In this document: positions 1-49,576 of the stretch, piece after piece
How positions within the stretch are numbered: the stretch's first letter is position 1
Layout: each line of letters opens with the position of its first letter
Source: a virus
Taxonomy: Duplodnaviria; Caudoviricetes
Length of the DNA: 49,576 nucleotides
Virus record (IMG/VR): IMGVR_UViG_3300027007_000029
Coordinates: 1 to 49,576 of that record
Reading direction: 5' to 3' (one strand)
Position numbers and translations under genes: made by a program
The notes under the pieces: generated by a model
Databases searched by the model: none
What the model was told of the DNA's origin: nothing
Seen by the model: only the letters and a program-made list of their open reading frames with translations

Positions 1-1137
1 ATGAATATTGGAGAACCCCGCCGCGACGAACCCGCATACGACTTCCCCATCCTCGCGGAAGAAACCGAAGACGCGCTCGACGAACTCCACGCACGCGCAC
101 GCACAGACTACGAAACGTGGAAGCGAGAGTTTCTGAAATGGCTCTACTACGAAGGCCGAAATCCCGCCCGACAGCGCGGCTACTCCGATCACACCATCCG
201 CGCCACCACATACAAAGTCGACCAGATAATGCGGTGGCTGTGGAACCAACGGGGTTACACGACTGAACTAACTCCCGACGACGCCGACGATCTAATGCAA
301 CAGCTCGGGCGGTACTCAGACTACGGCGACGCGAACCTCAACACGTTCGTCAAAGTAATCAAGCGCATCTTCAAGTTCTACAACCACGAGCGCGGGAAGA
401 ACATCGAGTGGGATTGTGACATAGAGCTCAACGAGCCCAACGTCACCAACCGCGACTACTTCTACAAAGAGGAGTTCCGCCCGCTCTACGAAGCCTCACT
501 CGGCTACGGGACAGTCAGGCACTACAACGCCTGTACCCCGGCGGAACGCGACGCCATCAAAGCCCACCTCGCTCAACGGTTCGAGAAACCCAAAGACGAG
601 ATCGCGCCCGACGACTTCCAGAAAGCAAACACGTTCAAAATTCCCTCGCTCGTCTCCGTCACCCTCGACTGCGGGCTCAGGCCCATCGAGGTCGAACGCG
701 CCAAGACAGGGTGGATCAACTTCAACGACCGCACCCTCGATATTCCCAAAGAGGAATCCAGTAAGAACGAGGACAACTGGAAGTGCGTACTCTCCGATAA
801 GAGCATCCGCGCACTCGACACCTGGATTGAAGAACGCGAGCTGTACGACCGCTACAACGGGACGGACGCCCTCTGGCTGAATAAGCGGGGCAATCCGTAC
901 AACTCGAACTCGCTGAACACCATCCTCTCCCGAATTAAGGCGGAAGCGGGCATCGAGCCGGCGGGCCGCGACCTAACGTGGTACTCAATCCGCCACGGCG
1001 TCGCTACCGTGTGGGTCGACGAGGAGAACCTACACGACGCTCGTGAACAGCTCCGACACAAGAAGATCGAGACCACACTTGGCTACGCTCACTCTAATCA
1101 CCGCAACCGACACGACGTGATTAACAGTAAGTGGTAG
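1..1137 (+). CDS. int: Tyrosine recombinase / integrase
   Basis: Catalytic motifs LDCGLRPIE (R), KEESSKN (K), YSIRH, QLRH, TTLGY (Y). Confidence 0.93.
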   Translation: MNIGEPRRDEPAYDFPILAEETEDALDELHARARTDYETWKREFLKWLYYEGRNPARQRGYSDHTIRATTYKVDQIMRWLWNQRGYTTELTPDDADDLMQQLGRYSDYGDANLNTFVKVIKRIFKFYNHERGKNIEWDCDIELNEPNVTNRDYFYKEEFRPLYEASLGYGTVRHYNACTPAERDAIKAHLAQRFEKPKDEIAPDDFQKANTFKIPSLVSVTLDCGLRPIEVERAKTGWINFNDRTLDIPKEESSKNEDNWKCVLSDKSIRALDTWIEERELYDRYNGTDALWLNKRGNPYNSNSLNTILSRIKAEAGIEPAGRDLTWYSIRHGVATVWVDEENLHDAREQLRHKKIETTLGYAHSNHRNRHDVINSKW

Positions 1138-1146
1138 TTACACTCC

Positions 1147-1166
1147 ACCTCGGAAACGGTGGATAC
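1147..1166. terminator. Hairpin between the convergent int and 82-aa ORF
   Basis: TCCACC-tcggaaac-GGTGGA just after the int stop codon. Confidence 0.35.
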
Positions 1167-1195
1167 GGTTCCACTAATCCTTCAACATAGATGGA

Positions 1196-1444
1196 TTACT
1201 GGATATTGGCCTCTGCAAACGCCTCGGCTTCCCCGAAATCATCGAAGAAATGGGTGTGTTCATCATTCTCGTCCGTTGGGTGCTGGACAGCCCACTCTTT
1301 GTCTGTTACTTCTTCCATCCCTGTTCCCTCAACACGATATACGATCACTTCCTCTCCAGTTTCAGTATCCCTCCAGCCGCTCTTTGCATTCGTGTATTCG
1401 GCTCCTGCAAGCACCTCGTTCGATAGTTGCTTCCAACTGCTCAT
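1196..1444 (-). CDS. Small acidic hypothetical protein
   Basis: 82 aa, halophilic D/E-rich composition, ATG start. Confidence 0.7.
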   Translation of the reverse strand: MSSWKQLSNEVLAGAEYTNAKSGWRDTETGEEVIVYRVEGTGMEEVTDKEWAVQHPTDENDEHTHFFDDFGEAEAFAEANIQ

Positions 1445-1638
1445 ATTTGTGGATTATCTCGGGCGAACATAATACCACATCGTTGTCCTTGAGAATTATC
1501 GTGTGACACCTCGGACTACTCCTTAACGAGACTACACCGGAAGGAGAATACATCCCGGCGGGAGCTTCCGCCGTGATCTCCTAAGCAGTAGTCTCCTTAT
1601 ATATACTACCAGTAGACTGCTACATAGCGCACGCGAGG

Positions 1639-1953
1639 CTACCGGAAATTGTCGGATCTCAGCCCCTCTCCGAGAAGATCGTCGAGGGAGGGACCACGGT
1701 ACACAATTTCGGCGGAAGCGGGCGAGCCACGAGACTGTTCTTCCGACGCTTCAGATTCACTCTCTGTGGGGTCCGTATCCTCAACCAGTCGAGAAGCGCG
1801 TTCAAAACCGAGAACGGCCTCAGCCTTCTGGTGGATACGCTTCGCGGCGCTCTCGTCGGGGTAGCGAAATCGGTCGTCCTCAATGGCTTTCGAGGTGAGT
1901 TCCATAATGACAATCAGTTCCCGCGTCCCGAGCTCAACGGTGTGCATCGGCAT
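1639..1953 (-). CDS. Hypothetical protein
   Basis: 104 aa, acidic; TTAAATA TATA-like box upstream (~1977-1983). Confidence 0.6.
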   Translation of the reverse strand: MPMHTVELGTRELIVIMELTSKAIEDDRFRYPDESAAKRIHQKAEAVLGFERASRLVEDTDPTESESEASEEQSRGSPASAEIVYRGPSLDDLLGEGLRSDNFR

Positions 1954-2058
1954 TACCTGAGAGGACGCTGATTCAGTATTTAAGCACGCCGCTGATTCTA
2001 TTTTCTGAAAAAGCTGAGTTAGCTGCTTAGCGTGCGTGCTTACACACTCGAACTCAGA

Positions 2059-5000
2059 TCAGTCATCAAGTTCCACCCGACTCACAGCCTCATTTGGAAG
2101 TTGGCTTTGATCCTCATCTCTCAGCGACCGACCATACTCCGTGTCAAGTTGCTTCACGTACTCAATCTCCTCTTCGTTCAAACCGAACATCGGGCCGAAT
2201 AATTCATCCACTTGATCCACTATCGGCTTCAACTCGGCTACGCCTTGGATCTCTCCGCTGACGTTGATCTCCGGATGGAAACGCTCCTCGATACCTGTCC
2301 AAAGCTTGTTTGTTAGATCCTCAATCTTCTCCTCGTTCTCCTGAAGATCCCCCATATCCGGGAACGGGAACGATCTTACAAGCTTCCAAGAAACGTGTTG
2401 CTGATCACCGTAAGTCATCCAGTGATTATAGAACAGGGATGACTGCATCAACAAGAATGTCGCATACCGCTCCAGCTCAGAACTGAAATGCATCGGCTTG
2501 GTCTCCCTCGACCTGTCTTCCTCACTCCAAAGACTCTCCAACAAGGGGTTAATCCAGTACCGAGCACCTTCCTTCCTCCAAACCTTGTGCTCCGTCTTTT
2601 GATCCACCTCCTTATCACGGATCGTGGTATCAGAGGCTTCGGATAGTTTCTCTAAGATGGTTCGTGCAGTCTCCGTTCCTACTTTCGGCATGGACTTATC
2701 GCTGCTTTCACCGATAGAACCGCCGCCGATTGTCTCACCGAGAACAAGGTCATCAATTCGGCAATAATCGATGTTTTCCAGTCTCTGTTTCCGATCCTCA
2801 TCACTGAACAAGATAAACCGGCTAGTCCGAATATCATCATCTGGCTCTTTAGCTTTCTGACCTGTGATAACCGCTGCAAGAGCCTCTGAGCCAGCAAAGA
2901 TGTACGAAGGCCGCCAGCCGAAGCACGCTATCTGCGTATCTGTCAACTTTTTATTCAAGATATCGCGGCTGACGTACGCCTTGCTATCGTAAATAAGTCG
3001 AAGCGTGATCACGTTCCCAAAGACACCGCCATCACCGAGTAACTGCAACTGTCGTTCCAAGAATTGAGCGGCTATATCCCGGATATCTCCAGTCCGATAA
3101 CCGGCAGTGAAACGTCGTTCCAGTCCGGTGACAAGATCTCCGTACGGCGGGTTGCCGACAACGATATCAAAGTCAACCGAGTACTCCGTACCTTCCTTAA
3201 CGACTACTTCAGGGAACTCCACAATCCAGTGGAAAGCTTCGTGCGAAAGCTCGCCGTACTCTTCCAACTCCTGCAGATCATATCTTGTCGGCCGACGCTC
3301 TAACTCCAGTTTGAACCCTTCTTCAATCAGAGACCGTAACTCATCCATTTTCCCACGGAGATCCTCTCCATCCAACCTCCCGCTTTTCTTGTACGCTGTG
3401 AAACCAATTCCCTCCAATTTTTCACTGTCTCGTTCTGAAAGATTTGCACCGTCCTTACGTCGAGCTCGGGCAGCGTCTATAACCGGATAAAGCGACTCTA
3501 AATCCTCTGTCAAACCATCAAATTTTTCGACAGTTTTCACTTCATCCTCGAAGTAGTGATTAAGATTCTCAGCGTAGAAGTGGCGAATTTCTGGTCTGAG
3601 ATCGTCAATTCGCATATCTAATTCCCGTCGGTTGATCTTCCCCTCTCTGTACTGGTCGCGCACATCCTGAATTCCGCTTAGGTCAACGTCGAAAGCCTGT
3701 AGCATCGACTGGCCGCTGCTGATCGCCGGAAGACCGACCAGAGAGTTCCCTGGTACGATGTTAACATCGATATTCGGTAATCGGCCGAACTCCTCGCTCC
3801 AACCTTCCTCCACCATTTTAAGCCAGACACGGAGCTTTGCAATTTCAATTGCTATAGGATTCACATCCACCCCGTAGATCGTGTTCAAAACCAAATCTTT
3901 TTTCGCTGAATACACGTCTTTTTTGTCTAAGTCGCCGCCTTTCATACCTCTCAGCAGCGACATCCTGACCCGGTGAATTTCGTCCAAAACAGCGGTGAGG
4001 AAGTGACCTGATCCGCAGGCAGGATCAACGATTTTCAGCTCACCCAGGCGGTCGTACGCCTCTTCAAGTGCGTCAGGATCGGTGAAGTATCCTTGACGTT
4101 GTTCAATTTCTCGAAGCATCTCCCCAAGATCATAGTCTCCGACAAGCTCCTGAGCCTGCTCCTCATCCATATTTGAGGCTTCAGCAACACGGCTGCTGTA
4201 CGTGTCGACAAGAATTTCGTAGATTTTTGGATCGACTGACTGCTCGGTAATCAACCGTATTACGTCGCTCGGGGTGTAGTATGCACCCTCTTTTTTCTGT
4301 GATTGACCGCCGCTGATATGGTTGATCGTCATCTCGAAAACGTTGCCGAGGACAGCCGGATCTAACGTGTGGTTCCCATTATCCTCGCTTAGCTCGTGGC
4401 CCTCCACGAGATCTTGAACGACAGTTTCCAGCATCCGGTCGTCAACATCGTATCCTCGTTCCTGTTCTTCAGGTGCGAACAGGCTTCCGTTCAGGTAGGG
4501 TACTTCGTCGAACCAGTCCCCGCGATGCTTGGATATTCTGTCGTTTTCCTTAGTGTTGAACAGACTGAAGAACAACGGTTCCAGCTGCGATTTGTATAGA
4601 CCACCGCCGAACCGATCTACCTGATTTTGAGCGTCTTGGAAGTTGTTTACACGTTCATTGAGGAAGCTCTCAGGGATAACATCGCCTTCTAAGAACTTGA
4701 CAAAGAGCAGTCTGTTCACCAGTTTGATAGCGAATTTTCTTTTGTCTGTTTCAGTTGCATCTTCAGGAGCCTGAATGTCTGCGAGAAGAGTTGTGTCATA
4801 ACTGTAGCTTCCGGACCCCTCACCAAACAAGAGTTCCACGTAGAGATCGTAGAATTCCTCAATTCCGGCCTTCTTTTTCGACCGGATGATCCTCGGTGCT
4901 TCCTGTGTGAGAAGTGTGTTAAAATCTTCTCGATTGAAAGTTTCGTAGAACAGCTCGGCTTTTGCTTGTACGTCAACCTCGGAAATACCGGATTGAGTTA

Positions 5001-5502
5001 TGTAGTTTTTCTTATTGGCGATTTGAATGAGTTCTTGACGGAAACTGATCGGTGTTGGATCAACAGCTGTGTAGTCTAGGTAGTCGCCGCCGAGTTCGAT
5101 CCGGAGTACGGTCCAAGTAACGCCATCTGTGGCTATACCGTACTCTGAGCCCTGTGAAGCCGCCCGATTGTTCAGGTACTGTTCGATATCGTCTTCTGCT
5201 TCTTCCGATCCGTTTATCGATTTGTCCTCACCGATTACCTTTACGTCGAGATTGGTTATGCCGAAGTCTGGATAGCCTTCTCCGCCGCCGTGGATCTCTG
5301 GCTCCCATTCTAGACCTACTGCGTCGATAAGTGGACGGATCAAGTGGTGCCGAAGCCATGGTTCCGGCTGACTTCCGAGCTCTGCTGTAACCGGCCTGTA
5401 ATCACCTCTCAGAGTTCGTTCTAGTTTCTGAGGATCAAGTTTGCCGTGGAGATCATCAACGAAATCTTCTAGGATAGAACATATTTCACCTGAAGCCGAC
5501 AT
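2059..5502 (-). CDS. Type IIG restriction-modification enzyme (Eco57I-like; nuclease plus N6-adenine methyltransferase plus target recognition domain)
   Basis: N-terminal YPDF...EDK and ATDG (HsdR-N/PD-(D/E)XK); GAYYTP; DPACGSGHF (SAM binding); GVDVNP; FDIVVGNPPY. Confidence 0.92.
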   Translation of the reverse strand: MSASGEICSILEDFVDDLHGKLDPQKLERTLRGDYRPVTAELGSQPEPWLRHHLIRPLIDAVGLEWEPEIHGGGEGYPDFGITNLDVKVIGEDKSINGSEEAEDDIEQYLNNRAASQGSEYGIATDGVTWTVLRIELGGDYLDYTAVDPTPISFRQELIQIANKKNYITQSGISEVDVQAKAELFYETFNREDFNTLLTQEAPRIIRSKKKAGIEEFYDLYVELLFGEGSGSYSYDTTLLADIQAPEDATETDKRKFAIKLVNRLLFVKFLEGDVIPESFLNERVNNFQDAQNQVDRFGGGLYKSQLEPLFFSLFNTKENDRISKHRGDWFDEVPYLNGSLFAPEEQERGYDVDDRMLETVVQDLVEGHELSEDNGNHTLDPAVLGNVFEMTINHISGGQSQKKEGAYYTPSDVIRLITEQSVDPKIYEILVDTYSSRVAEASNMDEEQAQELVGDYDLGEMLREIEQRQGYFTDPDALEEAYDRLGELKIVDPACGSGHFLTAVLDEIHRVRMSLLRGMKGGDLDKKDVYSAKKDLVLNTIYGVDVNPIAIEIAKLRVWLKMVEEGWSEEFGRLPNIDVNIVPGNSLVGLPAISSGQSMLQAFDVDLSGIQDVRDQYREGKINRRELDMRIDDLRPEIRHFYAENLNHYFEDEVKTVEKFDGLTEDLESLYPVIDAARARRKDGANLSERDSEKLEGIGFTAYKKSGRLDGEDLRGKMDELRSLIEEGFKLELERRPTRYDLQELEEYGELSHEAFHWIVEFPEVVVKEGTEYSVDFDIVVGNPPYGDLVTGLERRFTAGYRTGDIRDIAAQFLERQLQLLGDGGVFGNVITLRLIYDSKAYVSRDILNKKLTDTQIACFGWRPSYIFAGSEALAAVITGQKAKEPDDDIRTSRFILFSDEDRKQRLENIDYCRIDDLVLGETIGGGSIGESSDKSMPKVGTETARTILEKLSEASDTTIRDKEVDQKTEHKVWRKEGARYWINPLLESLWSEEDRSRETKPMHFSSELERYATFLLMQSSLFYNHWMTYGDQQHVSWKLVRSFPFPDMGDLQENEEKIEDLTNKLWTGIEERFHPEINVSGEIQGVAELKPIVDQVDELFGPMFGLNEEEIEYVKQLDTEYGRSLRDEDQSQLPNEAVSRVELDD

Positions 5503-5577
5503 GGATATCTCACTTATTCACTGGCCGGAACTTAACGGCTTCCTCTGAACGAACCATCTCTAATTGACTATTGCTAG

Positions 5578-6444
5578 TCAGTGATTTCGATGTCTGAAAT
5601 TCTCGCCCACGTAATCAAGGTAGTCCGGGTGGAGGTAGCCCGGAACCTCCTCACCGGGGCCGAGGCAATACTTCTCGCGGAGCTCTGGCTTTCGGCAATC
5701 GAGGCGACGGTTCCGCGGTTTCACCCGCGACAGCTGCCGATCTCGATTCAGCTCCCGGCGAAGATTGCGGTAGGTGCGTTCGAGGGAACCGTAGTACCCG
5801 GCGTCGTACTCCCGCCAGCCTTCCGCCGTCCACACGCTCCCGAAGCCCGCCGCCCGGAGCGGAGACGCAGTATCCACGCTTTCAACGGGGACGCCGTACT
5901 TCAGCACCTCAATGTGCCTGTTCGGGGAGCCACCAAGCAGGTGTACCCCCCGGCAGTCTCGGTAGTCGATTAGAGGCCACGGGGGGTCTCCGAAGCGGGG
6001 CTGACACGGGAATCCCACCCTGAATCGTGGCGGAACGGCCCGCGGCTCTATGGCCTTCGGAACGACGACGACGGTCTCGGCGTACTCGGCCAGCTCGTCA
6101 GCGAGGGCAAATACTTCCTCGGCATCGAGGGTGCCGTCAACGTCGGGCGCGACCGCAATCCGGGGTTCCTCGTCGGCTACTCGGTGAAGGTGCCCTCGCC
6201 ACACAGCCTCGAAGTCGTGGTCCTCCAGTTTCGTGAACGGCCAGTCTACGAACGCCACCGGGATGAAGTCGGGGGGCCGCTTCGCCATAGACTCTATCCC
6301 GACATACCCGCCGACGCGGTAGGCCGTCTCAGCGGCCTTCGCGGAGCCGTTCGCCGTCATAATCACCAGCCGCTCCGGGCCGCTCGGAGTCGGTGTTCGC
6401 TGTACCTGTCGCTGATCGAATAGGGTGGTCTGCCTCGTAGCCAT
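5578..6444 (-). CDS. Putative TGT/DpdA-like TIM-barrel protein (possible base-exchange enzyme)
   Basis: FVD..F, APDV, VVVVPK, GVHLLGGSP and VESVDTAS recall the HLLG...SxD core of tRNA-guanine transglycosylase-fold proteins. Confidence 0.5.
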   Translation of the reverse strand: MATRQTTLFDQRQVQRTPTPSGPERLVIMTANGSAKAAETAYRVGGYVGIESMAKRPPDFIPVAFVDWPFTKLEDHDFEAVWRGHLHRVADEEPRIAVAPDVDGTLDAEEVFALADELAEYAETVVVVPKAIEPRAVPPRFRVGFPCQPRFGDPPWPLIDYRDCRGVHLLGGSPNRHIEVLKYGVPVESVDTASPLRAAGFGSVWTAEGWREYDAGYYGSLERTYRNLRRELNRDRQLSRVKPRNRRLDCRKPELREKYCLGPGEEVPGYLHPDYLDYVGENFRHRNH

Positions 6445-6454
6445 AGGGTTCAGG

Positions 6455-6766
6455 TTAGTCGTTTTCCGCTCGCTTCAGCGCCATCCGAGCGTACCGCACC
6501 GCGTACCGGAAGTCGGTGTTAATCTTCTCGCCCCGCCGATACCACGGAGCGTCAACGGCGACAAGAGACCCGCACCGACTACACCCCGTCCCATCGTTGG
6601 CCGCCACGCGAAACTCTCGCGGTGGAGCCCAACAAAACGGGCAGGAGTACCGCCGCTCTGGATAGAGGGGGAAGGCGGCGACTGCACGGGCGTTCAGCTC
6701 CCGCTCGGCTTCAGCGGCCTCCGACTTCCGCCCCAAGTCTGCAAACGTGATCTGCTTCGAGGCCAT
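6455..6766 (-). CDS. Zinc-ribbon protein
   Basis: CPFC...CSRC; translationally coupled to its upstream neighbour. Confidence 0.7.
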   Translation of the reverse strand: MASKQITFADLGRKSEAAEAERELNARAVAAFPLYPERRYSCPFCWAPPREFRVAANDGTGCSRCGSLVAVDAPWYRRGEKINTDFRYAVRYARMALKRAEND

Positions 6767-6894
6767 TACTCTTTCTCCACGTCAACCGACCACCCCGCCT
6801 GCCGGAGAGTCGCCGCGTGCCGTTCCGCCTCGTTCCTGGTGGGAAACTCAGCGACGGTGCTTCCCGATCCTTTCCGTACAACGCAGTACGTCAT
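6766..6894 (-). CDS. 42-aa small protein (not in ORF track)
   Basis: MTYCVVRKGSGSTVAEFPTRNEAERHAATLRQAGWSVDVEKE; ATGA overlap with the polB stop and TAATG overlap with the next gene. Confidence 0.65.
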   Translation of the reverse strand: MTYCVVRKGSGSTVAEFPTRNEAERHAATLRQAGWSVDVEKE

Positions 6895-9332
6895 AGGAAG
6901 CTCCCGAGGCCAGTCTGATACTGATTCAGAATCGCGGTTTCAATGTCGACGCCGACGGCTTCCACGATGGGGCCAATCGGCTTCTCAATGAGCGTTTCGA
7001 CCATCCGTTTGGTATCAATGCGGAGGCCGTCGGGCAGAACCTCGGGGTCGTCGAAGCAAAGCACCTCTATCGACTCGTCCAGCTCAGCGAAGTACGTCGG
7101 CTGGAGGTAGACACGCTTCGGCTTCGAGTTCTCCCCGAAGTTCGTTCCGAGGAGCCGATTCGAGTTAATGGCTCCAGCAACCTGCGCGGTCGGTCGCTCG
7201 TAGGCCGCCAGCGGCTTCTTAATGCCCTGCGGGATACCAATAGCGTTCCAGTCGGGAGTCCCCGTACTCAACGCCTGCGCCGCCTTGTAGATCATCGTAC
7301 TCAGCGTCGCCGTGTCTCCATCGCGGAGAATCGACTCGACGACCGCCGTCTGAAGCTCGCTCGTGAACGGAGCTACGTCGGAGCGGTTCGTGTGAAGGCC
7401 GACCTTCTTGATTTCGTCCGTCTCTTTGCCGTTCTTCCACGTTACGTGTAGGGCGTACCGTTTTTTCTTGCCGTACTGGAAGAACCGAGGAGAGTAGGAC
7501 TCAACCTCAATACGCCAGCGGCAATCGCGGGTTCCCATATTGTATTCGACCGAGAACTCAGCGTATGCCGTCTCGTTGAGAGCGTCAGCCACGCGGTTCG
7601 CCTCGTCCAGCGCCTCGACACAATTATTTGCGCCAGAGAACGCTACGTAATTTGAGTCCGTATCTCCATAGATCACGCGACCCGCGGTGTTCGCCTCGAC
7701 GTAGCGGGACGTGAACTTGATAACTTCCTGTCCCATCGTTGTGACGGCCTCCGCGGTCGCCTCGTCGTAGAGGAAGAAGTATTCCCACCCCATAGTGCCG
7801 TACAGACTGTTAACTATCGTTTTCCTTACATCATATTCTTCGCTGAAACGAAGGTACTCAGCGGTGTTTGGCGTGAGCGAGTTACGCTTTTCCTTCGCCT
7901 CCGCTTTGAGCGACAGCGCCTCGTCGACGAGTTCGGTCATTACACCGAGCCGATCAAGGCGGAAGGCGGCTCCGTTCGGGGCGTGCGTGAACGGGCCTTT
8001 GAACGTTTCCGGGTCAACGCGGCACTCCGGGCTCGCGTTCAGCATCCACATCGTGTTGGGATACAGCGATTCCAGGTCCATCCCGACGACGTGCTCAGCG
8101 ACGCCGTAGTACGGATCGTGGACGTGGCCGCCCTCGTACTGTTTCTCCTTCTTTTCGTAGACGGTGGTCGGGCCGATCAGCCCCTTCTCGTGGAGCTTCC
8201 GCCGGACCATCATCTCGATGAAGTCGTTGTTATTCTCCGCATCACCGAAGTCAGCGCCGACTGCGTTCGCCAGCGCCGCCCGGAACGCGATAATTCCGAG
8301 CTTATCGTTGAGAGCGACGACGAGCCGAACGTCGTGGAAGTTGTAACGCAGGAGCTTATCGACGTTTGACTCCCACATCTCGTAGATGCCCTCGCCGGAG
8401 TGGTCGAGCTTCCGCTCTCTGAGTTCTTCCGCCGCGACCGCGTTGAGGGAGTACGACGGGAGCTCGCCACGCTTCGTCGATTTATAGGCGTCAAGCATAT
8501 CGTAGATCACGCGGCCCGCGATGTGCGGGCGACCCGTCTTCGACATACCTGCCCACCCATCGCGAGCGAGTCGGGAGGCGTCGACGCTGAGTTTCTTCAT
8601 CCGTTCGAGGATGTATGGTGCGTCGAAACCGATGTTCCACGCCGTCAGCACGTCGGGATTTACACCGGAAACGTACTGTGCGAAGCCCGCCAGCATCTCT
8701 ACCTCTGTCTCGTAGTAGTCGAGCGCGTCCAGGCCCTCGGGGAGACCATCAGGAAGTGCCTCACCGACCGGGCGACCATTGAGCCACACGAAGCCGCGGT
8801 ATTCACCGGACTGACTATCGTGGCTGACGAGGCTGAGAACCGGGCGCTCCCCCGGCTTCGGGAAACTCCCTCGGTCGTCGGTCTCAATGTCGAACGTCAG
8901 CACGGAGAAGTCCGTGGTAAAGTCGACAGGTTCTACGGCGGAAGCGGCGATCTCGGTTGCTCCGTCGGGAACGCGAATCCCCGTGTAAAGCTCTAAGTCA
9001 ATCAGGGCGCGGTTCTCGTACCACACGTCAGTCTCGAAGTTGGCCGAGAACAGCTCGCGGAGCTCGCGGGTCGCGTTCGTCGTCGTCACCTCAATTCGGC
9101 TCACGTCGTCGCCAAACAGCGAGGTGTACCCGTGTTCAATGGAGACGACGTGCTCGCGGCGCTCGAAGTCCACGAGGCCGTTCAGCTCCGAAGTCAGCAC
9201 GTAGAAGTATGGATTGAATCCCGTCACCTCTACCGTGTGAGCGTTCATCTCGGCGTCGCGTCCGTGAATACGAAGCCGGGTCTCGTTTCTGTCCGTTACT
9301 CGTTCTGTGTTCGTGATATACAGGTCTGTCAT
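6891..9332 (-). CDS. polB: Family B DNA polymerase with 3'-5' exonuclease
   Basis: FDIET, AWNIGFD, DLESLYP, KTIVNSLYG, YGDTDS, KKRY; C-terminal PIP box QTGLGSFL; no intein. Confidence 0.97.
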   Translation of the reverse strand: MTDLYITNTERVTDRNETRLRIHGRDAEMNAHTVEVTGFNPYFYVLTSELNGLVDFERREHVVSIEHGYTSLFGDDVSRIEVTTTNATRELRELFSANFETDVWYENRALIDLELYTGIRVPDGATEIAASAVEPVDFTTDFSVLTFDIETDDRGSFPKPGERPVLSLVSHDSQSGEYRGFVWLNGRPVGEALPDGLPEGLDALDYYETEVEMLAGFAQYVSGVNPDVLTAWNIGFDAPYILERMKKLSVDASRLARDGWAGMSKTGRPHIAGRVIYDMLDAYKSTKRGELPSYSLNAVAAEELRERKLDHSGEGIYEMWESNVDKLLRYNFHDVRLVVALNDKLGIIAFRAALANAVGADFGDAENNNDFIEMMVRRKLHEKGLIGPTTVYEKKEKQYEGGHVHDPYYGVAEHVVGMDLESLYPNTMWMLNASPECRVDPETFKGPFTHAPNGAAFRLDRLGVMTELVDEALSLKAEAKEKRNSLTPNTAEYLRFSEEYDVRKTIVNSLYGTMGWEYFFLYDEATAEAVTTMGQEVIKFTSRYVEANTAGRVIYGDTDSNYVAFSGANNCVEALDEANRVADALNETAYAEFSVEYNMGTRDCRWRIEVESYSPRFFQYGKKKRYALHVTWKNGKETDEIKKVGLHTNRSDVAPFTSELQTAVVESILRDGDTATLSTMIYKAAQALSTGTPDWNAIGIPQGIKKPLAAYERPTAQVAGAINSNRLLGTNFGENSKPKRVYLQPTYFAELDESIEVLCFDDPEVLPDGLRIDTKRMVETLIEKPIGPIVEAVGVDIETAILNQYQTGLGSFL

Positions 9333-9421
9333 TGGTCTTTGTCTTGGTCTTGGGTTCAGGATTGAGGAAATCGCATAGCCGCCGCTGGTTGGTCAGAGCC
9401 AACGGGCAGAAATGGGGAGAA

Positions 9422-10048
9422 TTAGAGGTGGGGGGAGCCGCCGTCGGTTCGGAGCTCGTCGAGAACTCCGTCTCTGTTCATCTCTTTACGTACATCTTCA
9501 CTCAGCAAGATAGCGTCAGAAGCAGACAGCCATCCGTCTATCTGCACGTTATTGAGCTTCGTGATAAGGTATCGCTTATCAGGCGTCTGTTTGTATTTCG
9601 CCAGAAGCGCGGTGGCTCTCGGAACGATCTCAGAGTACGGGAGCTGGTAGTAGTCTACCAGCCACCGATCACCCCCCTCATCATCGTATGCTTCGACAGC
9701 GACAACGCAACTCATCTGGCTGTTCGGGGGCCGATGGACAGAGACGGACAGCGGAGGGGTAAACGTCCAGTTCCCGTCCTCTTTGTGAACCCGCTCCAGA
9801 ACCATCTCGGGCTCCGGGGCCTGTTCTATCAGGGATTCCGATAACCCCTCGCACAGCGGAGACAGGGGGAGCAATCCTTGCGGCTTTCCGTCAAACTCGG
9901 TGGCGGCGTTCAGTTCTTCAACTGAGAAGCACGCCCGAGGATACGGTAATTGTGGGCTATTCATTTGGCACCGCATCTCCCTATGATAATGTTGGCTATA
10001 TGGCTTGTGCCACCATAATGAAAGTGAAACTGAACGTGTCAGTACCAC
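9422..10048 (-). CDS. Hypothetical protein (true start probably ~9964-9976)
   Basis: Open frame between the nuclease and polB; acidic C-terminal two-thirds. Confidence 0.55.
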   Translation of the reverse strand: MVLTRSVSLSLWWHKPYSQHYHREMRCQMNSPQLPYPRACFSVEELNAATEFDGKPQGLLPLSPLCEGLSESLIEQAPEPEMVLERVHKEDGNWTFTPPLSVSVHRPPNSQMSCVVAVEAYDDEGGDRWLVDYYQLPYSEIVPRATALLAKYKQTPDKRYLITKLNNVQIDGWLSASDAILLSEDVRKEMNRDGVLDELRTDGGSPHL

Positions 10049-10076
10049 TCTATCACATTATTCTACGTTGAGAGAT

Positions 10077-10982
10077 TTAGGAACCGCTCTCCAGCGGCTC
10101 TTTGCTATCAGAGTAGAAAGTTGGGCCAGGGCCATTCTTAGTCGCCCATTTGCACGGGCAGATGTGATAGAAAGATGACTTTTGATCTTCTTCCGGCCCC
10201 CACGCACAGAGTGGGCCGGGACTAATCGGGTAGTTGTCAACGTCGGTGCCAGCGTCTTCGAGCTCCTGGCACAGACGCTCAACTTTCTCGCGGCGCTTCT
10301 GCGTGGATTCAGCCGTGATGAAATCATCGTTCATCGGGTAGTATCCGCCGACTGCCGCCACGTTGTATTCGTCCTCAAAGAGCAGGGCGTAGTATTCCAG
10401 CTCAAGGAAGATGCCGTCGTTGCGGTATTTCTTCGGCGGGGTCTTGCCCGTCTTGAAGTCAATGACGACGACGCCCGCCGTATCAGGGCGGAAGTCGGGG
10501 AGAGACGCGGCCTCCACGATCACGTCAGCGAAGCCCATCCGGGGGATTAGCTGATTCCAGTCCCACACCTCGGCCTCGATGCCGACCGCGGGGAACAGCG
10601 AAACGTCACCGATCTCGCGGCACCGCTGAAGCCGGCGGGCCTCGAACAGCAGGAAGTTCGTGATGAACGGCTCCGTGTAGTCCATCCACCGGGTGTAATC
10701 CAACGGAAGGTAGATCGTGAGATCGTCGGACACGTCGCCGGTCTCCTCGAACGCCTCTCGGACGTTGTAGTAGTAGTCCTCGAAGACGGAGTGGATGTTC
10801 GAGCCACGACGCATATAGAAGTTCGTCGGCTCGCGGAGCCCTCGGATATACTTAAGATAGAAGTGGTATGGATTTTTCGCGTACTCCATCAGCCGCGACT
10901 TGCTGATGTAGGGCATATGCGTGTCGCGTTCCTCCTGAATCTCTCGGGCGATCTCGAAGTTGGGGGAGTCAATGGCCGGCAT
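10077..10982 (-). CDS. Cas4/RecB-like PD-(D/E)XK exonuclease
   Basis: ISKSRL...FYLKYI, RGSNIH..FE, GFADV, DFKTGK, LEYY, C-terminal Cys cluster. Confidence 0.85.
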   Translation of the reverse strand: MPAIDSPNFEIAREIQEERDTHMPYISKSRLMEYAKNPYHFYLKYIRGLREPTNFYMRRGSNIHSVFEDYYYNVREAFEETGDVSDDLTIYLPLDYTRWMDYTEPFITNFLLFEARRLQRCREIGDVSLFPAVGIEAEVWDWNQLIPRMGFADVIVEAASLPDFRPDTAGVVVIDFKTGKTPPKKYRNDGIFLELEYYALLFEDEYNVAAVGGYYPMNDDFITAESTQKRREKVERLCQELEDAGTDVDNYPISPGPLCAWGPEEDQKSSFYHICPCKWATKNGPGPTFYSDSKEPLESGS

Positions 10983-11146
10983 CAGCGAAGCTCCTGCGGG
11001 TACTCAACGTCGACTCCGAGCGCCGTCACCGCCAGATCAAATTGATGGGCGGCGTTCTCGAAGTGAGTTCTTGCGGTCTCGTTCGACGTGAGCGCCGCGA
11101 GGTAGATCAACAGGTTGTACGTCTCTTGGGAAGTAATTGGTCTCAT
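10982..11146 (-). CDS. Small hypothetical protein (MRPITSQ...)
   Basis: TGATG coupling to the nuclease; internal ATG of the track ORF. Confidence 0.5.
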   Translation of the reverse strand: MRPITSQETYNLLIYLAALTSNETARTHFENAAHQFDLAVTALGVDVEYPQELR

Positions 11147-11171
11147 TGTCTTAGGGCTCGGGGGAGCTGTA

Positions 11172-11399
11172 TTACTGCGGAACGCGCCGCCGGGGAGCGG
11201 GCCGTCCGGTCGACTCGTAGGGCTTGCAGAACTCGGCTTCAAGCCACTCTTTCGTCGTCTCGTAGACTGCCGTCTGACAGGCCACGGGGCTTCCGCACGT
11301 CGCCCGGTAGATGTTCGTTCCGGGGTAGTTCCGAATCTTCAGGCGTTCACCGCACGATCCACAGCGGGCGTCGGTCTCAATGTCTTCTTCGGTGGTCAT
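11172..11399 (-). CDS. Small zinc-finger protein
   Basis: CGSCG...CGSPVAC; preceded by CCTGAACCC. Confidence 0.7.
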   Translation of the reverse strand: MTTEEDIETDARCGSCGERLKIRNYPGTNIYRATCGSPVACQTAVYETTKEWLEAEFCKPYESTGRPAPRRRVPQ

Positions 11400-11414
11400 A
11401 GGGTTCAGGATTTT

Positions 11415-11588
11415 TTACTGGAAACGATCAGCGTCGTTTGCTTGCCGTTCGAGGGCGCGGAGATGGTCAGTCACGTCGCGCACCTGCGTTGTCCCGTCGT
11501 TGCCGGTCTCAAACTCCAGCACGACGTACCCGCCGGCAACCGCGTGGGCCAGCGCCTCGCTCAGCACCTCCTCGGGTGTGAACTTCAT
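11415..11588 (-). CDS. 57-aa hypothetical protein (not in ORF track)
   Basis: MKFTPEEVLSEALAHAVAGGYVVLEFETG...; fills an operon gap. Confidence 0.6.
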   Translation of the reverse strand: MKFTPEEVLSEALAHAVAGGYVVLEFETGNDGTTQVRDVTDHLRALERQANDADRFQ

Positions 11589-11594
11589 CGGCGC

Positions 11595-11732
11595 TCAGCT
11601 CCGGGCGCGGTAACAGCTCGAACAGAACCGACCGCGGAAGCCCGCGCCGACACGGACTTTCGTTCCGCACTCGGCACACGGGCGACTCGGCTTTTGCTTT
11701 CGGAGCTGTCGCCACGAGGTGCGGTGGTTCAT
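11595..11732 (-). CDS. 45-aa basic zinc-finger protein (not in ORF track)
   Basis: CAECG...FCSSCY; ATGA overlap with the upstream gene. Confidence 0.6.
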   Translation of the reverse strand: MNHRTSWRQLRKQKPSRPCAECGTKVRVGAGFRGRFCSSCYRARS

Positions 11733-12259
11733 CGGGCCGCCTCCTCGGTGTTGTCGGGAGTATCAGCAAGTGCCAGATACAACTCTTTGTTTTCTTCCAC
11801 GTCTCGTTCCATCCACTCTTGGGCGCTCAGTTCGTCGTCGCCGTCGTCGGTATCCTCGTAGTTCTCGCGGTAGCCCTCAGCCAGCCGCTCAACAGGGGTG
11901 GCCTTCTCAGCCATATCAGCGTGGTTCTCCGCGGCCATTGCCGCGTACACCATTTCGTCCTCAGCGGAGTCACCGACCGCCTCGAAGTTCATTTCGTCAG
12001 CGAAGAACGTCCCGAAGAACTCTCGGGAGAACTTGTCGAGCCGACGGGTAAACAGCCCGAAGGCGATCACCTTCTCCGTGCTGTCGAGAACGATGGGCTC
12101 GCCGTGGGCCATAATTTCGAGGATCGAGCCGATGCTTTTCCAGCTCGATCCATAGTCTCGCGTTTTCTTCTCGAACGTGTCAGCGCCGGTTCGCAGAATC
12201 GTAGCGGCTTCGCGGCTGTTTTCGGTCTGGTCGTTGTCGGGGGTCGTGATTTCAGTCAT
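11729..12259 (-). CDS. Nucleotide-modification-associated domain 1 (DUF1599, MazG-like) protein
   Basis: FEKKTRDYGSSW, DKFSR and DSAEDEMVYA match the Kx2DYGxSW...DKxxR...DxxxDxxxY pattern. Confidence 0.65.
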   Translation of the reverse strand: MTEITTPDNDQTENSREAATILRTGADTFEKKTRDYGSSWKSIGSILEIMAHGEPIVLDSTEKVIAFGLFTRRLDKFSREFFGTFFADEMNFEAVGDSAEDEMVYAAMAAENHADMAEKATPVERLAEGYRENYEDTDDGDDELSAQEWMERDVEENKELYLALADTPDNTEEAAR

Positions 12260-12278
12260 TGTAGGGTTCAGATTTCAG

Positions 12279-12512
12279 TTACTCGAACAGGTCGTCCATT
12301 GAGGCGATGGTGGTAGGTCGCTCGTTGCGAATCCTGTCGATCTCCACGATGTTCAGCGCGGTCCAATCACAGCCGGGGCAATCGGCTATATCGTAGAACT
12401 GCTGAATCACCGGGGGCTGTACGAACGTCACCCCACAATTCGCACAGTAGAACCGATCTCGGGTATCGCAGAGATCGTCGTCGCCGTCGTGGTCAGTTGG
12501 ATTCTGGCTCAT
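12279..12512 (-). CDS. Small zinc-finger protein
   Basis: CANCG...CPGC. Confidence 0.7.
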   Translation of the reverse strand: MSQNPTDHDGDDDLCDTRDRFYCANCGVTFVQPPVIQQFYDIADCPGCDWTALNIVEIDRIRNERPTTIASMDDLFE

Positions 12513-12693
12513 CTCGGACTCTAATTATATCGCCAATGCGCTCGTATTCGAGACCGTCAGCCGTCGTGAATTTGATCGTCCCCGAAGGCATCCGCATAGC
12601 GTCAATGACGTTCTCGAATCGTTCGACTTCTCGGCCCTCCGGCTCGTCGTATGGATAGAGCCAGAGGGTGAACGGCGTGGCCTGCTCAGTCAT
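12493..12693 (-). CDS. Hypothetical protein (MTEQATPF...)
   Basis: Start overlaps the end of the HAD gene; acidic. Confidence 0.55.
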   Translation of the reverse strand: MTEQATPFTLWLYPYDEPEGREVERFENVIDAMRMPSGTIKFTTADGLEYERIGDIIRVRDEPESN

Positions 12694-13093
12694 CGGCGGG
12701 AACCTCGGGAGCTTCCGCCGGAATTTCACCCGTATTCGATGGGGGCCACGGTTGCCGAGCGAGAATCCCCGACACATCGGCCTGCCAACCGTCAGCGTTG
12801 ACGTTGACCGCCTTATCGTCGAGGTACACGTCGGAGCCACCTTTGCCCATCATCAGGCCGTGGAACCGAACGTCCCACTCAGTCAGTCGGGCGGCGACAA
12901 TGTGTGCCTCAGTCCACGGGCGAGCCGTCCACACCAGGAGGGTGTGACCCTCGTAGTATCGGTCCCGCATCCACTCAATGACTTCGGGATTTGGCCTCTC
13001 GTCGCCGTATTCGTATTCGTTTTCTGTCACCGTAATCGTGTGGTCGAAGTCGACGCTGATCGTTTTCTTCGACGCATAGGGTTCACTCGTCAT
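12686..13093 (-). CDS. Capless HAD-superfamily phosphatase
   Basis: DFDHT (motif I), WTAR (II), K...YLDDK (III/IV). Confidence 0.85.
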   Translation of the reverse strand: MTSEPYASKKTISVDFDHTITVTENEYEYGDERPNPEVIEWMRDRYYEGHTLLVWTARPWTEAHIVAARLTEWDVRFHGLMMGKGGSDVYLDDKAVNVNADGWQADVSGILARQPWPPSNTGEIPAEAPEVPADD

Positions 13094-13368
13094 TGTGGGT
13101 AGGATTCACGCTGATCTACGGCGGAACGCGGCTCGGGTCGTCGGTACAGGGCAATTCCAACCCAAATACAGAGTCCAAACGCCGTCGCCACGACCGAGCC
13201 CCACAGATCGAGGCCGATGTACGCCACAAGTATGGCAACCATCGACACGATCACGAGGCCGGAGTGGGTCATAGGCACCGCCGCCCGCCGATTAGCCAGC
13301 GTCGTCATAGCAGACAGATTCAGCGCCCACCCCGCGAGGGTGAGAACCAAATCCGGCCACGCCATCAC
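13090..13368 (-). CDS. Small 3-TM membrane protein
   Basis: Three hydrophobic segments followed by a basic stop-transfer YRRP. Confidence 0.7.
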   Translation of the reverse strand: MMAWPDLVLTLAGWALNLSAMTTLANRRAAVPMTHSGLVIVSMVAILVAYIGLDLWGSVVATAFGLCIWVGIALYRRPEPRSAVDQRESYPQ

Positions 13369-13589
13369 TCGTCGTCGGACTCCGCCGACAGCTCATCAGG
13401 GTGGCCGCGATAGAGGTAGTACGTCGGCACGTCGTCGTCCATCTCTACTTCAAGGCTGTTCAGCTCGTAAGCGTTGAATACAGATTCGATTAGTTGCATC
13501 CCGACAACGAGACGGTGGTGGTCAGCCTCCGTCATTGCCTCTGGAGTACGGTCGGGATTTGGCGTCGGGTTGGGGGCAGAGTCGATCAT
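13365..13589 (-). CDS. Small acidic protein
   Basis: Coupled overlaps; similar to the adjacent ORF. Confidence 0.65.
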   Translation of the reverse strand: MIDSAPNPTPNPDRTPEAMTEADHHRLVVGMQLIESVFNAYELNSLEVEMDDDVPTYYLYRGHPDELSAESDDE

Positions 13590-13792
13590 TACTCGCCCTC
13601 CGCGGTTCCAGTCTCGAACGCGATGTAGAACACACCGCGCCCTTCGGGTAGTTCGAGTTCCAGCTCGCTGATTTCAAACGAGCGGAAGAACTCGTAGAGC
13701 GCCGCCGCGAGGAACGTTGCGATTTCCTCCTCGGTTTCGCTCATCGGTACGTCTTCAGGTTCAGGTTCAGGGGTGGTCGTCGAGTTACTCAT
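13589..13792 (-). CDS. Small acidic protein (apparent paralog of the neighbour)
   Basis: FRSFEISELELEL...FYI vs FNAYELNSLEVEM...YYL. Confidence 0.65.
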   Translation of the reverse strand: MSNSTTTPEPEPEDVPMSETEEEIATFLAAALYEFFRSFEISELELELPEGRGVFYIAFETGTAEGE

Positions 13793-14075
13793 TGTCTTCG
13801 TGTTGCCAGCACCGATCACTGGGCTGGTCGACTGTCCGGGTACACAGCGTCCCGGCGTCAGTCAGGTATCCGCACTCCAGCTCAGCCTCAGCGTGGTTGT
13901 CGCTGAAATTCAGCGGAAGCGCGGTGTCCGTATCCGCGTCTGTCTCACCGATCTCCACGAGCGCCAACAGGTGCCCGTAGGTCGGGTTGTAATTCAGCAC
14001 TTCCACGATCCGTCCGGGGACTTCGACCGGCTCCCCCGGTTGCGCCCGGATCGTTACAAGGCGGTAGGTGCTCAT
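13785..14075 (-). CDS. Protein with C-terminal CCCH zinc finger
   Basis: CGYLTDAGTLC...CWQH; start MSTYRL overlaps the upstream stop. Confidence 0.65.
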   Translation of the reverse strand: MSTYRLVTIRAQPGEPVEVPGRIVEVLNYNPTYGHLLALVEIGETDADTDTALPLNFSDNHAEAELECGYLTDAGTLCTRTVDQPSDRCWQHEDNE

Positions 14076-14323
14076 TGCTCGTCCTCCGCCTCGCGGATTA
14101 TCTGTTCGAGAACATCCGGCGGGATTTCCGCCAGCCGCTCGTCCTCGGTGATTCGCCGGTAGAGGTGGTGGGCCAGTACCAGAACGCTCAGCACGTCCTC
14201 GTTGCCCGTCTCCTCGTATTCGTGTTCGAGGAGACCCATCGCGTCGACTGCCATTACCCGAAGCGTAGACAGCGCCTCGTGGCCGTCCAGAAGCGCCGCC
14301 GCGATTTCTTCGAGCGTCGTCAT
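14072..14323 (-). CDS. Hypothetical helical protein
   Basis: 83 aa, acidic, ATGA overlaps at both ends. Confidence 0.65.
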   Translation of the reverse strand: MTTLEEIAAALLDGHEALSTLRVMAVDAMGLLEHEYEETGNEDVLSVLVLAHHLYRRITEDERLAEIPPDVLEQIIREAEDEQ

Positions 14324-14739
14324 TGCGGAACCTCCTCGTCGTCAGCGTCGGGATCAACGATCTCTGTCGGACTGATCCACGGCTGTCCGAGCGCCCACCG
14401 TCGACGCGAAACCTCGGCGTGATACTCTTTATCGAGTACCGTCGACGGAGCGTGCGTCGGGAGCGGAACCGTATCGAGAAGCCCACACTCCGGGCAGGGT
14501 CGGTCGCCGTGGTCGTCGATGTAGCAGACGATGGGTTCGCCAGACTTCACCGAACACTCTGGACAAACGAACGTCCCAAGCTCGACGGCTTTGAACAGAC
14601 AATACGCGCCACCGAGCCACGGGCCGGTTTCCCACTCCCACGCATCAATAGTGGGATTGTAGATTCTGCGCGACAGCACCTTTACCACGCGGTCGTAGTC
14701 GGCGCGGGTTCCAATCGGCGTTGAGGGGTCTGACGCCAT
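14320..14739 (-). CDS. CPxCG zinc-finger protein
   Basis: CPEC...CPECG. Confidence 0.7.
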   Translation of the reverse strand: MASDPSTPIGTRADYDRVVKVLSRRIYNPTIDAWEWETGPWLGGAYCLFKAVELGTFVCPECSVKSGEPIVCYIDDHGDRPCPECGLLDTVPLPTHAPSTVLDKEYHAEVSRRRWALGQPWISPTEIVDPDADDEEVPQ

Positions 14740-16016
14740 CAGTTTTCACCACCGTCGGCTTCCAGCTCGGCGTCACAAACCGCGACTGACGACTCCGGTG
14801 CTGAGGGAATCGCGTCGGTGAAGTAGAGCGGGTACATCCACGTCAGCGGTCGGGAGTCGGACACACCGTGAATCGTCGCGGTCGGTGCGCCCCACACCCC
14901 GATTGACTCCTCATAATCACCGGGTGGGCTGATCGACCCGGACATAATGACCGGGACGAGCCCGTTCAGCCCGAGGATGTGCTCGATTTTCGTTTCGTGG
15001 AAGTGACCACGGTACGCAATGTCGAACTTGTGGCGGCGAACCCACGTTCCCCATCGCTCCAGGGCAGATTTAGTGCCGATGTGCGAGAGGGACTTGTGGC
15101 CGTGTCGAAGGTGGCCGCGCCAGCGCCCGTTCCGCATTATGAAGTTCGTGAACAGCGTGGATTCGTTTTGAATCACGGTCACGTTCGTCATAGAGGAGGC
15201 CGCAACCAGCCGGGTCAGCATCTTGTAAACAACCGTGTCAGCGTTAGCCCCCGCAGACGGCCCCTTTACTCGTAGCTCACCGTGGTTGCCGGGCTGACAC
15301 ACCACTTGAACTGTGGGGAAGCGGGCCGCAAGTTCCTGAATTTGCTCGAAGTAGAGCTCAACAGCGAGGTCGATCTGTTCATCGAGGTTCAGGCACAGTT
15401 CGTGCGCTTGCGACGGGAAGATGCCTTCGCCGGTCACAATGTCGCCGCCAAGTAGGAGGTGGGCCGTGTCGAATACGGAGCCCGCGGCCTCCTGCCGGTC
15501 AATGAGCTCCATTGCCCGGTGGGTTACTTCGCGGATTCTCTCGGCGGCGATTTTGTCGTCGAAAATGACATTGCCAAATTCGTCGTGCGAGAGAGCGCCA
15601 ATGTGGTCGTCCGTCCGGTGGATAACCACATCCTCGTGCCCGATCTCAGCGACGAGACCACCATCCGCGAGGACGGGCGGTGTCGTTTCCAAGAGCGCAT
15701 CGAGGCGAGCGTTGAGCTTCCGAAGATGCTCGTTGCGAATCTTCGTTTCAGTCTGTTTGGACAGGGGGGAGGTGTCCGTCGGTACAGCAGTTGGCTGTGT
15801 TCTCCGACGGGGCTGTTCGGTCTCTGGTTTGGGGGCGTCGGCTACCTCATAGACTCCAGAGGAGTCTCGGTTGAATACGTAGCCTTTCTTCCGCAGGCGA
15901 GAAATAAAGCCTCGGACGGACGATTGGGCGTAATTCAGCGACTCAGCAATCTCGCTGGTCGTCGCCGGCAATTTGTCGAGAACGGACTGCTCCGCAGGAG
16001 ATGGGATATGGGTCAT
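14739..16016 (-). CDS. N-terminal winged HTH plus calcineurin-like metallophosphoesterase
   Basis: TTSEIAESL...SVRGFISRLRKKGY; DDHIG, GGDIV, PGNHG, RHGH, GHFH. Confidence 0.85.
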   Translation of the reverse strand: MTHIPSPAEQSVLDKLPATTSEIAESLNYAQSSVRGFISRLRKKGYVFNRDSSGVYEVADAPKPETEQPRRRTQPTAVPTDTSPLSKQTETKIRNEHLRKLNARLDALLETTPPVLADGGLVAEIGHEDVVIHRTDDHIGALSHDEFGNVIFDDKIAAERIREVTHRAMELIDRQEAAGSVFDTAHLLLGGDIVTGEGIFPSQAHELCLNLDEQIDLAVELYFEQIQELAARFPTVQVVCQPGNHGELRVKGPSAGANADTVVYKMLTRLVAASSMTNVTVIQNESTLFTNFIMRNGRWRGHLRHGHKSLSHIGTKSALERWGTWVRRHKFDIAYRGHFHETKIEHILGLNGLVPVIMSGSISPPGDYEESIGVWGAPTATIHGVSDSRPLTWMYPLYFTDAIPSAPESSVAVCDAELEADGGEN

Positions 16017-16091
16017 TTAGGGTTCGGAATCGTGTTGGAATATCTGTACGAGAGAGTGGCGTCGAAATCCGGGGAGAGGGCAAATCGGCGT

Positions 16092-17291
16092 CTACGGGTG
16101 TGCGTCTCGGCACTTCGTACAGAGGTCTGGTCGACAGAATCGGGGGGCCTTCCGCCAAAGCGTCTCGGCCTTCCACCGATTGTAATTGTAACTGAGAACT
16201 TTGTCGATCTCGTCTCGGGTACAATCGCTGTCGTGGTCTGGTGTTCGCTCGTCGAGGAACGCGATGATTTCCTCGCTGGACACATCGAGGTTTGTGAGCT
16301 GGCTCAACAGCGCGAGCTTCATCTGGTGGCTCTGGTCCCCGTGGTCGTAGATTTCAGGATCATCCACGAACGCGAGGAGACAGGGCTTTTCCTTCAGAAG
16401 CCGCGGAATATGCTCAGCCGTCGCACGGATCGCTTGTGCGTCGTACCGGCTCACGCGGTTCGGATCATACGTCCACTTACCGCCGTTGGATTCGCTGGCG
16501 TCGTCAGCCAGTTTGATCCGGTGTTCAACTACTTTGCCAGCCTGCCGCGATTCAACGCGGCGGGATTCAGGCGGAAGCGGGCGAGGTTCTGCCGTCAGCC
16601 GCTCGTAGTCGTCGGCAGTCAGCGTCGCCAGCTCCTCGATGGAGACTGGGACGCAGTACCGCGGCTCACCGAAGTTCCGAGTCGCCCCCTCGTGGAGCGT
16701 ATTCGGAAGCCGAGTCAGCCGAGACAGATCGGACGAATCTACGTCTACCCACAAGCTCACGTCTTTGCCGGATTGCCGGTCAATCTCAGCCATAAAGTCG
16801 TTCGCAAAGGACTTCAGCCCCCACTTGAATTGCGAGGCAGTCCCGATCTCCGGGTCAAGGACTGGGAAATCGAGGTAGAAGTGAACGCCCTTATGCCCTG
16901 AGAGCGCTGCCCGCCACACATCGGAGTGGCCGCTTTCTACAAGCGTTCGGGCAAACGGATTAATCGCCAGCTTCAGGAGCTTCGTCATATCCGCTCGCCA
17001 CGCCGACCGATCTGCTTCGCCTGGAGACGACGGGCGACCGTACATCCCACCTGCCGGAATGTCGAAGTCGAACATCAGCGTGTCAACGTCGGGGATTCCA
17101 CCCTCCGTCGTGTGACCACGGGGGAAGCCGTACACCGAGATGTACGCAGGCTCATCGGACATAGCCGACACCTTACGCACCGCCTCGGTGGGGCCTTCCG
17201 CCGTACTTTGTGACTTTCCGATACGGCGGGGATACGAGGTTGCCCACTCTGCGAGCGTTTCGTTGAGGTAGGGATTCATCGTCGTAATCAT
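16092..17291 (-). CDS. Archaeo-eukaryotic primase, PriS catalytic domain fused to a PriL-like C-terminal domain
   Basis: FDFD, SGHKGVH, D..RLTRLPNTLH; C-terminal KPC...H...C..LC..C. Confidence 0.85.
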   Translation of the reverse strand: MITTMNPYLNETLAEWATSYPRRIGKSQSTAEGPTEAVRKVSAMSDEPAYISVYGFPRGHTTEGGIPDVDTLMFDFDIPAGGMYGRPSSPGEADRSAWRADMTKLLKLAINPFARTLVESGHSDVWRAALSGHKGVHFYLDFPVLDPEIGTASQFKWGLKSFANDFMAEIDRQSGKDVSLWVDVDSSDLSRLTRLPNTLHEGATRNFGEPRYCVPVSIEELATLTADDYERLTAEPRPLPPESRRVESRQAGKVVEHRIKLADDASESNGGKWTYDPNRVSRYDAQAIRATAEHIPRLLKEKPCLLAFVDDPEIYDHGDQSHQMKLALLSQLTNLDVSSEEIIAFLDERTPDHDSDCTRDEIDKVLSYNYNRWKAETLWRKAPRFCRPDLCTKCRDAHP

Positions 17292-18796
17292 CGGCTAAGT
17301 GTTCCCTGCGTAGAGCCACCATCAGCCGGCTCAGGTTCGGGCTCAGGCTCTATATGCTGGTCTTCCGATAACGGAGCATCGTCGGTCTCGTCAGACTTAC
17401 CGTACAACGGCGTCGACAGAACCTCTTTCAGCTCGTCTTCCGATTCAGCCAGCTCGTCTTCGAGCGACGTGTCTTCGAGGATGTTGACCGTCTCACCAGT
17501 AATCGGGTGCGTGACGATCATCGCCTCGGGGGAACAGTACCGCTCAACGTACTTTTCGGCCTGATCTGCCGGGAGAGTCGCCCGAACAGTCTCGGCGGCG
17601 ATCTCGACGACGCCCTCCCAATCAATCTTGGACTTGTAATCCATATAGGAGGCCATCGGAGACGCCTGCCACGTAATCGGGCTATCGTCGTGACGGATCA
17701 CGTAGCCCTTCGTGAACATATTTTCCAGCGAGCGTCGAACGTCGCGGTCAGTCACGTTGTGGCCGCCTTGGATCAGCATTTGCTGAATCTCAGCGACGGT
17801 GTACGACGACGGCTTTTCGCGCAGGAGGCTCAACACCTCAATGTCGTGGCCGCGAAGGTTGAGTGCTGATCGGAGCATTTTCTCTCCGAAAATCGCCATC
17901 GCATACCAGCAGTCAACGGGGGTGACAATCATCACCCGATCCCCGCCATCGAGGAACGTCAGCATCCGTTCGGCGTGGTGGTACAGCGCGACCGCCCGCA
18001 TAAACTTGAACAGGCGTTGATTGTCGCGCCGGGCCTCGTTGAACATCGGCGGGATTACCTCAGCCTCCGCGATTGCCTCAGCCGCCGGGTTCCAGAAGGT
18101 CGCCATTGGCTTCTCGCTCTCGCGGCGGGTGCGGAATATCTCGGCGGTCTCGAAGACGCCGGTCATATATTCGCGGATTTCCCGAGCTCGATCTTCGCCC
18201 ACCGAGTGCTCGAACGTTCGGGCCTCAACAGCGGCTTGAAGCGCCATTACCGCCTCGGTCTGTTCACGGGAGCCGTCCGATGTGAGGATCAGCGCCCGGT
18301 TCTTGATCTCGGCGTAGTCGTTGAGGTTAATGTCCTCGTTGTCGGTCGCAATCTGGAGGATCAGCGTGGCCGGCGGGTCAATCGTTTTGTCGACGACTTC
18401 CCCAAGGGTCACGTCAGTCACCTTCCGGTTTGAGGGCCGACCGTCACCGTGGTCTTTCAGAATCGGCTCCCACGTTTTCTCCATCGAAGCCAGATCGCCC
18501 CAATTGTGGACAGGGCGCTGGTTCATTTTGTCGAACTCGTAGTAGAGCGCGGTTTCCGAAGCGGTCGTCGGCACCGTGTAGACGAGGTTTTCGTGGTTCG
18601 TGAACGTCGAGGACGCCGAGTTGACGCTGTGGGTCTTACCGGACGACGAGGGGCCGTCGAAGATAATCAGGCCGCCCATCGGCATCGCCAGCGCCAACGT
18701 GAGCAAGTTGTGTTCCTCCCCCGCGGTGGGGTAGTCCTTCGCCAGTTGCAGAACCTCGTAGAGCGACGGGACAGCCGGTGTCTCGCCGTCACTCAT
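17288..18796 (-). CDS. AAA+ ATPase with winged HTH, probable replicative helicase
   Basis: Walker A GPSSSGKT, EIKNR arginine-finger region, ARRD sensor-2-like motif, HTH TVAEIQ...VRRSLENMFTKGYV; coupled to the primase. Confidence 0.7.
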   Translation of the reverse strand: MSDGETPAVPSLYEVLQLAKDYPTAGEEHNLLTLALAMPMGGLIIFDGPSSSGKTHSVNSASSTFTNHENLVYTVPTTASETALYYEFDKMNQRPVHNWGDLASMEKTWEPILKDHGDGRPSNRKVTDVTLGEVVDKTIDPPATLILQIATDNEDINLNDYAEIKNRALILTSDGSREQTEAVMALQAAVEARTFEHSVGEDRAREIREYMTGVFETAEIFRTRRESEKPMATFWNPAAEAIAEAEVIPPMFNEARRDNQRLFKFMRAVALYHHAERMLTFLDGGDRVMIVTPVDCWYAMAIFGEKMLRSALNLRGHDIEVLSLLREKPSSYTVAEIQQMLIQGGHNVTDRDVRRSLENMFTKGYVIRHDDSPITWQASPMASYMDYKSKIDWEGVVEIAAETVRATLPADQAEKYVERYCSPEAMIVTHPITGETVNILEDTSLEDELAESEDELKEVLSTPLYGKSDETDDAPLSEDQHIEPEPEPEPADGGSTQGTLSR

Positions 18797-19016
18797 CGCT
18801 GTCGTCGCCCTCCTCGGTCAGTTTCTTGGCGAGGATGCGAGACATTAGATTGCGCTCGGCGTTCTCACGGACGAGCTCGCCAAGCTCCTTCGAGACGGCT
18901 TCGAGATCGTCGTCGTCATCGAGGGTTGCGGTCACGGACTCAAACACTTCGACGGGCTCGAAGCGTTCGAGCTGAATTTTACGGCCATAGCTGGCGGTAT
19001 ATTCTGTTAGTTTCAT
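18789..19016 (-). CDS. Hypothetical protein
   Basis: 75 aa, acidic; CCTGAACCC upstream. Confidence 0.7.
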   Translation of the reverse strand: MKLTEYTASYGRKIQLERFEPVEVFESVTATLDDDDDLEAVSKELGELVRENAERNLMSRILAKKLTEEGDDSDE

Positions 19017-19151
19017 TTCGGGTTCAGGAATTTCTCTGGAGTCGATTCAGCTCACAACCGCCCGCCGATTACACGGTGAAAGTTACCCCCGGAATACGGC
19101 GGAAGGCGGCGAGGATCGGGGAGGTGTGGTCAGCACCCCCGACGCTCAGCC

Positions 19152-20120
19152 TCAGCGGTTGTGGATTTCTTGAAGGATCGTTTCTTCGCCCACCGCGTCG
19201 ATCATCTCGCTCGTCAGCGGCGAGTCGGCGTTGTCAGCCGTCTCGTAGAGCTGGTCGAGGATCGTCGCGTCGTCCTCCACGCCGAAGGTAGCCATCGCAC
19301 GGATGAATCCATCGACGGGGCCGGGGAGCGCGTCAGCGGTAGGCTCAGCGGCTTCCGCCGTGGTCGCCGTCACGGTTGCCCCACCGTCGGTCTCGACGCC
19401 GGGGGTCTGCTGGACGGGAGCGCCCACCGAGTTGTCCATCACGACCTGCGCTCCGGTAACGAGGTCGATCAGAACCGGATAGTGGAAGTCGTACTTGTCG
19501 CCCTCACGAATCTGCTTGAAGTACGCCACGTCCACCCCTTCGAGTTCTTCCCGAAGGGTGAGCGGGGTCGAAATCCAGTCCGTCAGCGTGTCCTCTTGGA
19601 GAACCGCCGCCTCGCCATGTTCGCTCAGGAGCTTCACGAGGCGCTTTGCCGACGAACTCGGCTTCTTCGCACCCTGTTCCCACATAATGATGTTGCCCAC
19701 CTCGTAGGCATCGTCAGACTCGACAAACTCGCCGTCGACGTAGACAGCGGTGGAGTCCGGTTCACCCGAGATCGGGTCGGACGACAGCGCCGCCGCAACA
19801 GGAGCGTAGTGGTACGTCTCGCGGAAGCTCTCGGAGTGACGCTCCGGAGCATCGAGCACGCCGAAGTCCTCGCCGTCGAGGAAGCCGAGCGCGTTCCACG
19901 AGAACAGCTTTACCTTTCCGGGCTTATCCTTCCGCTCCATCAGAACGCCATCCACGAGGGTTACGTCGTCCATCACGAAGCCGACGGACTGCCCGCCAGC
20001 GTTCCCGACCACCAGCCGCCCGACGTATCCACGGATCGTCGTCTCGGGGGTGATCGAGAAGTTAATGTCGTTGTATTCGTTGTCGTTACCACTCTGGCCG
20101 CCAAAGTTGTATTTGGACAT
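19152..20120 (-). CDS. Acidic protein, possibly ssDNA-binding; first gene of the replication operon
   Basis: 322 aa, beta-rich and acidic; function inferred only from position. Confidence 0.6.
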   Translation of the reverse strand: MSKYNFGGQSGNDNEYNDINFSITPETTIRGYVGRLVVGNAGGQSVGFVMDDVTLVDGVLMERKDKPGKVKLFSWNALGFLDGEDFGVLDAPERHSESFRETYHYAPVAAALSSDPISGEPDSTAVYVDGEFVESDDAYEVGNIIMWEQGAKKPSSSAKRLVKLLSEHGEAAVLQEDTLTDWISTPLTLREELEGVDVAYFKQIREGDKYDFHYPVLIDLVTGAQVVMDNSVGAPVQQTPGVETDGGATVTATTAEAAEPTADALPGPVDGFIRAMATFGVEDDATILDQLYETADNADSPLTSEMIDAVGEETILQEIHNR

Positions 20121-20271
20121 TGTTGTGTGATCTCCTATCGGAGAGAAGACGCCGCCAAAGAACGGCGGCTGAGAGAGACGGGCGTGGTCAGCGCCCGCAG
20201 AGTCGAGAAAGAACCGCAGACCGCAGACACAGAACGTAAAAACCGAGTCAACGCCCCCGTGGAGGGGGCAG

Positions 20272-20318
20272 AGCTACCCCGAGGAATCGAACCTCGGGTG
20301 GGGGAACCACCCGTAGCT
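20272..20318 (-). ncRNA. tRNA-like element A
   Basis: AGCTAC/GTAGCT stem, inner GGGTGG/CCACCC hairpin, CGAGG-TTCGATT-CCTCG T-arm; followed by a GCCCCC/GGGGGC hairpin (20253-20269). Confidence 0.65.
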
Positions 20319-20391
20319 ACCGAAGAACTATGCACAACCAAGAGCGGTCAATGAGCAATACTACTCGTCAGCGTTACGTGTCTCAGAACCC

Positions 20392-20446
20392 CGAAGCCCC
20401 GGAGGAATCGAACCTCCTTTCAGCACCAGCGGCGGATACGGCTTCG
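20392..20446 (-). ncRNA. tRNA-like element B
   Basis: CGAAGCC/GGCTTCG stem plus GGAGG-TTCGATT-CCTCC T-arm. Confidence 0.65.
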
Positions 20447-20558
20447 AGTGTTATTGGGGAAAGTTGAATTGGGGGTCAGGTTGGAGCGTGCGCCTGTGAT
20501 CGCACGTACCGACCGAACGGTGGACACCGAGGAGAAGTGACAACCTCGCGTCCACAGG

Positions 20559-20607
20559 GGCAAACGCTGGAGTCGAACCAGTCAGAGCGCCAAGTCGCTC
20601 CGCCGCC
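20559..20607 (-). ncRNA. tRNA-like element C
   Basis: GGCGGCG/CGTTTGCC stem, GAGCG/CGCTC hairpin, CTGG-TTCGACT-CCAG T-arm. Confidence 0.6.
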
Positions 20608-20630
20608 TTTTTGTCCTCACTATACTATTC

Positions 20631-20650
20631 GTTGGAAACATCTTAAAGAT
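20631..20650 (-). promoter_or_regulatory. Leftward promoter of the replication operon
   Basis: TTTAAG TATA box followed by TTCCAAC; same layout at 32661-32678. Confidence 0.6.
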
Positions 20651-20744
20651 TCCTCAAATCTGTCCGTCTGAGGAAACGGGAGTAGCATACTGCCCGCACC
20701 TTTATCCACTTCTGAAAGTGATTGGTAGCGTGGTATGCGGGTAA

Positions 20745-21326
20745 ATGACAGACAATAAACTTAGGCCGTACAAGATATGCCCGTTCTGCGGCGAGCGAGT
20801 ATTCGCCCGTGGGCTATATCTCCACGTTCTCAATACCCCCGACAAGGCACACGGCGGGGAAGACGCTGTTCCCGACGGGTTCAGCGCCAAAGACGTTGAA
20901 GACCAGGGAAAAGCGGCCAAAGATGTTACTGACACATCCGACAACCACGCCGATCTCAACGTAATGTGCAAGTTCTGCGGGGAAGTCTACCCCGACAAAG
21001 AAGAACTTGGGAAACACCTCTCGCTGATGAAACGGGTTGACGACCCGGTTCACCCGGAGAAAGCAACGCCGGACACCGCTGGATTAAGTGTCCCTGAGAA
21101 TACCTCTCCGGTTCGCAGATCGCCACGTTTCCAGGTCAGCGCCGATAATCCAATGGCGCAATTTCGCAGAGAACGCGCCGCAAGCCAGACTCCAGACGAG
21201 CTCAAATTTGTGCCACTTGAGGAGCTTCTGGAACTCAGAGATTGGGCACGGGAGCGAGAAGGGCAATCTGGAGCATACGTCAAGGTTGCCAGCAAACTGG
21301 ACGACCTCGTTGAAAAATACGGCTGA
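20745..21326 (+). CDS. Double C2H2-type zinc-finger protein, candidate regulator
   Basis: CPFC...LYLH...H and CKFC...LGKH...H; divergent from the replication operon. Confidence 0.7.
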   Translation: MTDNKLRPYKICPFCGERVFARGLYLHVLNTPDKAHGGEDAVPDGFSAKDVEDQGKAAKDVTDTSDNHADLNVMCKFCGEVYPDKEELGKHLSLMKRVDDPVHPEKATPDTAGLSVPENTSPVRRSPRFQVSADNPMAQFRRERAASQTPDELKFVPLEELLELRDWAREREGQSGAYVKVASKLDDLVEKYG

Positions 21327-21362
21327 CGTATGGCGGAAGGCGGCGACGATCAGAGGCCGCCG

Positions 21363-21836
21363 TCACACCCCTAATTGCTCCTTCAGCGTCTCGCTGTCGT
21401 AGTCCCTATTTTCAGTCCACGAGGAGAGCTGTTCAGCCAGCTCGATGATCTCCACGATTCCCTCGGCAGTCTCGTGTTCATCGTCTTCGAGAAGCGGGTA
21501 GATACCATCGAGAAACAGCTCCATATCCTGCGCTAAGGCCAGCGAATACGGGCCGATAATCTCGCAGATTCGAGCTATGTCGTCGCGTCGGGTGATCGTG
21601 ACGATGAAGTTCCCGGCGTCGGTCTCACGGACGTTCGAGTAGATGCTGTTTTGGATGCACCAGTCGTCGAAGAACGCCATCACGATCTCCCGGTTGATCC
21701 GCACTCGGAAGTCGGTGTGTATCCCGAATCCGTGGCGGGTCTGTTGGTTCTGTTGGGCGCTTACACTCAGGCTTCCTCGGGTGTCGAGGAGGCCGGCAAT
21801 GTAAGCGGTAGTCACCGCACTCTCGTCGTCTACCAT
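21363..21836 (-). CDS. LAGLIDADG-fold protein (single motif, probably catalytically degenerate)
   Basis: AYIAGLLDTRGSLSV followed by typical beta strands and IIGPY. Confidence 0.7.
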   Translation of the reverse strand: MVDDESAVTTAYIAGLLDTRGSLSVSAQQNQQTRHGFGIHTDFRVRINREIVMAFFDDWCIQNSIYSNVRETDAGNFIVTITRRDDIARICEIIGPYSLALAQDMELFLDGIYPLLEDDEHETAEGIVEIIELAEQLSSWTENRDYDSETLKEQLGV

Positions 21837-22105
21837 TGGTTGTCGTAACCATTTGAAGGGGGATATTTGTATCTTCATTGCTGTCTGTGCTACTATGATT
21901 CTCTCAGACGGACGAATTTTAGATAGCTTTATACAGTCTTAGAGCGTCTATTAGGTAGAGAACAACCGTGAGAGGGTTCTCTGTCTGATACCTCTGGTAG
22001 TAATCTATTCGTTAGACTACTCTCTCTAAGACTACTACCTATACTACTCTCAGTAGACTACACTCTAAGGAGACTACTCTCTAAGCAGACTACATTGGAG
22101 GAGAC

Positions 22106-22144
22106 ACCTTCCGCCCTATTACAGGAGGAGAGTAATCTCCTATA
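22106..22144 (+). repeat. 39-bp dispersed repeat, copy 1
   Basis: ACCTTCCGCCCTATTACAGGAGGAGAGTA[A/T]TCTCCTATA; 38/39 identical to 29481-29519. Confidence 0.9.
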
Positions 22145-22223
22145 ATATAGTATAGGTAGCAATCTCCTCGGCCTCGGTATTTCGACTGCATCCTCTCGAT
22201 TTGCGTTGTCTCCCCTATCTCCG

Positions 22224-22697
22224 ATGCCTTTCGACGAATTATCTGAAGAACCGTTAGTCTCGCCGGACACCAAGAACGCCACCAAGTTCCACCCGTCCGA
22301 AGCACCCGCTGAACAGGAAGCCTACTGGAAGCGCCTCGCCGGTTACAACTCTGGCGTCTACAACGGCTACTGGGAAGATTCGACTGAAATCCGACGCCTC
22401 GACAATCTCGGTGTCTTCGACGCAATCAGCTCGCAACTTGAGCTGACTCCATACCAGAAGCGAACGGGACGGATGCACTTTGACGAGCTGAATATCCGAG
22501 CGTTCGGCTACTCCGTTGAGCTGATCGTCTTTGCCGTTTGCGTTATCGTCACCGCCGAAGATGGTCGGCGCTACTCCCCGAGGGCCGCCCCCGAGAATAC
22601 CGACGCCGAGTTTGCCCGAATTGCTGACTCTCTCGATCTCCGCCCGAAGCTCATTGAGCGAGCAATCGGCGCAGTCCGAGGTGAGATTGATGCGTGA
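22224..22697 (+). CDS. Cyclin-fold / TFB-like protein
   Basis: FDAISSQLELT...FDEL...GYSVELIVFAVCVIVTAEDG resembles a TFIIB cyclin repeat. Confidence 0.5.
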   Translation: MPFDELSEEPLVSPDTKNATKFHPSEAPAEQEAYWKRLAGYNSGVYNGYWEDSTEIRRLDNLGVFDAISSQLELTPYQKRTGRMHFDELNIRAFGYSVELIVFAVCVIVTAEDGRRYSPRAAPENTDAEFARIADSLDLRPKLIERAIGAVRGEIDA

Positions 22698-23145
22698 GAC
22701 CGACTTCCGCATCATTACTGACACCAGAGAAAAGCTCCCTTACGACTTCGTGACCCACCGTGGCTCCATCAACCCCTCCGCCCTCGAAACCGGCGACTAC
22801 ACCATCGACGGATTCGAGGACGTATTCGCCGTTGAACGCAAGTCGCTGTCCGATCTTCTTCGGACGGTGACGTGGGGCCGTAAGAACTTCGAGGCCGAGC
22901 TGGATCGAGCCCAACACCTCGCTGAGTTTGTCGTCGTCATTGAGGCGTACCCCGACGATCTCAAAGATCACATCGAGGAATATGGGCGGAAGGTCCACCC
23001 CAATTCCATCTTCGGCTCGCTCAAAGCGTGGGAAGAATACCGGGGAATCCCGTTCCTCTGGTGTGGCTCCCGCGAGAACGCCGAACAGGTGACGCTCGAT
23101 CTTCTCACCGAGTGGCACGAGACCTACGGCGTTGAGCTCTCGTAG
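22690..23145 (+). CDS. ERCC4-domain (XPF/Mus81-like) nuclease, probable junction resolvase
   Basis: DTRE, GDY, VERKSLSDL, VVIE; start MRETDF overlaps the upstream gene. Confidence 0.88.
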   Translation: MRETDFRIITDTREKLPYDFVTHRGSINPSALETGDYTIDGFEDVFAVERKSLSDLLRTVTWGRKNFEAELDRAQHLAEFVVVIEAYPDDLKDHIEEYGRKVHPNSIFGSLKAWEEYRGIPFLWCGSRENAEQVTLDLLTEWHETYGVELS

Positions 23146-23294
23146 TCGTAATCGTTGAGAACCCGATTTTTCGCACACGACCGGCAGGCAAACGCTTTCC
23201 GCCCGCCGGAATCGTGCATACTCCACCCATCTTCTGTTTCATATAGTGGCATCCCGTTTAACCGAGGGCCACCGCAGAACGCACACGGAGTCAT
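23124..23294 (-). CDS. Small zinc-finger protein
   Basis: CAFCG...CRSC; TAATG coupling. Confidence 0.6.
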   Translation of the reverse strand: MTPCAFCGGPRLNGMPLYETEDGWSMHDSGGRKAFACRSCAKNRVLNDYDYESSTP

Positions 23295-23488
23295 TACTTC
23301 GTCCCAATCAGTCGGTTCGCTTTCTCTCTTGCTTCCTCGCTCATCGTGTAGTACGGGTGGCGACTGGCCCACACCCGCTCGATAAACTCGGTCCCGCAGG
23401 GATCGCAGAAGGCCAGCTCTTTTTCCTCGTCGACAATCACCGCTCTATCTCCACACGTCTTGCACCAGTCGAAGTTTAGGTCACTCAT
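23294..23488 (-). CDS. Small zinc-finger protein
   Basis: CKTCG...CDPCG. Confidence 0.6.
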   Translation of the reverse strand: MSDLNFDWCKTCGDRAVIVDEEKELAFCDPCGTEFIERVWASRHPYYTMSEEAREKANRLIGTK

Positions 23489-23511
23489 AATGCACCCCAC
23501 CAACGGGGCAG

Positions 23512-23559
23512 GCTCCCGGCGGCTGTCGAGACCGCTGGTGCGCTACGTGCGCCGGGAGC
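23512..23559 (-). ncRNA. tRNA-like element K
   Basis: Perfect 7-bp GCTCCCG/CGGGAGC stem, GCGGT-CTCGACA-GCCGC arm, then a CCCC/GGGG hairpin before the ATG. Confidence 0.55.
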
Positions 23560-23620
23560 GGAAGGGGAAGGAGGATGGATTGGCTACGAGCCGGAGGCCG
23601 TCACCGGGCCTCGTAGCGCC

Positions 23621-24862
23621 CTACTCAGCGTCGCCTTCCTCCATCGCCATCAGCAGGTTGTTAATGCGGTCCTCGCGGGCCTCGAACTCGGCCTTACGCT
23701 CGCGGAGGCTCTGGCTGTACCGTTCGACGGTCGCCAGCCCGCGTTTCTGGTTGAACGACAGTTCGCCCCCGTTCCGGACTTCAGCACGGCGACGCTCGCG
23801 CCGTTCGTACTCTGCCTCAATGACTTCCATCGTCTCGGCAGGGTTGTCGAGAATCCTCCGGGCCGTGAAGTAGTAGTCTTCGAGCTGGCCGTCCTCGGAC
23901 TTCCCGCGGAACGAGTGAGTCAGCGCGTAGGTCAGCCCGGAGTGAAGCACCCACTTATTCAGCCGGTTGCGAGACCCATCCTCGGTCTGCCCGCGAGCCT
24001 TCGCGTCCTGGGCCGCCGCGTTTGCCAGATACTCGGGAAGACCGAGTAACTGGTAATACTCGGAGACAGAGTACGGAAGCTCAGCGAAGTTCATCTCGAT
24101 TTCGAGGGCTTCGCTGATTAGCTCAAGCAGGTAGTCGCGGATCGCGCCCATCTGATCGAGCAGGTCCATAATCCAGCCGTGGTACTCCGAGGGCTTGCCG
24201 ACGTGTCGCCGGCTCATCTTTTCGGTCAGCGCCCGGAAGCTGTTATCGCATTGCGTGTCGTAGGCGAAGCCCCGAGCGTACAGCGACATTGAGCCGTCGA
24301 AGCTGTTGCCCGTCTGAATCCCCACGTAGAGCGGCTGGCGGCCTCCCGGCGGGTACACCAGCTCGTCGGTGAGGTAAATGTCGCCGTGGACCTTCCGCCC
24401 GTAGTCGTAGACACGGAACTCCCCGATAATCGCGTCGTTGAGATCAGCGTCCTCGAAGGCGTCGGCCCACGGAGACCACGCCTCAACGGGATTGATGATG
24501 GTGTACCGCTCACTCGATACGGCATACACCATCGCGTCGCCGTTCTCAACGTCTCCCGCCGTGAACGCCTCAGCGAGTTCCGGGTTGACGACCGCGTTCG
24601 CCGTGCTGATCGGGATGTTGTGTTCACGACCGGGGTTGAACGGGTTTGCCACCTCGATCTCGCTCGTGGTAGCCGTCGGGAGCTGGCGGATCGCGTCTGA
24701 GAAGGACAGCTCCGGGCGGTCGGTGAGATCGAGCTTCCCGAGGATGCTCTCGGGCATCTCCATCTGGAAGTTGTCGAAGGCCGTCACACCTGCGAAGGGG
24801 ATCGTGTAGTGTTCGTTCAGCGTTACACCGGCATCGCTCTCTGCGTCGTTGTGGTCACTCAT
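23621..24862 (-). CDS. DUF932-family phage/plasmid protein
   Basis: VSSERYTIINP, NSFDGS, QCDN; start moved to MSDHN, just downstream of CCTGAACCC. Confidence 0.75.
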   Translation of the reverse strand: MSDHNDAESDAGVTLNEHYTIPFAGVTAFDNFQMEMPESILGKLDLTDRPELSFSDAIRQLPTATTSEIEVANPFNPGREHNIPISTANAVVNPELAEAFTAGDVENGDAMVYAVSSERYTIINPVEAWSPWADAFEDADLNDAIIGEFRVYDYGRKVHGDIYLTDELVYPPGGRQPLYVGIQTGNSFDGSMSLYARGFAYDTQCDNSFRALTEKMSRRHVGKPSEYHGWIMDLLDQMGAIRDYLLELISEALEIEMNFAELPYSVSEYYQLLGLPEYLANAAAQDAKARGQTEDGSRNRLNKWVLHSGLTYALTHSFRGKSEDGQLEDYYFTARRILDNPAETMEVIEAEYERRERRRAEVRNGGELSFNQKRGLATVERYSQSLRERKAEFEAREDRINNLLMAMEEGDAE

Positions 24863-24902
24863 AGTTGGTTTCGGGTTCAGGTTCCCCCTACCGTCGGGGG
24901 AA

Positions 24903-24945
24903 AGCGTCGCCGGGGAGTTGCACCCCGAAACCGCTACTCGACGCT
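24903..24945 (-). ncRNA. tRNA-like element D
   Basis: AGCGTCG/CGACGCT stem, CGGGG-TGCAACT-CCCCG arm, then TTCCCCC/GGGGGAA hairpin and CCTGAACCC. Confidence 0.65.
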
Positions 24946-25039
24946 CAGCTACACAGCGCCCATCCACATCGGCAGTAAACGCACCCGCCTTCAGGGATCA
25001 GATGGGGATTCCTACACGACGGACACCGCTCAGGGATTC

Positions 25040-25147
25040 TCACGGGCACCCTCCAAGTCCGAAGACCGCCGAAACGTAGACGTACATCAAGACCACCGAG
25101 GCAATCCCGAGGGTCAGACCGATGTTGGTCACGTCGAAGGCGTCCAT
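25040..25147 (-). CDS. 35-aa single-TM peptide (not in ORF track)
   Basis: MDAFDVTNIGLTLGIASVVLMYVYVSAVFGLGGCP; TAATG coupling. Confidence 0.55.
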   Translation of the reverse strand: MDAFDVTNIGLTLGIASVVLMYVYVSAVFGLGGCP

Positions 25148-25515
25148 TAGTCGGCCTCGCGTTCGGGGTAACGCTCCATTAGCGCCTCCACTTCCGCCAT
25201 AATTCGGCGCTCAGCATCCTCCTGACTCGACTCGTCGGTGGGATCAAAGACTCGCATTACGCGGGTGGAGATTCGCTTCAGCTCGTTTATTTCGTCGTCG
25301 CGCTCCTCGCAGAGCGAAAGCACCGCGACGTGTTCTTTCGGCGGAAGGCCGGCGGTGTCGACGATCAGCTCGTAGAAGCGGTCGACGTGCTGGTTCGCCC
25401 ACACCCGCCGGGAAGCGGGATGGTGGTAGTAGCCACCCTTCGAGAGTGGCCGAGACACCTCGCCCACCGACCATCTCCAGCCGTTCGGAAGATCGGCGCT
25501 ACTACTACTACTCAT
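25147..25515 (-). CDS. Hypothetical protein (MSSSSSADLPNGW...)
   Basis: Start overlaps the upstream gene end. Confidence 0.6.
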   Translation of the reverse strand: MSSSSSADLPNGWRWSVGEVSRPLSKGGYYHHPASRRVWANQHVDRFYELIVDTAGLPPKEHVAVLSLCEERDDEINELKRISTRVMRVFDPTDESSQEDAERRIMAEVEALMERYPEREAD

Positions 25516-25795
25516 TTCGCACTTCCTGATCCGCCTTCTCCAGCCGCTCGATGGTCTCTTGAAGATTGGCGTCGAGTGCCCGAGCCGACTTCGCACCCGA
25601 ACACGCCAGCCGGGTAATCGCGGAGAGGTGGAGAATCGCCTGCCGAACTTTCGTATCCCGGTGCGTATCTCCGAGGGCGTACCGAGCTGATTCAGCGGCG
25701 TCGATGATGGTCTCAAACTCCGCCTCCATTTCTCCGACGTGGCGCTGTCTATCAATGCTCAGCTCGTCGGCCAGAATCCGGGGTTTGAAACTCAT
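25508..25795 (-). CDS. Helical hypothetical protein (MSFKPR...)
   Basis: Start reassigned from the ATGA overlap at 25792-25795. Confidence 0.6.
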   Translation of the reverse strand: MSFKPRILADELSIDRQRHVGEMEAEFETIIDAAESARYALGDTHRDTKVRQAILHLSAITRLACSGAKSARALDANLQETIERLEKADQEVRNE

Positions 25796-25929
25796 CGCGC
25801 CCTCCGCCCGCTCCCGTGATTCCGCGAGATTCGGAGCGCCGAGTGGTAGCGAGACGGCCAGTATTGGGTCGGGTAGAGGTTCTTCAGCGTGCTGTTCGTC
25901 ACCGATTGGTAGTTGGTCATTTTCCGCAT
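25792..25929 (-). CDS. 45-aa basic peptide (not in ORF track)
   Basis: ATG directly follows CCTGAACCCT; ATGA coupling to the next gene. Confidence 0.5.
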   Translation of the reverse strand: MRKMTNYQSVTNSTLKNLYPTQYWPSRYHSALRISRNHGSGRRAR

Positions 25930-25961
25930 AGGGTTCAGGTTTCAGCCCCCTTCCAGGGGCA

Positions 25962-26004
25962 ATCCGATTCGGGGAGTCGAACCCCGAGGTCGCCACTATC
26001 GGAT
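25962..26004 (-). ncRNA. tRNA-like element E
   Basis: ATCCGAT/ATCGGAT stem, CGGGG-TTCGACT-CCCCG arm, GCCCC/GGGGC hairpin, CCTGAACCC, ATG. Confidence 0.7.
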
Positions 26005-26024
26005 AGGTCGGTTGAGGGCCGAGA

Positions 26025-26297
26025 TCAGCAGGAAACTAATTCGACGCTGACAGCATCCCGATCAACGTTGTAATACTCAATCCCACCCGCTTCGAGCTGA
26101 GCGTTCGTTAGATTATGTGCCAACCCGAACGCCACAAACTCGTTCGGTGCGACAACTTGCTCAACGACTTCGAGAACACCGCGCTCGTCTAAGACCTCGA
26201 CGGAATTAGCGTGAAGTAACTCCTCTATCGCCGCATCCATATATTCAGGCAAAACGAACACGAGTACCCGCACCTCATAAATCGGATTCGACTTCAT
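26025..26297 (-). CDS. Hypothetical protein
   Basis: 90 aa, ATGA overlap. Confidence 0.55.
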   Translation of the reverse strand: MKSNPIYEVRVLVFVLPEYMDAAIEELLHANSVEVLDERGVLEVVEQVVAPNEFVAFGLAHNLTNAQLEAGGIEYYNVDRDAVSVELVSC

Positions 26298-26710
26298 AGG
26301 TGGTCAACCTCAAAGAGCGCACTTCCGAAGCCGTCGTTGTCGCCCGGATAGAACGACAGCGACCACCCCATCTCGTAGTAATCGGTGTCGTATTCCGGGG
26401 GGTGCCAGTACGATCCTCTCGATGTTCGGTAGGTCACGCCCACGTCGAAGCGCCCGAGGAACCGGATTCCCCATACGCGCTCTCTATCCGTGATAGTCTC
26501 GTAATTCTCGAAGTCGTCTCGGAGATCGTAGACCGGGGGGACGGATTCATTTTCGGCCCCATCGGGAAGCGCCAACTGAACGTCCTTGTTTCGCAGGACT
26601 TCGGGCGCGATTGAGAACGCCACGTCAGCGATGGTCTTCAGCGGGATTTCGACGGTCTCCACTTCGGTCTCAGATTCAGGCTCAGGTTCAGGGGTAGGGT
26701 CAGTTGTCAT
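26294..26710 (-). CDS. Hypothetical protein (MTTDPTPEPEP...)
   Basis: Acidic; start overlaps the upstream gene end. Confidence 0.6.
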   Translation of the reverse strand: MTTDPTPEPEPESETEVETVEIPLKTIADVAFSIAPEVLRNKDVQLALPDGAENESVPPVYDLRDDFENYETITDRERVWGIRFLGRFDVGVTYRTSRGSYWHPPEYDTDYYEMGWSLSFYPGDNDGFGSALFEVDHL

Positions 26711-26942
26711 TTTCAATTCCTCCAAAGAGGCGGAACCGCTCTCCGAGGAGCGGAAGTTCGTTGTCAGCCGGAATCCGAACGACACCAATAATGTCGTCGG
26801 GGCTAACGTACACGCCGCGGTCGCCGGACTGGATGTGAACGCGCTTCGGGCCGACCGAGCGCACGGTGCCTTCGGCCTCCTCGCCGTCGTAGCTGAATCG
26901 GACGAGAAGCCCTGGCTTCAGCTCAACGCGTTTCTCGGTCAT
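26700..26942 (-). CDS. Small SH3/KOW-like beta-barrel protein
   Basis: LKPGLLVRF...EGTVRSVGPKRVHI pattern. Confidence 0.55.
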   Translation of the reverse strand: MTEKRVELKPGLLVRFSYDGEEAEGTVRSVGPKRVHIQSGDRGVYVSPDDIIGVVRIPADNELPLLGERFRLFGGIENDN

Positions 26943-27373
26943 TTCAGCTCGGCCTCGGCCAGCGGGTCAATTAGGATGGTCGCGTTGCCAGCGATTACTC
27001 GGTCGCCTTCCTCCGTAACTACTCGAACGTCACACGAGTAATTCCCGCCGCCGAGATCGACGACGATCTCCGCGACGCCAGTCAGCAATTCACCGAACGG
27101 AACGGGCTTCAGGAAATCGAGTTGCTGATCGAGGAACACCACAACTGCGTCGCGGGTTCCGAATTTCGCCAGCGCCGCCGAGATCAGCGAACTGGTTAAC
27201 GCGCCGTGAACGATGTTCTCACCGAATCGAGAGCGCCGCCCGGTCGGAACGTGGAGGTGGAGTGGGTTACGGTCGCCGGAGAGATCAGCGAATAGCTGGA
27301 CTTCCGGTAGGTCGAATCGGGTGCTGTGGGTTCGGGTCTGTCCTTCTTCTAAGTGGTCTACTGCAAAGCTCAT
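26939..27373 (-). CDS. MaoC-family (hotdog) dehydratase
   Basis: FADLSGDRNPLH, FGENIVHG, FLKPVPFGE. Confidence 0.9.
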   Translation of the reverse strand: MSFAVDHLEEGQTRTHSTRFDLPEVQLFADLSGDRNPLHLHVPTGRRSRFGENIVHGALTSSLISAALAKFGTRDAVVVFLDQQLDFLKPVPFGELLTGVAEIVVDLGGGNYSCDVRVVTEEGDRVIAGNATILIDPLAEAELK

Positions 27374-27412
27374 TTTGGGTTCAGGTTTTAGGTCATTGGT
27401 CGACAGGCGGTA

Positions 27413-27658
27413 CTACTCGGCGTCCAAGTCGTCGACTCGTCGGATGTTCAGGTTGCGAACTCCGAGATCGACAGCCCGGACGGTGAATAAGTCGTGAGCA
27501 ATTTCGACGTGGCTTACCCCCTCGACTAATTCAGGATCAGTCAGCTCGCCAACGGTCAATCGCTCCGACGTATCCAGCGCAGTTGTCAAACACGACACCA
27601 CCAACGCAAGCGATTCGCGGTTGATGTGGGGGGAGTCGTGTTCTGGTACTCGACTCAT
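27413..27658 (-). CDS. Hypothetical protein
   Basis: 81 aa, acidic, downstream of element I. Confidence 0.6.
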   Translation of the reverse strand: MSRVPEHDSPHINRESLALVVSCLTTALDTSERLTVGELTDPELVEGVSHVEIAHDLFTVRAVDLGVRNLNIRRVDDLDAE

Positions 27659-27710
27659 AGCTGTGGGTTTATCTCATCCTCATTCCCCGGTTGATATTCG
27701 CGTGGGGAAA

Positions 27711-27752
27711 ATCGAGGCCGGGGCGCGACTCCCGGCGGTTACGCTACTCGAT
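27711..27752 (-). ncRNA. tRNA-like element I (variant loop)
   Basis: ATCGAG/CTCGAT stem, GCCGGG-AGTCGCGC-CCCGGC arm, TTCCCC/GGGGAA hairpin. Confidence 0.45.
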
Positions 27753-27771
27753 ACCGCCTCGAATTAGTCGC

Positions 27772-29100
27772 TTAGTCCCACCGTCGAACGCCGCCCTGCC
27801 GTTCCAGCGACGCGACTTCCCGACCGTGGGTAACGACGCGGTGCCACCGCTCGCGGAGGTTAATCATCGGGTGGTCGCCCCCGGTGTGGCGAACCGTACC
27901 CCGGATGTAGCCGCCGACCACGGTCTCACCATCGTCGTCGTAGATCGGAGCGAAGTCACGCGGAACGTGCCGCCCCAGGAGCGCCGACGCCGGGCTGTGA
28001 TTGAAGCCAAACGAGAGCGGGAGAATCCGCCCGTCAAAGTAGGTCACGCCGGTATCGGTGTCTCGAATCCCGAGGCCCGCCCCAACCTTCGTCGGCTCGT
28101 AGTTGCCCGCCGGGAAGCTCGCCGGGGCCTGTTCCACGTCGTCGACGGTCTCGGTGAGAACGCCCTTAGAGAGCGGCTTGAAGATAGGGACGTCTTCTGG
28201 CTCGAAATCCTCGTCCATCGGAATGAAGAACCACTCGCCCTGCCGGATAATTTGGTTGCCCCGGCGGAGCGCCCACAGCGATGGGCGACCTTCGTAGACA
28301 CTCATCCCCTCGGCCTCGGCTTCGCGCACTTCCGCTGGAGTCAGCAGATCGAGCGCATCATCCATCACGCGAATATTCTCCATTTCCTCGGGTTCGAGGC
28401 GGAAGGCGAACCGCCCGGTGTTTTCGCGGGTCACGTTCGCCGTCTTATCCCGACCGACGACGTAGCCGAAGCCCTGGGAAAACTCGACGAGCTTCACGCC
28501 GCTTCCCGCTCGAATCCCGACAATATCTTCGAGGCGTTCGCCGCGCTGGAGGAACCCATCGAGCGAGGTGAGCGGAAGTTCGCCGTGCGCTCGGGGAGCT
28601 GGCGACACGTAGGAGTAGAATCCCACCGCCCAATCCTCGTCGTTGTTAATCACGAGACCGTTGTGGGTGCGAATCGCCGCAATCGTCCGGTGGTGCATCA
28701 GCCGCCCGGAGCCGTCGACGTTCTGCCGCCCGGTCATCGACTGCCCAGAGTTCCACATCGCCGCGTTGTCGCCCCTCGTCATTTCGTGGGCCGGGAATTG
28801 CATATCGCGCCACGCCTTCGCCACGTCGGTCTGGCTGGAGTGAACCGCCTTCCCGGTCACTTCGTAGTCGGGGTGAATCAGCTTCCATCCGTAGGCCGTC
28901 TTTGCCCACTTGCGGTCGGGCTGAATGTCATCGAGCAGGGCGATTGCGTCGCCAATTCCCTCGGGAAGTTCGGCGGCGTAGAAGGCTTCGAGGTCTTCAG
29001 CAGTCGGAAGTTCGAGGCCGGAGAGATCGAGACGGATTTCCACGTCGTTGTTGGTCTGATTGTTGTCGTTGCCGTAGCTACCGCTGGTCTGGTCGTACAT
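27772..29100 (-). CDS. Viral hypothetical protein (RQGEWFF motif)
   Basis: 442 aa, acidic; preceded by element F and CCTGAACC. Confidence 0.75.
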   Translation of the reverse strand: MYDQTSGSYGNDNNQTNNDVEIRLDLSGLELPTAEDLEAFYAAELPEGIGDAIALLDDIQPDRKWAKTAYGWKLIHPDYEVTGKAVHSSQTDVAKAWRDMQFPAHEMTRGDNAAMWNSGQSMTGRQNVDGSGRLMHHRTIAAIRTHNGLVINNDEDWAVGFYSYVSPAPRAHGELPLTSLDGFLQRGERLEDIVGIRAGSGVKLVEFSQGFGYVVGRDKTANVTRENTGRFAFRLEPEEMENIRVMDDALDLLTPAEVREAEAEGMSVYEGRPSLWALRRGNQIIRQGEWFFIPMDEDFEPEDVPIFKPLSKGVLTETVDDVEQAPASFPAGNYEPTKVGAGLGIRDTDTGVTYFDGRILPLSFGFNHSPASALLGRHVPRDFAPIYDDDGETVVGGYIRGTVRHTGGDHPMINLRERWHRVVTHGREVASLERQGGVRRWD

Positions 29101-29183
29101 TTTGGTTTTCAGGTTCAGGTTTCAGCCGGCCACCCGAAGCCGGCGCTCGGTTCTCAATCCTTCCCCCTGCTTTTTCGGGGGAT

Positions 29184-29224
29184 GCGTCGTCGGGGAGTCG
29201 AACCCCTGTATTTCCACTCGACGC
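29184..29224 (-). ncRNA. tRNA-like element F
   Basis: GCGTCG/CGACGC stem, GGGG-TTCGACT-CCCC arm, TCCCCC/GGGGGA hairpin. Confidence 0.7.
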
Positions 29225-29239
29225 TATTTGCTTAATCGC

Positions 29240-29425
29240 TCAGTCCCACTCCGGTTCCTGAATTTCCACGATGCCTATCAGCCGGTCGGCAAAGTGGAGG
29301 AAATCTTCTCGGCGTTCGTCGTCGTCCCACGTCGAGATGTATTCCCGGTAGTCTTTCAGCACCGACAACAGCAGGTTGTATTCTTGCTGGTACTCTACGT
29401 CGATTACTATTGGGTAGGATTCCAT
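29240..29425 (-). CDS. Small acidic protein
   Basis: 61 aa. Confidence 0.55.
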   Translation of the reverse strand: MESYPIVIDVEYQQEYNLLLSVLKDYREYISTWDDDERREDFLHFADRLIGIVEIQEPEWD

Positions 29426-29480
29426 CTTAGGATTCTCTATCAGTAGGAGACTCTAATGAGGAGACTCCGTGGTAGGAGAG

Positions 29481-29519
29481 ACCTTCCGCCCTATTACAGG
29501 AGGAGAGTATTCTCCTATA
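29481..29519 (+). repeat. 39-bp dispersed repeat, copy 2
   Basis: 38/39 identical to 22106-22144. Confidence 0.9.
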
Positions 29520-29537
29520 TACTATACAGCTATACTA

Positions 29538-29693
29538 CTACAACGCCGAATTGAGCGAGATTAATTCGCCCTCGTAAATCAGGTACGCCGTTGCGGGACG
29601 AGCGCTGTCGTATAGAATCGTTTTCTCGTTCGTCAACGGCTTCGAGCTGATCGGCGTCGGTTCATCAGTTGGATTGTCGGGATTAGGTTGCAT
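29538..29693 (-). CDS. 51-aa hypothetical protein (not in ORF track)
   Basis: MQPNPDNPTDEP...ILYDSARPATAYLIYEG; overlaps the upstream gene end. Confidence 0.5.
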   Translation of the reverse strand: MQPNPDNPTDEPTPISSKPLTNEKTILYDSARPATAYLIYEGELISLNSAL

Positions 29694-29925
29694 TGTCGCT
29701 TTCTCCGAGGTACATCGCTGAACGCCCGTCTTTCAGGGAATAGATTTGCCAGACATAGATCGCCCCCCGAGAATCTTTGACTCGCTCCATCAGGGAGAAC
29801 GGCATATCCGCATACTCCCCTTCAACGAGGAGGAGATTCTTGTAGCGGTCGTCGTATTCCATCCGGCGAATCCGCGAGCTGTCCTCGAAGGATTCAACCA
29901 GCTCATTGAGGAGTTTGCGCCCCAT
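29683..29925 (-). CDS. Hypothetical protein
   Basis: TGATG coupling. Confidence 0.6.
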   Translation of the reverse strand: MGRKLLNELVESFEDSSRIRRMEYDDRYKNLLLVEGEYADMPFSLMERVKDSRGAIYVWQIYSLKDGRSAMYLGESDNAT

Positions 29926-30314
29926 CAGATCATCACCTCAGCGTCGTCGTCGAGATCGGGGAAATCCAGCCGGACTTGAATCGTTCCGGTGTCTTCGTGG
30001 AAGTAGCGAATGAACAGATCGCCCACCGTGAATCCGGTCTCAGCGGCGGCGGCGAGGAAGTGGAACGCCGACGTATTTCGCCCGTTGAGATACAGGTGAA
30101 TCCGAGCGTTGTGATCGTTCTCGGGATTGCACAGCATTACCGCTCCCTGATCGGCGTATTCCGCGCCGTCGTCGGGGGTGATCGGGTTGACCGTATCCTC
30201 GAATTGATCGAGAACAGTCACATCGAGGTCGCGGTTGTCGAAAGCTTCCAGAAGGTTCCAGAAGATTTGTCGTCGCGTCTTTTCGCCGTCGTTCATCGTG
30301 GTCGTGGTCGTCAT
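29925..30314 (-). CDS. Hypothetical protein
   Basis: Acidic; CCTGAACCC upstream. Confidence 0.7.
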   Translation of the reverse strand: MTTTTTMNDGEKTRRQIFWNLLEAFDNRDLDVTVLDQFEDTVNPITPDDGAEYADQGAVMLCNPENDHNARIHLYLNGRNTSAFHFLAAAAETGFTVGDLFIRYFHEDTGTIQVRLDFPDLDDDAEVMI

Positions 30315-30357
30315 TTTTGGGTTCAGGTTTCGGTGTTGGTCGTGATTTCAGCTCGAT

Positions 30358-30738
30358 TCAGTAGTCGTCGAACAGCTCGAAGTCCTCGATCTCCTCGGAG
30401 TCCTGAATTTCCTCAACGTGGAGGCCGATTTCAACCTCGGGGAAATCCATCAGGCCGACAGAGCCGTGAACAAACGAGGCGTCGGTCACGATCTCCTCGA
30501 TTGAGAGACCCTGATCTCGGAGGTACGCGATTGTCCCCGGCAATTCACAGTCCGGTAGGCCGTCGACGCCGAAGGATTCAGCCCAATTCGAGGCGTCGTA
30601 TTCCAGAACGCGCCGGGCAAATTCGGAATCGGTAGCCACCAGCTCGAAGAAGTCGCGGGCGGTGAGCGTCCCGCCGAAGATTTCAGAGGAGTATTCAGCC
30701 GTCGGTTCCACAGGTTCGGTGGTAGGCTCGGTTGCCAT
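30358..30738 (-). CDS. Very acidic hypothetical protein
   Basis: 126 aa, D/E-rich; follows element G. Confidence 0.7.
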   Translation of the reverse strand: MATEPTTEPVEPTAEYSSEIFGGTLTARDFFELVATDSEFARRVLEYDASNWAESFGVDGLPDCELPGTIAYLRDQGLSIEEIVTDASFVHGSVGLMDFPEVEIGLHVEEIQDSEEIEDFELFDDY

Positions 30739-30767
30739 CTTCTATTCCTTCCCCCATTTGGGGGAGG

Positions 30768-30828
30768 CCCCGCGGCGGGAGTCGAACCCGCCGAGTTACA
30801 ACCGGCTCCTGATATTTCGGAACCGGGG
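30768..30828 (-). ncRNA. tRNA-like element G
   Basis: GGCGGG-TTCGACT-CCCGCC arm inside CCCCG/CGGGG, then TCCCCC/GGGGGA hairpin. Confidence 0.6.
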
Positions 30829-30912
30829 AGTTCCTTTCGGGGCAGAGTTTCCTTTCGGGCACTCAACCAATCACAAACGTCGACCGAAGTCGCTGGCCTG
30901 ATTTCAGGCCAA

Positions 30913-30954
30913 GCCCCGACCGGGGTGTGAATCCCGGCGGTCACTTATCGGGGC
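30913..30954 (-). ncRNA. tRNA-like element J (variant loop)
   Basis: GCCCCGA/TCGGGGC stem, CCGGG-ATTCACAC-CCCGG arm, then GGCCTGA/TCAGGCC hairpin. Confidence 0.5.
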
Positions 30955-30978
30955 AAAATCCGGTGGAAGCGCGGTTGT

Positions 30979-31128
30979 CTATCGGAGCCAGCCCGGATCG
31001 GAATGGGCTTTGTCCTGCTTGTCGTAGAACGCTTCCGCGATTGCCAGCTCAGCCTCGTGCTGGAGGGTCCACGTCATTTCTTCGCCGTAAATCGCCTTCG
31101 CGTCAGCCGCTTCAATTTCGTAGCTCAT
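30979..31128 (-). CDS. 49-aa acidic protein (not in ORF track)
   Basis: MSYEIEAADAKAIYGEEMTW...; CCTGAACCC at 31137-31145. Confidence 0.6.
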   Translation of the reverse strand: MSYEIEAADAKAIYGEEMTWTLQHEAELAIAEAFYDKQDKAHSDPGWLR

Positions 31129-31177
31129 TGGTCTAAGGGTTCAGGTGTATCGTTGATCGTTGGTTGTCGGTCGGTTC

Positions 31178-31987
31178 TTATTCGAGGTTCTTCAGGGCTT
31201 CAGCGGCCATCTTGATCGCTTCGGCGGCGGCGCTGATCGCCTCGGCCTTCGCCATTTCGGCGTCGGTGGTTCCGGTGGTCGTGTCGGTCGTCTTGGGTTC
31301 AGAGGTAGGTTCGGGTTCCGGTTCCGGCTCAGGTTCCGCGAACATCATTTCGTCGGTCTCGATTTCGGCCTGCTGTTGGTGGCGGAGGCAGAAGCCGTGG
31401 TCTTTGGCTTCGGCGGTGCAGGGTGCGCCGGCCTTCTTGCCTGATAGGTACAAGCCGTTGCAGGTGTCGGCGGGTTCCGGTTCGGGTTCGGCGACGGGTT
31501 CCGCCGGAGTTTCACCGAGGATTTCGTCTTTCAGGAGCTTTGGCAGTTTGAAGTCAGCCCCGACGAACAGCCGGTCGGAGTATTGATCCGTGATTCCGAG
31601 CGCCCTGATTTCGTCGTCGGTGATTTCGCGGGCTTTGATCGTCGTCGGGACGGGGTGGGCCAACTTGTAGGTCCGAAGGTCACCCTGATTCAGCGCCCTG
31701 AAGTCGTCTTGGATTTCGCGCTTTGCCCGCCGGGTTCGCATCGCCAGCCGTCCGACTTGCTGTTTCGCGCCCTTTCCGTCGACCGACTTCGCCAGCCGGT
31801 TTAGGAGCCACTCAGTACCGCACACGACATTGTATGCGTCGCCAGCCGAGACAGGTTCGGGGAATTTGGCCCGAGCGTTTTTGAGCTGGATTTCTTCGCG
31901 GGTTTGTTCGTCGTGGATGGTCGGGGAAGTCGCGGGTTCGGTGTTCTCAGGTGATTCAACAGCCAGCAGGGTGTCGTATTTGCTCAT
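31178..31987 (-). CDS. First early gene: protein with a CCCH zinc finger and PE-rich linkers
   Basis: CNG...GAPC...FCLRH; start moved to MSKYD because the longer frame runs through element H. Confidence 0.7.
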   Translation of the reverse strand: MSKYDTLLAVESPENTEPATSPTIHDEQTREEIQLKNARAKFPEPVSAGDAYNVVCGTEWLLNRLAKSVDGKGAKQQVGRLAMRTRRAKREIQDDFRALNQGDLRTYKLAHPVPTTIKAREITDDEIRALGITDQYSDRLFVGADFKLPKLLKDEILGETPAEPVAEPEPEPADTCNGLYLSGKKAGAPCTAEAKDHGFCLRHQQQAEIETDEMMFAEPEPEPEPEPTSEPKTTDTTTGTTDAEMAKAEAISAAAEAIKMAAEALKNLE

Positions 31988-32052
31988 AGCAGTCACTTTT
32001 GGGTGGTCGTTCGGTCGGTACGTCGGTCGTTTCCCCTGATTTTTCGGGGAAG

Positions 32053-32094
32053 GCCCGCCGGGGGAATTGAACCCCCGCAAGTCCAAACGCGGGC
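32053..32094 (-). ncRNA. tRNA-like element H
   Basis: GCCCGC/GCGGGC stem, CGGGGG-TTCAATT-CCCCCG arm, TTCCCC/GGGGAA hairpin. Confidence 0.7.
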
Positions 32095-32660
32095 TTATCC
32101 AGCCAGTCTCGAATTGGGATATGTGGTCGTCAAAGGCATATCCCACCGGGGCGCGGCGCTTTGATTATAGCGGTTCGCTAATCGCGGGTTTAGCTTCGCG
32201 TTAGGCTTTACGTCGCGTGGTACACTTCCCGTCGCCCGTTCGACTTCCCCGGTTTCTACCCGGTTTCACGTCGCGGCGCTTTTTGGGAATCACTCACGCG
32301 CCCGGTGGTCGATCCCACCGTCGCCCGTCCTAATGCTGATTTAACTCACTTCCGGGGGCTTTGTATCGCCCGTCCGGTCGCAAGAAATCGCCCGCTTTGG
32401 CGTATGTAGGCTCGGCGTATTCCAGCCGTTTTGTCCCTGAAATCCCCGACGCCCGTTGCGCCGATCCTTTCAGGCTTACTTCCCCGCCCGTCCTACGCGG
32501 GGGTTTTCTTTGGGGGGCTTTTCACCCCAAAGGTCACTCCGATTTGCCCGGTCGTCGTCGGGGGTGCCACCCCCGCCCGAGTTTCCCGAGCAACCGTTCT
32601 CCCGCGGGGGCCTCGTCCGGTAAAGTCAACCGTTGCCCCCGAGGGGATAGCTGAACAGAT

Positions 32661-32680
32661 GTTGGAAGATAATATAAACG
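32661..32680 (-). promoter_or_regulatory. Leftward early promoter
   Basis: TTTATA followed by TTCCAAC, as at 20631-20650. Confidence 0.6.
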
Positions 32681-32761
32681 TTGTGGTAGTCTGCAATCCT
32701 GACACTTGGGGGTGCAAAGAAGCTGAATACGGCAGTTTGGAGCTTTGTCGCACTTACTGAT

Positions 32762-33335
32762 GGGGTTACGGTAAGATTCGACTTAGCATTAGTTGCAGTC
32801 TAAGTCAATGATGTAACAAAGGGGTTGTGGTCGGACTGGAGGAGAGTGATGGAAAGGCCGTACAAAGTCGGAGACGGCGGGTTCCGCCGGAATCTGGGTT
32901 TGTGGGATACAGTCGAAAGGCCCGGCGGGGCTGAATCCGGGGGATAAGGGCTTTATACAGTCGTTTTAGTGGTTGTGAGATACAGCTATATAGGTGGCTA
33001 AGTGTAAGTGAACGGTGGGAAACGCTGTCGACGGGGGTTTGACTTGCCTTTCCTCTCAATTGACGGGCTTTTAGAATCCTCGAAACCTGATTCTATGGAC
33101 GGTCTTTCACCTCTGATCCCACCGACTTACCGTAACCCCGAAATCCCTGCAACAAACGACTTGCTTCCAGCTCGAATCCGATTGCGGTAATCCGGCGGAA
33201 GCCCGCCGAAAAGGGGTTTCACGCTTTCTGCTACTGGGTTACGGTTAGTCGTCGACGGGTTACGCTAACGGTCGAGGAGGCTGGATAGAAGGGGGTGGAT
33301 ACCGGGGTGGTCGACGGATACGAGGAAGGGTTACG
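32762..33335. repeat. GGGTTACG repeat cluster including a 14-bp inverted pair
   Basis: GGGGTTACGGTAAG 32762-32775 vs its reverse complement 33126-33139; further GGGTTACG at 33236, 33257, 33328. Confidence 0.75.
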
Positions 33336-33475
33336 ACACCGATCCCTGCTCGCACGCGGGAAGGATACGTTAGCCGCTCACAGGATTTCAGAAATTTCGG
33401 AACCCGTTATCTGTTCTTTCTATCATCCTTCCATTTCTATCGCCCTCTGCTGGTTTACGCACCTCGCGCCCGCGC

Positions 33476-33540
33476 ACGCAATGCGTTAACGCGCAAAACG
33501 CGTAATGCGTACACGCAATTACGTATACGCAATGCGCGTA
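33476..33540. promoter_or_regulatory. ACGCAAT/ATGCGT palindromic cluster upstream of the TATA box at ~33572
   Basis: acgcaatgcgt, acgcgtaatgcgt, acgcaattacgt, acgcaatgcgcgt. Confidence 0.5.
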
Positions 33541-33604
33541 AATTGGCGTTTCAGGGGCTCTAACCCCAAGATTTATATTTCTATGTCAATAAAGTAGAAT
33601 TAGA

Positions 33605-34075
33605 ATGGCTACCAATGAGATCCGAGTAAGTAGTGCGAAGAACCGGCGTTCCAATCAAGCGATAGCGGGCAGATTAGAGAATCAAGATCGAGGCTCTGTG
33701 GATCGGGACAGGTCGATACTGCCCATCACAGATCACGCTCGTATGCGATGGGCAGAGCGAGCTTCTGATGCAGAATCAGATATTGAGACAGCATTGGTCC
33801 GATCCATCCCAGTTGACGCTCCCCAGAGAGAGTGTGATAGCGCCCGGCTGTACGCACCGTGTGATGTGGTGTTCAGGGTTCAAGATGGGAAAATTACCAG
33901 CGTGTGGCCAGCCAATTATGACACTCTCGCTACTGATGATCTCGGGCGGTGTGAGAAATGTGAAAATCTCGAACGGTTCACCGGAGTTGAACAAATTTGT
34001 CGCTGGTGCAGAAGTCACGCGGCAACTATAGAAATGGCGAATGGAGTAACAGTACGGTTCAATGGGGAGAAGTAG
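33605..34075 (+). CDS. Possible BECR/RelE-like RNase-fold protein with C-terminal zinc ribbon
   Basis: ITDHARMRWAER helix, VVFRVQDGKITSVW strands, CEKC...CRWC. Confidence 0.55.
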   Translation: MATNEIRVSSAKNRRSNQAIAGRLENQDRGSVDRDRSILPITDHARMRWAERASDAESDIETALVRSIPVDAPQRECDSARLYAPCDVVFRVQDGKITSVWPANYDTLATDDLGRCEKCENLERFTGVEQICRWCRSHAATIEMANGVTVRFNGEK

Positions 34076-34076
34076 C

Positions 34077-34388
34077 ATGGCGTTTACTGTTCCAGTAAAG
34101 GACCTGGCAGAGGTCAAGCCGACCGGGAATTACGTTGTTGTGAAGGCGTGGGTGAATCATATACGAGATCTCAATTCTCCTGTTCCCTATCAGAAGGGAA
34201 TTCTTGGGGATGACTCCTCGTGGAATATTGAGCCGAGAAAATTCGTCGTATACGACTCTGATTTGCGACTCGAAAAAGGGAACAAGTATCGAATCTTCGG
34301 GCGGGAGCGAGGGTACGAAGATCTGGATGAGATTCAGATTGAAATTGGCGACGCCGACCACGTTACTTTACTCTACGAAGGAAAATAG
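34077..34388 (+). CDS. Single OB-fold (RPA-like) protein
   Basis: VVVKAWV...QKGILGDDS...FVVY...LEKGNKYRI...Y...IEI matches the haloarchaeal RPA OB-fold pattern. Confidence 0.6.
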   Translation: MAFTVPVKDLAEVKPTGNYVVVKAWVNHIRDLNSPVPYQKGILGDDSSWNIEPRKFVVYDSDLRLEKGNKYRIFGRERGYEDLDEIQIEIGDADHVTLLYEGK

Positions 34389-35043
34389 GTGCTTGGAAAT
34401 TTCTATAGTTGCAGAATTTGACAATATTGTTCGGCTGCGCGTGAGATCGGATTTTGGCGTCGGGTCGAAAACTGCTATATAAACTTGACTATTTTCAGCA
34501 CTTCAGATACCGATAATAAGCTATTTAGTATATAAAGGCGGCTGAGATATATAAACCGTTGTGTATTAGTAGGGGTAGGAGTGAAGAAGTTGGCCCTCCG
34601 GGTTAACACCTCGACTCCACTCCCCTCTGACCTTTCCTAAATCGCCGTGATCGAGTTCCTCCATTAGTTGAGATAAAACCGTTACCGGATTTAGGAGACA
34701 GACTTTGAGCTGACACAAGTCGGGTCAGAGAACGCGAGTAACTGTGAGGCGCTTCCGCCTTAATCTCCTACAATACTCTCCTAAAGAGTGTTCTCGGATT
34801 AGAGTGGAAGCTCCGAGTTCTACCTATCGTAAGTCAGCCCTATATTATAGGTAGAAGGTTCGTCGACCGGCTATTCTTTTTGCTGATCGAGCTGTTGCTC
34901 GCGGTCTCTTTCACCTCTCTTTCTCACATTTTGCGGTCTCGGTTTCGGTTCTCTGGTCTAATCTGGTTCACTCTGGCGCTCTCTGCGCCCTCTCTGGTCT
35001 CACATTCAATCAACCGCCGTTGAGCGGTTTTTCACTACTCAAT

Positions 35044-35478
35044 ATGGCTACTACGACTTACAATAACTTCAAGCAACTTCTGCTGAACGGCGGGATCGAC
35101 CTCGACACGGACACAATTCGCGCTCTAATCATCGACGATTCTGTTTCCTACACGCCGGACATTGACAACGACGTTTACGTTGACGACGTGACTGTGGCGG
35201 CCAGCGAAATGAGCGGGACGGGCTACACGCGCAAGACGCTCAACGTCACCATTTCTACGGACAACGCGAATGATCGTGGCGTTGCCGACGCTGACGACCT
35301 GAGTTACACCGGCCTCGACGCCGGCACGATCCAGGGCGTGCTGATCTACAAAGAGGTTAGCACTGATTCGGACTCGCCTCTTATTGGCTGGTACGAGTCG
35401 TCCGATTTCCCGCTCCCGACGAACGGGGGCGACGTTACGCTCACCATCAACGCGGCTGGCCTGCTGACTCTCGGGTGA
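35044..35478 (+). CDS. Virion structural protein (fibre-associated)
   Basis: GYTRKTL and NGGDVTLTINAAGLLTL pattern common in phage structural proteins. Confidence 0.65.
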   Translation: MATTTYNNFKQLLLNGGIDLDTDTIRALIIDDSVSYTPDIDNDVYVDDVTVAASEMSGTGYTRKTLNVTISTDNANDRGVADADDLSYTGLDAGTIQGVLIYKEVSTDSDSPLIGWYESSDFPLPTNGGDVTLTINAAGLLTLG

Positions 35479-35482
35479 GTAA

Positions 35483-35827
35483 ATGGCTTCTCGTCTTTTC
35501 GTTCTACCCGAGGAAGGAACCGGAACGGAAAGCGACCCGTTCCGTCCGAAGTATCTCTACGACAACAGCACTCCACCTGCGTTACGACCGGAAGTAACCA
35601 AGTTCTACGGCGGCGAGGCGTTCGAGAAGGCGGGACAGGATTGGCACACGGTTCGTGTGTTCTCTGACGACCCGGCAAATCTCGATTGGCTTGAGTCACA
35701 ACCCGACGTGTACGACATTGATTTGTCCGTCCTCGTCTCTGCACTGAATAGCTCTCCGCTGTTCCCGGTTGACCTTACCCCGCGAGAGTGGGCGCTGTTG
35801 TTCTCGAAAATCCTGATGCGGCCCTAA
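35483..35827 (+). CDS. Hypothetical protein
   Basis: 114 aa in the late operon. Confidence 0.65.
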   Translation: MASRLFVLPEEGTGTESDPFRPKYLYDNSTPPALRPEVTKFYGGEAFEKAGQDWHTVRVFSDDPANLDWLESQPDVYDIDLSVLVSALNSSPLFPVDLTPREWALLFSKILMRP

Positions 35828-35835
35828 TCTGACAA

Positions 35836-38202
35836 ATGCCTACTACGTTAGCAGACTTTGAAAGCGGTAATCTCTCAGATTTTGCTCGTACTGACAATTG
35901 GGAAATTTCAGCGTTTAGAAAATCTGGTTCGTATTCGGCATCTGCTTACCAGCCTTACACTTCTCAGGGCCTTGTTTCAGGTAGCGGTCTACCCGCTTTT
36001 GACCGTGGTAATTCTCTTGAAGTTTGGGTCTACTACGGAAATTCAAGTTTCAATCCTTCATCCTATTTAAGTATCCTATTTGGTAGGTCAACTACAACCG
36101 GAAGGGCGTATCAGGTTTATTTTGATGGGAGTTCTTCAAGAGAAATTGAAATTGTAGGTGACTACACCACAATAGCGTCTCAATATGTGGGAGTTTTGGA
36201 TTGGGGTTGGTATAAAGTTCAAATAGACTACGACCTCATTGGAGATGGTAAAATCGACGTTACGGTTTGGGACGAGAGCCTTACCGAGATTGCGTCAATA
36301 TCTGCAACTGATACAACTTATAACGGTTCGTATTGGGGCGTTTCCGGTAGGGGAGATAGACTATACGTAGATGATTTTGTTCTTCTCGACCCCGCTGGTT
36401 CACAAGTTGTTACGCTTGATGCCGCGTCTCTGCTTACGAGCGCACAGTCGCTCTCGGCTACCAATTCGGGCGCTGTTCCTACTTCGGATGTAACCCGTGG
36501 ACTCGTTTCAAAGTGGACGCTTGACGGTGACGGTCTCGATCAAGTAGGTACGCTCGACCCGTCAACGGTGTCTGGTGTCACGTACACGAGCGGGTACATT
36601 GACCAAGCGGGGTCGTTCGACGGCTCTGACTACATTGAGTACCCGGCTGATGGGTCTATTCAGACGGCAGATTTCACGATCTCCGCGTGGGCGAACCTCA
36701 ACAGCGTGTCGGAAGGCACGACGAACATTCAGACTGTTTCAGCCAAGAACCTCGATCACACCGACCGGCAGTTCTGGTTGGTGGAGTGGGACGGTGCGTG
36801 GGTCTGTCGTATCGGGTCTAACGGACAGGGCGTGGTCGGCCCGGCGGCTACTCCGGGTGCGTGGACACACCTGCTGGCGACCTACGACAGCGCGAGCAAC
36901 ACGTTCGAGCTATGGGTGAACGGTGTTTCTGCGGGGACAGCGAGCGAGTCTACTATCGGCGGTGCTGGTCAAACGTTCTGTATCGGCTCGGAGTCGGCGG
37001 CCTACCGGATGTTCGCCGGCCTCATTGACGAGGTTCGGTACTACAACGTCGTTCTGACCGATCAGGAGATTGCCGATCTGTACGCTTACGATGGTACGTC
37101 GGCGCTGGTCACGGCGTCTCTTGAGGCGGCTTCTCTTGCGTTCTCTCCGCGTGCGTTGGGCGCGACGCCTGGTGCTACCGGAGCAACCCTCGGGGCGGCA
37201 CAGGCGAACCTCGGCGCGTACAGCGTTGATACGGCTAAGGCGCTGGTGACAGCGGGGATGGATTCGGCGGCGCTTACGTCGTCGGTGTCCTCAATATCAG
37301 CGACTCCTGGCCCAACGTCAGTTGCACTCGGCTCAGCCGGTGTCACGGCGTCCCCGGTCTCTCCGACGGTGGCTCCTGGTCCTGTTTCGGCAGGGATCGA
37401 CGCGGCAGGGATTACGGCGGCAGCGGCCTCGGTGGGTACGACGCTCGGTGTTGTGTCTCCGGTGCTTGCTTCCGCGTCTGTCTCGTCGACGCCAGCTCCG
37501 TTCGGGTCTATCGTAGGACCGACGACCGCCGACCTGGACTCGTCGAGTCTGTTTGCTCTGTCGCGCCCTCTCGGCGTCTCTGAGGCCGTGTATGCGGCGC
37601 TTGAGTCAGCGGCCATTGTGTCTGCTCCGGGTGCTCTCGGGGCGACTCCGGGCGCGGTGTTGGCTACTATGCCGGTATCTACGCTCAACGTGGTGGCTGA
37701 GTCCCCGGTGGTTGCGCTCGCGGAACTTTCCGTTGACCTCGACGCGGGCTCTCTCGATGTATCGGTGCGGAAGGTGACGCCGGTCGCCGGTTCTGTCTCT
37801 GTTGGGTTGGAATCGGCGTCGGTTGTGCTGACTCTCCCCGACGTTGAGGCACTCAAGGCGTTGGTTGCCGCGCTCGACGCGGCTTCTCTCTCGTCTGTCG
37901 CCCCCGATGTGGGTGCGATTCCGGGGCCTCTCAGCCCCGAGCTGGACGCCGCTTCCGCCGTTATCGGGGCGTCTTCGGTCGATGTTGCGCTTGATTTGCG
38001 CTCTGTGGGCTTCGATGTAGCCGATTTGGTCACTCAACTCCCTGGAATCTCGGCTGAGAACGTTCTGTATCTGTTCCTTCGAGTCAGCGAGGCCGGAAAT
38101 AGCGGCTTCGCCCTCGATGGAACGGGTGAAACGAGCTTTTCGCTCGGTAATTCCGGTGAAAACGGCTTCGAGCTGGACTCTGGCAACGAAAACACTCTCT
38201 GA
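35836..38202 (+). CDS. Fibre/adhesin with concanavalin-A/LamG domains and an Ala/Ser/Val-rich repeat stalk
   Basis: FTISAW, WTHLLATYD, LWVNG, FAGLIDEVRYYN (LamG). Confidence 0.8.
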   Translation: MPTTLADFESGNLSDFARTDNWEISAFRKSGSYSASAYQPYTSQGLVSGSGLPAFDRGNSLEVWVYYGNSSFNPSSYLSILFGRSTTTGRAYQVYFDGSSSREIEIVGDYTTIASQYVGVLDWGWYKVQIDYDLIGDGKIDVTVWDESLTEIASISATDTTYNGSYWGVSGRGDRLYVDDFVLLDPAGSQVVTLDAASLLTSAQSLSATNSGAVPTSDVTRGLVSKWTLDGDGLDQVGTLDPSTVSGVTYTSGYIDQAGSFDGSDYIEYPADGSIQTADFTISAWANLNSVSEGTTNIQTVSAKNLDHTDRQFWLVEWDGAWVCRIGSNGQGVVGPAATPGAWTHLLATYDSASNTFELWVNGVSAGTASESTIGGAGQTFCIGSESAAYRMFAGLIDEVRYYNVVLTDQEIADLYAYDGTSALVTASLEAASLAFSPRALGATPGATGATLGAAQANLGAYSVDTAKALVTAGMDSAALTSSVSSISATPGPTSVALGSAGVTASPVSPTVAPGPVSAGIDAAGITAAAASVGTTLGVVSPVLASASVSSTPAPFGSIVGPTTADLDSSSLFALSRPLGVSEAVYAALESAAIVSAPGALGATPGAVLATMPVSTLNVVAESPVVALAELSVDLDAGSLDVSVRKVTPVAGSVSVGLESASVVLTLPDVEALKALVAALDAASLSSVAPDVGAIPGPLSPELDAASAVIGASSVDVALDLRSVGFDVADLVTQLPGISAENVLYLFLRVSEAGNSGFALDGTGETSFSLGNSGENGFELDSGNENTL

Positions 38203-38207
38203 TCTCT

Positions 38208-38531
38208 ATGGCTGACTTCAAAATCACTCAAAACGACACGTATCCCGCAATTTCGGGGACGTGCAAGGATGATGGCAGTAATCCCGTCGATATTACGGGT
38301 GCGACCGTCCGATTCCACCTCAAGGCCCCCGGATCGGAGACCGCGAAGGTCGATGAGCCGGCTTCTATTCTCGATGCGGCGGCTGGATCGGTCGCGTATC
38401 AATGGGTTGCCGGTGATACGGACACTCCGGGGACGTATTTCGCGGAGTTTGAGGTGACGCATAGTGATGGGAACCCCGAGACCTTCCCGAGCGACCCGCT
38501 TGTGGTCTATATCCGCGAGGAGTTGGCCTGA
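38208..38531 (+). CDS. BppU-N-like domain protein
   Basis: ITQNDT, VDITGATVRF, AEFEVT...ETFP. Confidence 0.7.
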   Translation: MADFKITQNDTYPAISGTCKDDGSNPVDITGATVRFHLKAPGSETAKVDEPASILDAAAGSVAYQWVAGDTDTPGTYFAEFEVTHSDGNPETFPSDPLVVYIREELA

Positions 38532-39265
38532 TGGCGTTCGGTGAGGTGACGGGGGCGACGGCCCAGGAGGTCGCGGAGCTGAAATTTCAGTACGAGCGGT
38601 CGCCTCACTACGAAAAGACGAGCGAACCCTTTGAGTCTGCGTACTGTTTGACCCGGATCGGCAAACAGCCCGAGGACTACGACGGCCCGACGCGCTGGTG
38701 TCAGAACCGGGCAGCGGTCGTCGACGGCGAGCGAGGTCACTCCTGCCGATTTCACGGCGGGAAACGGAACCCGGACACGGACAATCTCGATCCGCAAGCA
38801 AATCTGAAGCACTCGATGTACGCATTACCTGAAACTATCTACGCAACTCTCACCGAGGAGGAGCGCGAGCTCTACGAGTGGGTCTTTACGTGGCCGGAAG
38901 TCTACGAGATCGACCTCTCGGCTGACCCCGCCGCCGAACACGACTTCGAGACTCTGGCGCTCGAAATTGTCCGGCAGGCTCGCTCCTCGGACTACATCTT
39001 GGCGAATACGGAAGTTCGTCAGGAGGGTGTCTATACGGCACAGGGTGAGCTTCTGGAGCGAAAGGATGTTCCGAACTCTCTCATTGACGCTCACCAGCGC
39101 CAGATTCGCCTGATTAACACGATCAAGGACGCTCTCGGCATTACGCGGAAGGCGCAGGCGGCAAACGACACGCAGGAATCGGCTAACGATCTAATGGATT
39201 CACTCTCGACTGTTCTCTCGCGGTTCACCTCTGGTGGAGAGTACGATCCAGACCAATTCGAGTAA
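38531..39265 (+). CDS. terS: Probable terminase small subunit
   Basis: CRFHGG...NLKH (HGGxSTG-like), helical C-terminus ending LGITRK; upstream of TerL. Confidence 0.65.
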   Translation: MAFGEVTGATAQEVAELKFQYERSPHYEKTSEPFESAYCLTRIGKQPEDYDGPTRWCQNRAAVVDGERGHSCRFHGGKRNPDTDNLDPQANLKHSMYALPETIYATLTEEERELYEWVFTWPEVYEIDLSADPAAEHDFETLALEIVRQARSSDYILANTEVRQEGVYTAQGELLERKDVPNSLIDAHQRQIRLINTIKDALGITRKAQAANDTQESANDLMDSLSTVLSRFTSGGEYDPDQFE

Positions 39266-39393
39266 AAGCGCCCGTGATGGGGCGTTGACTCGGTTACGAA
39301 AGGGGGAAGGAACGACGAGTGACCAAACCCGTCGACCTATTCCCTGAACCCTAAGACGAAACCCGCGACCAACGGGATCGCCTACCCCGAGAT

Positions 39394-39768
39394 ATGCAGA
39401 CTCGGCATATAACCATTTCGAGAAATTCTATGTTCCAGCCTTACACCAGCGCCTACGCGCTCGGTACGTCACAGCTCGTTGCCTACCCCGGCGACCGAGC
39501 AATCATCGACTTTGCTGACTTCGACGCTCTTACAGCGCGGTTTGGCTGGTCGTATCCGCTTATCTTCAAGATTAGCAATCGCTACGTCTGTGTCTATCCG
39601 GAAGATGGCGTCCCGTCGGGAGTCCTCGCCCTTCCCCACAGCGTTATTGACGAGCTGGAGATCGGCGTCGACGTTGATTTCCTCGTCTACCTCGCGTACC
39701 CCCACACCGTTCAGCGAATCATTGAGTGGGGCCTTGCGTGCCCGAATCACCCGGAGCGTGAGACCTGA
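39394..39768 (+). CDS. Hypothetical protein with a UFD1-N-like pattern
   Basis: GDRAII, YPLIFKISN, GVLALP..VIDELEI. Confidence 0.5.
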   Translation: MQTRHITISRNSMFQPYTSAYALGTSQLVAYPGDRAIIDFADFDALTARFGWSYPLIFKISNRYVCVYPEDGVPSGVLALPHSVIDELEIGVDVDFLVYLAYPHTVQRIIEWGLACPNHPERET

Positions 39769-39983
39769 TGGTTATGAAGCGCGAAGGGCGGGATTCGTGG
39801 ACGATTGCTTCCCGAGCTGGCCCTGGTGAGGGCGTCGACGCTCCCGAGGAGGAAGGCGAGAAACAGCACTCCCTTCGAGGCGTTCTCCAGGCGGTCACGA
39901 TCTACTGGAAAGGCAACGGGTACAACCGGGGCGAGACGTGGATTCGGTTTGACCCGGACGCACTCGTGGAGGTAGAGGAGTGA
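39768..39983 (+). CDS. Small hypothetical protein
   Basis: TGATG and GTGA overlaps on both sides. Confidence 0.6.
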   Translation: MVMKREGRDSWTIASRAGPGEGVDAPEEEGEKQHSLRGVLQAVTIYWKGNGYNRGETWIRFDPDALVEVEE

Positions 39984-41710
39984 CGGAGGCGGCCAACGCC
40001 GAGCTCATTGAGCAGTTCGCTGAGGCCGTCGGGACTACCCCCGAGGATGTGTCTGAGCGGTGGGACGGTCGCCCGGATCGGATCATTGAAGATTTGTTTC
40101 GGATGCCAGATAAGCGCGGTGAGCTCCACCCGCTCCGACTGTTCAAGCCGTATCAGCAACAGTTCGTTCACGCTTATTTCTTCGGTGACGCCTCGACGCT
40201 GACGTTTCTGAAGGGTCGGCGGATTGGTGGCTCATTTGTGGCAATGGCGTGTTTCCTCCTCGACGGTCTCACGCGACCGGGCGCAATGTACCCGATTGTC
40301 TCGAAGAAGGAGAAACAGGCGTTCTCGCGGATCAACGACGTTCGGGTGCTGGCTGAGAACGCGGTTATTGACATACCGTTCGCTAAGAAGCCCACGCAGT
40401 CCGAGGTTGTCCTTTGGAACGGGACGAAGTTCGTGGCGTACACGGGTTCTCCCGATTCGTCTCGTGGTGACGGCGCTCAGTCCATCCTGTTCGACGAGAT
40501 GGCGTTTATGGACGATCAGCAGGCGATGGACGACGCCTTCCGCCCGATGCTCTCGCTGTCAGACGGGAAGATGGTGCAGGTCTCGACGATCTTCGCTACC
40601 AACGACCTGTTTATGGAGAGCGTGAACGGTGGCTCTCGGACGGGCTTTACCGACGACGGAAAGAAGCTCGGGACGATCTCGCTGTATCAGCCGACGTTCT
40701 ACAACGCTGACGAAATTGACCCCGAGGCTTCGCTGTACGACCAGCACCTCGAACCCGCTCGGCCCGATCTCAATATCGACCAGATTGAGGCGAAGCGGTC
40801 GGCTGACCCGGTGGGGTTCGCGCAGGAGTACCTGTGTCGCCCCGCTGTGGAGCAGTACCGCTTCTTCGACGCACAGAGCGTCCAGCGAGCGGCTGAGCGT
40901 GGCGATGAACCGGGCGTAGAGTTCGGGGAGCACGCTTGCTCAGTGTTTGGCGGAGATATGATGATGGCGGTCGACGTGGGCATTGAACACGACGATACCG
41001 CGGTCGCTGTCTACGAACACACCGAGAATCATCGTTATCTGAGATACACGGAGCTGGTTACGGAGGAAGTGTTGGCTCGGGCCGGCATCCTCGATCCCGA
41101 CCGCGGTAACGCGAATCACGTCGCTACCCGGCTCGGCCAGCTCTACAACCAAATGGGGGTCTCGTATCTCATTATCGACTCGACGGGCGCAGGACAGACG
41201 TTCCCGCGCATTATCGAGGAGGAGATTGGCCGGGGCATCATCCCGTTCAACTTCTCGAATACGAAGGCTGTAAAGCAGATGTTCGGTGAGATGAACGCGG
41301 CTCTGCGGAACGACCGAGTGACGCTCACCAGCGATAAGACGCTGATTGACCAGCTCCTCGCAATTACACGGATACAGCCGAAAGAGTGGTCGACGCCCCG
41401 ATTCACGGGCAAAGACTTCTCGCCGGACGGTAAGGACGACTTGGCAATCGCGGCGGTGATGGGTGCGTTCCCACCCGGCTTTGAGCACGCCCCCGCGACA
41501 GAAGTGGCAGAAAAGCCTCGATCTCCCGTGGAAGACACGGACGAGTCGCTGGCGGATCGGATTGAACGAACGCCGGCACCGACGAGCTCGCCGGCTTCCG
41601 CCGTGGATACGCCGAGGAATAACACAGCTCCAACTGGAGTGTTTGTCGCTGGCAGTATCAACCGCTCGTATGGGCGGCGATACGGGCGACACGACAAAGG
41701 ACGTTACTAA
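39980..41710 (+). CDS. terL: Terminase large subunit
   Basis: KPYQ, KGRRIGGS (Walker A), ILFDEMAF (Walker B), VST, FAQEY, AVDVG and DDLA (RNase H). Confidence 0.93.
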   Translation: MTEAANAELIEQFAEAVGTTPEDVSERWDGRPDRIIEDLFRMPDKRGELHPLRLFKPYQQQFVHAYFFGDASTLTFLKGRRIGGSFVAMACFLLDGLTRPGAMYPIVSKKEKQAFSRINDVRVLAENAVIDIPFAKKPTQSEVVLWNGTKFVAYTGSPDSSRGDGAQSILFDEMAFMDDQQAMDDAFRPMLSLSDGKMVQVSTIFATNDLFMESVNGGSRTGFTDDGKKLGTISLYQPTFYNADEIDPEASLYDQHLEPARPDLNIDQIEAKRSADPVGFAQEYLCRPAVEQYRFFDAQSVQRAAERGDEPGVEFGEHACSVFGGDMMMAVDVGIEHDDTAVAVYEHTENHRYLRYTELVTEEVLARAGILDPDRGNANHVATRLGQLYNQMGVSYLIIDSTGAGQTFPRIIEEEIGRGIIPFNFSNTKAVKQMFGEMNAALRNDRVTLTSDKTLIDQLLAITRIQPKEWSTPRFTGKDFSPDGKDDLAIAAVMGAFPPGFEHAPATEVAEKPRSPVEDTDESLADRIERTPAPTSSPASAVDTPRNNTAPTGVFVAGSINRSYGRRYGRHDKGRY

Positions 41711-43189
41711 ATGAGTATTTCTGGTACTAATCCCAATTCTGACTCTGATGCGGTGTATCGCTCTCTGATGGCGAAGGCCGCTCGTGGCGACCTTCCATTT
41801 GCTGACTCTGGCGGCGGGCCGTCGTTTATGTTGGAGGCTCCGAAGGCGGTTCTTCGACAGTCACAGGGTGCTGGTGGCAAGCCGCGCCCGAAGGAGGCTC
41901 CGAAGGCCCGGATTGCGGAAATGCGGGCGATTCGGAAGACGGACCCGCACGTTGCCGAGCTGGTCAACACGCTCATCGACTATCTGGTGGGCTCTGGTGG
42001 AGTGATTACCCCGGCCAATATCCCGTACACGGATATGGAGCAGACCGCGGAGGATATTGCGGATTTCAAGCTCCTCATTGAGAACTCGGATTTCGAGTCC
42101 GTCACGTTGCCCGCGTGGGTTGACGAGGCGATCACTACGGGAACCGGGTTCCTCGAAACGGTTGTGGAGGACGGCCAGCGGTTCAAGCCGAAGATTCTCC
42201 CGACCGAGCGGATGAGTATTCTCACCGACGAGTACGGGAATACGACGGGGTACGAAATGGAGAATCCCGGTGGTGGGGAGCCAATTGAGTTTGCGCCCTA
42301 CGATCTGGCGATTCTCCGGTTCGTGAAGTTCCCCGGCGAGGACTTCGGTCGGTCACTCATCGAGCCGATTGAGGAGCACGTTAATATGCTCCGAGATATG
42401 GAGATCGACTTGGCGCGGTTCGTCGCTACAAAGGCGTACCCGCCAGTTATCTGGAAGCTCGGGACGGACGAGCGCCCGTGGAATCAGCCACAGATTCAGA
42501 CGTTCATTGATAGTCTGCGCGACATTGAGCCGGATTCAATGATCGGTGTGGGCCACGACGTTGAACACGACGTTGTGGGTGTCACGTCCACGTCGTCGAA
42601 GGCGGGGGCGATGAACCTCGATAGCACGTTTGCCCACTTGCTGAATCGTATTCACGTCGGGATGGGCGTGCCTGAGTTCCTAAATGACGGCGGAAGCGCC
42701 GGGCGCAATTCGGCTGTTGCGACGATGCCGAAGTTCGACCGTCGGATTCAGCGGTTCCGGTTGGCGATTCGGCAGGCGGTTCGCTACCAGATTTTCGTCT
42801 CGATTCTCGGGCACCCGTCTCCCGAAGATTACGCGGAAGTCCCGCCTGACTTCGAGTTTGGACAGCACAGCTCGGAGGAGGAGCGCCTGGAGACGGAAGA
42901 AGCCCTCAAGCTGTTCTCGATGGGCTTCCTAACTCGTGAGGCGTTCGCGGCCCGTGTCGGCATTGACCCCGAGACGGAGATGCCGTCGGACGCCGATCTT
43001 CAGGAGGTTATTGACCTTCTGACGACGATCTCGGGGACCGGCGACCGGATTCAAAACCCGGACGGTGGTCGCCCGACTGATACCGGGACTGGACAGCGGT
43101 CTGCTGGCCGTTCTGTTGCGACCCGGCAAAATCCTGAGCGCCCGACCGACGATGACAGTCGGCCACAGCGCGACATTGGACAAGAATGA
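41711..43189 (+). CDS. Portal protein
   Basis: Follows TerL; FGRSLIEP, GMGVPEF, GFLTREA. Confidence 0.88.
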   Translation: MSISGTNPNSDSDAVYRSLMAKAARGDLPFADSGGGPSFMLEAPKAVLRQSQGAGGKPRPKEAPKARIAEMRAIRKTDPHVAELVNTLIDYLVGSGGVITPANIPYTDMEQTAEDIADFKLLIENSDFESVTLPAWVDEAITTGTGFLETVVEDGQRFKPKILPTERMSILTDEYGNTTGYEMENPGGGEPIEFAPYDLAILRFVKFPGEDFGRSLIEPIEEHVNMLRDMEIDLARFVATKAYPPVIWKLGTDERPWNQPQIQTFIDSLRDIEPDSMIGVGHDVEHDVVGVTSTSSKAGAMNLDSTFAHLLNRIHVGMGVPEFLNDGGSAGRNSAVATMPKFDRRIQRFRLAIRQAVRYQIFVSILGHPSPEDYAEVPPDFEFGQHSSEEERLETEEALKLFSMGFLTREAFAARVGIDPETEMPSDADLQEVIDLLTTISGTGDRIQNPDGGRPTDTGTGQRSAGRSVATRQNPERPTDDDSRPQRDIGQE

Positions 43190-43196
43190 CTTATAA

Positions 43197-43457
43197 ATGG
43201 AAGATTCTGAAAAGGAGCTTCTGTTAGAGGTTCACGCTTCTTCGGTTCGCACCGAGGAGAGCGTTCGGAACTTAGAACGACGAATCCACAATCTTCAGCG
43301 GATTTCTGAACACAGAAGCGAGCTCGTTGACCGACGGCTCGATACTCTGGAAAACGACGTTCAAGCGAATAAGACGCTTATTGGGGCGTTTATTGGCGTT
43401 GTCACCGCGGTTGGTGGTGCAACCGCCTCGTGGGTTCTCGGTCTCCTTCCACTCTAA
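43197..43457 (+). CDS. Coiled-coil protein with a C-terminal TM helix
   Basis: Heptad region then LIGAFIGVVTAVGGATASWVLGLL. Confidence 0.7.
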   Translation: MEDSEKELLLEVHASSVRTEESVRNLERRIHNLQRISEHRSELVDRRLDTLENDVQANKTLIGAFIGVVTAVGGATASWVLGLLPL

Positions 43458-43459
43458 CT

Positions 43460-44167
43460 ATGACTCTACAAATCGACGCTGAGCTTGCCTTTTCCGCGAC
43501 GCCTTCCGCCCCAACTCAGGAGCTCTCTATGGAGGGCTTCAACGAGTATGGGGTTCGGAGGAATATCACGGAGGACGGCCAGCTCACGAGTATTGACGTG
43601 GTGTACCGGGCGATGGAGCCCGGCCTGCGGAAGAACTTTCGGATCACCCCTGAGTTTCTTCAGGGCGTTGTCGAGGACTTCAAGCAGGTCGGTGTGGTTC
43701 CCGCTCAGTTTGACCACAGCGCAAGCCAGCGAGCGAACGTCGGGACGGTGACGGATGCGTGGTATGCGGCGAACGCCCTGTACCTGCAACTGAATATCCC
43801 GAACACGGGTTCGTCTATTCGGACGGACACGATTGCCGACTTCACGTTTGAGCCGCCCGCGATTACGGACGGTTCGGTGGGGTTCGGCAACGACTACGAG
43901 ATTGAGTTAGACGAGGCAACGGGCGAATACGTCCTCCTCGACGCTCAATTCCGTGAGTTTAGTCTGACCCCGTTCCCGGCGGGCTACGACAACGGTGGGC
44001 TCAGCGCCGCGTTCTGCGACGCCGCCCGCTCATACGGCCTCTTTGTCGATGACACCGAATCTACTGCCACGGTAGAGACGGAGGCCGACACCCCGGCGAG
44101 CGTTCACTTTTCGTATGCTCGGATTACCGAGCTCGATCTATCGCGCTCTGACGAGACTGACAACTAA
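43460..44167 (+). CDS. Prohead protease (HK97/herpes-type)
   Basis: QFDH, GSVGF, FREFSLTPFPA. Confidence 0.8.
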   Translation: MTLQIDAELAFSATPSAPTQELSMEGFNEYGVRRNITEDGQLTSIDVVYRAMEPGLRKNFRITPEFLQGVVEDFKQVGVVPAQFDHSASQRANVGTVTDAWYAANALYLQLNIPNTGSSIRTDTIADFTFEPPAITDGSVGFGNDYEIELDEATGEYVLLDAQFREFSLTPFPAGYDNGGLSAAFCDAARSYGLFVDDTESTATVETEADTPASVHFSYARITELDLSRSDETDN

Positions 44168-44179
44168 TTTCTATCTACT

Positions 44180-44689
44180 ATGAAGGAAATCGAACTTTCC
44201 AAGCCCATCGACGAGATGGACGACGACGACCTCCGCACTACGTTTGCGAAGGTTCTGGAAGCGCACGAGGAGAACATTGCTGAGTTCGCTTCGCTGACGG
44301 AGGAGCTGGAGGCCGCCACGGCACGAGCCGAGGAAGCCGACGACACGCTCTCCGGGGCGAAGGCGTACTTTGCGGAGAAGGCATCGGGCTACACCCGTCT
44401 TTCGGGTGAGGTTCTGGCCGCTCGGTTCTCCCTCGATGAGCTCATTGAAATGGCGGGCGAGGCTGATTCTGCCGAGTTCGCTGAGGAGGAGGCTGAGGAA
44501 GCTTCCGCCGATGAAGACGAGGCTGAGTTCTCTGAGGAGTCCACGGAGGACGCCGAGGAGGAGGACACGCCTCTATTCGCTGAGAAGCCGCAGAAGTCCC
44601 CGGCGTTCACCGCTGATGAACAGGACGCCGTTCGTGCGGCGGCGAAGGCCCGCCTGAGCGGTTTGGCCGGCCTCTCGTTCGACAACTGA
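44180..44689 (+). CDS. Scaffolding protein
   Basis: Very acidic coiled-coil between protease and capsid genes. Confidence 0.7.
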   Translation: MKEIELSKPIDEMDDDDLRTTFAKVLEAHEENIAEFASLTEELEAATARAEEADDTLSGAKAYFAEKASGYTRLSGEVLAARFSLDELIEMAGEADSAEFAEEEAEEASADEDEAEFSEESTEDAEEEDTPLFAEKPQKSPAFTADEQDAVRAAAKARLSGLAGLSFDN

Positions 44690-44711
44690 ATTTTCAACTT
44701 TCTGATTTACT

Positions 44712-45176
44712 ATGGTTAAGGCCCGTATCGCTACTTCCGCAGAACAGCCTATCAACAGCCACGCCGCGCTTGCCGGCGAGACCTTCAGCGAGGGCGACCT
44801 CGTGGGGATCAACTCGTCGGGTAAGCTCGTGAAGGCCGACGCCGACAGCGCTTCCACCGTGATGGCGCTCGGTGTCGCCCTGGCCCCCGTGACTCAGCTT
44901 TCGGACTACACCGAGGACGCCGTGAAGCTGGTCGTTGAGGCCAACCGCGCTCTCGTGGACCGCGACCGCATTACCGCCGTGAAGTATGGCGTCGAAGTCG
45001 AAAACGGCGACGACGACTGGGATTTCACGCCGGGTGAGCCGGTCTACCTCGCTCCTGGTGGCGGCTACACGCAGGCCGCGCCCTCGACGACTGGCGATCT
45101 TATTCAGGTCGTCGGATCGGCGCTGACGCCGGAGCGCATTAGCCTCCACGTCATCCCGAGCGCGACCACGGCCTGA
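44712..45176 (+). CDS. Head decoration / cement protein
   Basis: AGETFSEGDLV, PGEPVYL, QVVG beta-tulip-like pattern; precedes MCP. Confidence 0.7.
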   Translation: MVKARIATSAEQPINSHAALAGETFSEGDLVGINSSGKLVKADADSASTVMALGVALAPVTQLSDYTEDAVKLVVEANRALVDRDRITAVKYGVEVENGDDDWDFTPGEPVYLAPGGGYTQAAPSTTGDLIQVVGSALTPERISLHVIPSATTA

Positions 45177-45245
45177 GCTGTCTTAGGCACCCACTAATCG
45201 GGGCTGAGTCTCCCCCGCTTCCTGAGACTCATTTCTATCTCTATA

Positions 45246-46196
45246 ATGGCATTTTACCGCGAGATTACGACGAAGGACGACGTACCGCTCAGCACCCTCC
45301 TGCTCGAAGCTGTCACCGAGCTGGAACTGTTCAACGAAGCCCCCCGAATCATCCGTGAGACGCTGACGCAGACTGTCAACGAGCAGACGTTCCGCGTCTA
45401 CACGGGCGATATGACGTGGGAGGAGCTGGCTGAGGGCGAGCACGCTCGGACGGGCACGATGGACTCGACCGAGATGGCCTTCAGCGTGAAGACCTACGGG
45501 CGCTCGCTCGGCTACACGCAGGAGTTCATCGAGGACAACGAGGCTGACCTGATCCGCCGGCATTTCTCGAAGATGGTCGAGGGTGCGCTGGAGAAGGAGC
45601 ACGAGGTCGTCTTCGACGTTATCCGCAACGGCTGGGCCAACGGCTCTAACCTCTGGTTCAACCCCGAGGACTTCGGGGACTACACCTTCGACAAGACCCA
45701 CGACCACAGCTTCGCGGATACGCAGGAGCTTTTCGAGCGCAATGGTGCCACCGACACCAACGCGCACACCCCGTCTGAGCACCTGATGGAGCTCAAGGCT
45801 GAGCTCGAACACCACGGCAAAGTCGCTGACATTGCGGTGATCGGCTTCGACTTCGCCCGCGAGCTTCTGAAAGAGCTCTCCTGGGGCGCACAATACAACA
45901 TCCCCACCTTCGAGTCCCTCCGAGAAATGGGCTACCCCGACTCTGGCATCGTTCTCGACGGGATGCGTGTCGTTCGCTCGGCGTACCTTCCCGGTATGGA
46001 AGCCCACGTCGTCGCGGCGGCGGAGCGCCCGATCTACTTCCACGAGCGCCGTGCGGTCCAGCTCACGCAGGGCCAGAACGGTGGGCCGATTGGCGACCCC
46101 GGACAGCTCATTGGGAGCTACGGCTCGGCTCGCTACGGTGCGGTCTGTGTCGATCCGCTGGCAGGCGCGAAGTGCGTCGCTGACAACCTCGCATAA
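45246..46196 (+). CDS. Major capsid protein (HK97 fold)
   Basis: LAEGE, VKTYGRSLGYTQEFIEDN, ARYGAVCVDP; position. Confidence 0.85.
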   Translation: MAFYREITTKDDVPLSTLLLEAVTELELFNEAPRIIRETLTQTVNEQTFRVYTGDMTWEELAEGEHARTGTMDSTEMAFSVKTYGRSLGYTQEFIEDNEADLIRRHFSKMVEGALEKEHEVVFDVIRNGWANGSNLWFNPEDFGDYTFDKTHDHSFADTQELFERNGATDTNAHTPSEHLMELKAELEHHGKVADIAVIGFDFARELLKELSWGAQYNIPTFESLREMGYPDSGIVLDGMRVVRSAYLPGMEAHVVAAAERPIYFHERRAVQLTQGQNGGPIGDPGQLIGSYGSARYGAVCVDPLAGAKCVADNLA

Positions 46197-46202
46197 ATCT
46201 AA

Positions 46203-46580
46203 ATGAGTCTGAGTACCGACGACCGTGAGCTTCTGAGTGGGGTTCGGGCCGGGCTCGGACTCTCGTCTGAGGCGGCGGTTACTGACGACGATCTCGAACG
46301 GGAGTTGACTGAGGCAAAGCGGCTCCTGTCTCGGGAGCTGTATTCTCGGCTGGCCGCGGGTGAAACTCTGTCCTTCACCGGGGCGGAACGCTCCGCCCTC
46401 GAAGCTCTCGTCACTCTCCGCGCCGCGAGGCTGAAGGGAGCGGGGGTGGCCGCTTCCGCCGAAATCCCGCGAGTAGTTTCCATCGGGAAGGCTACTCGGA
46501 CGGACTTCGGCAATGCAGACCTGAATTTCAAGCGCGATGCTCTGCGGCTGGCGCTATCGAGGATTACTAATGGCAACTGA
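46203..46580 (+). CDS. Head-tail adaptor-like protein
   Basis: Position after MCP; helical. Confidence 0.6.
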   Translation: MSLSTDDRELLSGVRAGLGLSSEAAVTDDDLERELTEAKRLLSRELYSRLAAGETLSFTGAERSALEALVTLRAARLKGAGVAASAEIPRVVSIGKATRTDFGNADLNFKRDALRLALSRITNGN

Positions 46581-46971
46581 CGACTACACGATGGGCCAGG
46601 AGGTGACGAAACACCTCGGTATGACGGTCGCGGAAGATCGTCTCCGGGGGTTGGTTGCTCGGGCGAAGCGCGAAATGCTGGCCGAAACGAATCTGGATAC
46701 CATCGACTTCTACGGGAACGCCCACGCTGAATCGGCGCTGTTCTGGCTGACCTGTATCTACGTCGTCGGGGAACAGTCCTCGGGGGGCTCCGGCTTTGCG
46801 ATTGGTGAGCTGGAAGTAGACGCCGGTTCGTCTGACCGTGATCCGCTCGTGGTCTGGCGTCGGCGGTATAACGACCGCCTGAGTGGACTCAGCGGCTCCG
46901 GTGGCTATGCGCTTGGAACCTCGAACCGGACTGACCGAGAGTACGACTTCAGCGACAACTCTACCTACTAA
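46570..46971 (+). CDS. Head-tail adaptor-like protein (apparent paralog)
   Basis: AKRE...F.G...SAL..L...IGE shared with the previous ORF. Confidence 0.6.
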   Translation: MATDDYTMGQEVTKHLGMTVAEDRLRGLVARAKREMLAETNLDTIDFYGNAHAESALFWLTCIYVVGEQSSGGSGFAIGELEVDAGSSDRDPLVVWRRRYNDRLSGLSGSGGYALGTSNRTDREYDFSDNSTY

Positions 46972-47336
46972 TGGCTACGTTCGACACCTTCAGATCGGAG
47001 GCTTCCGCCAAGATACAGGCGGCTGGATATGCGTCTGAAATCCGGCGGAAGTCGGGTGAGACGACGGGGCGCTACGGCTCTCGGCCCGCGTTTTCAACGG
47101 TTGGCACGGAGTCGGTTATTGTTGTGCGGCGGTCTCGCCGGGCGACTATTGACCGGACCCGGATGGGCGATGTTCGCACGGACGAGCCCCTGATGGTGTT
47201 CACGCGAGACGCGGATATTCAGGAGGACGACCGGGTGGTGTACGGCCTTGATGGGCTGACCTATCGAGTGCTGGCAACGTCGATCTATCCGACTCACGTT
47301 GAGGCTCGCGTTCAAGTGAGCCACGAGGAACCGTAG
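46971..47336 (+). CDS. Head closure (gp16-like) protein
   Basis: ADIQEDDRV...TYRV. Confidence 0.65.
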   Translation: MATFDTFRSEASAKIQAAGYASEIRRKSGETTGRYGSRPAFSTVGTESVIVVRRSRRATIDRTRMGDVRTDEPLMVFTRDADIQEDDRVVYGLDGLTYRVLATSIYPTHVEARVQVSHEEP

Positions 47337-47759
47337 ATGGGCGATTTTGATATTCACATTGAGTTTTCCGCCAACGACGTGGCTTCTGATATTACGGAGG
47401 CTATTGAGGCGGGGATCGAGGACTCCCAAAAATCGCTCGCAAAGACACTTCCGAGAGTCGCGCAGGCAAAGCTCCGATCTCGGGAAGCGATGTTCCGGAG
47501 AGAGGTTCTTCACGGGTTCAAAACGAAGAAAACGAACGGCGGAGGCGTCTACGAGCTTCGGGTGTTCAACGTCTCTGACCACGCTTCTTACGTCGAACAC
47601 GGCGTCCGAGGGGTGTGGGCGGGGACGAGCACCGAGCACGAATACTCTACGAAGCGCCCGCCCGTCGAGGAGCTACTACCGTGGGTTGAGCAGAAGCTCT
47701 CTGGTTGGACGCTTGTTACGTCGCCGGAGACGGGTCGGAGCCGACTGGTGCCGGCCTGA
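47337..47759 (+). CDS. HK97 gp10-like neck protein, N-terminal part
   Basis: HASYVEHG, RPPVEELLPWV. Confidence 0.7.
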   Translation: MGDFDIHIEFSANDVASDITEAIEAGIEDSQKSLAKTLPRVAQAKLRSREAMFRREVLHGFKTKKTNGGGVYELRVFNVSDHASYVEHGVRGVWAGTSTEHEYSTKRPPVEELLPWVEQKLSGWTLVTSPETGRSRLVPA

Positions 47760-47938
47760 TGCCCTCGATTGACGACTACGACGAGGACACGGTAGCGAAG
47801 GCGTACCACGTTGCTGAGCAAATCTACCGATACGGTCTGAGGCCGGTCGGCTATATGGATTCAGCGCACGGGTACGCGGAGCGGAACGCGGCCCGCATTG
47901 TCGCGCAGAAAATTGAACAGAGGCTCAAAGACCGATGA
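47759..47938 (+). CDS. HK97 gp10-like neck protein, C-terminal part
   Basis: AYHVAEQIYRYGLRPVGYMDSA. Confidence 0.55.
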   Translation: MPSIDDYDEDTVAKAYHVAEQIYRYGLRPVGYMDSAHGYAERNAARIVAQKIEQRLKDR

Positions 47939-48468
47939 ACGAATCTGACGTACTCGTACTTCTTCTCGACGAGCTCCGGTCTCTCACGTCGGCCCCGGTC
48001 TTTCTGGAAGGGTCCGGCGAGGAGCGGGCGGAATCTCCGTCTGTCGCCATTGAGGATTACTTCACAACGCCGCTTCCGCACCGAAACGGGGCGCGGAAGT
48101 ACGTGGGGCCGGTGGTTGACGATCAGACCGGCGAGGAAATTGGAAAGGAGTACCACTTCTATTTCGAGTTTTCTGCCGATGTAATTGTCCGAGAAGACAC
48201 CGAAGAAGCACGAGACGATCTTCTCAACGCGATCCTCCAGCACTTCGGCCCCTACGCTGACGATCCCCGCGATCTCGACGCTGATCTCTGCGAGCTGGAA
48301 ATCGGATCGGCGTCGGCGCGGAGCGTTATCTTCCGTGAACCGGACTGGTTCGAGGGTGGGCGTGACCTTCGTCTCGTCTATCTGACCCGCGTCACGACGG
48401 GCGGTGATACGCTTGAAGAAATCGAGCGCGTCGTCGATCCCGACTTCACCGTATCCCGCGATCTCTGA
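47935..48468 (+). CDS. Tail terminator / completion protein
   Basis: Position before the sheath; PSVAI...F.ADVIV...ARDDL. Confidence 0.6.
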   Translation: MNESDVLVLLLDELRSLTSAPVFLEGSGEERAESPSVAIEDYFTTPLPHRNGARKYVGPVVDDQTGEEIGKEYHFYFEFSADVIVREDTEEARDDLLNAILQHFGPYADDPRDLDADLCELEIGSASARSVIFREPDWFEGGRDLRLVYLTRVTTGGDTLEEIERVVDPDFTVSRDL

Positions 48469-48505
48469 GCTCTGAGCGGCTGAGCGACGCGGTTTTTATC
48501 TTACT

Positions 48506-49576
48506 ATGGCAATCACTATTGGAAACACTACCCTTCCGGGCGTCTCCGTCCGGCAGGAGTCGAACAGCTCGGTCGGCATCAACACCACGGCCCCCGCGGA
48601 TGTAGGGATCGTCGGTGAGGCTGACCTTACGAACGGCACGGCAAGCGCAAACACGCTCTATACCGTCACCACCGCACCGCAGGCGACCCGCCTGTTTGGT
48701 GACTCTCCCCTCGGGCGAAACGTCGTGGGGGCACTCCAGAACGGAGCCTACCCGATCTACGCGGTCGCGTGTGCCACCGTCGACGTTACCGACGAGGACA
48801 TTTCCGGTCTCGGCACGACGAGTGGCACCTTCTCGAACGGCCCTCTCCCCGAAGATGCAAGCTCGATCAGCTTCACTGTCGACAGCACTTCGCTCTCGGT
48901 GGTTCTGACCCTCGACGACCCCTCGACTAAGACGCCGGCCTCTGGCGAGGTCTACGTCAACGTTCACAGCGCGGAGTTCGAGCTCGACGCCGCCCCGAGT
49001 ACGTCGGGGACCGTGGACTACTCCTACCTCGACTACACGACCGCGCTCGGTACGATCCAGAGCGAAGCCGGCAACGTGATCGACTGGCTCGGGATTCTGA
49101 ACGAGAACAGCGACGCTCGAAATACGCTTCAGGCGACTGTTAGCTCACTCAACTCGTCGTTCAAGCCCACTATTGGCGTGGTCGGCGCAGGCACGTACAT
49201 CACGGACACGTCGGCGTACACGAACCCGTTTGACGACAGTCATATGCAGGTTCTCTACTGCCCGCGTGACCCGGACGGCGAATCCCTGATCGGAGCATAC
49301 CTCGGCGTTCGCGGTCGGATTGGCATTGACCAGTCGGGTATGCGAAAGCGCCTGTCTGGTGTCGAGGGACTACTGCGGAACCCGACGGACACGGAGAAGG
49401 CCGATCTCGACGCGGCGAAGGTCGTCGTCATTGAGGCTGGTCCCCGCGGCCCGCGGATGATGAACGACCCGACGTGTGTCGACGACTCGAACACCGACGA
49501 GCTGGCCTACAACCACGGCCTCGCTCGCCTTCTTGGGGACTACATCACCCTCATTGTGGAGGAAATTTCCGACCCA
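48506..49576 (+). CDS. Tail sheath protein, truncated by the window end (not in ORF track)
   Basis: MAITIGNTTLPGVSVRQES...VGIVGEA...RLFGDSPL...ALQNGAYPIYAV is a typical sheath N-terminus; frame appears open to the end. Confidence 0.8.
   Translation, partial: MAITIGNTTLPGVSVRQESNSSVGINTTAPADVGIVGEADLTNGTASANTLYTVTTAPQATRLFGDSPLGRNVVGALQNGAYPIYAVACATVDVTDEDISGLGTTSGTFSNGPLPEDASSISFTVDSTSLSVVLTLDDPSTKTPASGEVYVNVHSAEFELDAAPSTSGTVDYSYLDYTTALGTIQSEAGNVIDWLGILNENSDARNTLQATVSSLNSSFKPTIGVVGAGTYITDTSAYTNPFDDSHMQVLYCPRDPDGESLIGAYLGVRGRIGIDQSGMRKRLSGVEGLLRNPTDTEKADLDAAKVVVIEAGPRGPRMMNDPTCVDDSNTDELAYNHGLARLLGDYITLIVEEISDP

Follow-up and report, generated by a model that had tools for sequence, protein, structure and literature searches.

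In the 49,576-nucleotide stretch of DNA analysed here (the window), the short word CCTGAACCC is probably the box at which a multi-target antisense RNA, encoded by the virus, would pair and block the translation of early genes, probably late in infection, as judged from sequence comparison. The window is the DNA of a Hafunaviridae-like haloarchaeal virus that, like its relatives, is temperate (integrase; proviruses). Two parts of the scheme are observed directly: the box marks uncoupled early starts, and one complement adjoins the small-terminase gene and follows the box of each lineage.

Ten exact copies of CCTGAACCC are present in the 49.6 kb, compared with 0.37 ± 0.63 in shuffled sequences, none of 100 shuffles reaching ten; the word that a preliminary description had placed before start codons is thus real. 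Nine of the ten copies lie 1–19 nt upstream of early-gene AUGs, and all nine belong to uncoupled starts. The 12 minus-strand sites of that description all carry the word or variant ascribed to them (Table 1), at distances of 1, 19, 1, 4, 3, 3, 10, 1, 3, 11, 4 and 8 nt from an ATG, in order. Its preference for uncoupled genes also holds: with starts called throughout by a simple gene caller of our own and motif patterns picked after data inspection, the word or a listed variant is found at 12 of 23 uncoupled early starts of the window vs 0 of 20 coupled ones, and a box at 94 of 216 vs 1 of 152 starts in nine viruses. In these nine the spacer to the AUG measures 0–4 nt at 85 of 117 sites, and the sequence ACCAA appears in 7 of 24 uncoupled vs 0 of 21 coupled window leaders. 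In the 3.5-Mb host genome G170, CCTGAACCC-N0-12-ATG occurs seven times, six of them inside its provirus, in agreement with the proposed virus specificity. No TATA-like box was seen between −45 and −10 at any of the 12 window sites, making action at the RNA level most likely, and the early promoter region of the window is devoid of any CCTGAACCC copy.

Table 1 Coordinates of the boxes, the predicted RNA and associated features in the window
Feature	Position	Strand	Remarks
Target box	6446..6454	-	1 nt before ATG 6444, DUF6610 gene
Target box	9352..9360	-	19 nt before PolB ATG 9332; spacer end GACCA-ATG
Target box	11401..11409	-	1 nt before ATG 11399
Variant box TCTGAACCC	12264..12272	-	4 nt before ATG 12259
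Tandem CCTGAACCT, codes PEPE	13755..13772	-	~20 nt after ATG 13792, 12 nt before in-frame ATG 13744
Variant box CCGAACCC	16020..16027	-	3 nt before ATG 16016, HTH-metallophosphoesterase gene
Target box	19020..19028	-	3 nt before ATG 19016
Target box	24873..24881	-	10 nt before ATG 24862, preceded by T-arm element and 5' hairpin
Target box	25931..25939	-	1 nt before ATG 25929, preceded by T-arm element and 5' hairpin
CCTGAACCT within coding sequence	26684..26692	-	Codons 7-9 after ATG 26710
Target box	27377..27385	-	3 nt before ATG 27373, MaoC-like gene
Variant box CCTGAACCT	29111..29119	-	10 nt before ATG 29100
Target box	30319..30327	-	4 nt before ATG 30314
Target box	31137..31145	-	8 nt before ATG 31128; spacer end GACCA-ATG
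Predicted small antisense RNA	39266..39390	-	Between small-terminase-like and DUF5802 genes; 5' end may be off by several nt
Anti-box seed of predicted RNA	39341..39354	-	Complement of plus-strand copy 39343-39351
Predicted promoter	39407..39420	-	BRE-like CGAAA 39420-39416; TATA-like TTATAT 39412-39407
Hairpin 1 of predicted RNA	39354..39383	-	Loop UUGGU
Hairpin 2 of predicted RNA	39314..39333	-	Loop UUGGUC
Possible second seed, pyrimidine tract	39301..39313	-	Matches leaders at 30755 and 29168
Terminator-like hairpin, then T run	39269..39284	-	Part of predicted RNA unit
Possible secondary target GGGGGAAGGAA	30745..30755	-	6 nt before ATG 30738, uncoupled start without main box
Possible secondary target	29158..29168	-	57 nt before ATG 29100
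17-nt match to 3' part of predicted RNA	20241..20257	-	Just after T-arm element 20296; suggestive only
Landmark gene	38531..39265	+	HRTV-27 gp3 (annotation: putative terminase small subunit), 54% identity

Other early proposals fared less well. Two PEPE runs had been placed at ORF starts; their CCT-GAA-CCT coding stands, but ATG 13792 and ATG 26710 are the better candidates for the true starts, which would put both copies 18–20 nt inside coupled genes. The ideas that CUGA in the word is half of a box D/K-turn and that its GAACCC pairs with T-arms find no support, since relatives sharing the same T-arm elements have words (CTACCCAACC, ACCAGACCC, ACATTCGACC) with neither. The plus-strand copy at 39343, listed with the others, is not start-associated: its next ATG is 42 nt off and is lost in two relatives. 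The copy is conserved in G170 and in another relative, G001, and its likely role as an antisense partner was overlooked.

Read on the minus strand, this copy provides the seed of a predicted RNA unit, preceded by BRE-like and TATA-like elements that form a predicted promoter; the TATA could also serve the plus-strand gene at 39430. Between the window and G170, the predicted RNA is 95.2% conserved over 125 nt (coding DNA, 84.9%; non-coding DNA, 79.9%), and the box bases are 93.3% conserved compared with 77.6% for their 5′ flanks. Four single-side stem changes in three sequences all retain a G-U or A-U pair on the minus strand; one terminator pair is broken, and none of 40 pairs shows a two-sided compensatory change. 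The seed is only partly open in the predicted fold, with a mean unpaired probability of 0.36 (0.71 in HRTV-27 and 0.29–0.56 in seven more). The 17-nt match at 20241 barely exceeds the controls (of 40 random pieces, none attains 17 nt and 4 attain 15–16 nt), and in G170 it spans 15 nt; a search of viral contigs for a compensated form of this 17-nt target gave four loci, one being the G001 partner locus.

We have also scanned these viruses for anti-leader windows, not counting the strand opposite the early genes themselves and leaving aside fragments whose early arm or terminase region is not in one piece (G001, G002, G005, G008 and G009); the HF2 piece used was without the terminase end, which was examined later, and G010 was left out of the tables because its counts duplicate those of G004. 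In all eight motif-bearing viruses scanned, the best such window is non-coding and near the small-terminase gene, and matches 10/24, 7/20, 23/32, 18/32, 14/26, 6/29, 5/22 and 6/29 of the uncoupled leaders; in the seven other viruses at most three leaders were matched. The complement tracks each lineage's own word (CCTGAACCC, CCGAACTACC, CTACCCAACC or CCAACCAGACCCAA), and a cross-table of at least nine contiguous pairs is block-diagonal: the window RNA matches 12 window and 9 G170 leaders and 0–1 elsewhere, and the HRTV-27 RNA 7 of its own leaders and none elsewhere. Since a reverse copy is also expected of a relic leader, a decoy or a DNA site, this table alone cannot separate these. The sister lineage HRTV-27 has a different word with its complement at the same position, together with a TATA and a terminator, HRTV-25 and G343 carry two seeds each, matching their two word types, and the seeds of G249, G373 and HRTV-27 extend over the AUG.

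Two checks made after the hypothesis had been written agreed with it. In L242, an 18-nt complement of its word AACATTCGACC is situated directly after the late promoter. In HF2, the complement of AACCAGAGA lies in the small-terminase leader (9 of 9 haloferacalesvirus loci), with 11–15 nt matches to four HF2 middle-gene leaders, and sits downstream of the class II repeat, which according to the available sections of PMC8707807 drives a 35-kb late transcript and fires in both directions. The same leader contains no reverse copy of the HF2 word GTGACACC in these nine loci, and the reverse copy of the L234 word, inside an ORF, is not a clear fit. The place of the partner depends on the clade: it can follow the small-terminase gene, precede it on the opposite strand or sit within the late leader. 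Read on the other strand, the HRTV-27, G249 and G373 partners lead on to an ATG and a short frame. Seed deviations are not enriched for G-U-compatible changes (30 of 808 vs 7 of 114 for non-pairing transitions). A −15 kcal/mol duplex cut-off was discarded as a target test, since G-rich RNAs pair with all leaders, coupled ones included. A viral contig scan for AACCTGAACCC-N0-6-ATG returned about 2400 scattered single matches, and a search with PolB only gave no viral relatives.

On this basis, the predicted RNA would be transcribed from a TATA resembling the family's bidirectional late (class II) promoter, and would pair through a 9–11 nt seed, aided by its UUGGU loops on ACCAA spacers and by the second pyrimidine tract. 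Initiation would be blocked because at most sites the duplex stops 0–4 nt short of the AUG or else overlies it, and coupled downstream genes would follow their leader gene. The purpose would be an early-to-late switch; as an alternative in timing, the RNA could silence genes in the provirus.

The box does not behave as a Shine-Dalgarno (SD) sequence. Its pairing with three haloarchaeal 16S tails is worth −3.5 kcal/mol vs −14.7 to −15.2 kcal/mol for GGAGGTGA, confirming that it is not SD-like. An SD keeps a fixed spacing of roughly 5–10 nt to the start codon, and the short spacers seen here are of another kind. Complementarity to the 16S rRNA, proposed earlier as a check, is not beyond chance: internal complements, searched in 16S rRNA alone, span 5–7 nt and are matched by 23–60 of 60 shuffles. 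For the HRTV-27 word, 16S rRNA contains a 9-nt complement around position 1243, equalled in 0 of 60 shuffles; the six other words do not share it. SD-strength sites occur at 3 of 96 box starts vs 52 of 151 coupled starts, an exclusion partly forced because the box occupies that window; box leaders also contain less G than coupled starts (0.10 vs 0.34) and fold more weakly (−2.2 vs −8.2 kcal/mol).

These open leaders would suit a positive, SD-independent initiation element, either an unstructured A/C-rich landing pad or the site of a viral or host RNA-binding protein, with the reverse copies as relics or decoys. A positive signal of initiation is what the preliminary description implied ('in place of a Shine-Dalgarno'), and we now hold it as an unlikely rival rather than the lead. 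Leaders of motif-less relatives still look G-poor by eye, but an open leader requires no fixed word, no protein cluster is common to the motif-bearing viruses and missing from the others, and the conserved, lineage-matched complement with its promoter and terminator is left unexplained. The initiation-element and antisense readings can be compatible, since a leader without structure also makes an easy target for an RNA. It is rather unlikely that the partner RNA pairs with the box and activates, its duplex end guiding a host structure-specific RNase to cut long viral transcripts right ahead of the AUG into leaderless mRNAs, or delivering the ribosome. The duplex would end 0–4 nt before the AUG at 85 of 117 sites, 72% of Haloferax volcanii transcripts are leaderless with SD unused for de novo initiation (PMC6728339), and the accessible text of PMC8707807 reports an RNase attacking duplex ends for phiH1 Tant and long HF2 transcripts that seem processed; however, the G249, G373 and HRTV-27 seeds run over the AUG, some spacers measure 8–19 nt, and the HF2 complement is on the late transcript, too late for middle genes. 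The broader idea is similarly doubtful that a viral RNA acts as guide for a duplex-end nuclease cut before the AUG, a programmable, RNA-guided route to leaderless initiation in archaea whose box-and-mirror logic would also underlie the start-associated sequence (SAS) of mycobacteriophages.

Stoperators, as in mycobacteriophage L5, are DNA sites bound by the immunity repressor, and it is very unlikely that the box is a site of this type for a viral repressor, with the lone copies as operators near late promoters. The viruses are temperate, the word is asymmetric, oriented and lineage-specific, and lone copies do lie near promoters; yet the tight link to AUGs (0–4 nt) and to uncoupled starts, the late-leader copies oriented against transcription, the matches that reach 15–18 nt and cover the AUG and the early promoter region free of copies all speak against it, as do the 52 window proteins, among which no repressor-family match was found save the HTH of the phosphoesterase. 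Least credible, and highly improbable, is that the word has no function and has multiplied at the borders of gene cassettes through micro-homology recombination. Such homogenisation would fit the patchy distribution on the tree, the lineages' own words at orthologous starts and the resemblance of the partner locus to a copied leader, but not box bases conserved at 93% vs 78% in the flanks, a partner conserved above coding DNA, or a complement that recurs in a fixed neighbourhood across lineages.

In the open-licence papers that we searched, neither this word nor any multi-target RNA is described for these viruses, and no archaeal-virus case of such a system came up. If the antisense model is true, a single short-seed RNA controls from 5 to more than 20 of the virus's genes in a family of archaeal viruses, and its seed has changed several times in concert with the targets. 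The available part of PMC8707807 ascribes HF2 temporal control to proteins acting on promoters, to which an RNA layer would be added; with HF2, its late promoter and a Haloferax reporter system at hand, this can be tested immediately. Lineage-specific seed/box pairs could be orthogonal translation switches in haloarchaea, and might define superinfection groups.

Among known systems, the C4 RNA of phages P1/P7 acts in trans, with short seeds occluding start regions of the virus's own genes, and its specificity differs among relatives through a small number of base changes in RNA and target (PMC5320573, available sections). Seed and target also change together between related viruses here. Judging from the same sections, C4 differs in its RNase P maturation (the halovirus RNA is predicted only), in acting on one operon's boxes rather than on 5–23 leaders across the early arm of a virus with an archaeal host, and in its timing, lysogeny vs probably late; the halovirus target is not an SD, and no Rfam match at gathering score, C4 family included, is found in the window. 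The accessible parts of PMC4284463 and PMC8707807 describe antisense control in a halovirus, phiH1, whose RNA Tant renders an early mRNA untranslatable; Tant is there cis-encoded opposite one transcript, whereas the partner at 39341-39354 lies 8–33 kb from many targets (6446-31145) with 9–11 nt matches. The class I/II intergenic repeats of HF2 are likewise repeated words of the same virus family, but in the available text of PMC8707807 they are 29–58 bp TATA promoters; a TATA about 26 nt before the start site is seen at none of the 12 boxes, which form a separate layer.

The SAS of cluster K mycobacteriophages, of unexplained function in the accessible portion of a 2011 paper (PMC3203893), is similarly an asymmetric word a few nt before the ATG of non-structural genes, at larger gaps, rare in the host, and with a single opposite-orientation copy away from gene starts, as at 39343 here. 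Its consensus GGGATAGGAGCCC contains an AGGAG SD core, unlike the unrelated CCTGAACCC with no anti-SD pairing, and that portion proposes no antisense partner. The antisense model, if right, offers a concrete hypothesis for the SAS, and in mycobacteriophage Anaya the lone reverse SAS copy is located in a hairpin loop.

The word CCTGAACCC occurs in 10 exact copies in the window versus 0.37 expected, and all 12 minus-strand sites named in the preliminary description were confirmed to lie 1-19 nt 5′ of an ATG. With gene starts taken from a simple gene caller made for the analysis, the word or a variant was found at 12 of the 23 early starts not coupled to an upstream stop and at none of the 20 coupled ones, which bears out its reported preference for uncoupled genes. 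When nine viruses were pooled, using box patterns picked after the data had been seen, boxes were present at 94/216 uncoupled versus 1/152 coupled starts, with a box-to-ATG spacer of 0-4 nt in 85 of 117 cases. The box observation is real and conserved. The PEPE runs described at two ORF starts are indeed coded CCT-GAA-CCT, both in the window and in G170 (a haloarchaeal genome with a related provirus); from codon usage, about 1.5% per PEP would be expected for this coding, and internal PEP runs are mostly coded otherwise. At 39343, the plus-strand copy is present as described, but its association with a start did not hold, the nearest following ATG being 42 nt off and missing in G170 and in G001, a relative with the partner locus.

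The boxed genes form the minus-strand replication and accessory arm of the window, called "early" by analogy with HF2 as described in PMC8707807. The window PolB and capsid protein share 50% and about 60% identity, respectively, with those of HRTV-27, a member of the Hafunaviridae together with HRTV-25 and HF2. An integrase is encoded in the window, beside a lower-GC block with an Eco57I-like restriction-modification gene, and relatives were found within haloarchaeal genomes (11/401 matched). Late uncoupled starts of the window carry U/C-rich TTTCTA(T)CT-type leaders, not the A/C-rich box, as do late genes of L001 (another sequence compared) and HRTV-25.

Leader words and coordinates of features in the window and in the sequences compared
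Sequence	Feature	Position	Strand
HRTV-27	word CCGAACTACC
HRTV-25 and G009	word CTACCCAACC
G249 and G373	word CCAACCAGACCCAA
G343 and G291	mixed word forms
L242	new word AACATTCGACC
HF2	word AACCAGAGA
HF2	second leader word GTGACACC
HF2	complement of AACCAGAGA	record ~76526
HF2	class II repeat	76604-76651
HF2	reverse GTGACACC copy	L123:10128
Window	predicted partner RNA	39266-39390	minus
Window	T-arm hairpin elements, early arm	32076, 30791, 25986, 24927, 20417, 20296	minus
Window	Eco57I-like gene	2059-5502	minus
Window	late uncoupled starts, U/C-rich leaders	44180, 44712, 45246, 48506	plus
Window	AT-rich TAGAG/CTCTA blocks	~22000-22150, ~29440-29520, ~34760-34860
G249	box and start-stop	~20397	plus
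G373	box and start-stop	~18025	minus
Anaya	SAS reverse-copy element	L196:34790-34960 = record 59789-59959

The earlier interpretation was right in part. The word is not Shine-Dalgarno (SD)-like, pairing with the 16S tail at -3.5 kcal/mol versus about -15 kcal/mol for a reference sequence, and it is virus-specific: 6 of 7 pre-ATG copies in G170 fall in the provirus, and four other genomes hold 0-3, contradicting a host signal. The CUGA motif and T-arm complement did not stand as the conserved feature, because relatives retaining T-arm elements use different words. Pairing with 16S rRNA outside the tail was no better than chance in three 16S rRNAs. SD-strength sites occur at 52/151 coupled versus 3/96 boxed starts, in line with the SD role in haloarchaeal reinitiation (PMC6728339). 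None of the 12 box sites has a TATA-like sequence 10-45 nt upstream. The HRTV-27 word has a 9-nt complement near 16S position 1243 in three hosts (L186-L188; 0/60 shuffles), a match particular to that word. No enriched leader word was found in G003, G004, G007, G008, G231 or G006.

On the minus strand, the sequence at 39343 is preceded by CGAAA and TTATAT and belongs to a unit of two hairpins with UUGGU loops, a downstream hairpin and a T run. Over 125 nt, this unit and its G170 counterpart share 95.2% identity, versus 84.9% for coding and 79.9% for other non-coding DNA. Among three sequences, all four stem changes retain pairing on the minus strand, none of them two-sided, and one terminator pair is disrupted.

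In a scan for 30-nt windows with complementarity to numerous uncoupled leaders, the top window was non-coding and near the small-terminase gene in 8/8 motif-bearing viruses; in 7 other viruses the best window matched at most 3 leaders. HRTV-27, sister of the window clade (support 0.998), has its own distinct word at the equivalent place, with TATA and terminator. In the HRTV-25 clade, one complement lies on the opposite strand upstream of the late promoter and a second in the late leader. The two word types of HRTV-25 and G343 are matched by two seeds, and the G249 and G373 seeds include an anti-AUG; in these two genomes a box is also followed by a start-stop ATGTGA, the true ATG coming 7-8 nt further on, ahead of a reversed gene pair. 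With at least 9 contiguous pairs, each predicted RNA matches leaders of its own clade only. Further words were checked after the antisense idea had formed. For AACATTCGACC, an 18-nt complement lies directly past the late promoter. The AACCAGAGA complement, likewise found in 9/9 haloferacalesvirus loci examined, has 11-15 nt matches to four middle-gene leaders and lies ~80-100 nt into the RNA started from the class II repeat; according to Russ et al. (PMC8707807), this repeat is the promoter of a 35-kb late transcript and is active in the opposite direction as well. Two of these checks gave no clean fit: the L234 reverse copy falls within an ORF, and the late leader holding the AACCAGAGA complement has no reverse copy of GTGACACC. 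Such a copy, also the top scan match in G369, is found within an early HF2 transcript beside an annotated hammerhead ribozyme, and may be the GTGACACC partner.

From these sequences, we infer multi-target antisense blocking of early genes by a viral RNA. The predicted partner would be transcribed and pair with each box via a 9-11 nt seed, forming a duplex next to or over the AUG that would block initiation; genes with coupled starts would need no box because they follow the leader gene. UUGGU loops meeting ACCAA spacers (7/24 uncoupled versus 0/21 coupled leaders) could help, as could a pyrimidine tract with matches in two additional leaders. The favoured timing is a late shut-off of early genes, because the TATA of the window partner resembles the class II core; provirus silencing is the alternative. 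Against antisense pairing stand a negative wobble test, predicted seeds that are only partly open, a partner position that shifts between viruses, and short frames 3′ of some reverse copies.

An RNA that activates the boxed genes or guides their cleavage appears quite unlikely. That the box is itself a positive initiation element is unlikely. A DNA operator would be highly improbable. Neutral spread of the word is hardly to be expected.

For these viruses, our search of the open-licence literature returned no account of the word or of an RNA of this kind. Antisense blocking of this kind comes closest in its way of working to the P1/P7 C4 RNA, although the window partner is not a C4 member. The cluster K SAS has a similar layout, including the lone reverse copy noted by Pope et al. 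(PMC3203893), but differs in sequence from the window word. In the mycobacteriophage Anaya, a stable hairpin (z -4.3) in non-coding DNA has this copy in its loop, and the element is present in 138 mycobacteriophage records. The phiH1 Tant is the haloviral antisense precedent but is cis-encoded.

Most T-arm elements of the window are followed by a 5′ hairpin and leader, and are likely to be RNase P/Z processing sites; T-arm-like matches occur in every relative scanned but G006. Repeated hairpins with two UGAAA words, which we take to resemble paired T-loops, precede early genes in HRTV-25, G007, G343 and G249 (10, 10, 8 and 7 pattern matches, versus 1 in the window and 0 in G170). Three mutually related AT-rich blocks in the window, which may be promoters or an origin, contain repeated TAGAG/CTCTA words, and two of them have a ~30-nt near-identical core in common.

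Follow-up and report, generated by a model that had tools for sequence, protein, structure and literature searches.

Organization of the early region

The window, that is, the whole stretch of 49,576 nucleotides analyzed here, belongs to a Hafunaviridae-like halovirus with a salt-loving archaeal host. The elements, the leader, the two promoter-like sites in front of them, and the gene behind the trio described below lie on the minus strand. A promoter scan placed a TATA-like site, likely an early promoter, at 32673..32678, in a layout matching HRTV-27 and HF2. Behind it lay a structured non-coding leader of ~560 nt (32095..32652; fold z -3.3) that terminated at the first of the intergenic elements. 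The leader was 88% identical to that of relative L002; its identity to the HRTV-27 leader (41%) was inside the shuffled range of 40-49% and indicated no sequence similarity. An AT-rich promoter-like site, recognized by eye at 20641..20646 and syntenic with IR3 of HF2, preceded a trio of elements at 20.2-20.6 kb, which forms a separate unit behind this site of its own. The gene downstream of the trio (19152..20120) is a homologue of HrrHF2_270 (28% over 199 aa, E 9e-15), and the order in HF2 is IR3, tRNA-Asn, tRNA-Tyr, then HrrHF2_270. The original prediction had placed all elements in one long early transcript. Given the TATA-like sites at 32678, 29521, and 21933, the AT-rich site at 20646, and the plus-strand genes at 20.7-22.7 kb that interrupt the minus-strand element region, a single early transcript was not supported, and the early region comprises at least two transcription units. 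An integrase gene was located at 1-1137, at least 19 kb from the elements. The early region had no blastn match to phage records, a helicase-like protein used as a single query returned no loci among viral or genome contigs, and a scan for bacterial sigma-70 promoters stayed at chance level.

Intergenic elements in the window

All 11 minus-strand sites predicted in gene gaps were present at the coordinates given. The proposed shape, an acceptor stem joined to a T-arm, was the minimum-energy fold in local context at 32053, 30913, 30768, 29184, 27711, 25962, 24903, and 20272; the claim of a fold shared by every copy therefore held for these eight, and 23512, 20559, and 20392 favored other minimum-energy folds. 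A descriptor combining T-loop, T-stem, and acceptor gave 7 matches in 20.0-32.3 kb, where 200 dinucleotide shuffles averaged 0.25 (maximum 2). Requiring a downstream hairpin as well left 6 matches versus 0.02. A covariance model (R1), trained on 25 viral copies and no host sequences, recovered 8 of the 11 at E<0.05, 4 of these being training sequences.

The first element (32053..32094), behind the long leader, consisted of a 6-bp acceptor, a 6-bp T-stem, and an 11-nt GG linker, was found by descriptor, covariance model, and fold, and was followed by a hairpin at 32031-32051; both of its stems were preserved in L002. The same three approaches supported three further mini t-elements. The one at 29184..29224 had a 6-bp acceptor and two mismatches in the T-stem, with a hairpin at 29162-29182 and a 442-aa gene next. 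Those at 25962..26004 (hairpin ~25945-25960) and 24903..24945 (variant T-loop; hairpin 24882-24902; upstream of the gene ending at 23621) both had stems of 7+6 bp.

Two elements formed a subtype with an 8-nt loop (2 versus 0.04 in shuffles) that has neither a canonical T-loop nor the GG, so that the T-loop, first described for all copies, applied to the main subtype. One, at 30913..30954 (7+5 bp; covariance model, subtype count, and fold), was followed by a hairpin (30894-30911) beginning at the predicted cut; positions 30905-30946 carried zero substitutions among those listed in covering contigs, whereas the flanks varied. The other, at 27711..27752 (6+6 bp; subtype count and fold), preceded a hairpin at 27683-27709, and the 7-nt-loop model was weak there (E 1.1). 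A long element at 30767..30843, identified by fold and relatives, combined a 6-bp acceptor, an internal hairpin, and a 7-bp T-stem, and was followed by a hairpin at 30750-30765. Pair-keeping changes were seen at 30807 and 30822 in all 4 sequencing runs compared. At 77 nt it exceeded the ~41-60 nt given for the family, whose T-arm, put at 4-6 bp, was usually a 6-bp stem within a 12-13-bp stack.

The remaining copies were weaker. The element at 23512..23559, recognized by eye only, is doubtful, with an 8-bp outer stem, a degenerate T-loop, and a hairpin at ~23491-23510, and it was missed by the covariance model. Within the trio, 20559..20607 (by eye and T-arm survey) showed a bulged acceptor, a D-arm-like hairpin, and a T-arm, of which the covariance model matched the T-loop only (E 2.2). 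The weak element at 20392..20445 (descriptor and covariance model, E 0.006) is likely a decayed tRNA; it lacked a strong downstream hairpin, a feature correctly predicted for most copies. The third, at 20272..20318 (6+7 bp; hairpin 20253-20269), was supported by descriptor, fold, and covariance model, scoring E 5e-4 from outside the training set.

A shared design without cloverleaf

ARAGORN returned 0 tRNA genes in the window and Rfam no family and no tRNA, ruling out tRNA genes with a cloverleaf (D and anticodon arms). A survey of 40 loci yielded 93 T-arm hairpins outside tRNAs, and an acceptor of at least 5 bp was present in 60 of them compared to 11.9 expected. The 60 viral elements surveyed include orthologous copies, which are not independent, and a few doubtful rows. 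Among these 60, the acceptor/T-arm stack measured 11-13 bp in 58, the base after the predicted cut was U in 55, and GG occupied linker position 3-5 in 40 (12.5 expected). A helix started within -1..+3 of the predicted cut in 38 of them, versus 9.6 in shuffles and 15 of 52 full tRNAs. CCA was encoded in none, confirming the predicted absence of both CCA and an anticodon arm. A TATA-like site lay upstream of 7 elements, leaving 53 without one, and the 4 window elements scored had none within 50 bases upstream. Pair counts on alignment A2 (86% paired; 0 of 500 shuffles) are partly circular because its rows were selected on pairing, and the conclusions here are drawn instead from the T-arm survey, the features of the 60 elements, and the changes at orthologous sites. 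Folding energy showed no strand preference of the elements, and the longest complement, considered for an antisense role, was only 9-11 bases.

The bases around the 5' acceptor end of the 60 elements (-1: T20 A19 C14 G7; +1: G25 A23 T8 C4) showed no bias toward the U-1/G+1 preference of RNase P. The use of RNase P was thus not upheld as originally worded, being plausible only through the behavior of the host element in PMC4326828.

Similarity to the host 5S rRNA t-element

Although trained on viral copies alone, R1 matched the element that precedes 5S rRNA in host genomes with up to 44.6 bits. In 101 haloarchaeal genomes, 17 of the 30 loci returned were 5S leaders (12 identified by Rfam and 5 by downstream sequence). 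In each of the 13 5S loci scanned with Rfam, the 5S start coincided with the predicted cut or lay 1 base further. PMC4326828 and PMC7714728 describe this host element as a tRNase Z substrate and report that a crRNA flanked by t-elements was released in vivo. As presented there, the haloarchaeal 5S t-element (Hoelzle et al. 2008, cited in PMC4326828, PMC7714728) has the same size and layout as the viral elements. Both place the acceptor on a 6-bp T-stem, stacking to 12, with a ~10-nt GG linker; the outermost pair is often A.C, and the product starts with U directly before a helix. The recovery of the host element in the same register supported the earlier proposal of t-element-like signals read by host tRNA enzymes and of hairpin-protected 5' ends. 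The viral elements differ in standing before protein genes in many copies per genome, in having a dedicated downstream hairpin where the host element has 5S helix I, and in including the 8-nt-loop and long subtypes. Hoelzle et al. 2012 (Biochimie 94:940) reportedly found further predicted tRNA-like elements of Haloferax uncleaved in vitro. R1 gave 1 weak match (E 0.04, poor fold) in four plasmids, Haloferax volcanii pHV1/3/4 and Halobacterium pNRC200, and the supplement of PMC8303175 listed no processing site at that position.

Transcript ends in HFTV1 and HF2

HFTV1 contained 5 elements versus 0.09 in shuffles. Four of them occupy the gaps that precede gp46b, gp46, gp63, and the ORFs leading to gp64. 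For all four, PMC12542753 (Table S2) lists a 5' end called from a jump in coverage and timed like the first gene of the cluster; these spikes come without coordinates, and the matching of gp46a/gp46b to ORFs was inferred by us. Such spikes were reported for 35 of ~80 ORFs (PMC12542753). Within the clusters, an AT-rich promoter motif was found in the 75 bases upstream of gp46a and gp62 only. Hence, at 4 of 4 element-filled gaps, the gene that follows shows a 5' spike in RNA-seq and lacks a visible TATA box. Ordinary RNA-seq does not separate primary from processed 5' ends. For HF2, PMC8707807 reports Northern bands mostly of 1-2.5 kb, yet long transcripts by RT-PCR, and its authors proposed processing of long transcripts. 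The one primer-extension 5' end of HF2 compared here, T-4384, fell inside the element at 4375-4414 and not at the predicted 4416; the authors attribute it to a promoter.

Occurrence in other viruses and hosts

The elements recurred in other haloviral genomes, namely HF2, HRTV-27, HRTV-25, HSTV-2, HCTV-2, HHTV-2, HRTV-4, and HFTV1. A single design was common to three virus families, and elements also preceded host pilin-type genes. At E<=0.01, six of the 15 virus records gave no match to R1 (HVTV-1, HHTV-1, phiCh1, BJ1, Hardycor1, and HSTV-1). Three matches in HGTV-1 and one in HF2 were halves of real tRNAs and were discarded. Single matches were also seen in two unrelated phage-like contigs, L006 and L013. 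At orthologous sites of HF2, HRTV-8, VOLN27B, and HJTV-2, two-sided changes affected one acceptor pair and four hairpin pairs. A mini element occupied the tRNA-Arg site of relatives (L021 and L022 versus L017 and L023), so that the same site can hold either a full tRNA or a mini element. Relatives carry a tRNA cluster at the position of the trio (20.2-20.6 kb), and its reduction is the likely origin of these three elements. Our literature search found no printed description of such viral elements.

Predicted punctuation of viral mRNA by tRNase Z

Each element combines a 12-13-bp acceptor/T-arm stack, a short linker (with GG in the main subtype, D-loop-like), a discriminator base, and usually a U, and is in most cases followed by a hairpin and then a gene start. 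Since the elements are built like the host pre-5S signal, host tRNA-trimming enzymes likely cut viral mRNAs at them. Judged from sequence, we consider the elements to be viral copies of the 5S-type t-element and predicted sites of tRNase Z punctuation of viral mRNA, with a probability of about 0.72. Host tRNase Z would cut the transcript directly behind each element, 13 bases past the T-loop. The downstream mRNA would start at a U (predicted at 32051, 29182, and 24902 in the window, and at 35099 and 26566 in HFTV1) and have its 5' end held in a helix, or be nearly leaderless, and the paired end would shield it against 5'-3' decay. The upstream mRNA would retain the element as a structured 3' end, unless RNase P removed it. 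Polycistronic early transcripts could in this way yield mRNAs that decay and initiate separately with no additional promoters. Against the tRNase Z reading stand the position of HF2 T-4384, the TATA-like sites of 7 of the 60 elements, the limits of the HFTV1 spikes and of the non-independent survey set given above, the Haloferax elements reportedly uncleaved in vitro, the 8-nt loops, and the three window elements with other minimum-energy folds.

That element and hairpin instead act uncut, as an exonuclease block or an RNA polymerase modulator (terminator or put-like antiterminator) with ends set by trimming or termination, would suit the two stable helices side by side, the upstream stop codon within 20 bases in 14 of 60 elements, and the HF2 end inside an element. 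We regard this as unlikely, as it gives no account of the 12-bp ruler, the T-loop, the GG, or a U placed in the 5S register; moreover, the hairpins lack a trailing U-run, and terminator-like sites were not enriched (16 versus 16.5 in shuffles). A clearly smaller chance attaches to the released 40-nt mini-tRNA as the main product, a decoy that would occupy host tRNA-end enzymes or defense toxins attacking the acceptor end; decoy release, also raised by the original prediction, was unsupported. The anticodon-less minihelix shape and the several copies early in infection would fit, as would the trio behind its own promoter-like site, two of whose three elements are not directly before a gene. The conserved U and the covarying hairpin, however, fall on the mRNA side, outside the element; a decoy would be senseless in front of host 5S rRNA and pilin-type genes, where this element also occurs; and the RNase P bias is missing.

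Joints in relatives' contigs ended inside elements at 24927, 26002, and 29223, and the window encodes an integrase, as might be expected of DNA-level cassette borders (compare T4 PeSLs and integron attC sites) favoring early-gene exchange. These were just 3 of 36 ends among the 18 joints listed, and swaps are expected in gene gaps anyway. The T-loop and the 5S register are RNA features, and copies that differ in sequence yet stay paired argue against homologous recombination; we hold this reading to be very improbable, and cassette-border behavior may be a side effect. Equally improbable are non-functional relics of tRNA genes or integration sites: the trio does sit at the HF2 tRNA-Asn/tRNA-Tyr position, three window copies fold poorly, and a 'partial tRNA-Arg with a 28-nt deletion' in PMC7230728 is one such element, but one design recurs in three virus families and att remnants retain the 3' half only, whereas these elements preserve a covarying 5' acceptor strand, so the relic reading could hold for 20392 and 20559 only. 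An attP remnant was rejected on the same paired 5' strand and the distance to the integrase.

Extending the tRNase Z reading, we lean slightly toward a general mRNA punctuation code shared by haloarchaea and their tailed viruses, in which a 40-nt t-element would split polycistrons, leaving monocistronic mRNAs that are hairpin-capped or nearly leaderless. Hafunaviridae genomes would use it at as many as a dozen sites each, and it would also serve Saparoviridae, Haloferuviridae, and host pilin (SipW-type and Taf-type) clusters. It would alternate with full tRNAs, pair with hammerhead ribozymes, and explain some annotated transcription starts. To our knowledge, few archaeal ribonucleases have known mRNA substrates. 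The prediction bears on the way in which long haloviral transcripts become the short RNAs of Northern blots, and it specifies a cut to the single base in a virus-host pair that is easy to study, HFTV1 and Haloferax gibbonsii, for which RNA-seq is public. If true, tRNase Z would count among the host factors of infection and would also mature mRNA, and the elements would offer compact natural modules for expressing several genes together in haloarchaea.

Relation to known systems

In mitochondrial tRNA punctuation, tRNA structures set mRNA ends via RNase Z and RNase P. According to Forner et al. 2007 (PMC1920247), plant mitochondrial t-elements are tRNA-like cis signals through which these enzymes set mRNA ends. 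The mitochondrial signals belong to an organelle and are mostly tRNA-sized, whereas the viral ones are minimal (40 nt), come from an archaeal virus, and are predicted to rely on host enzymes. In T7, also a terminal-repeat virus, host RNase III cuts the early polycistron at structured intergenic signals. Cutting of an early polycistron by a host RNA-maturation nuclease is likewise predicted here; the T7 signal consists of long dsRNA stems, in contrast to a tRNA mimic for another enzyme. The mascRNA/MALAT1, phage P1 C4, and P4 CI RNAs are tRNA-like modules without anticodon function that RNase P/Z process from longer transcripts. Their processing yields a functional small RNA or defines a 3' end, unlike the window elements, with no Rfam family and no long antisense complement. 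Promoter-type intergenic repeats were rejected as an identity for the elements, no conserved promoter motif accompanying each copy. T4-type PeSLs (PMC2839356, PMC4122927) and the HF2 intergenic repeats (PMC8707807) are likewise repeated intergenic modules in a variable early region; they are promoters conserved in sequence, whereas the viral elements conserve structure and mostly lack a TATA-like site.

Element structure and spread among viruses

All 11 element sites of the original prediction were present in the window. The fold they were said to share was kept at 8 of them, which locally consisted of acceptor stem, T-arm and a separate hairpin, and was not kept at 23512, 20559 and 20392. A structure descriptor gave 7 matches in the 20.0-32.3 kb region of the window versus 0.25 in shuffles (n = 200). 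Elements 30913 and 27711 had an 8-nt loop, a subtype found again in locus L046, HRTV-4 and HFTV1.

The window (the whole 49.6-kb virus record) encoded an integrase, PolB, a terminase, and portal and capsid proteins. Its terminase was 54% identical to that of HRTV-27, all 53 phage records matching it were haloviruses, and the relatives whose records were examined were Hafunaviridae. HRTV-27 carried six copies of the element design and HF2 two; further copies came from HRTV-25 and HSTV-2 as well as from numerous metagenomic relatives. To avoid circularity, every T-arm hairpin in 40 loci was gathered (n = 145), with 52 inside ARAGORN tRNAs and 93 outside. An acceptor of at least 5 bp with a linker of 7-18 bases accompanied 60 of these 93 versus 11.9 expected from shuffled upstream sequence, some of the 60 being orthologues of one another and a few being doubtful rows. 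In four haloferacalesviruses, comparison of two orthologous sites revealed both-sided changes in four pairs of the hairpin and one of the acceptor, and a further predicted two-pair linker helix varied too.

Covariance model R1, trained on 25 viral rows, matched 9 of 15 virus records, including four Hafunaviridae, HCTV-2, HHTV-2, HRTV-4 and HFTV1. The HGTV-1 matches were rejected as elements, being tRNA halves only. According to PMC7230728, Serpecor1 and HRTV-8 carry a partial tRNA-Arg from which 28 nt are deleted; in loci L021 and L022, a mini element occupied the tRNA-Arg position. Phage-like contigs unrelated to Hafunaviridae each had one element-plus-hairpin match (L013 9807-9848, L006 10023-10061, L016 2359-2404), and the L013 terminase was PBSX-type. 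The design may exist beyond haloarchaea.

Register shared with the host 5S rRNA t-element

Over 101 haloarchaeal genomes, R1 gave a match at E<=1e-4 in 50; among the 30 genome loci listed, 17 were 5S rRNA leaders and 13 lay upstream of protein genes. The Rfam 5S start fell 14 bases past the T-loop, or one base later, in all 13 scanned 5S loci (12 of the 17 listed leaders plus locus L062). According to PMC4326828, with which PMC7714728 agrees, tRNase Z processes the 5S t-element to yield the 5S 5' end, and crRNA is freed in vivo from flanking t-elements via RNase P and tRNase Z.

With the 60 viral elements set in the 5S register, U was the first base downstream in 55, a helix of at least 5 bp began within -1 to +3 in 38 (versus 9.6 in shuffles; 15/52 for full tRNAs), and GG stood at linker positions 3-5 in 40 (versus 12.5 expected). 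None of the 60 encoded CCA. Since the U, the helix start and the GG fit this register, the hairpin stands in for 5S helix I, and we infer a cut after the viral elements on that ground. The viral elements conform structurally to the 5S t-element, with cleavage as a predicted step; they would work in the manner of the 5S t-element and of plant mitochondrial t-elements (PMC1920247). Tandem 5S rRNA genes occurred in loci L070, L074, L075, L076 and L077, and every tandem copy had its own t-element in L070, L074 and L077.

Proposed processing and alternatives

The structure, register, conservation and placement of the elements are established. tRNase Z would cleave the viral transcript after the discriminator, the hairpin would protect the new 5' monophosphate end, and RNase P cleavage would be an optional further step; the RNase P cut side of the 60 viral elements had no sequence bias. 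The best-surviving alternative, that the elements act as an uncut roadblock, is unlikely in our estimate. In 2012, Hoelzle et al. reportedly found further predicted elements in Haloferax to be uncut in vitro. In HF2, Northern bands were mostly 1-2.5 kb versus long RT-PCR products, and the authors suggest processing (PMC8707807). The same study maps an HF2 5' end to 4384, which falls within the element at 4375-4414 instead of at 4416, the predicted position.

HFTV1 had five elements, three with 7-nt loops (0.08 in shuffles) and two with 8-nt loops (0.01), all confined to two early clusters. Four filled gaps 5' of gp46b, gp46, gp63 and ORFs leading to gp64, and the fifth overlapped a small ORF. 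PMC12542753 gives 35 sense 'TSS' in Table S2, each a coverage jump in ordinary RNA-seq listed without coordinates, and the base rate is near 35/80 ORFs. Genes with such 'TSS' include gp46a, gp46b, gp46, gp62, gp63 and gp64, with timing that matches within each cluster (gp46a/b being assigned to ORFs by our own matching); an AT-rich promoter motif lay upstream of gp46a and gp62 only. This circumstantial pattern fits processing at the elements. Ribosome profiling, in a preprint (10.64898/2026.09.13.751334), placed more ribosomes than RNA on gp07, gp46b and gp62, two of which adjoin an element.

A role as a source of decoy RNA appears quite improbable. Least probable are the readings as DNA cassette borders (3 of 36 joint ends among those listed fell in elements) and as relics. 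Searches of the openly accessible literature listed no description of such elements in archaeal viruses or mRNAs.

Transcription layout of the window

The elements lay on the strand carrying early and middle genes. The proposed single long early transcript had to be abandoned, being interrupted by TATA-like sites at 32678, 29521 and 21933 and by plus-strand genes at 20.7-22.7 kb. The trio at 20.2-20.6 kb adjoined, upstream, a homologue of HF2 HrrHF2_270; the matching position in HF2 held promoter IR3, tRNA-Asn and tRNA-Tyr. The early unit opened with a long structured non-coding leader (32095-32652, minus strand) that stopped at the first element. Structured leaders of 570 and 1400 nt stood at the equivalent position in HRTV-27 and HF2 (L001 34740-35320 and L017 550-1960); in neither could sequence resemblance to the window leader be detected. 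These long leaders, which had no Rfam match, are candidate large viral ncRNAs.

The 7-mer CCTGAAC had 18 minus-strand sites in the window (4495 to 33877) versus one on the plus strand, often a short way 5' of start codons, and is possibly a translation signal. Three related AT-rich intergenic stretches (about 29430-29540, 21990-22160 and 34740-34860) resembled the promoter-bearing intergenic repeats of HF2. Next to the integrase lay a low-GC, 1147-aa Eco57I-type restriction-modification gene (2059-5502). The early region also held a gene for a MaoC-like dehydratase (26939-27373). In proviruses L057, L059 and L060, a hammerhead-like core motif directly followed a mini element, with an Rfam type II hammerhead about 0.8-1 kb downstream; hammerheads were also present in the early region of HF2 and HRTV-25.

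Elements upstream of host protein genes

Genome G001 had three elements with C-rich hairpins upstream of tandem SipW-type signal-peptide genes, and elements elsewhere among haloarchaeal loci preceded SipW-type and Taf-like genes. Three of five tested proteins scored above the cognate_SipW cut-off, and two matched TafE/TafA below cut-off. Elements 5' of such pilin genes (L063, L066, L068, L078, L083, L093, L095 and L096) often had a C-rich hairpin and a ribosome-binding-like motif; the available text of the tafi paper (PMC11821415) does not mention such an element. In locus L072, the start codon lay one or two bases past the predicted cut, and the mRNA would be leaderless if cut there.

Follow-up and report, generated by a model that had tools for sequence, protein, structure and literature searches.

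Between a promoter near 20.64 kb and the first gene of a replication module, the 49,576-nucleotide stretch of viral DNA analysed here (the window) carries a non-coding leader, presumably transcribed leftward (20121-20630, minus strand), in which three tRNA-like elements, C, B and A, are separated by two unique spacers. What does such an arrangement do for the virus, and does either spacer act as an antisense RNA on an early gene of the same genome? An earlier note had answered with a tRNA-punctuated array, from which the replication operon releases antisense RNAs that shut off the earliest genes. Our best reading, held with slightly better than even confidence, is that of one processed antisense RNA, the spacer between C and B (spacer 1), working like the phage P1 C4 RNA on the leader of gene 31178-31987. 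Spacer 1 is the only regulator that we propose.

The genes of the window include those for an integrase, a family B polymerase, a Cas4-like nuclease, a terminase, a portal, a capsid and tail tube proteins. The first gene of the replication module (19152-20120, minus strand) encodes a protein of 322 aa, a homolog of HF2 HrrHF2_270, which has no match in Pfam, NCBIfam or the PDB. Homologs were found in 53 phage records, all of them haloviruses, at 27-30% identity, and the gene order at this position is the same as in HF2, HRTV-25, HRTV-27 and HSTV-2. The same protein is also encoded on contigs of 133 and 122 kb, so that the window appears to be a piece of a larger HF2-like genome; these contigs exceed the isolates of the Hafunaviridae (57-78 kb), and the synteny with the four viruses named above goes along with a protein identity of just 26-40%. 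By its gene content and order, the window is part of an HF2-like halovirus genome.

The promoter of the replication module (20620-20648, minus strand), with a TATA box at 20642-20647 and a predicted start near 20620, is assigned from its motifs to the type of the HF2 class I repeat IR3. The site around 20645 shares the TATA box and the start motif with IR3, displays the beta and gamma motifs at a spacing of 20-21 nt and has replication genes behind it, as class I repeats do; 44 of 46 positions are the same in a relative (L044). The IRs of HF2 are tested promoters, and IR3 drives an 18-kb transcript that includes PolB (PMC8707807). A sigma-70 promoter scan was set aside, since it does not apply to archaeal promoters. 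Two pairs of repeats at promoter-like sites are probable class I-type regulatory repeats: a 61-nt direct repeat (22084-22144 and 29459-29519, 89%) and a 44-nt inverted repeat (20644-20687 and 21888-21931, 73%).

By analogy with HF2, the minus-strand genes from 31987 downward would constitute the early and middle arm. The putative target (31178-31987, minus strand), which encodes a protein of 269 aa with a DUF5763 domain, is the first minus-strand gene past the divergence point and, judged solely from this position, is likely the first early gene, as it had been called. Its relatives measure 267-271 aa and share the start methionine. A search for the function of this protein and of the 19152-20120 protein found none for either. 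The direction of the genes and the promoter motifs indicate that the array and the target leader are probably both transcribed, from the minus strand.

All three elements past the 20.64 kb promoter fold as an acceptor stem plus a T-arm, in agreement with their earlier description as t-elements. Element C (20559-20604, minus strand) comprises an acceptor-like stem, an inner hairpin and a 4-bp T stem with its T loop; element B (20390-20448, minus strand) a 9-bp acceptor-like stem, a 22-nt linker and a T-arm; and element A (20272-20318, minus strand) an acceptor-like stem, a linker and a T-arm, followed by a GC hairpin. C and B share 44 of 46 and 55 of 59 positions, respectively, with L044. The elements display the structure of a t-element, an acceptor-like stem stacked on a T-arm with a 7-nt T loop, C having a T stem of only 4 bp, and most copies leave 1-2 unpaired nt at the junction between acceptor stem and T-arm. 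The sequence common to C, B and A is the T-arm core only. They are not tRNA genes: D and anticodon arms are absent, and the linkers measure 16-22 nt versus 41-43 nt in true tRNAs. ARAGORN and Rfam (at E up to 1) reported no tRNA or family in the window.

The same design recurs outside the array. A detector that requires an acceptor stem and a T-arm gave 10 matches in the window, compared with 0.68 matches per strand in 100 shuffles; two of the 10 lie in coding DNA, and eight are intergenic and on the coding strand, namely C, B, A and five elements before early genes. One of the five (32053-32094, minus strand) is located in the leader of gene 31178-31987, is followed by a hairpin at 32031-32051 and is kept in L048, the contig that carries the target leader of the relative. 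The other four, all on the minus strand and found by the detector as well as by a model of such elements, precede gene 30358-30738 (30766-30824), gene 27772-29100 (29184-29224), the ATG at 25920 (25962-26004) and the ATG at 24862 (24902-24946). A possible further mini-tRNA with a non-standard T loop (about 27715-27765, minus strand) was spotted by eye and missed by both detectors.

In an alignment of 20 early elements the T stem is 99% paired and the acceptor stem 71% (the alignment of its 5' side is imperfect); both partners vary in 10 of the 11 pairs, a result whose shuffle control is inflated by related rows. The model, which was built from the early elements, recovers A (E 0.007), an element left out of its construction, and also detects the first elements in two more distant relatives, L046 and L047, as well as elements in HF2 and HRTV-8; it misses elements B and C. 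The design, usually with a hairpin directly behind it, is also present in the early regions of HRTV-27 (six elements), HSTV-2 (three) and HRTV-25 (two). The elements are tRNA-derived mini-structures and belong to a wider family with covarying stems that spans four isolated Hafunaviridae genera. A 17-nt repeat located after element A (20241-20257) and after the small terminase gene (39279-39295), comprising a hairpin and then a shared tail, is a possible terminator or processing motif. It was rejected as an antisense pair: given the direction of the genes both copies are transcribed in the same sense, and they diverge independently in the relative.

The origin of the array is suggested by the corresponding loci of related viruses. 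The order in HF2 is IR3, tRNA-Asn, a tRNA-Tyr-like gene and the homolog of 19152-20120. In L046 (38% protein identity) a mini-element, a long tRNA-like RNA and a full tRNA-Asn precede the homologous gene, and in L047 (34% protein identity) the place of this tRNA-Asn is taken by a shrunken element that shares its 5' acceptor strand. At the IR2 locus, Serpecor1 and HRTV-8 carry a tRNA-Arg with a 28-nt deletion (PMC7230728). From these loci and the truncated tRNA-Arg, the array is best read as a reduced tRNA cluster located at the tRNA-cluster site of HF2. The long tRNA-like RNA, comprised of a T-arm and an extended hairpin that replaces the D and anticodon arms, is conserved (L046 305-377, L002 16163-16243, L003 14028-14107 and, in HF2, L098 about 19660-19735) and has no Rfam match in L046. 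In L046 (116-127/541-552) and L002 (15713-15724/16273-16284), 12 nt at the 5' end of the leader are complementary to a stretch past the last element, possibly a stem that closes the whole RNA cluster.

Full tRNAs and longer tRNA-like RNAs at the same locus in relatives, together with the 93-96% identity of C and B in the relative, would also fit an explanation in which the tRNA-like elements are themselves the product, as decoys or mimics binding or titrating host tRNA enzymes or anti-viral tRNA nucleases, with the spacers as by-products. We regard this as very unlikely, as the elements, whose linkers span 11-26 nt, have neither D nor anticodon arms, their copies differ in sequence, and the spacers of L046 and L047 are more alike than their elements. 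Moreover, the same elements stand singly before early genes with a hairpin behind each, which fits cutting signals.

Spacer 1 (20449-20558, minus strand), the candidate antisense RNA, is 110 nt long and consists of a hairpin, a G/U-rich stretch, a second hairpin and a pyrimidine tail. Its complementarity to the target leader proved to be as the earlier note had described it. Block 1 (20504-20519, minus strand), a 16-mer, is the exact reverse complement of 32008-32023 (minus strand), located at -36 to -21 from the ATG in a predicted single-stranded, A/C-rich leader with an opening cost of 2.8 kcal/mol. The second, co-linear block of 7 nt (20535-20541, minus strand) occupies the 11-nt loop of the predicted hairpin 1 (20521-20555) and is complementary to 31992-31998 (minus strand), a purine-rich run 4 nt before the ATG at 31987 that may be the ribosome-binding site; the leader of HF2's first gene contains the same 7 nt. 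The gaps between the blocks measure 15 nt in the spacer and 9 nt in the leader.

That a lone 16-mer can be a chance match had been conceded from the outset, and rightly: the window holds five inverted exact matches of at least 16 nt, where Markov simulations (three orders, 40 runs each) averaged 1.35-1.78, so that one 16-mer alone means little. For a sharper comparison, 67 start regions (-60 to +20) were hand-picked from the ORF list and shuffles were made dinucleotide-preserving. A match of at least 16 nt to these regions arose in 3 of 5000 shuffles of the array and in 2 of 20000 of the spacer, figures that are post hoc and come after the screening of very many DNA stretches, and the two-block score of 23 exceeds the maximum of 18 in 400 shuffles, in a test devised after the match was known. 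By these post hoc shuffles the complementarity to a translation start region is beyond chance; the energy tests are weaker.

These numbers have to be set against the most serious of the alternatives, in which the elements are processing and stabilising signals surviving from the tRNA cluster, spacer 1, a conserved and structured RNA, has another target or none, and the match results from a G/U-rich sequence meeting an A/C-rich leader motif common to the whole family. The five inverted 16-mers are in its favour. So is the leader motif itself: an A/C-rich motif like the target, near-identical in HRTV-8 and L047, is found before their HrrHF2_270 homologs too, and composition thus inflates matches. 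The 2 in 20000 shuffled spacers argue against it, since these shuffles keep the composition.

Three further observations concern leader sequences of the window. At 46181-46192 (plus strand), 12 nt at -22 to -11 of gene 46203, behind the capsid gene, are complementary to spacer 1, which is within the chance range. Upstream of element 32053 lies a hairpin-rich, non-coding leader of about 550 nt (32100-32645, minus strand), likely a structured RNA, which is 88.5% identical in L048 versus 68% at four-fold sites of the gene behind it. Finally, the 7-mer CTGAACC stands shortly before the ATG of many minus-strand genes (18 sites in the window) as a private leader motif, of which the 49.6 kb contain no non-coding antisense copy.

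Binding energies were compared in several ways. In an accessibility-aware scan the target leader is the best minus-strand match of spacer 1 in the window (-15.1 kcal/mol), three sites scoring better (two on the plus strand and one antisense); block 1 is partly paired inside spacer 1, with an opening cost of 16 kcal/mol. By cofolding, the target leader comes first among the 67 start regions at -18.1 kcal/mol, which is no outlier next to 28 shuffled spacers (mean best -21.6 kcal/mol), and the spacer of the relative ranks the target leader fifth among the 67 start regions of the window. In a uniform test, which pairs the first 200 nt after a promoter with the start regions, the target leader is first of 66, ahead by 0.9 kcal/mol, which does not surpass the top scores of HRTV-25 and HRTV-27, two viruses for which this test gave no outstanding target; none of 140 shuffles binds the leader of the window as well, nor do any of 156 for the leader of the relative. 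Plain RNAduplex with 70-nt windows did not discriminate: the target came 14th when the core was used, and with the whole spacer it was not among the first 15. Given these mixed results, energy neither proves nor excludes the pairing of spacer 1 with the leader. The unexceptional cofolding energy and the lack of a target in HRTV-25 and HRTV-27 are both what a match born of composition would predict.

A relative with 88% protein identity carries the array on contig L044 and the target leader on L048. Run X11 joins the two, with no differences to L044 over 601 nt at a depth of 36.5 and with the leader changes of L048 at a depth of 37.1, and run X5 contains the same two alleles. Between the window and the relative, four-fold degenerate sites of three replication genes are 80-86% identical, C, B, A and both hairpins of spacer 1 are 90-100% identical (the hairpins 95-100%), and the tail of spacer 1 is 69% identical. 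Within block 1, the spacer of the relative has one additional base and its target one base less at the same position of the duplex, which would give 8+7 bp with a 2-nt bulge and so a weaker block 1; block 2 is extended from 7 to 9 bp. Several indels are present between and after the two blocks in the relative's leader.

The compensatory changes that the earlier note had proposed to look for in related viruses were sought in L044 and L048 and did not appear as substitutions; the pairing is kept via coincident indels. The relative, with its small numbers, is an example of retained predicted pairing and not of compensation. The absence of a compensatory substitution fits a fortuitous match, whereas the preservation of two co-linear blocks amid the indels of the leader argues against one. 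Among the differences listed for a third spacer haplotype (run X7) is the replacement of an A-U pair by G-C in hairpin 1; this haplotype retains the loop block, and of the 16 nt of block 1 it shares 12. A search for further relatives found none in genome contigs and none in three scans of viral contigs; two more scans of viral contigs gave 45 unrelated stretches and 4 stretches, and another scan gave 39 stretches, few of them haloviral.

The relative also bears on the explanation that the 16-mer is a DNA site, an operator or an inversion site, with one copy at each of two control regions, in opposite orientations. Both copies are non-coding and downstream of promoters, and the viral genome has an integrase and a zinc-finger gene beside the promoter. 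The copies of the relative, however, differ in their central spacing (2 nt versus 0 nt) and the blocks are 15 nt apart on one side and 9 nt on the other, and such unequal spacing suits an RNA duplex and not a site for a protein or a recombinase. The predicted start sites precede the copies by about 100 and 600 nt, and no joints were found in four runs, all of which makes a DNA site the least probable of the explanations considered here.

The second spacer does not share the properties of the first. Spacer 2 (20319-20389, minus strand; about 70 nt) is weakly structured and poorly conserved, with 47 of 74 alignment columns (64%) identical in L044, below the 80-86% of four-fold sites. Its best match, at start codon 29100 of gene 27772-29100 (-17.3 kcal/mol), is lost in the relative. 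Spacer 2 was therefore rejected as a second guide, a role that we consider quite unlikely, and its poor conservation leaves a multi-guide array unsupported. Nor does the locus resemble a CRISPR-like multi-guide array, the repeats being non-identical and the target of spacer 2 not conserved. That spacer 2, too, matches a start codon and that this match fails in the relative is a further point for composition as the source of the match of spacer 1. Hence the plural in the proposed antisense RNAs is not supported; the tRNA-punctuated antisense array retains its tRNA-derived elements, a conserved C-B spacer whose two blocks are kept in the relative, and a parallel in the anti-leader RNA of HSTV-2, HRTV-7 and HCTV-6.

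In HSTV-2, past the equivalent promoter, which stands beside the divergent CxxC gene, lies an unannotated RNA (L093 18365-18560) composed of a hairpin, a single-stranded stretch and a hairpin plus T-run. Of 66 start regions, 10 contain a complement of 9-17 nt to its 28-nt open stretch, in most cases immediately ahead of the ATG, and none of 2000 shuffles reaches eight start regions; the next 15 nt complement the leader of gene 67. HRTV-7 and HCTV-6 contain the same stretch and a matching leader motif, and the RNA is also present in L100 and L101. This predicted anti-leader RNA, in a cultured virus, is a stronger case than that of the window. It has no flanking mini-tRNAs and no significant sequence similarity to spacer 1, so that the analogy is one of position. 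Indeed, homology of spacer 1 with the leader RNAs of HF2, HSTV-2, L046 and L047 was tried and rejected as not significant, 48 to 927 of 1000 shuffles scoring as high.

The IR2 leaders of haloferacalesviruses (11 loci) share a conserved hairpin, a G/U-rich stretch and a hairpin; in HF2 (L098 18412-18508) and 10 relatives this conserved RNA of about 90 nt precedes tRNA-Arg, and its G/U-rich part can pair over the start codons of the first gene and of HrrHF2_035. When the start regions of HF2 were used for all 11 loci (their identity having been checked for the first one of HRTV-8 only), nine of the 11 leader RNAs, pairing in two registers, placed the start of the first HF2 gene among the best four of 50, the exceptions being L024 and Serpecor1 (19th and 18th). 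In the uniform test, HF2's first gene is outside HF2's top 7 of 50. Covariation of the IR2 leader RNA with the leader that precedes the HrrHF2_270 homolog was also rejected: cognate pairs averaged -18.6, and permutations of nine distinct pairs -17.7 +/- 0.9 (p 0.16). What links the lineages is position and layout.

The unmistakable anti-leader stretch at the equivalent place in Mincapvirus argues against explaining the match of spacer 1 by composition and leftover tRNA signals. Weighing this with the shuffles and the two retained blocks on one side and the points in its favour given above on the other, we hold that explanation to be unlikely, while still the one to be taken most seriously besides the C4-like antisense RNA.

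Under the C4-like reading, host tRNase Z would cut 3' of element C and RNase P 5' of element B, as in the Haloferax t-element work, to give the 110-nt spacer 1 with a 5' hairpin, and a cut 3' of element 32053-32094 would leave a target mRNA that begins with a hairpin and has its leader open. Block 2, in the loop of hairpin 1, would cover the ribosome-binding region and block 1 would add specificity upstream, like the loops b' and a' of C4, and pairing would stop translation of the 269-aa early protein. To judge from the timing in HF2, this middle-phase RNA could switch the early gene off once the replication module is on.

The C4 RNA of P1 and P7 is phage-encoded, is cut from a larger transcript by host RNase P and acts in trans on a phage mRNA, to which one block pairs over the ribosome-binding site and a second block farther upstream (PMC5320573). 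According to the available part of that account, C4 is itself a three-stem substrate of RNase P and serves lysogeny and immunity; the regulator proposed here, by contrast, is the spacer between two mini-tRNAs, in an archaeal virus, and likely serves the early-to-middle switch. The covariance model of the C4 Rfam family gave no match in the window at E up to 1; spacer 1 may work like C4 without membership in the family.

RNase P and tRNase Z excise an RNA placed between t-elements in Haloferax (PMC4326828, PMC4946936). The 5S rRNA t-element of Haloferax volcanii and the engineered t-element/crRNA/t-element cassette likewise place tRNA-like elements beside an RNA, but as described in these sources they are host-borne or engineered, whereas the array is natural and viral, has three elements and has counterparts before mRNAs; the likeness is drawn from the descriptions, and cleavage at the viral elements is predicted. 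The HF2 IR3 locus, with its tRNA-Asn and tRNA-Tyr-like genes, has the same place, promoter type and downstream genes (PMC8707807). The available portions of the HF1-group papers leave the tRNA-like sequences at uncertain function and describe neither a mini-tRNA family nor a trans antisense spacer (PMC8707807, PMC7230728). Antisense control of early or replication transcripts is also known from haloarchaeal viruses in the Tant RNA of phiH1 and the antisense RNAs of HFTV1 (PMC8707807, PMC12542753); in the parts of these reports at hand they are cis counter-transcripts, whereas the present candidate is trans-encoded, 11.5 kb away, with short partial pairing. The TMERs of MHV68 are viral tRNA-like elements from which a tRNase Z cut frees downstream regulatory RNAs, and they differ, as far as the accessible text goes, in being eukaryotic, made by RNA polymerase III, and directed through the Dicer/miRNA pathway at host targets (PMC6667617). 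The literature searched, which comprised few subscription papers and some sources in part only, contained no viral t-elements and no trans anti-leader RNA in haloviruses (including PMC8651126, PMC3950731 and PMC3432209).

If correct, the proposal would give the Haloferax cassette a natural viral counterpart, an RNA cassette flanked by t-elements, together with an antisense regulator that an archaeal virus encodes in trans, and would provide a concrete early-gene off-switch for lytic archaeal viruses. It would also account for the odd tRNA-like sequences annotated in HF1-group genomes. Only as a tentative generalization, which we would put clearly below even, might host tRNA enzymes run the early-to-middle switch of HF1-like haloviruses at large, with mini-tRNAs cutting early messages into units whose leaders are open and a decayed tRNA cluster, at the head of the replication module, freeing an anti-leader RNA whose target varies by lineage (a single gene in the window, some ten in Mincapvirus). 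Equivalent leader RNAs and mini-tRNAs occur in viruses available in culture, namely HSTV-2, HRTV-7 and HF2, and Haloferax reporters exist. In the window, the 8-mer GGCGGAAG and its complement recur throughout in many chance-looking repeats, and HSTV-2 has an analogous repeated 9-10-mer.
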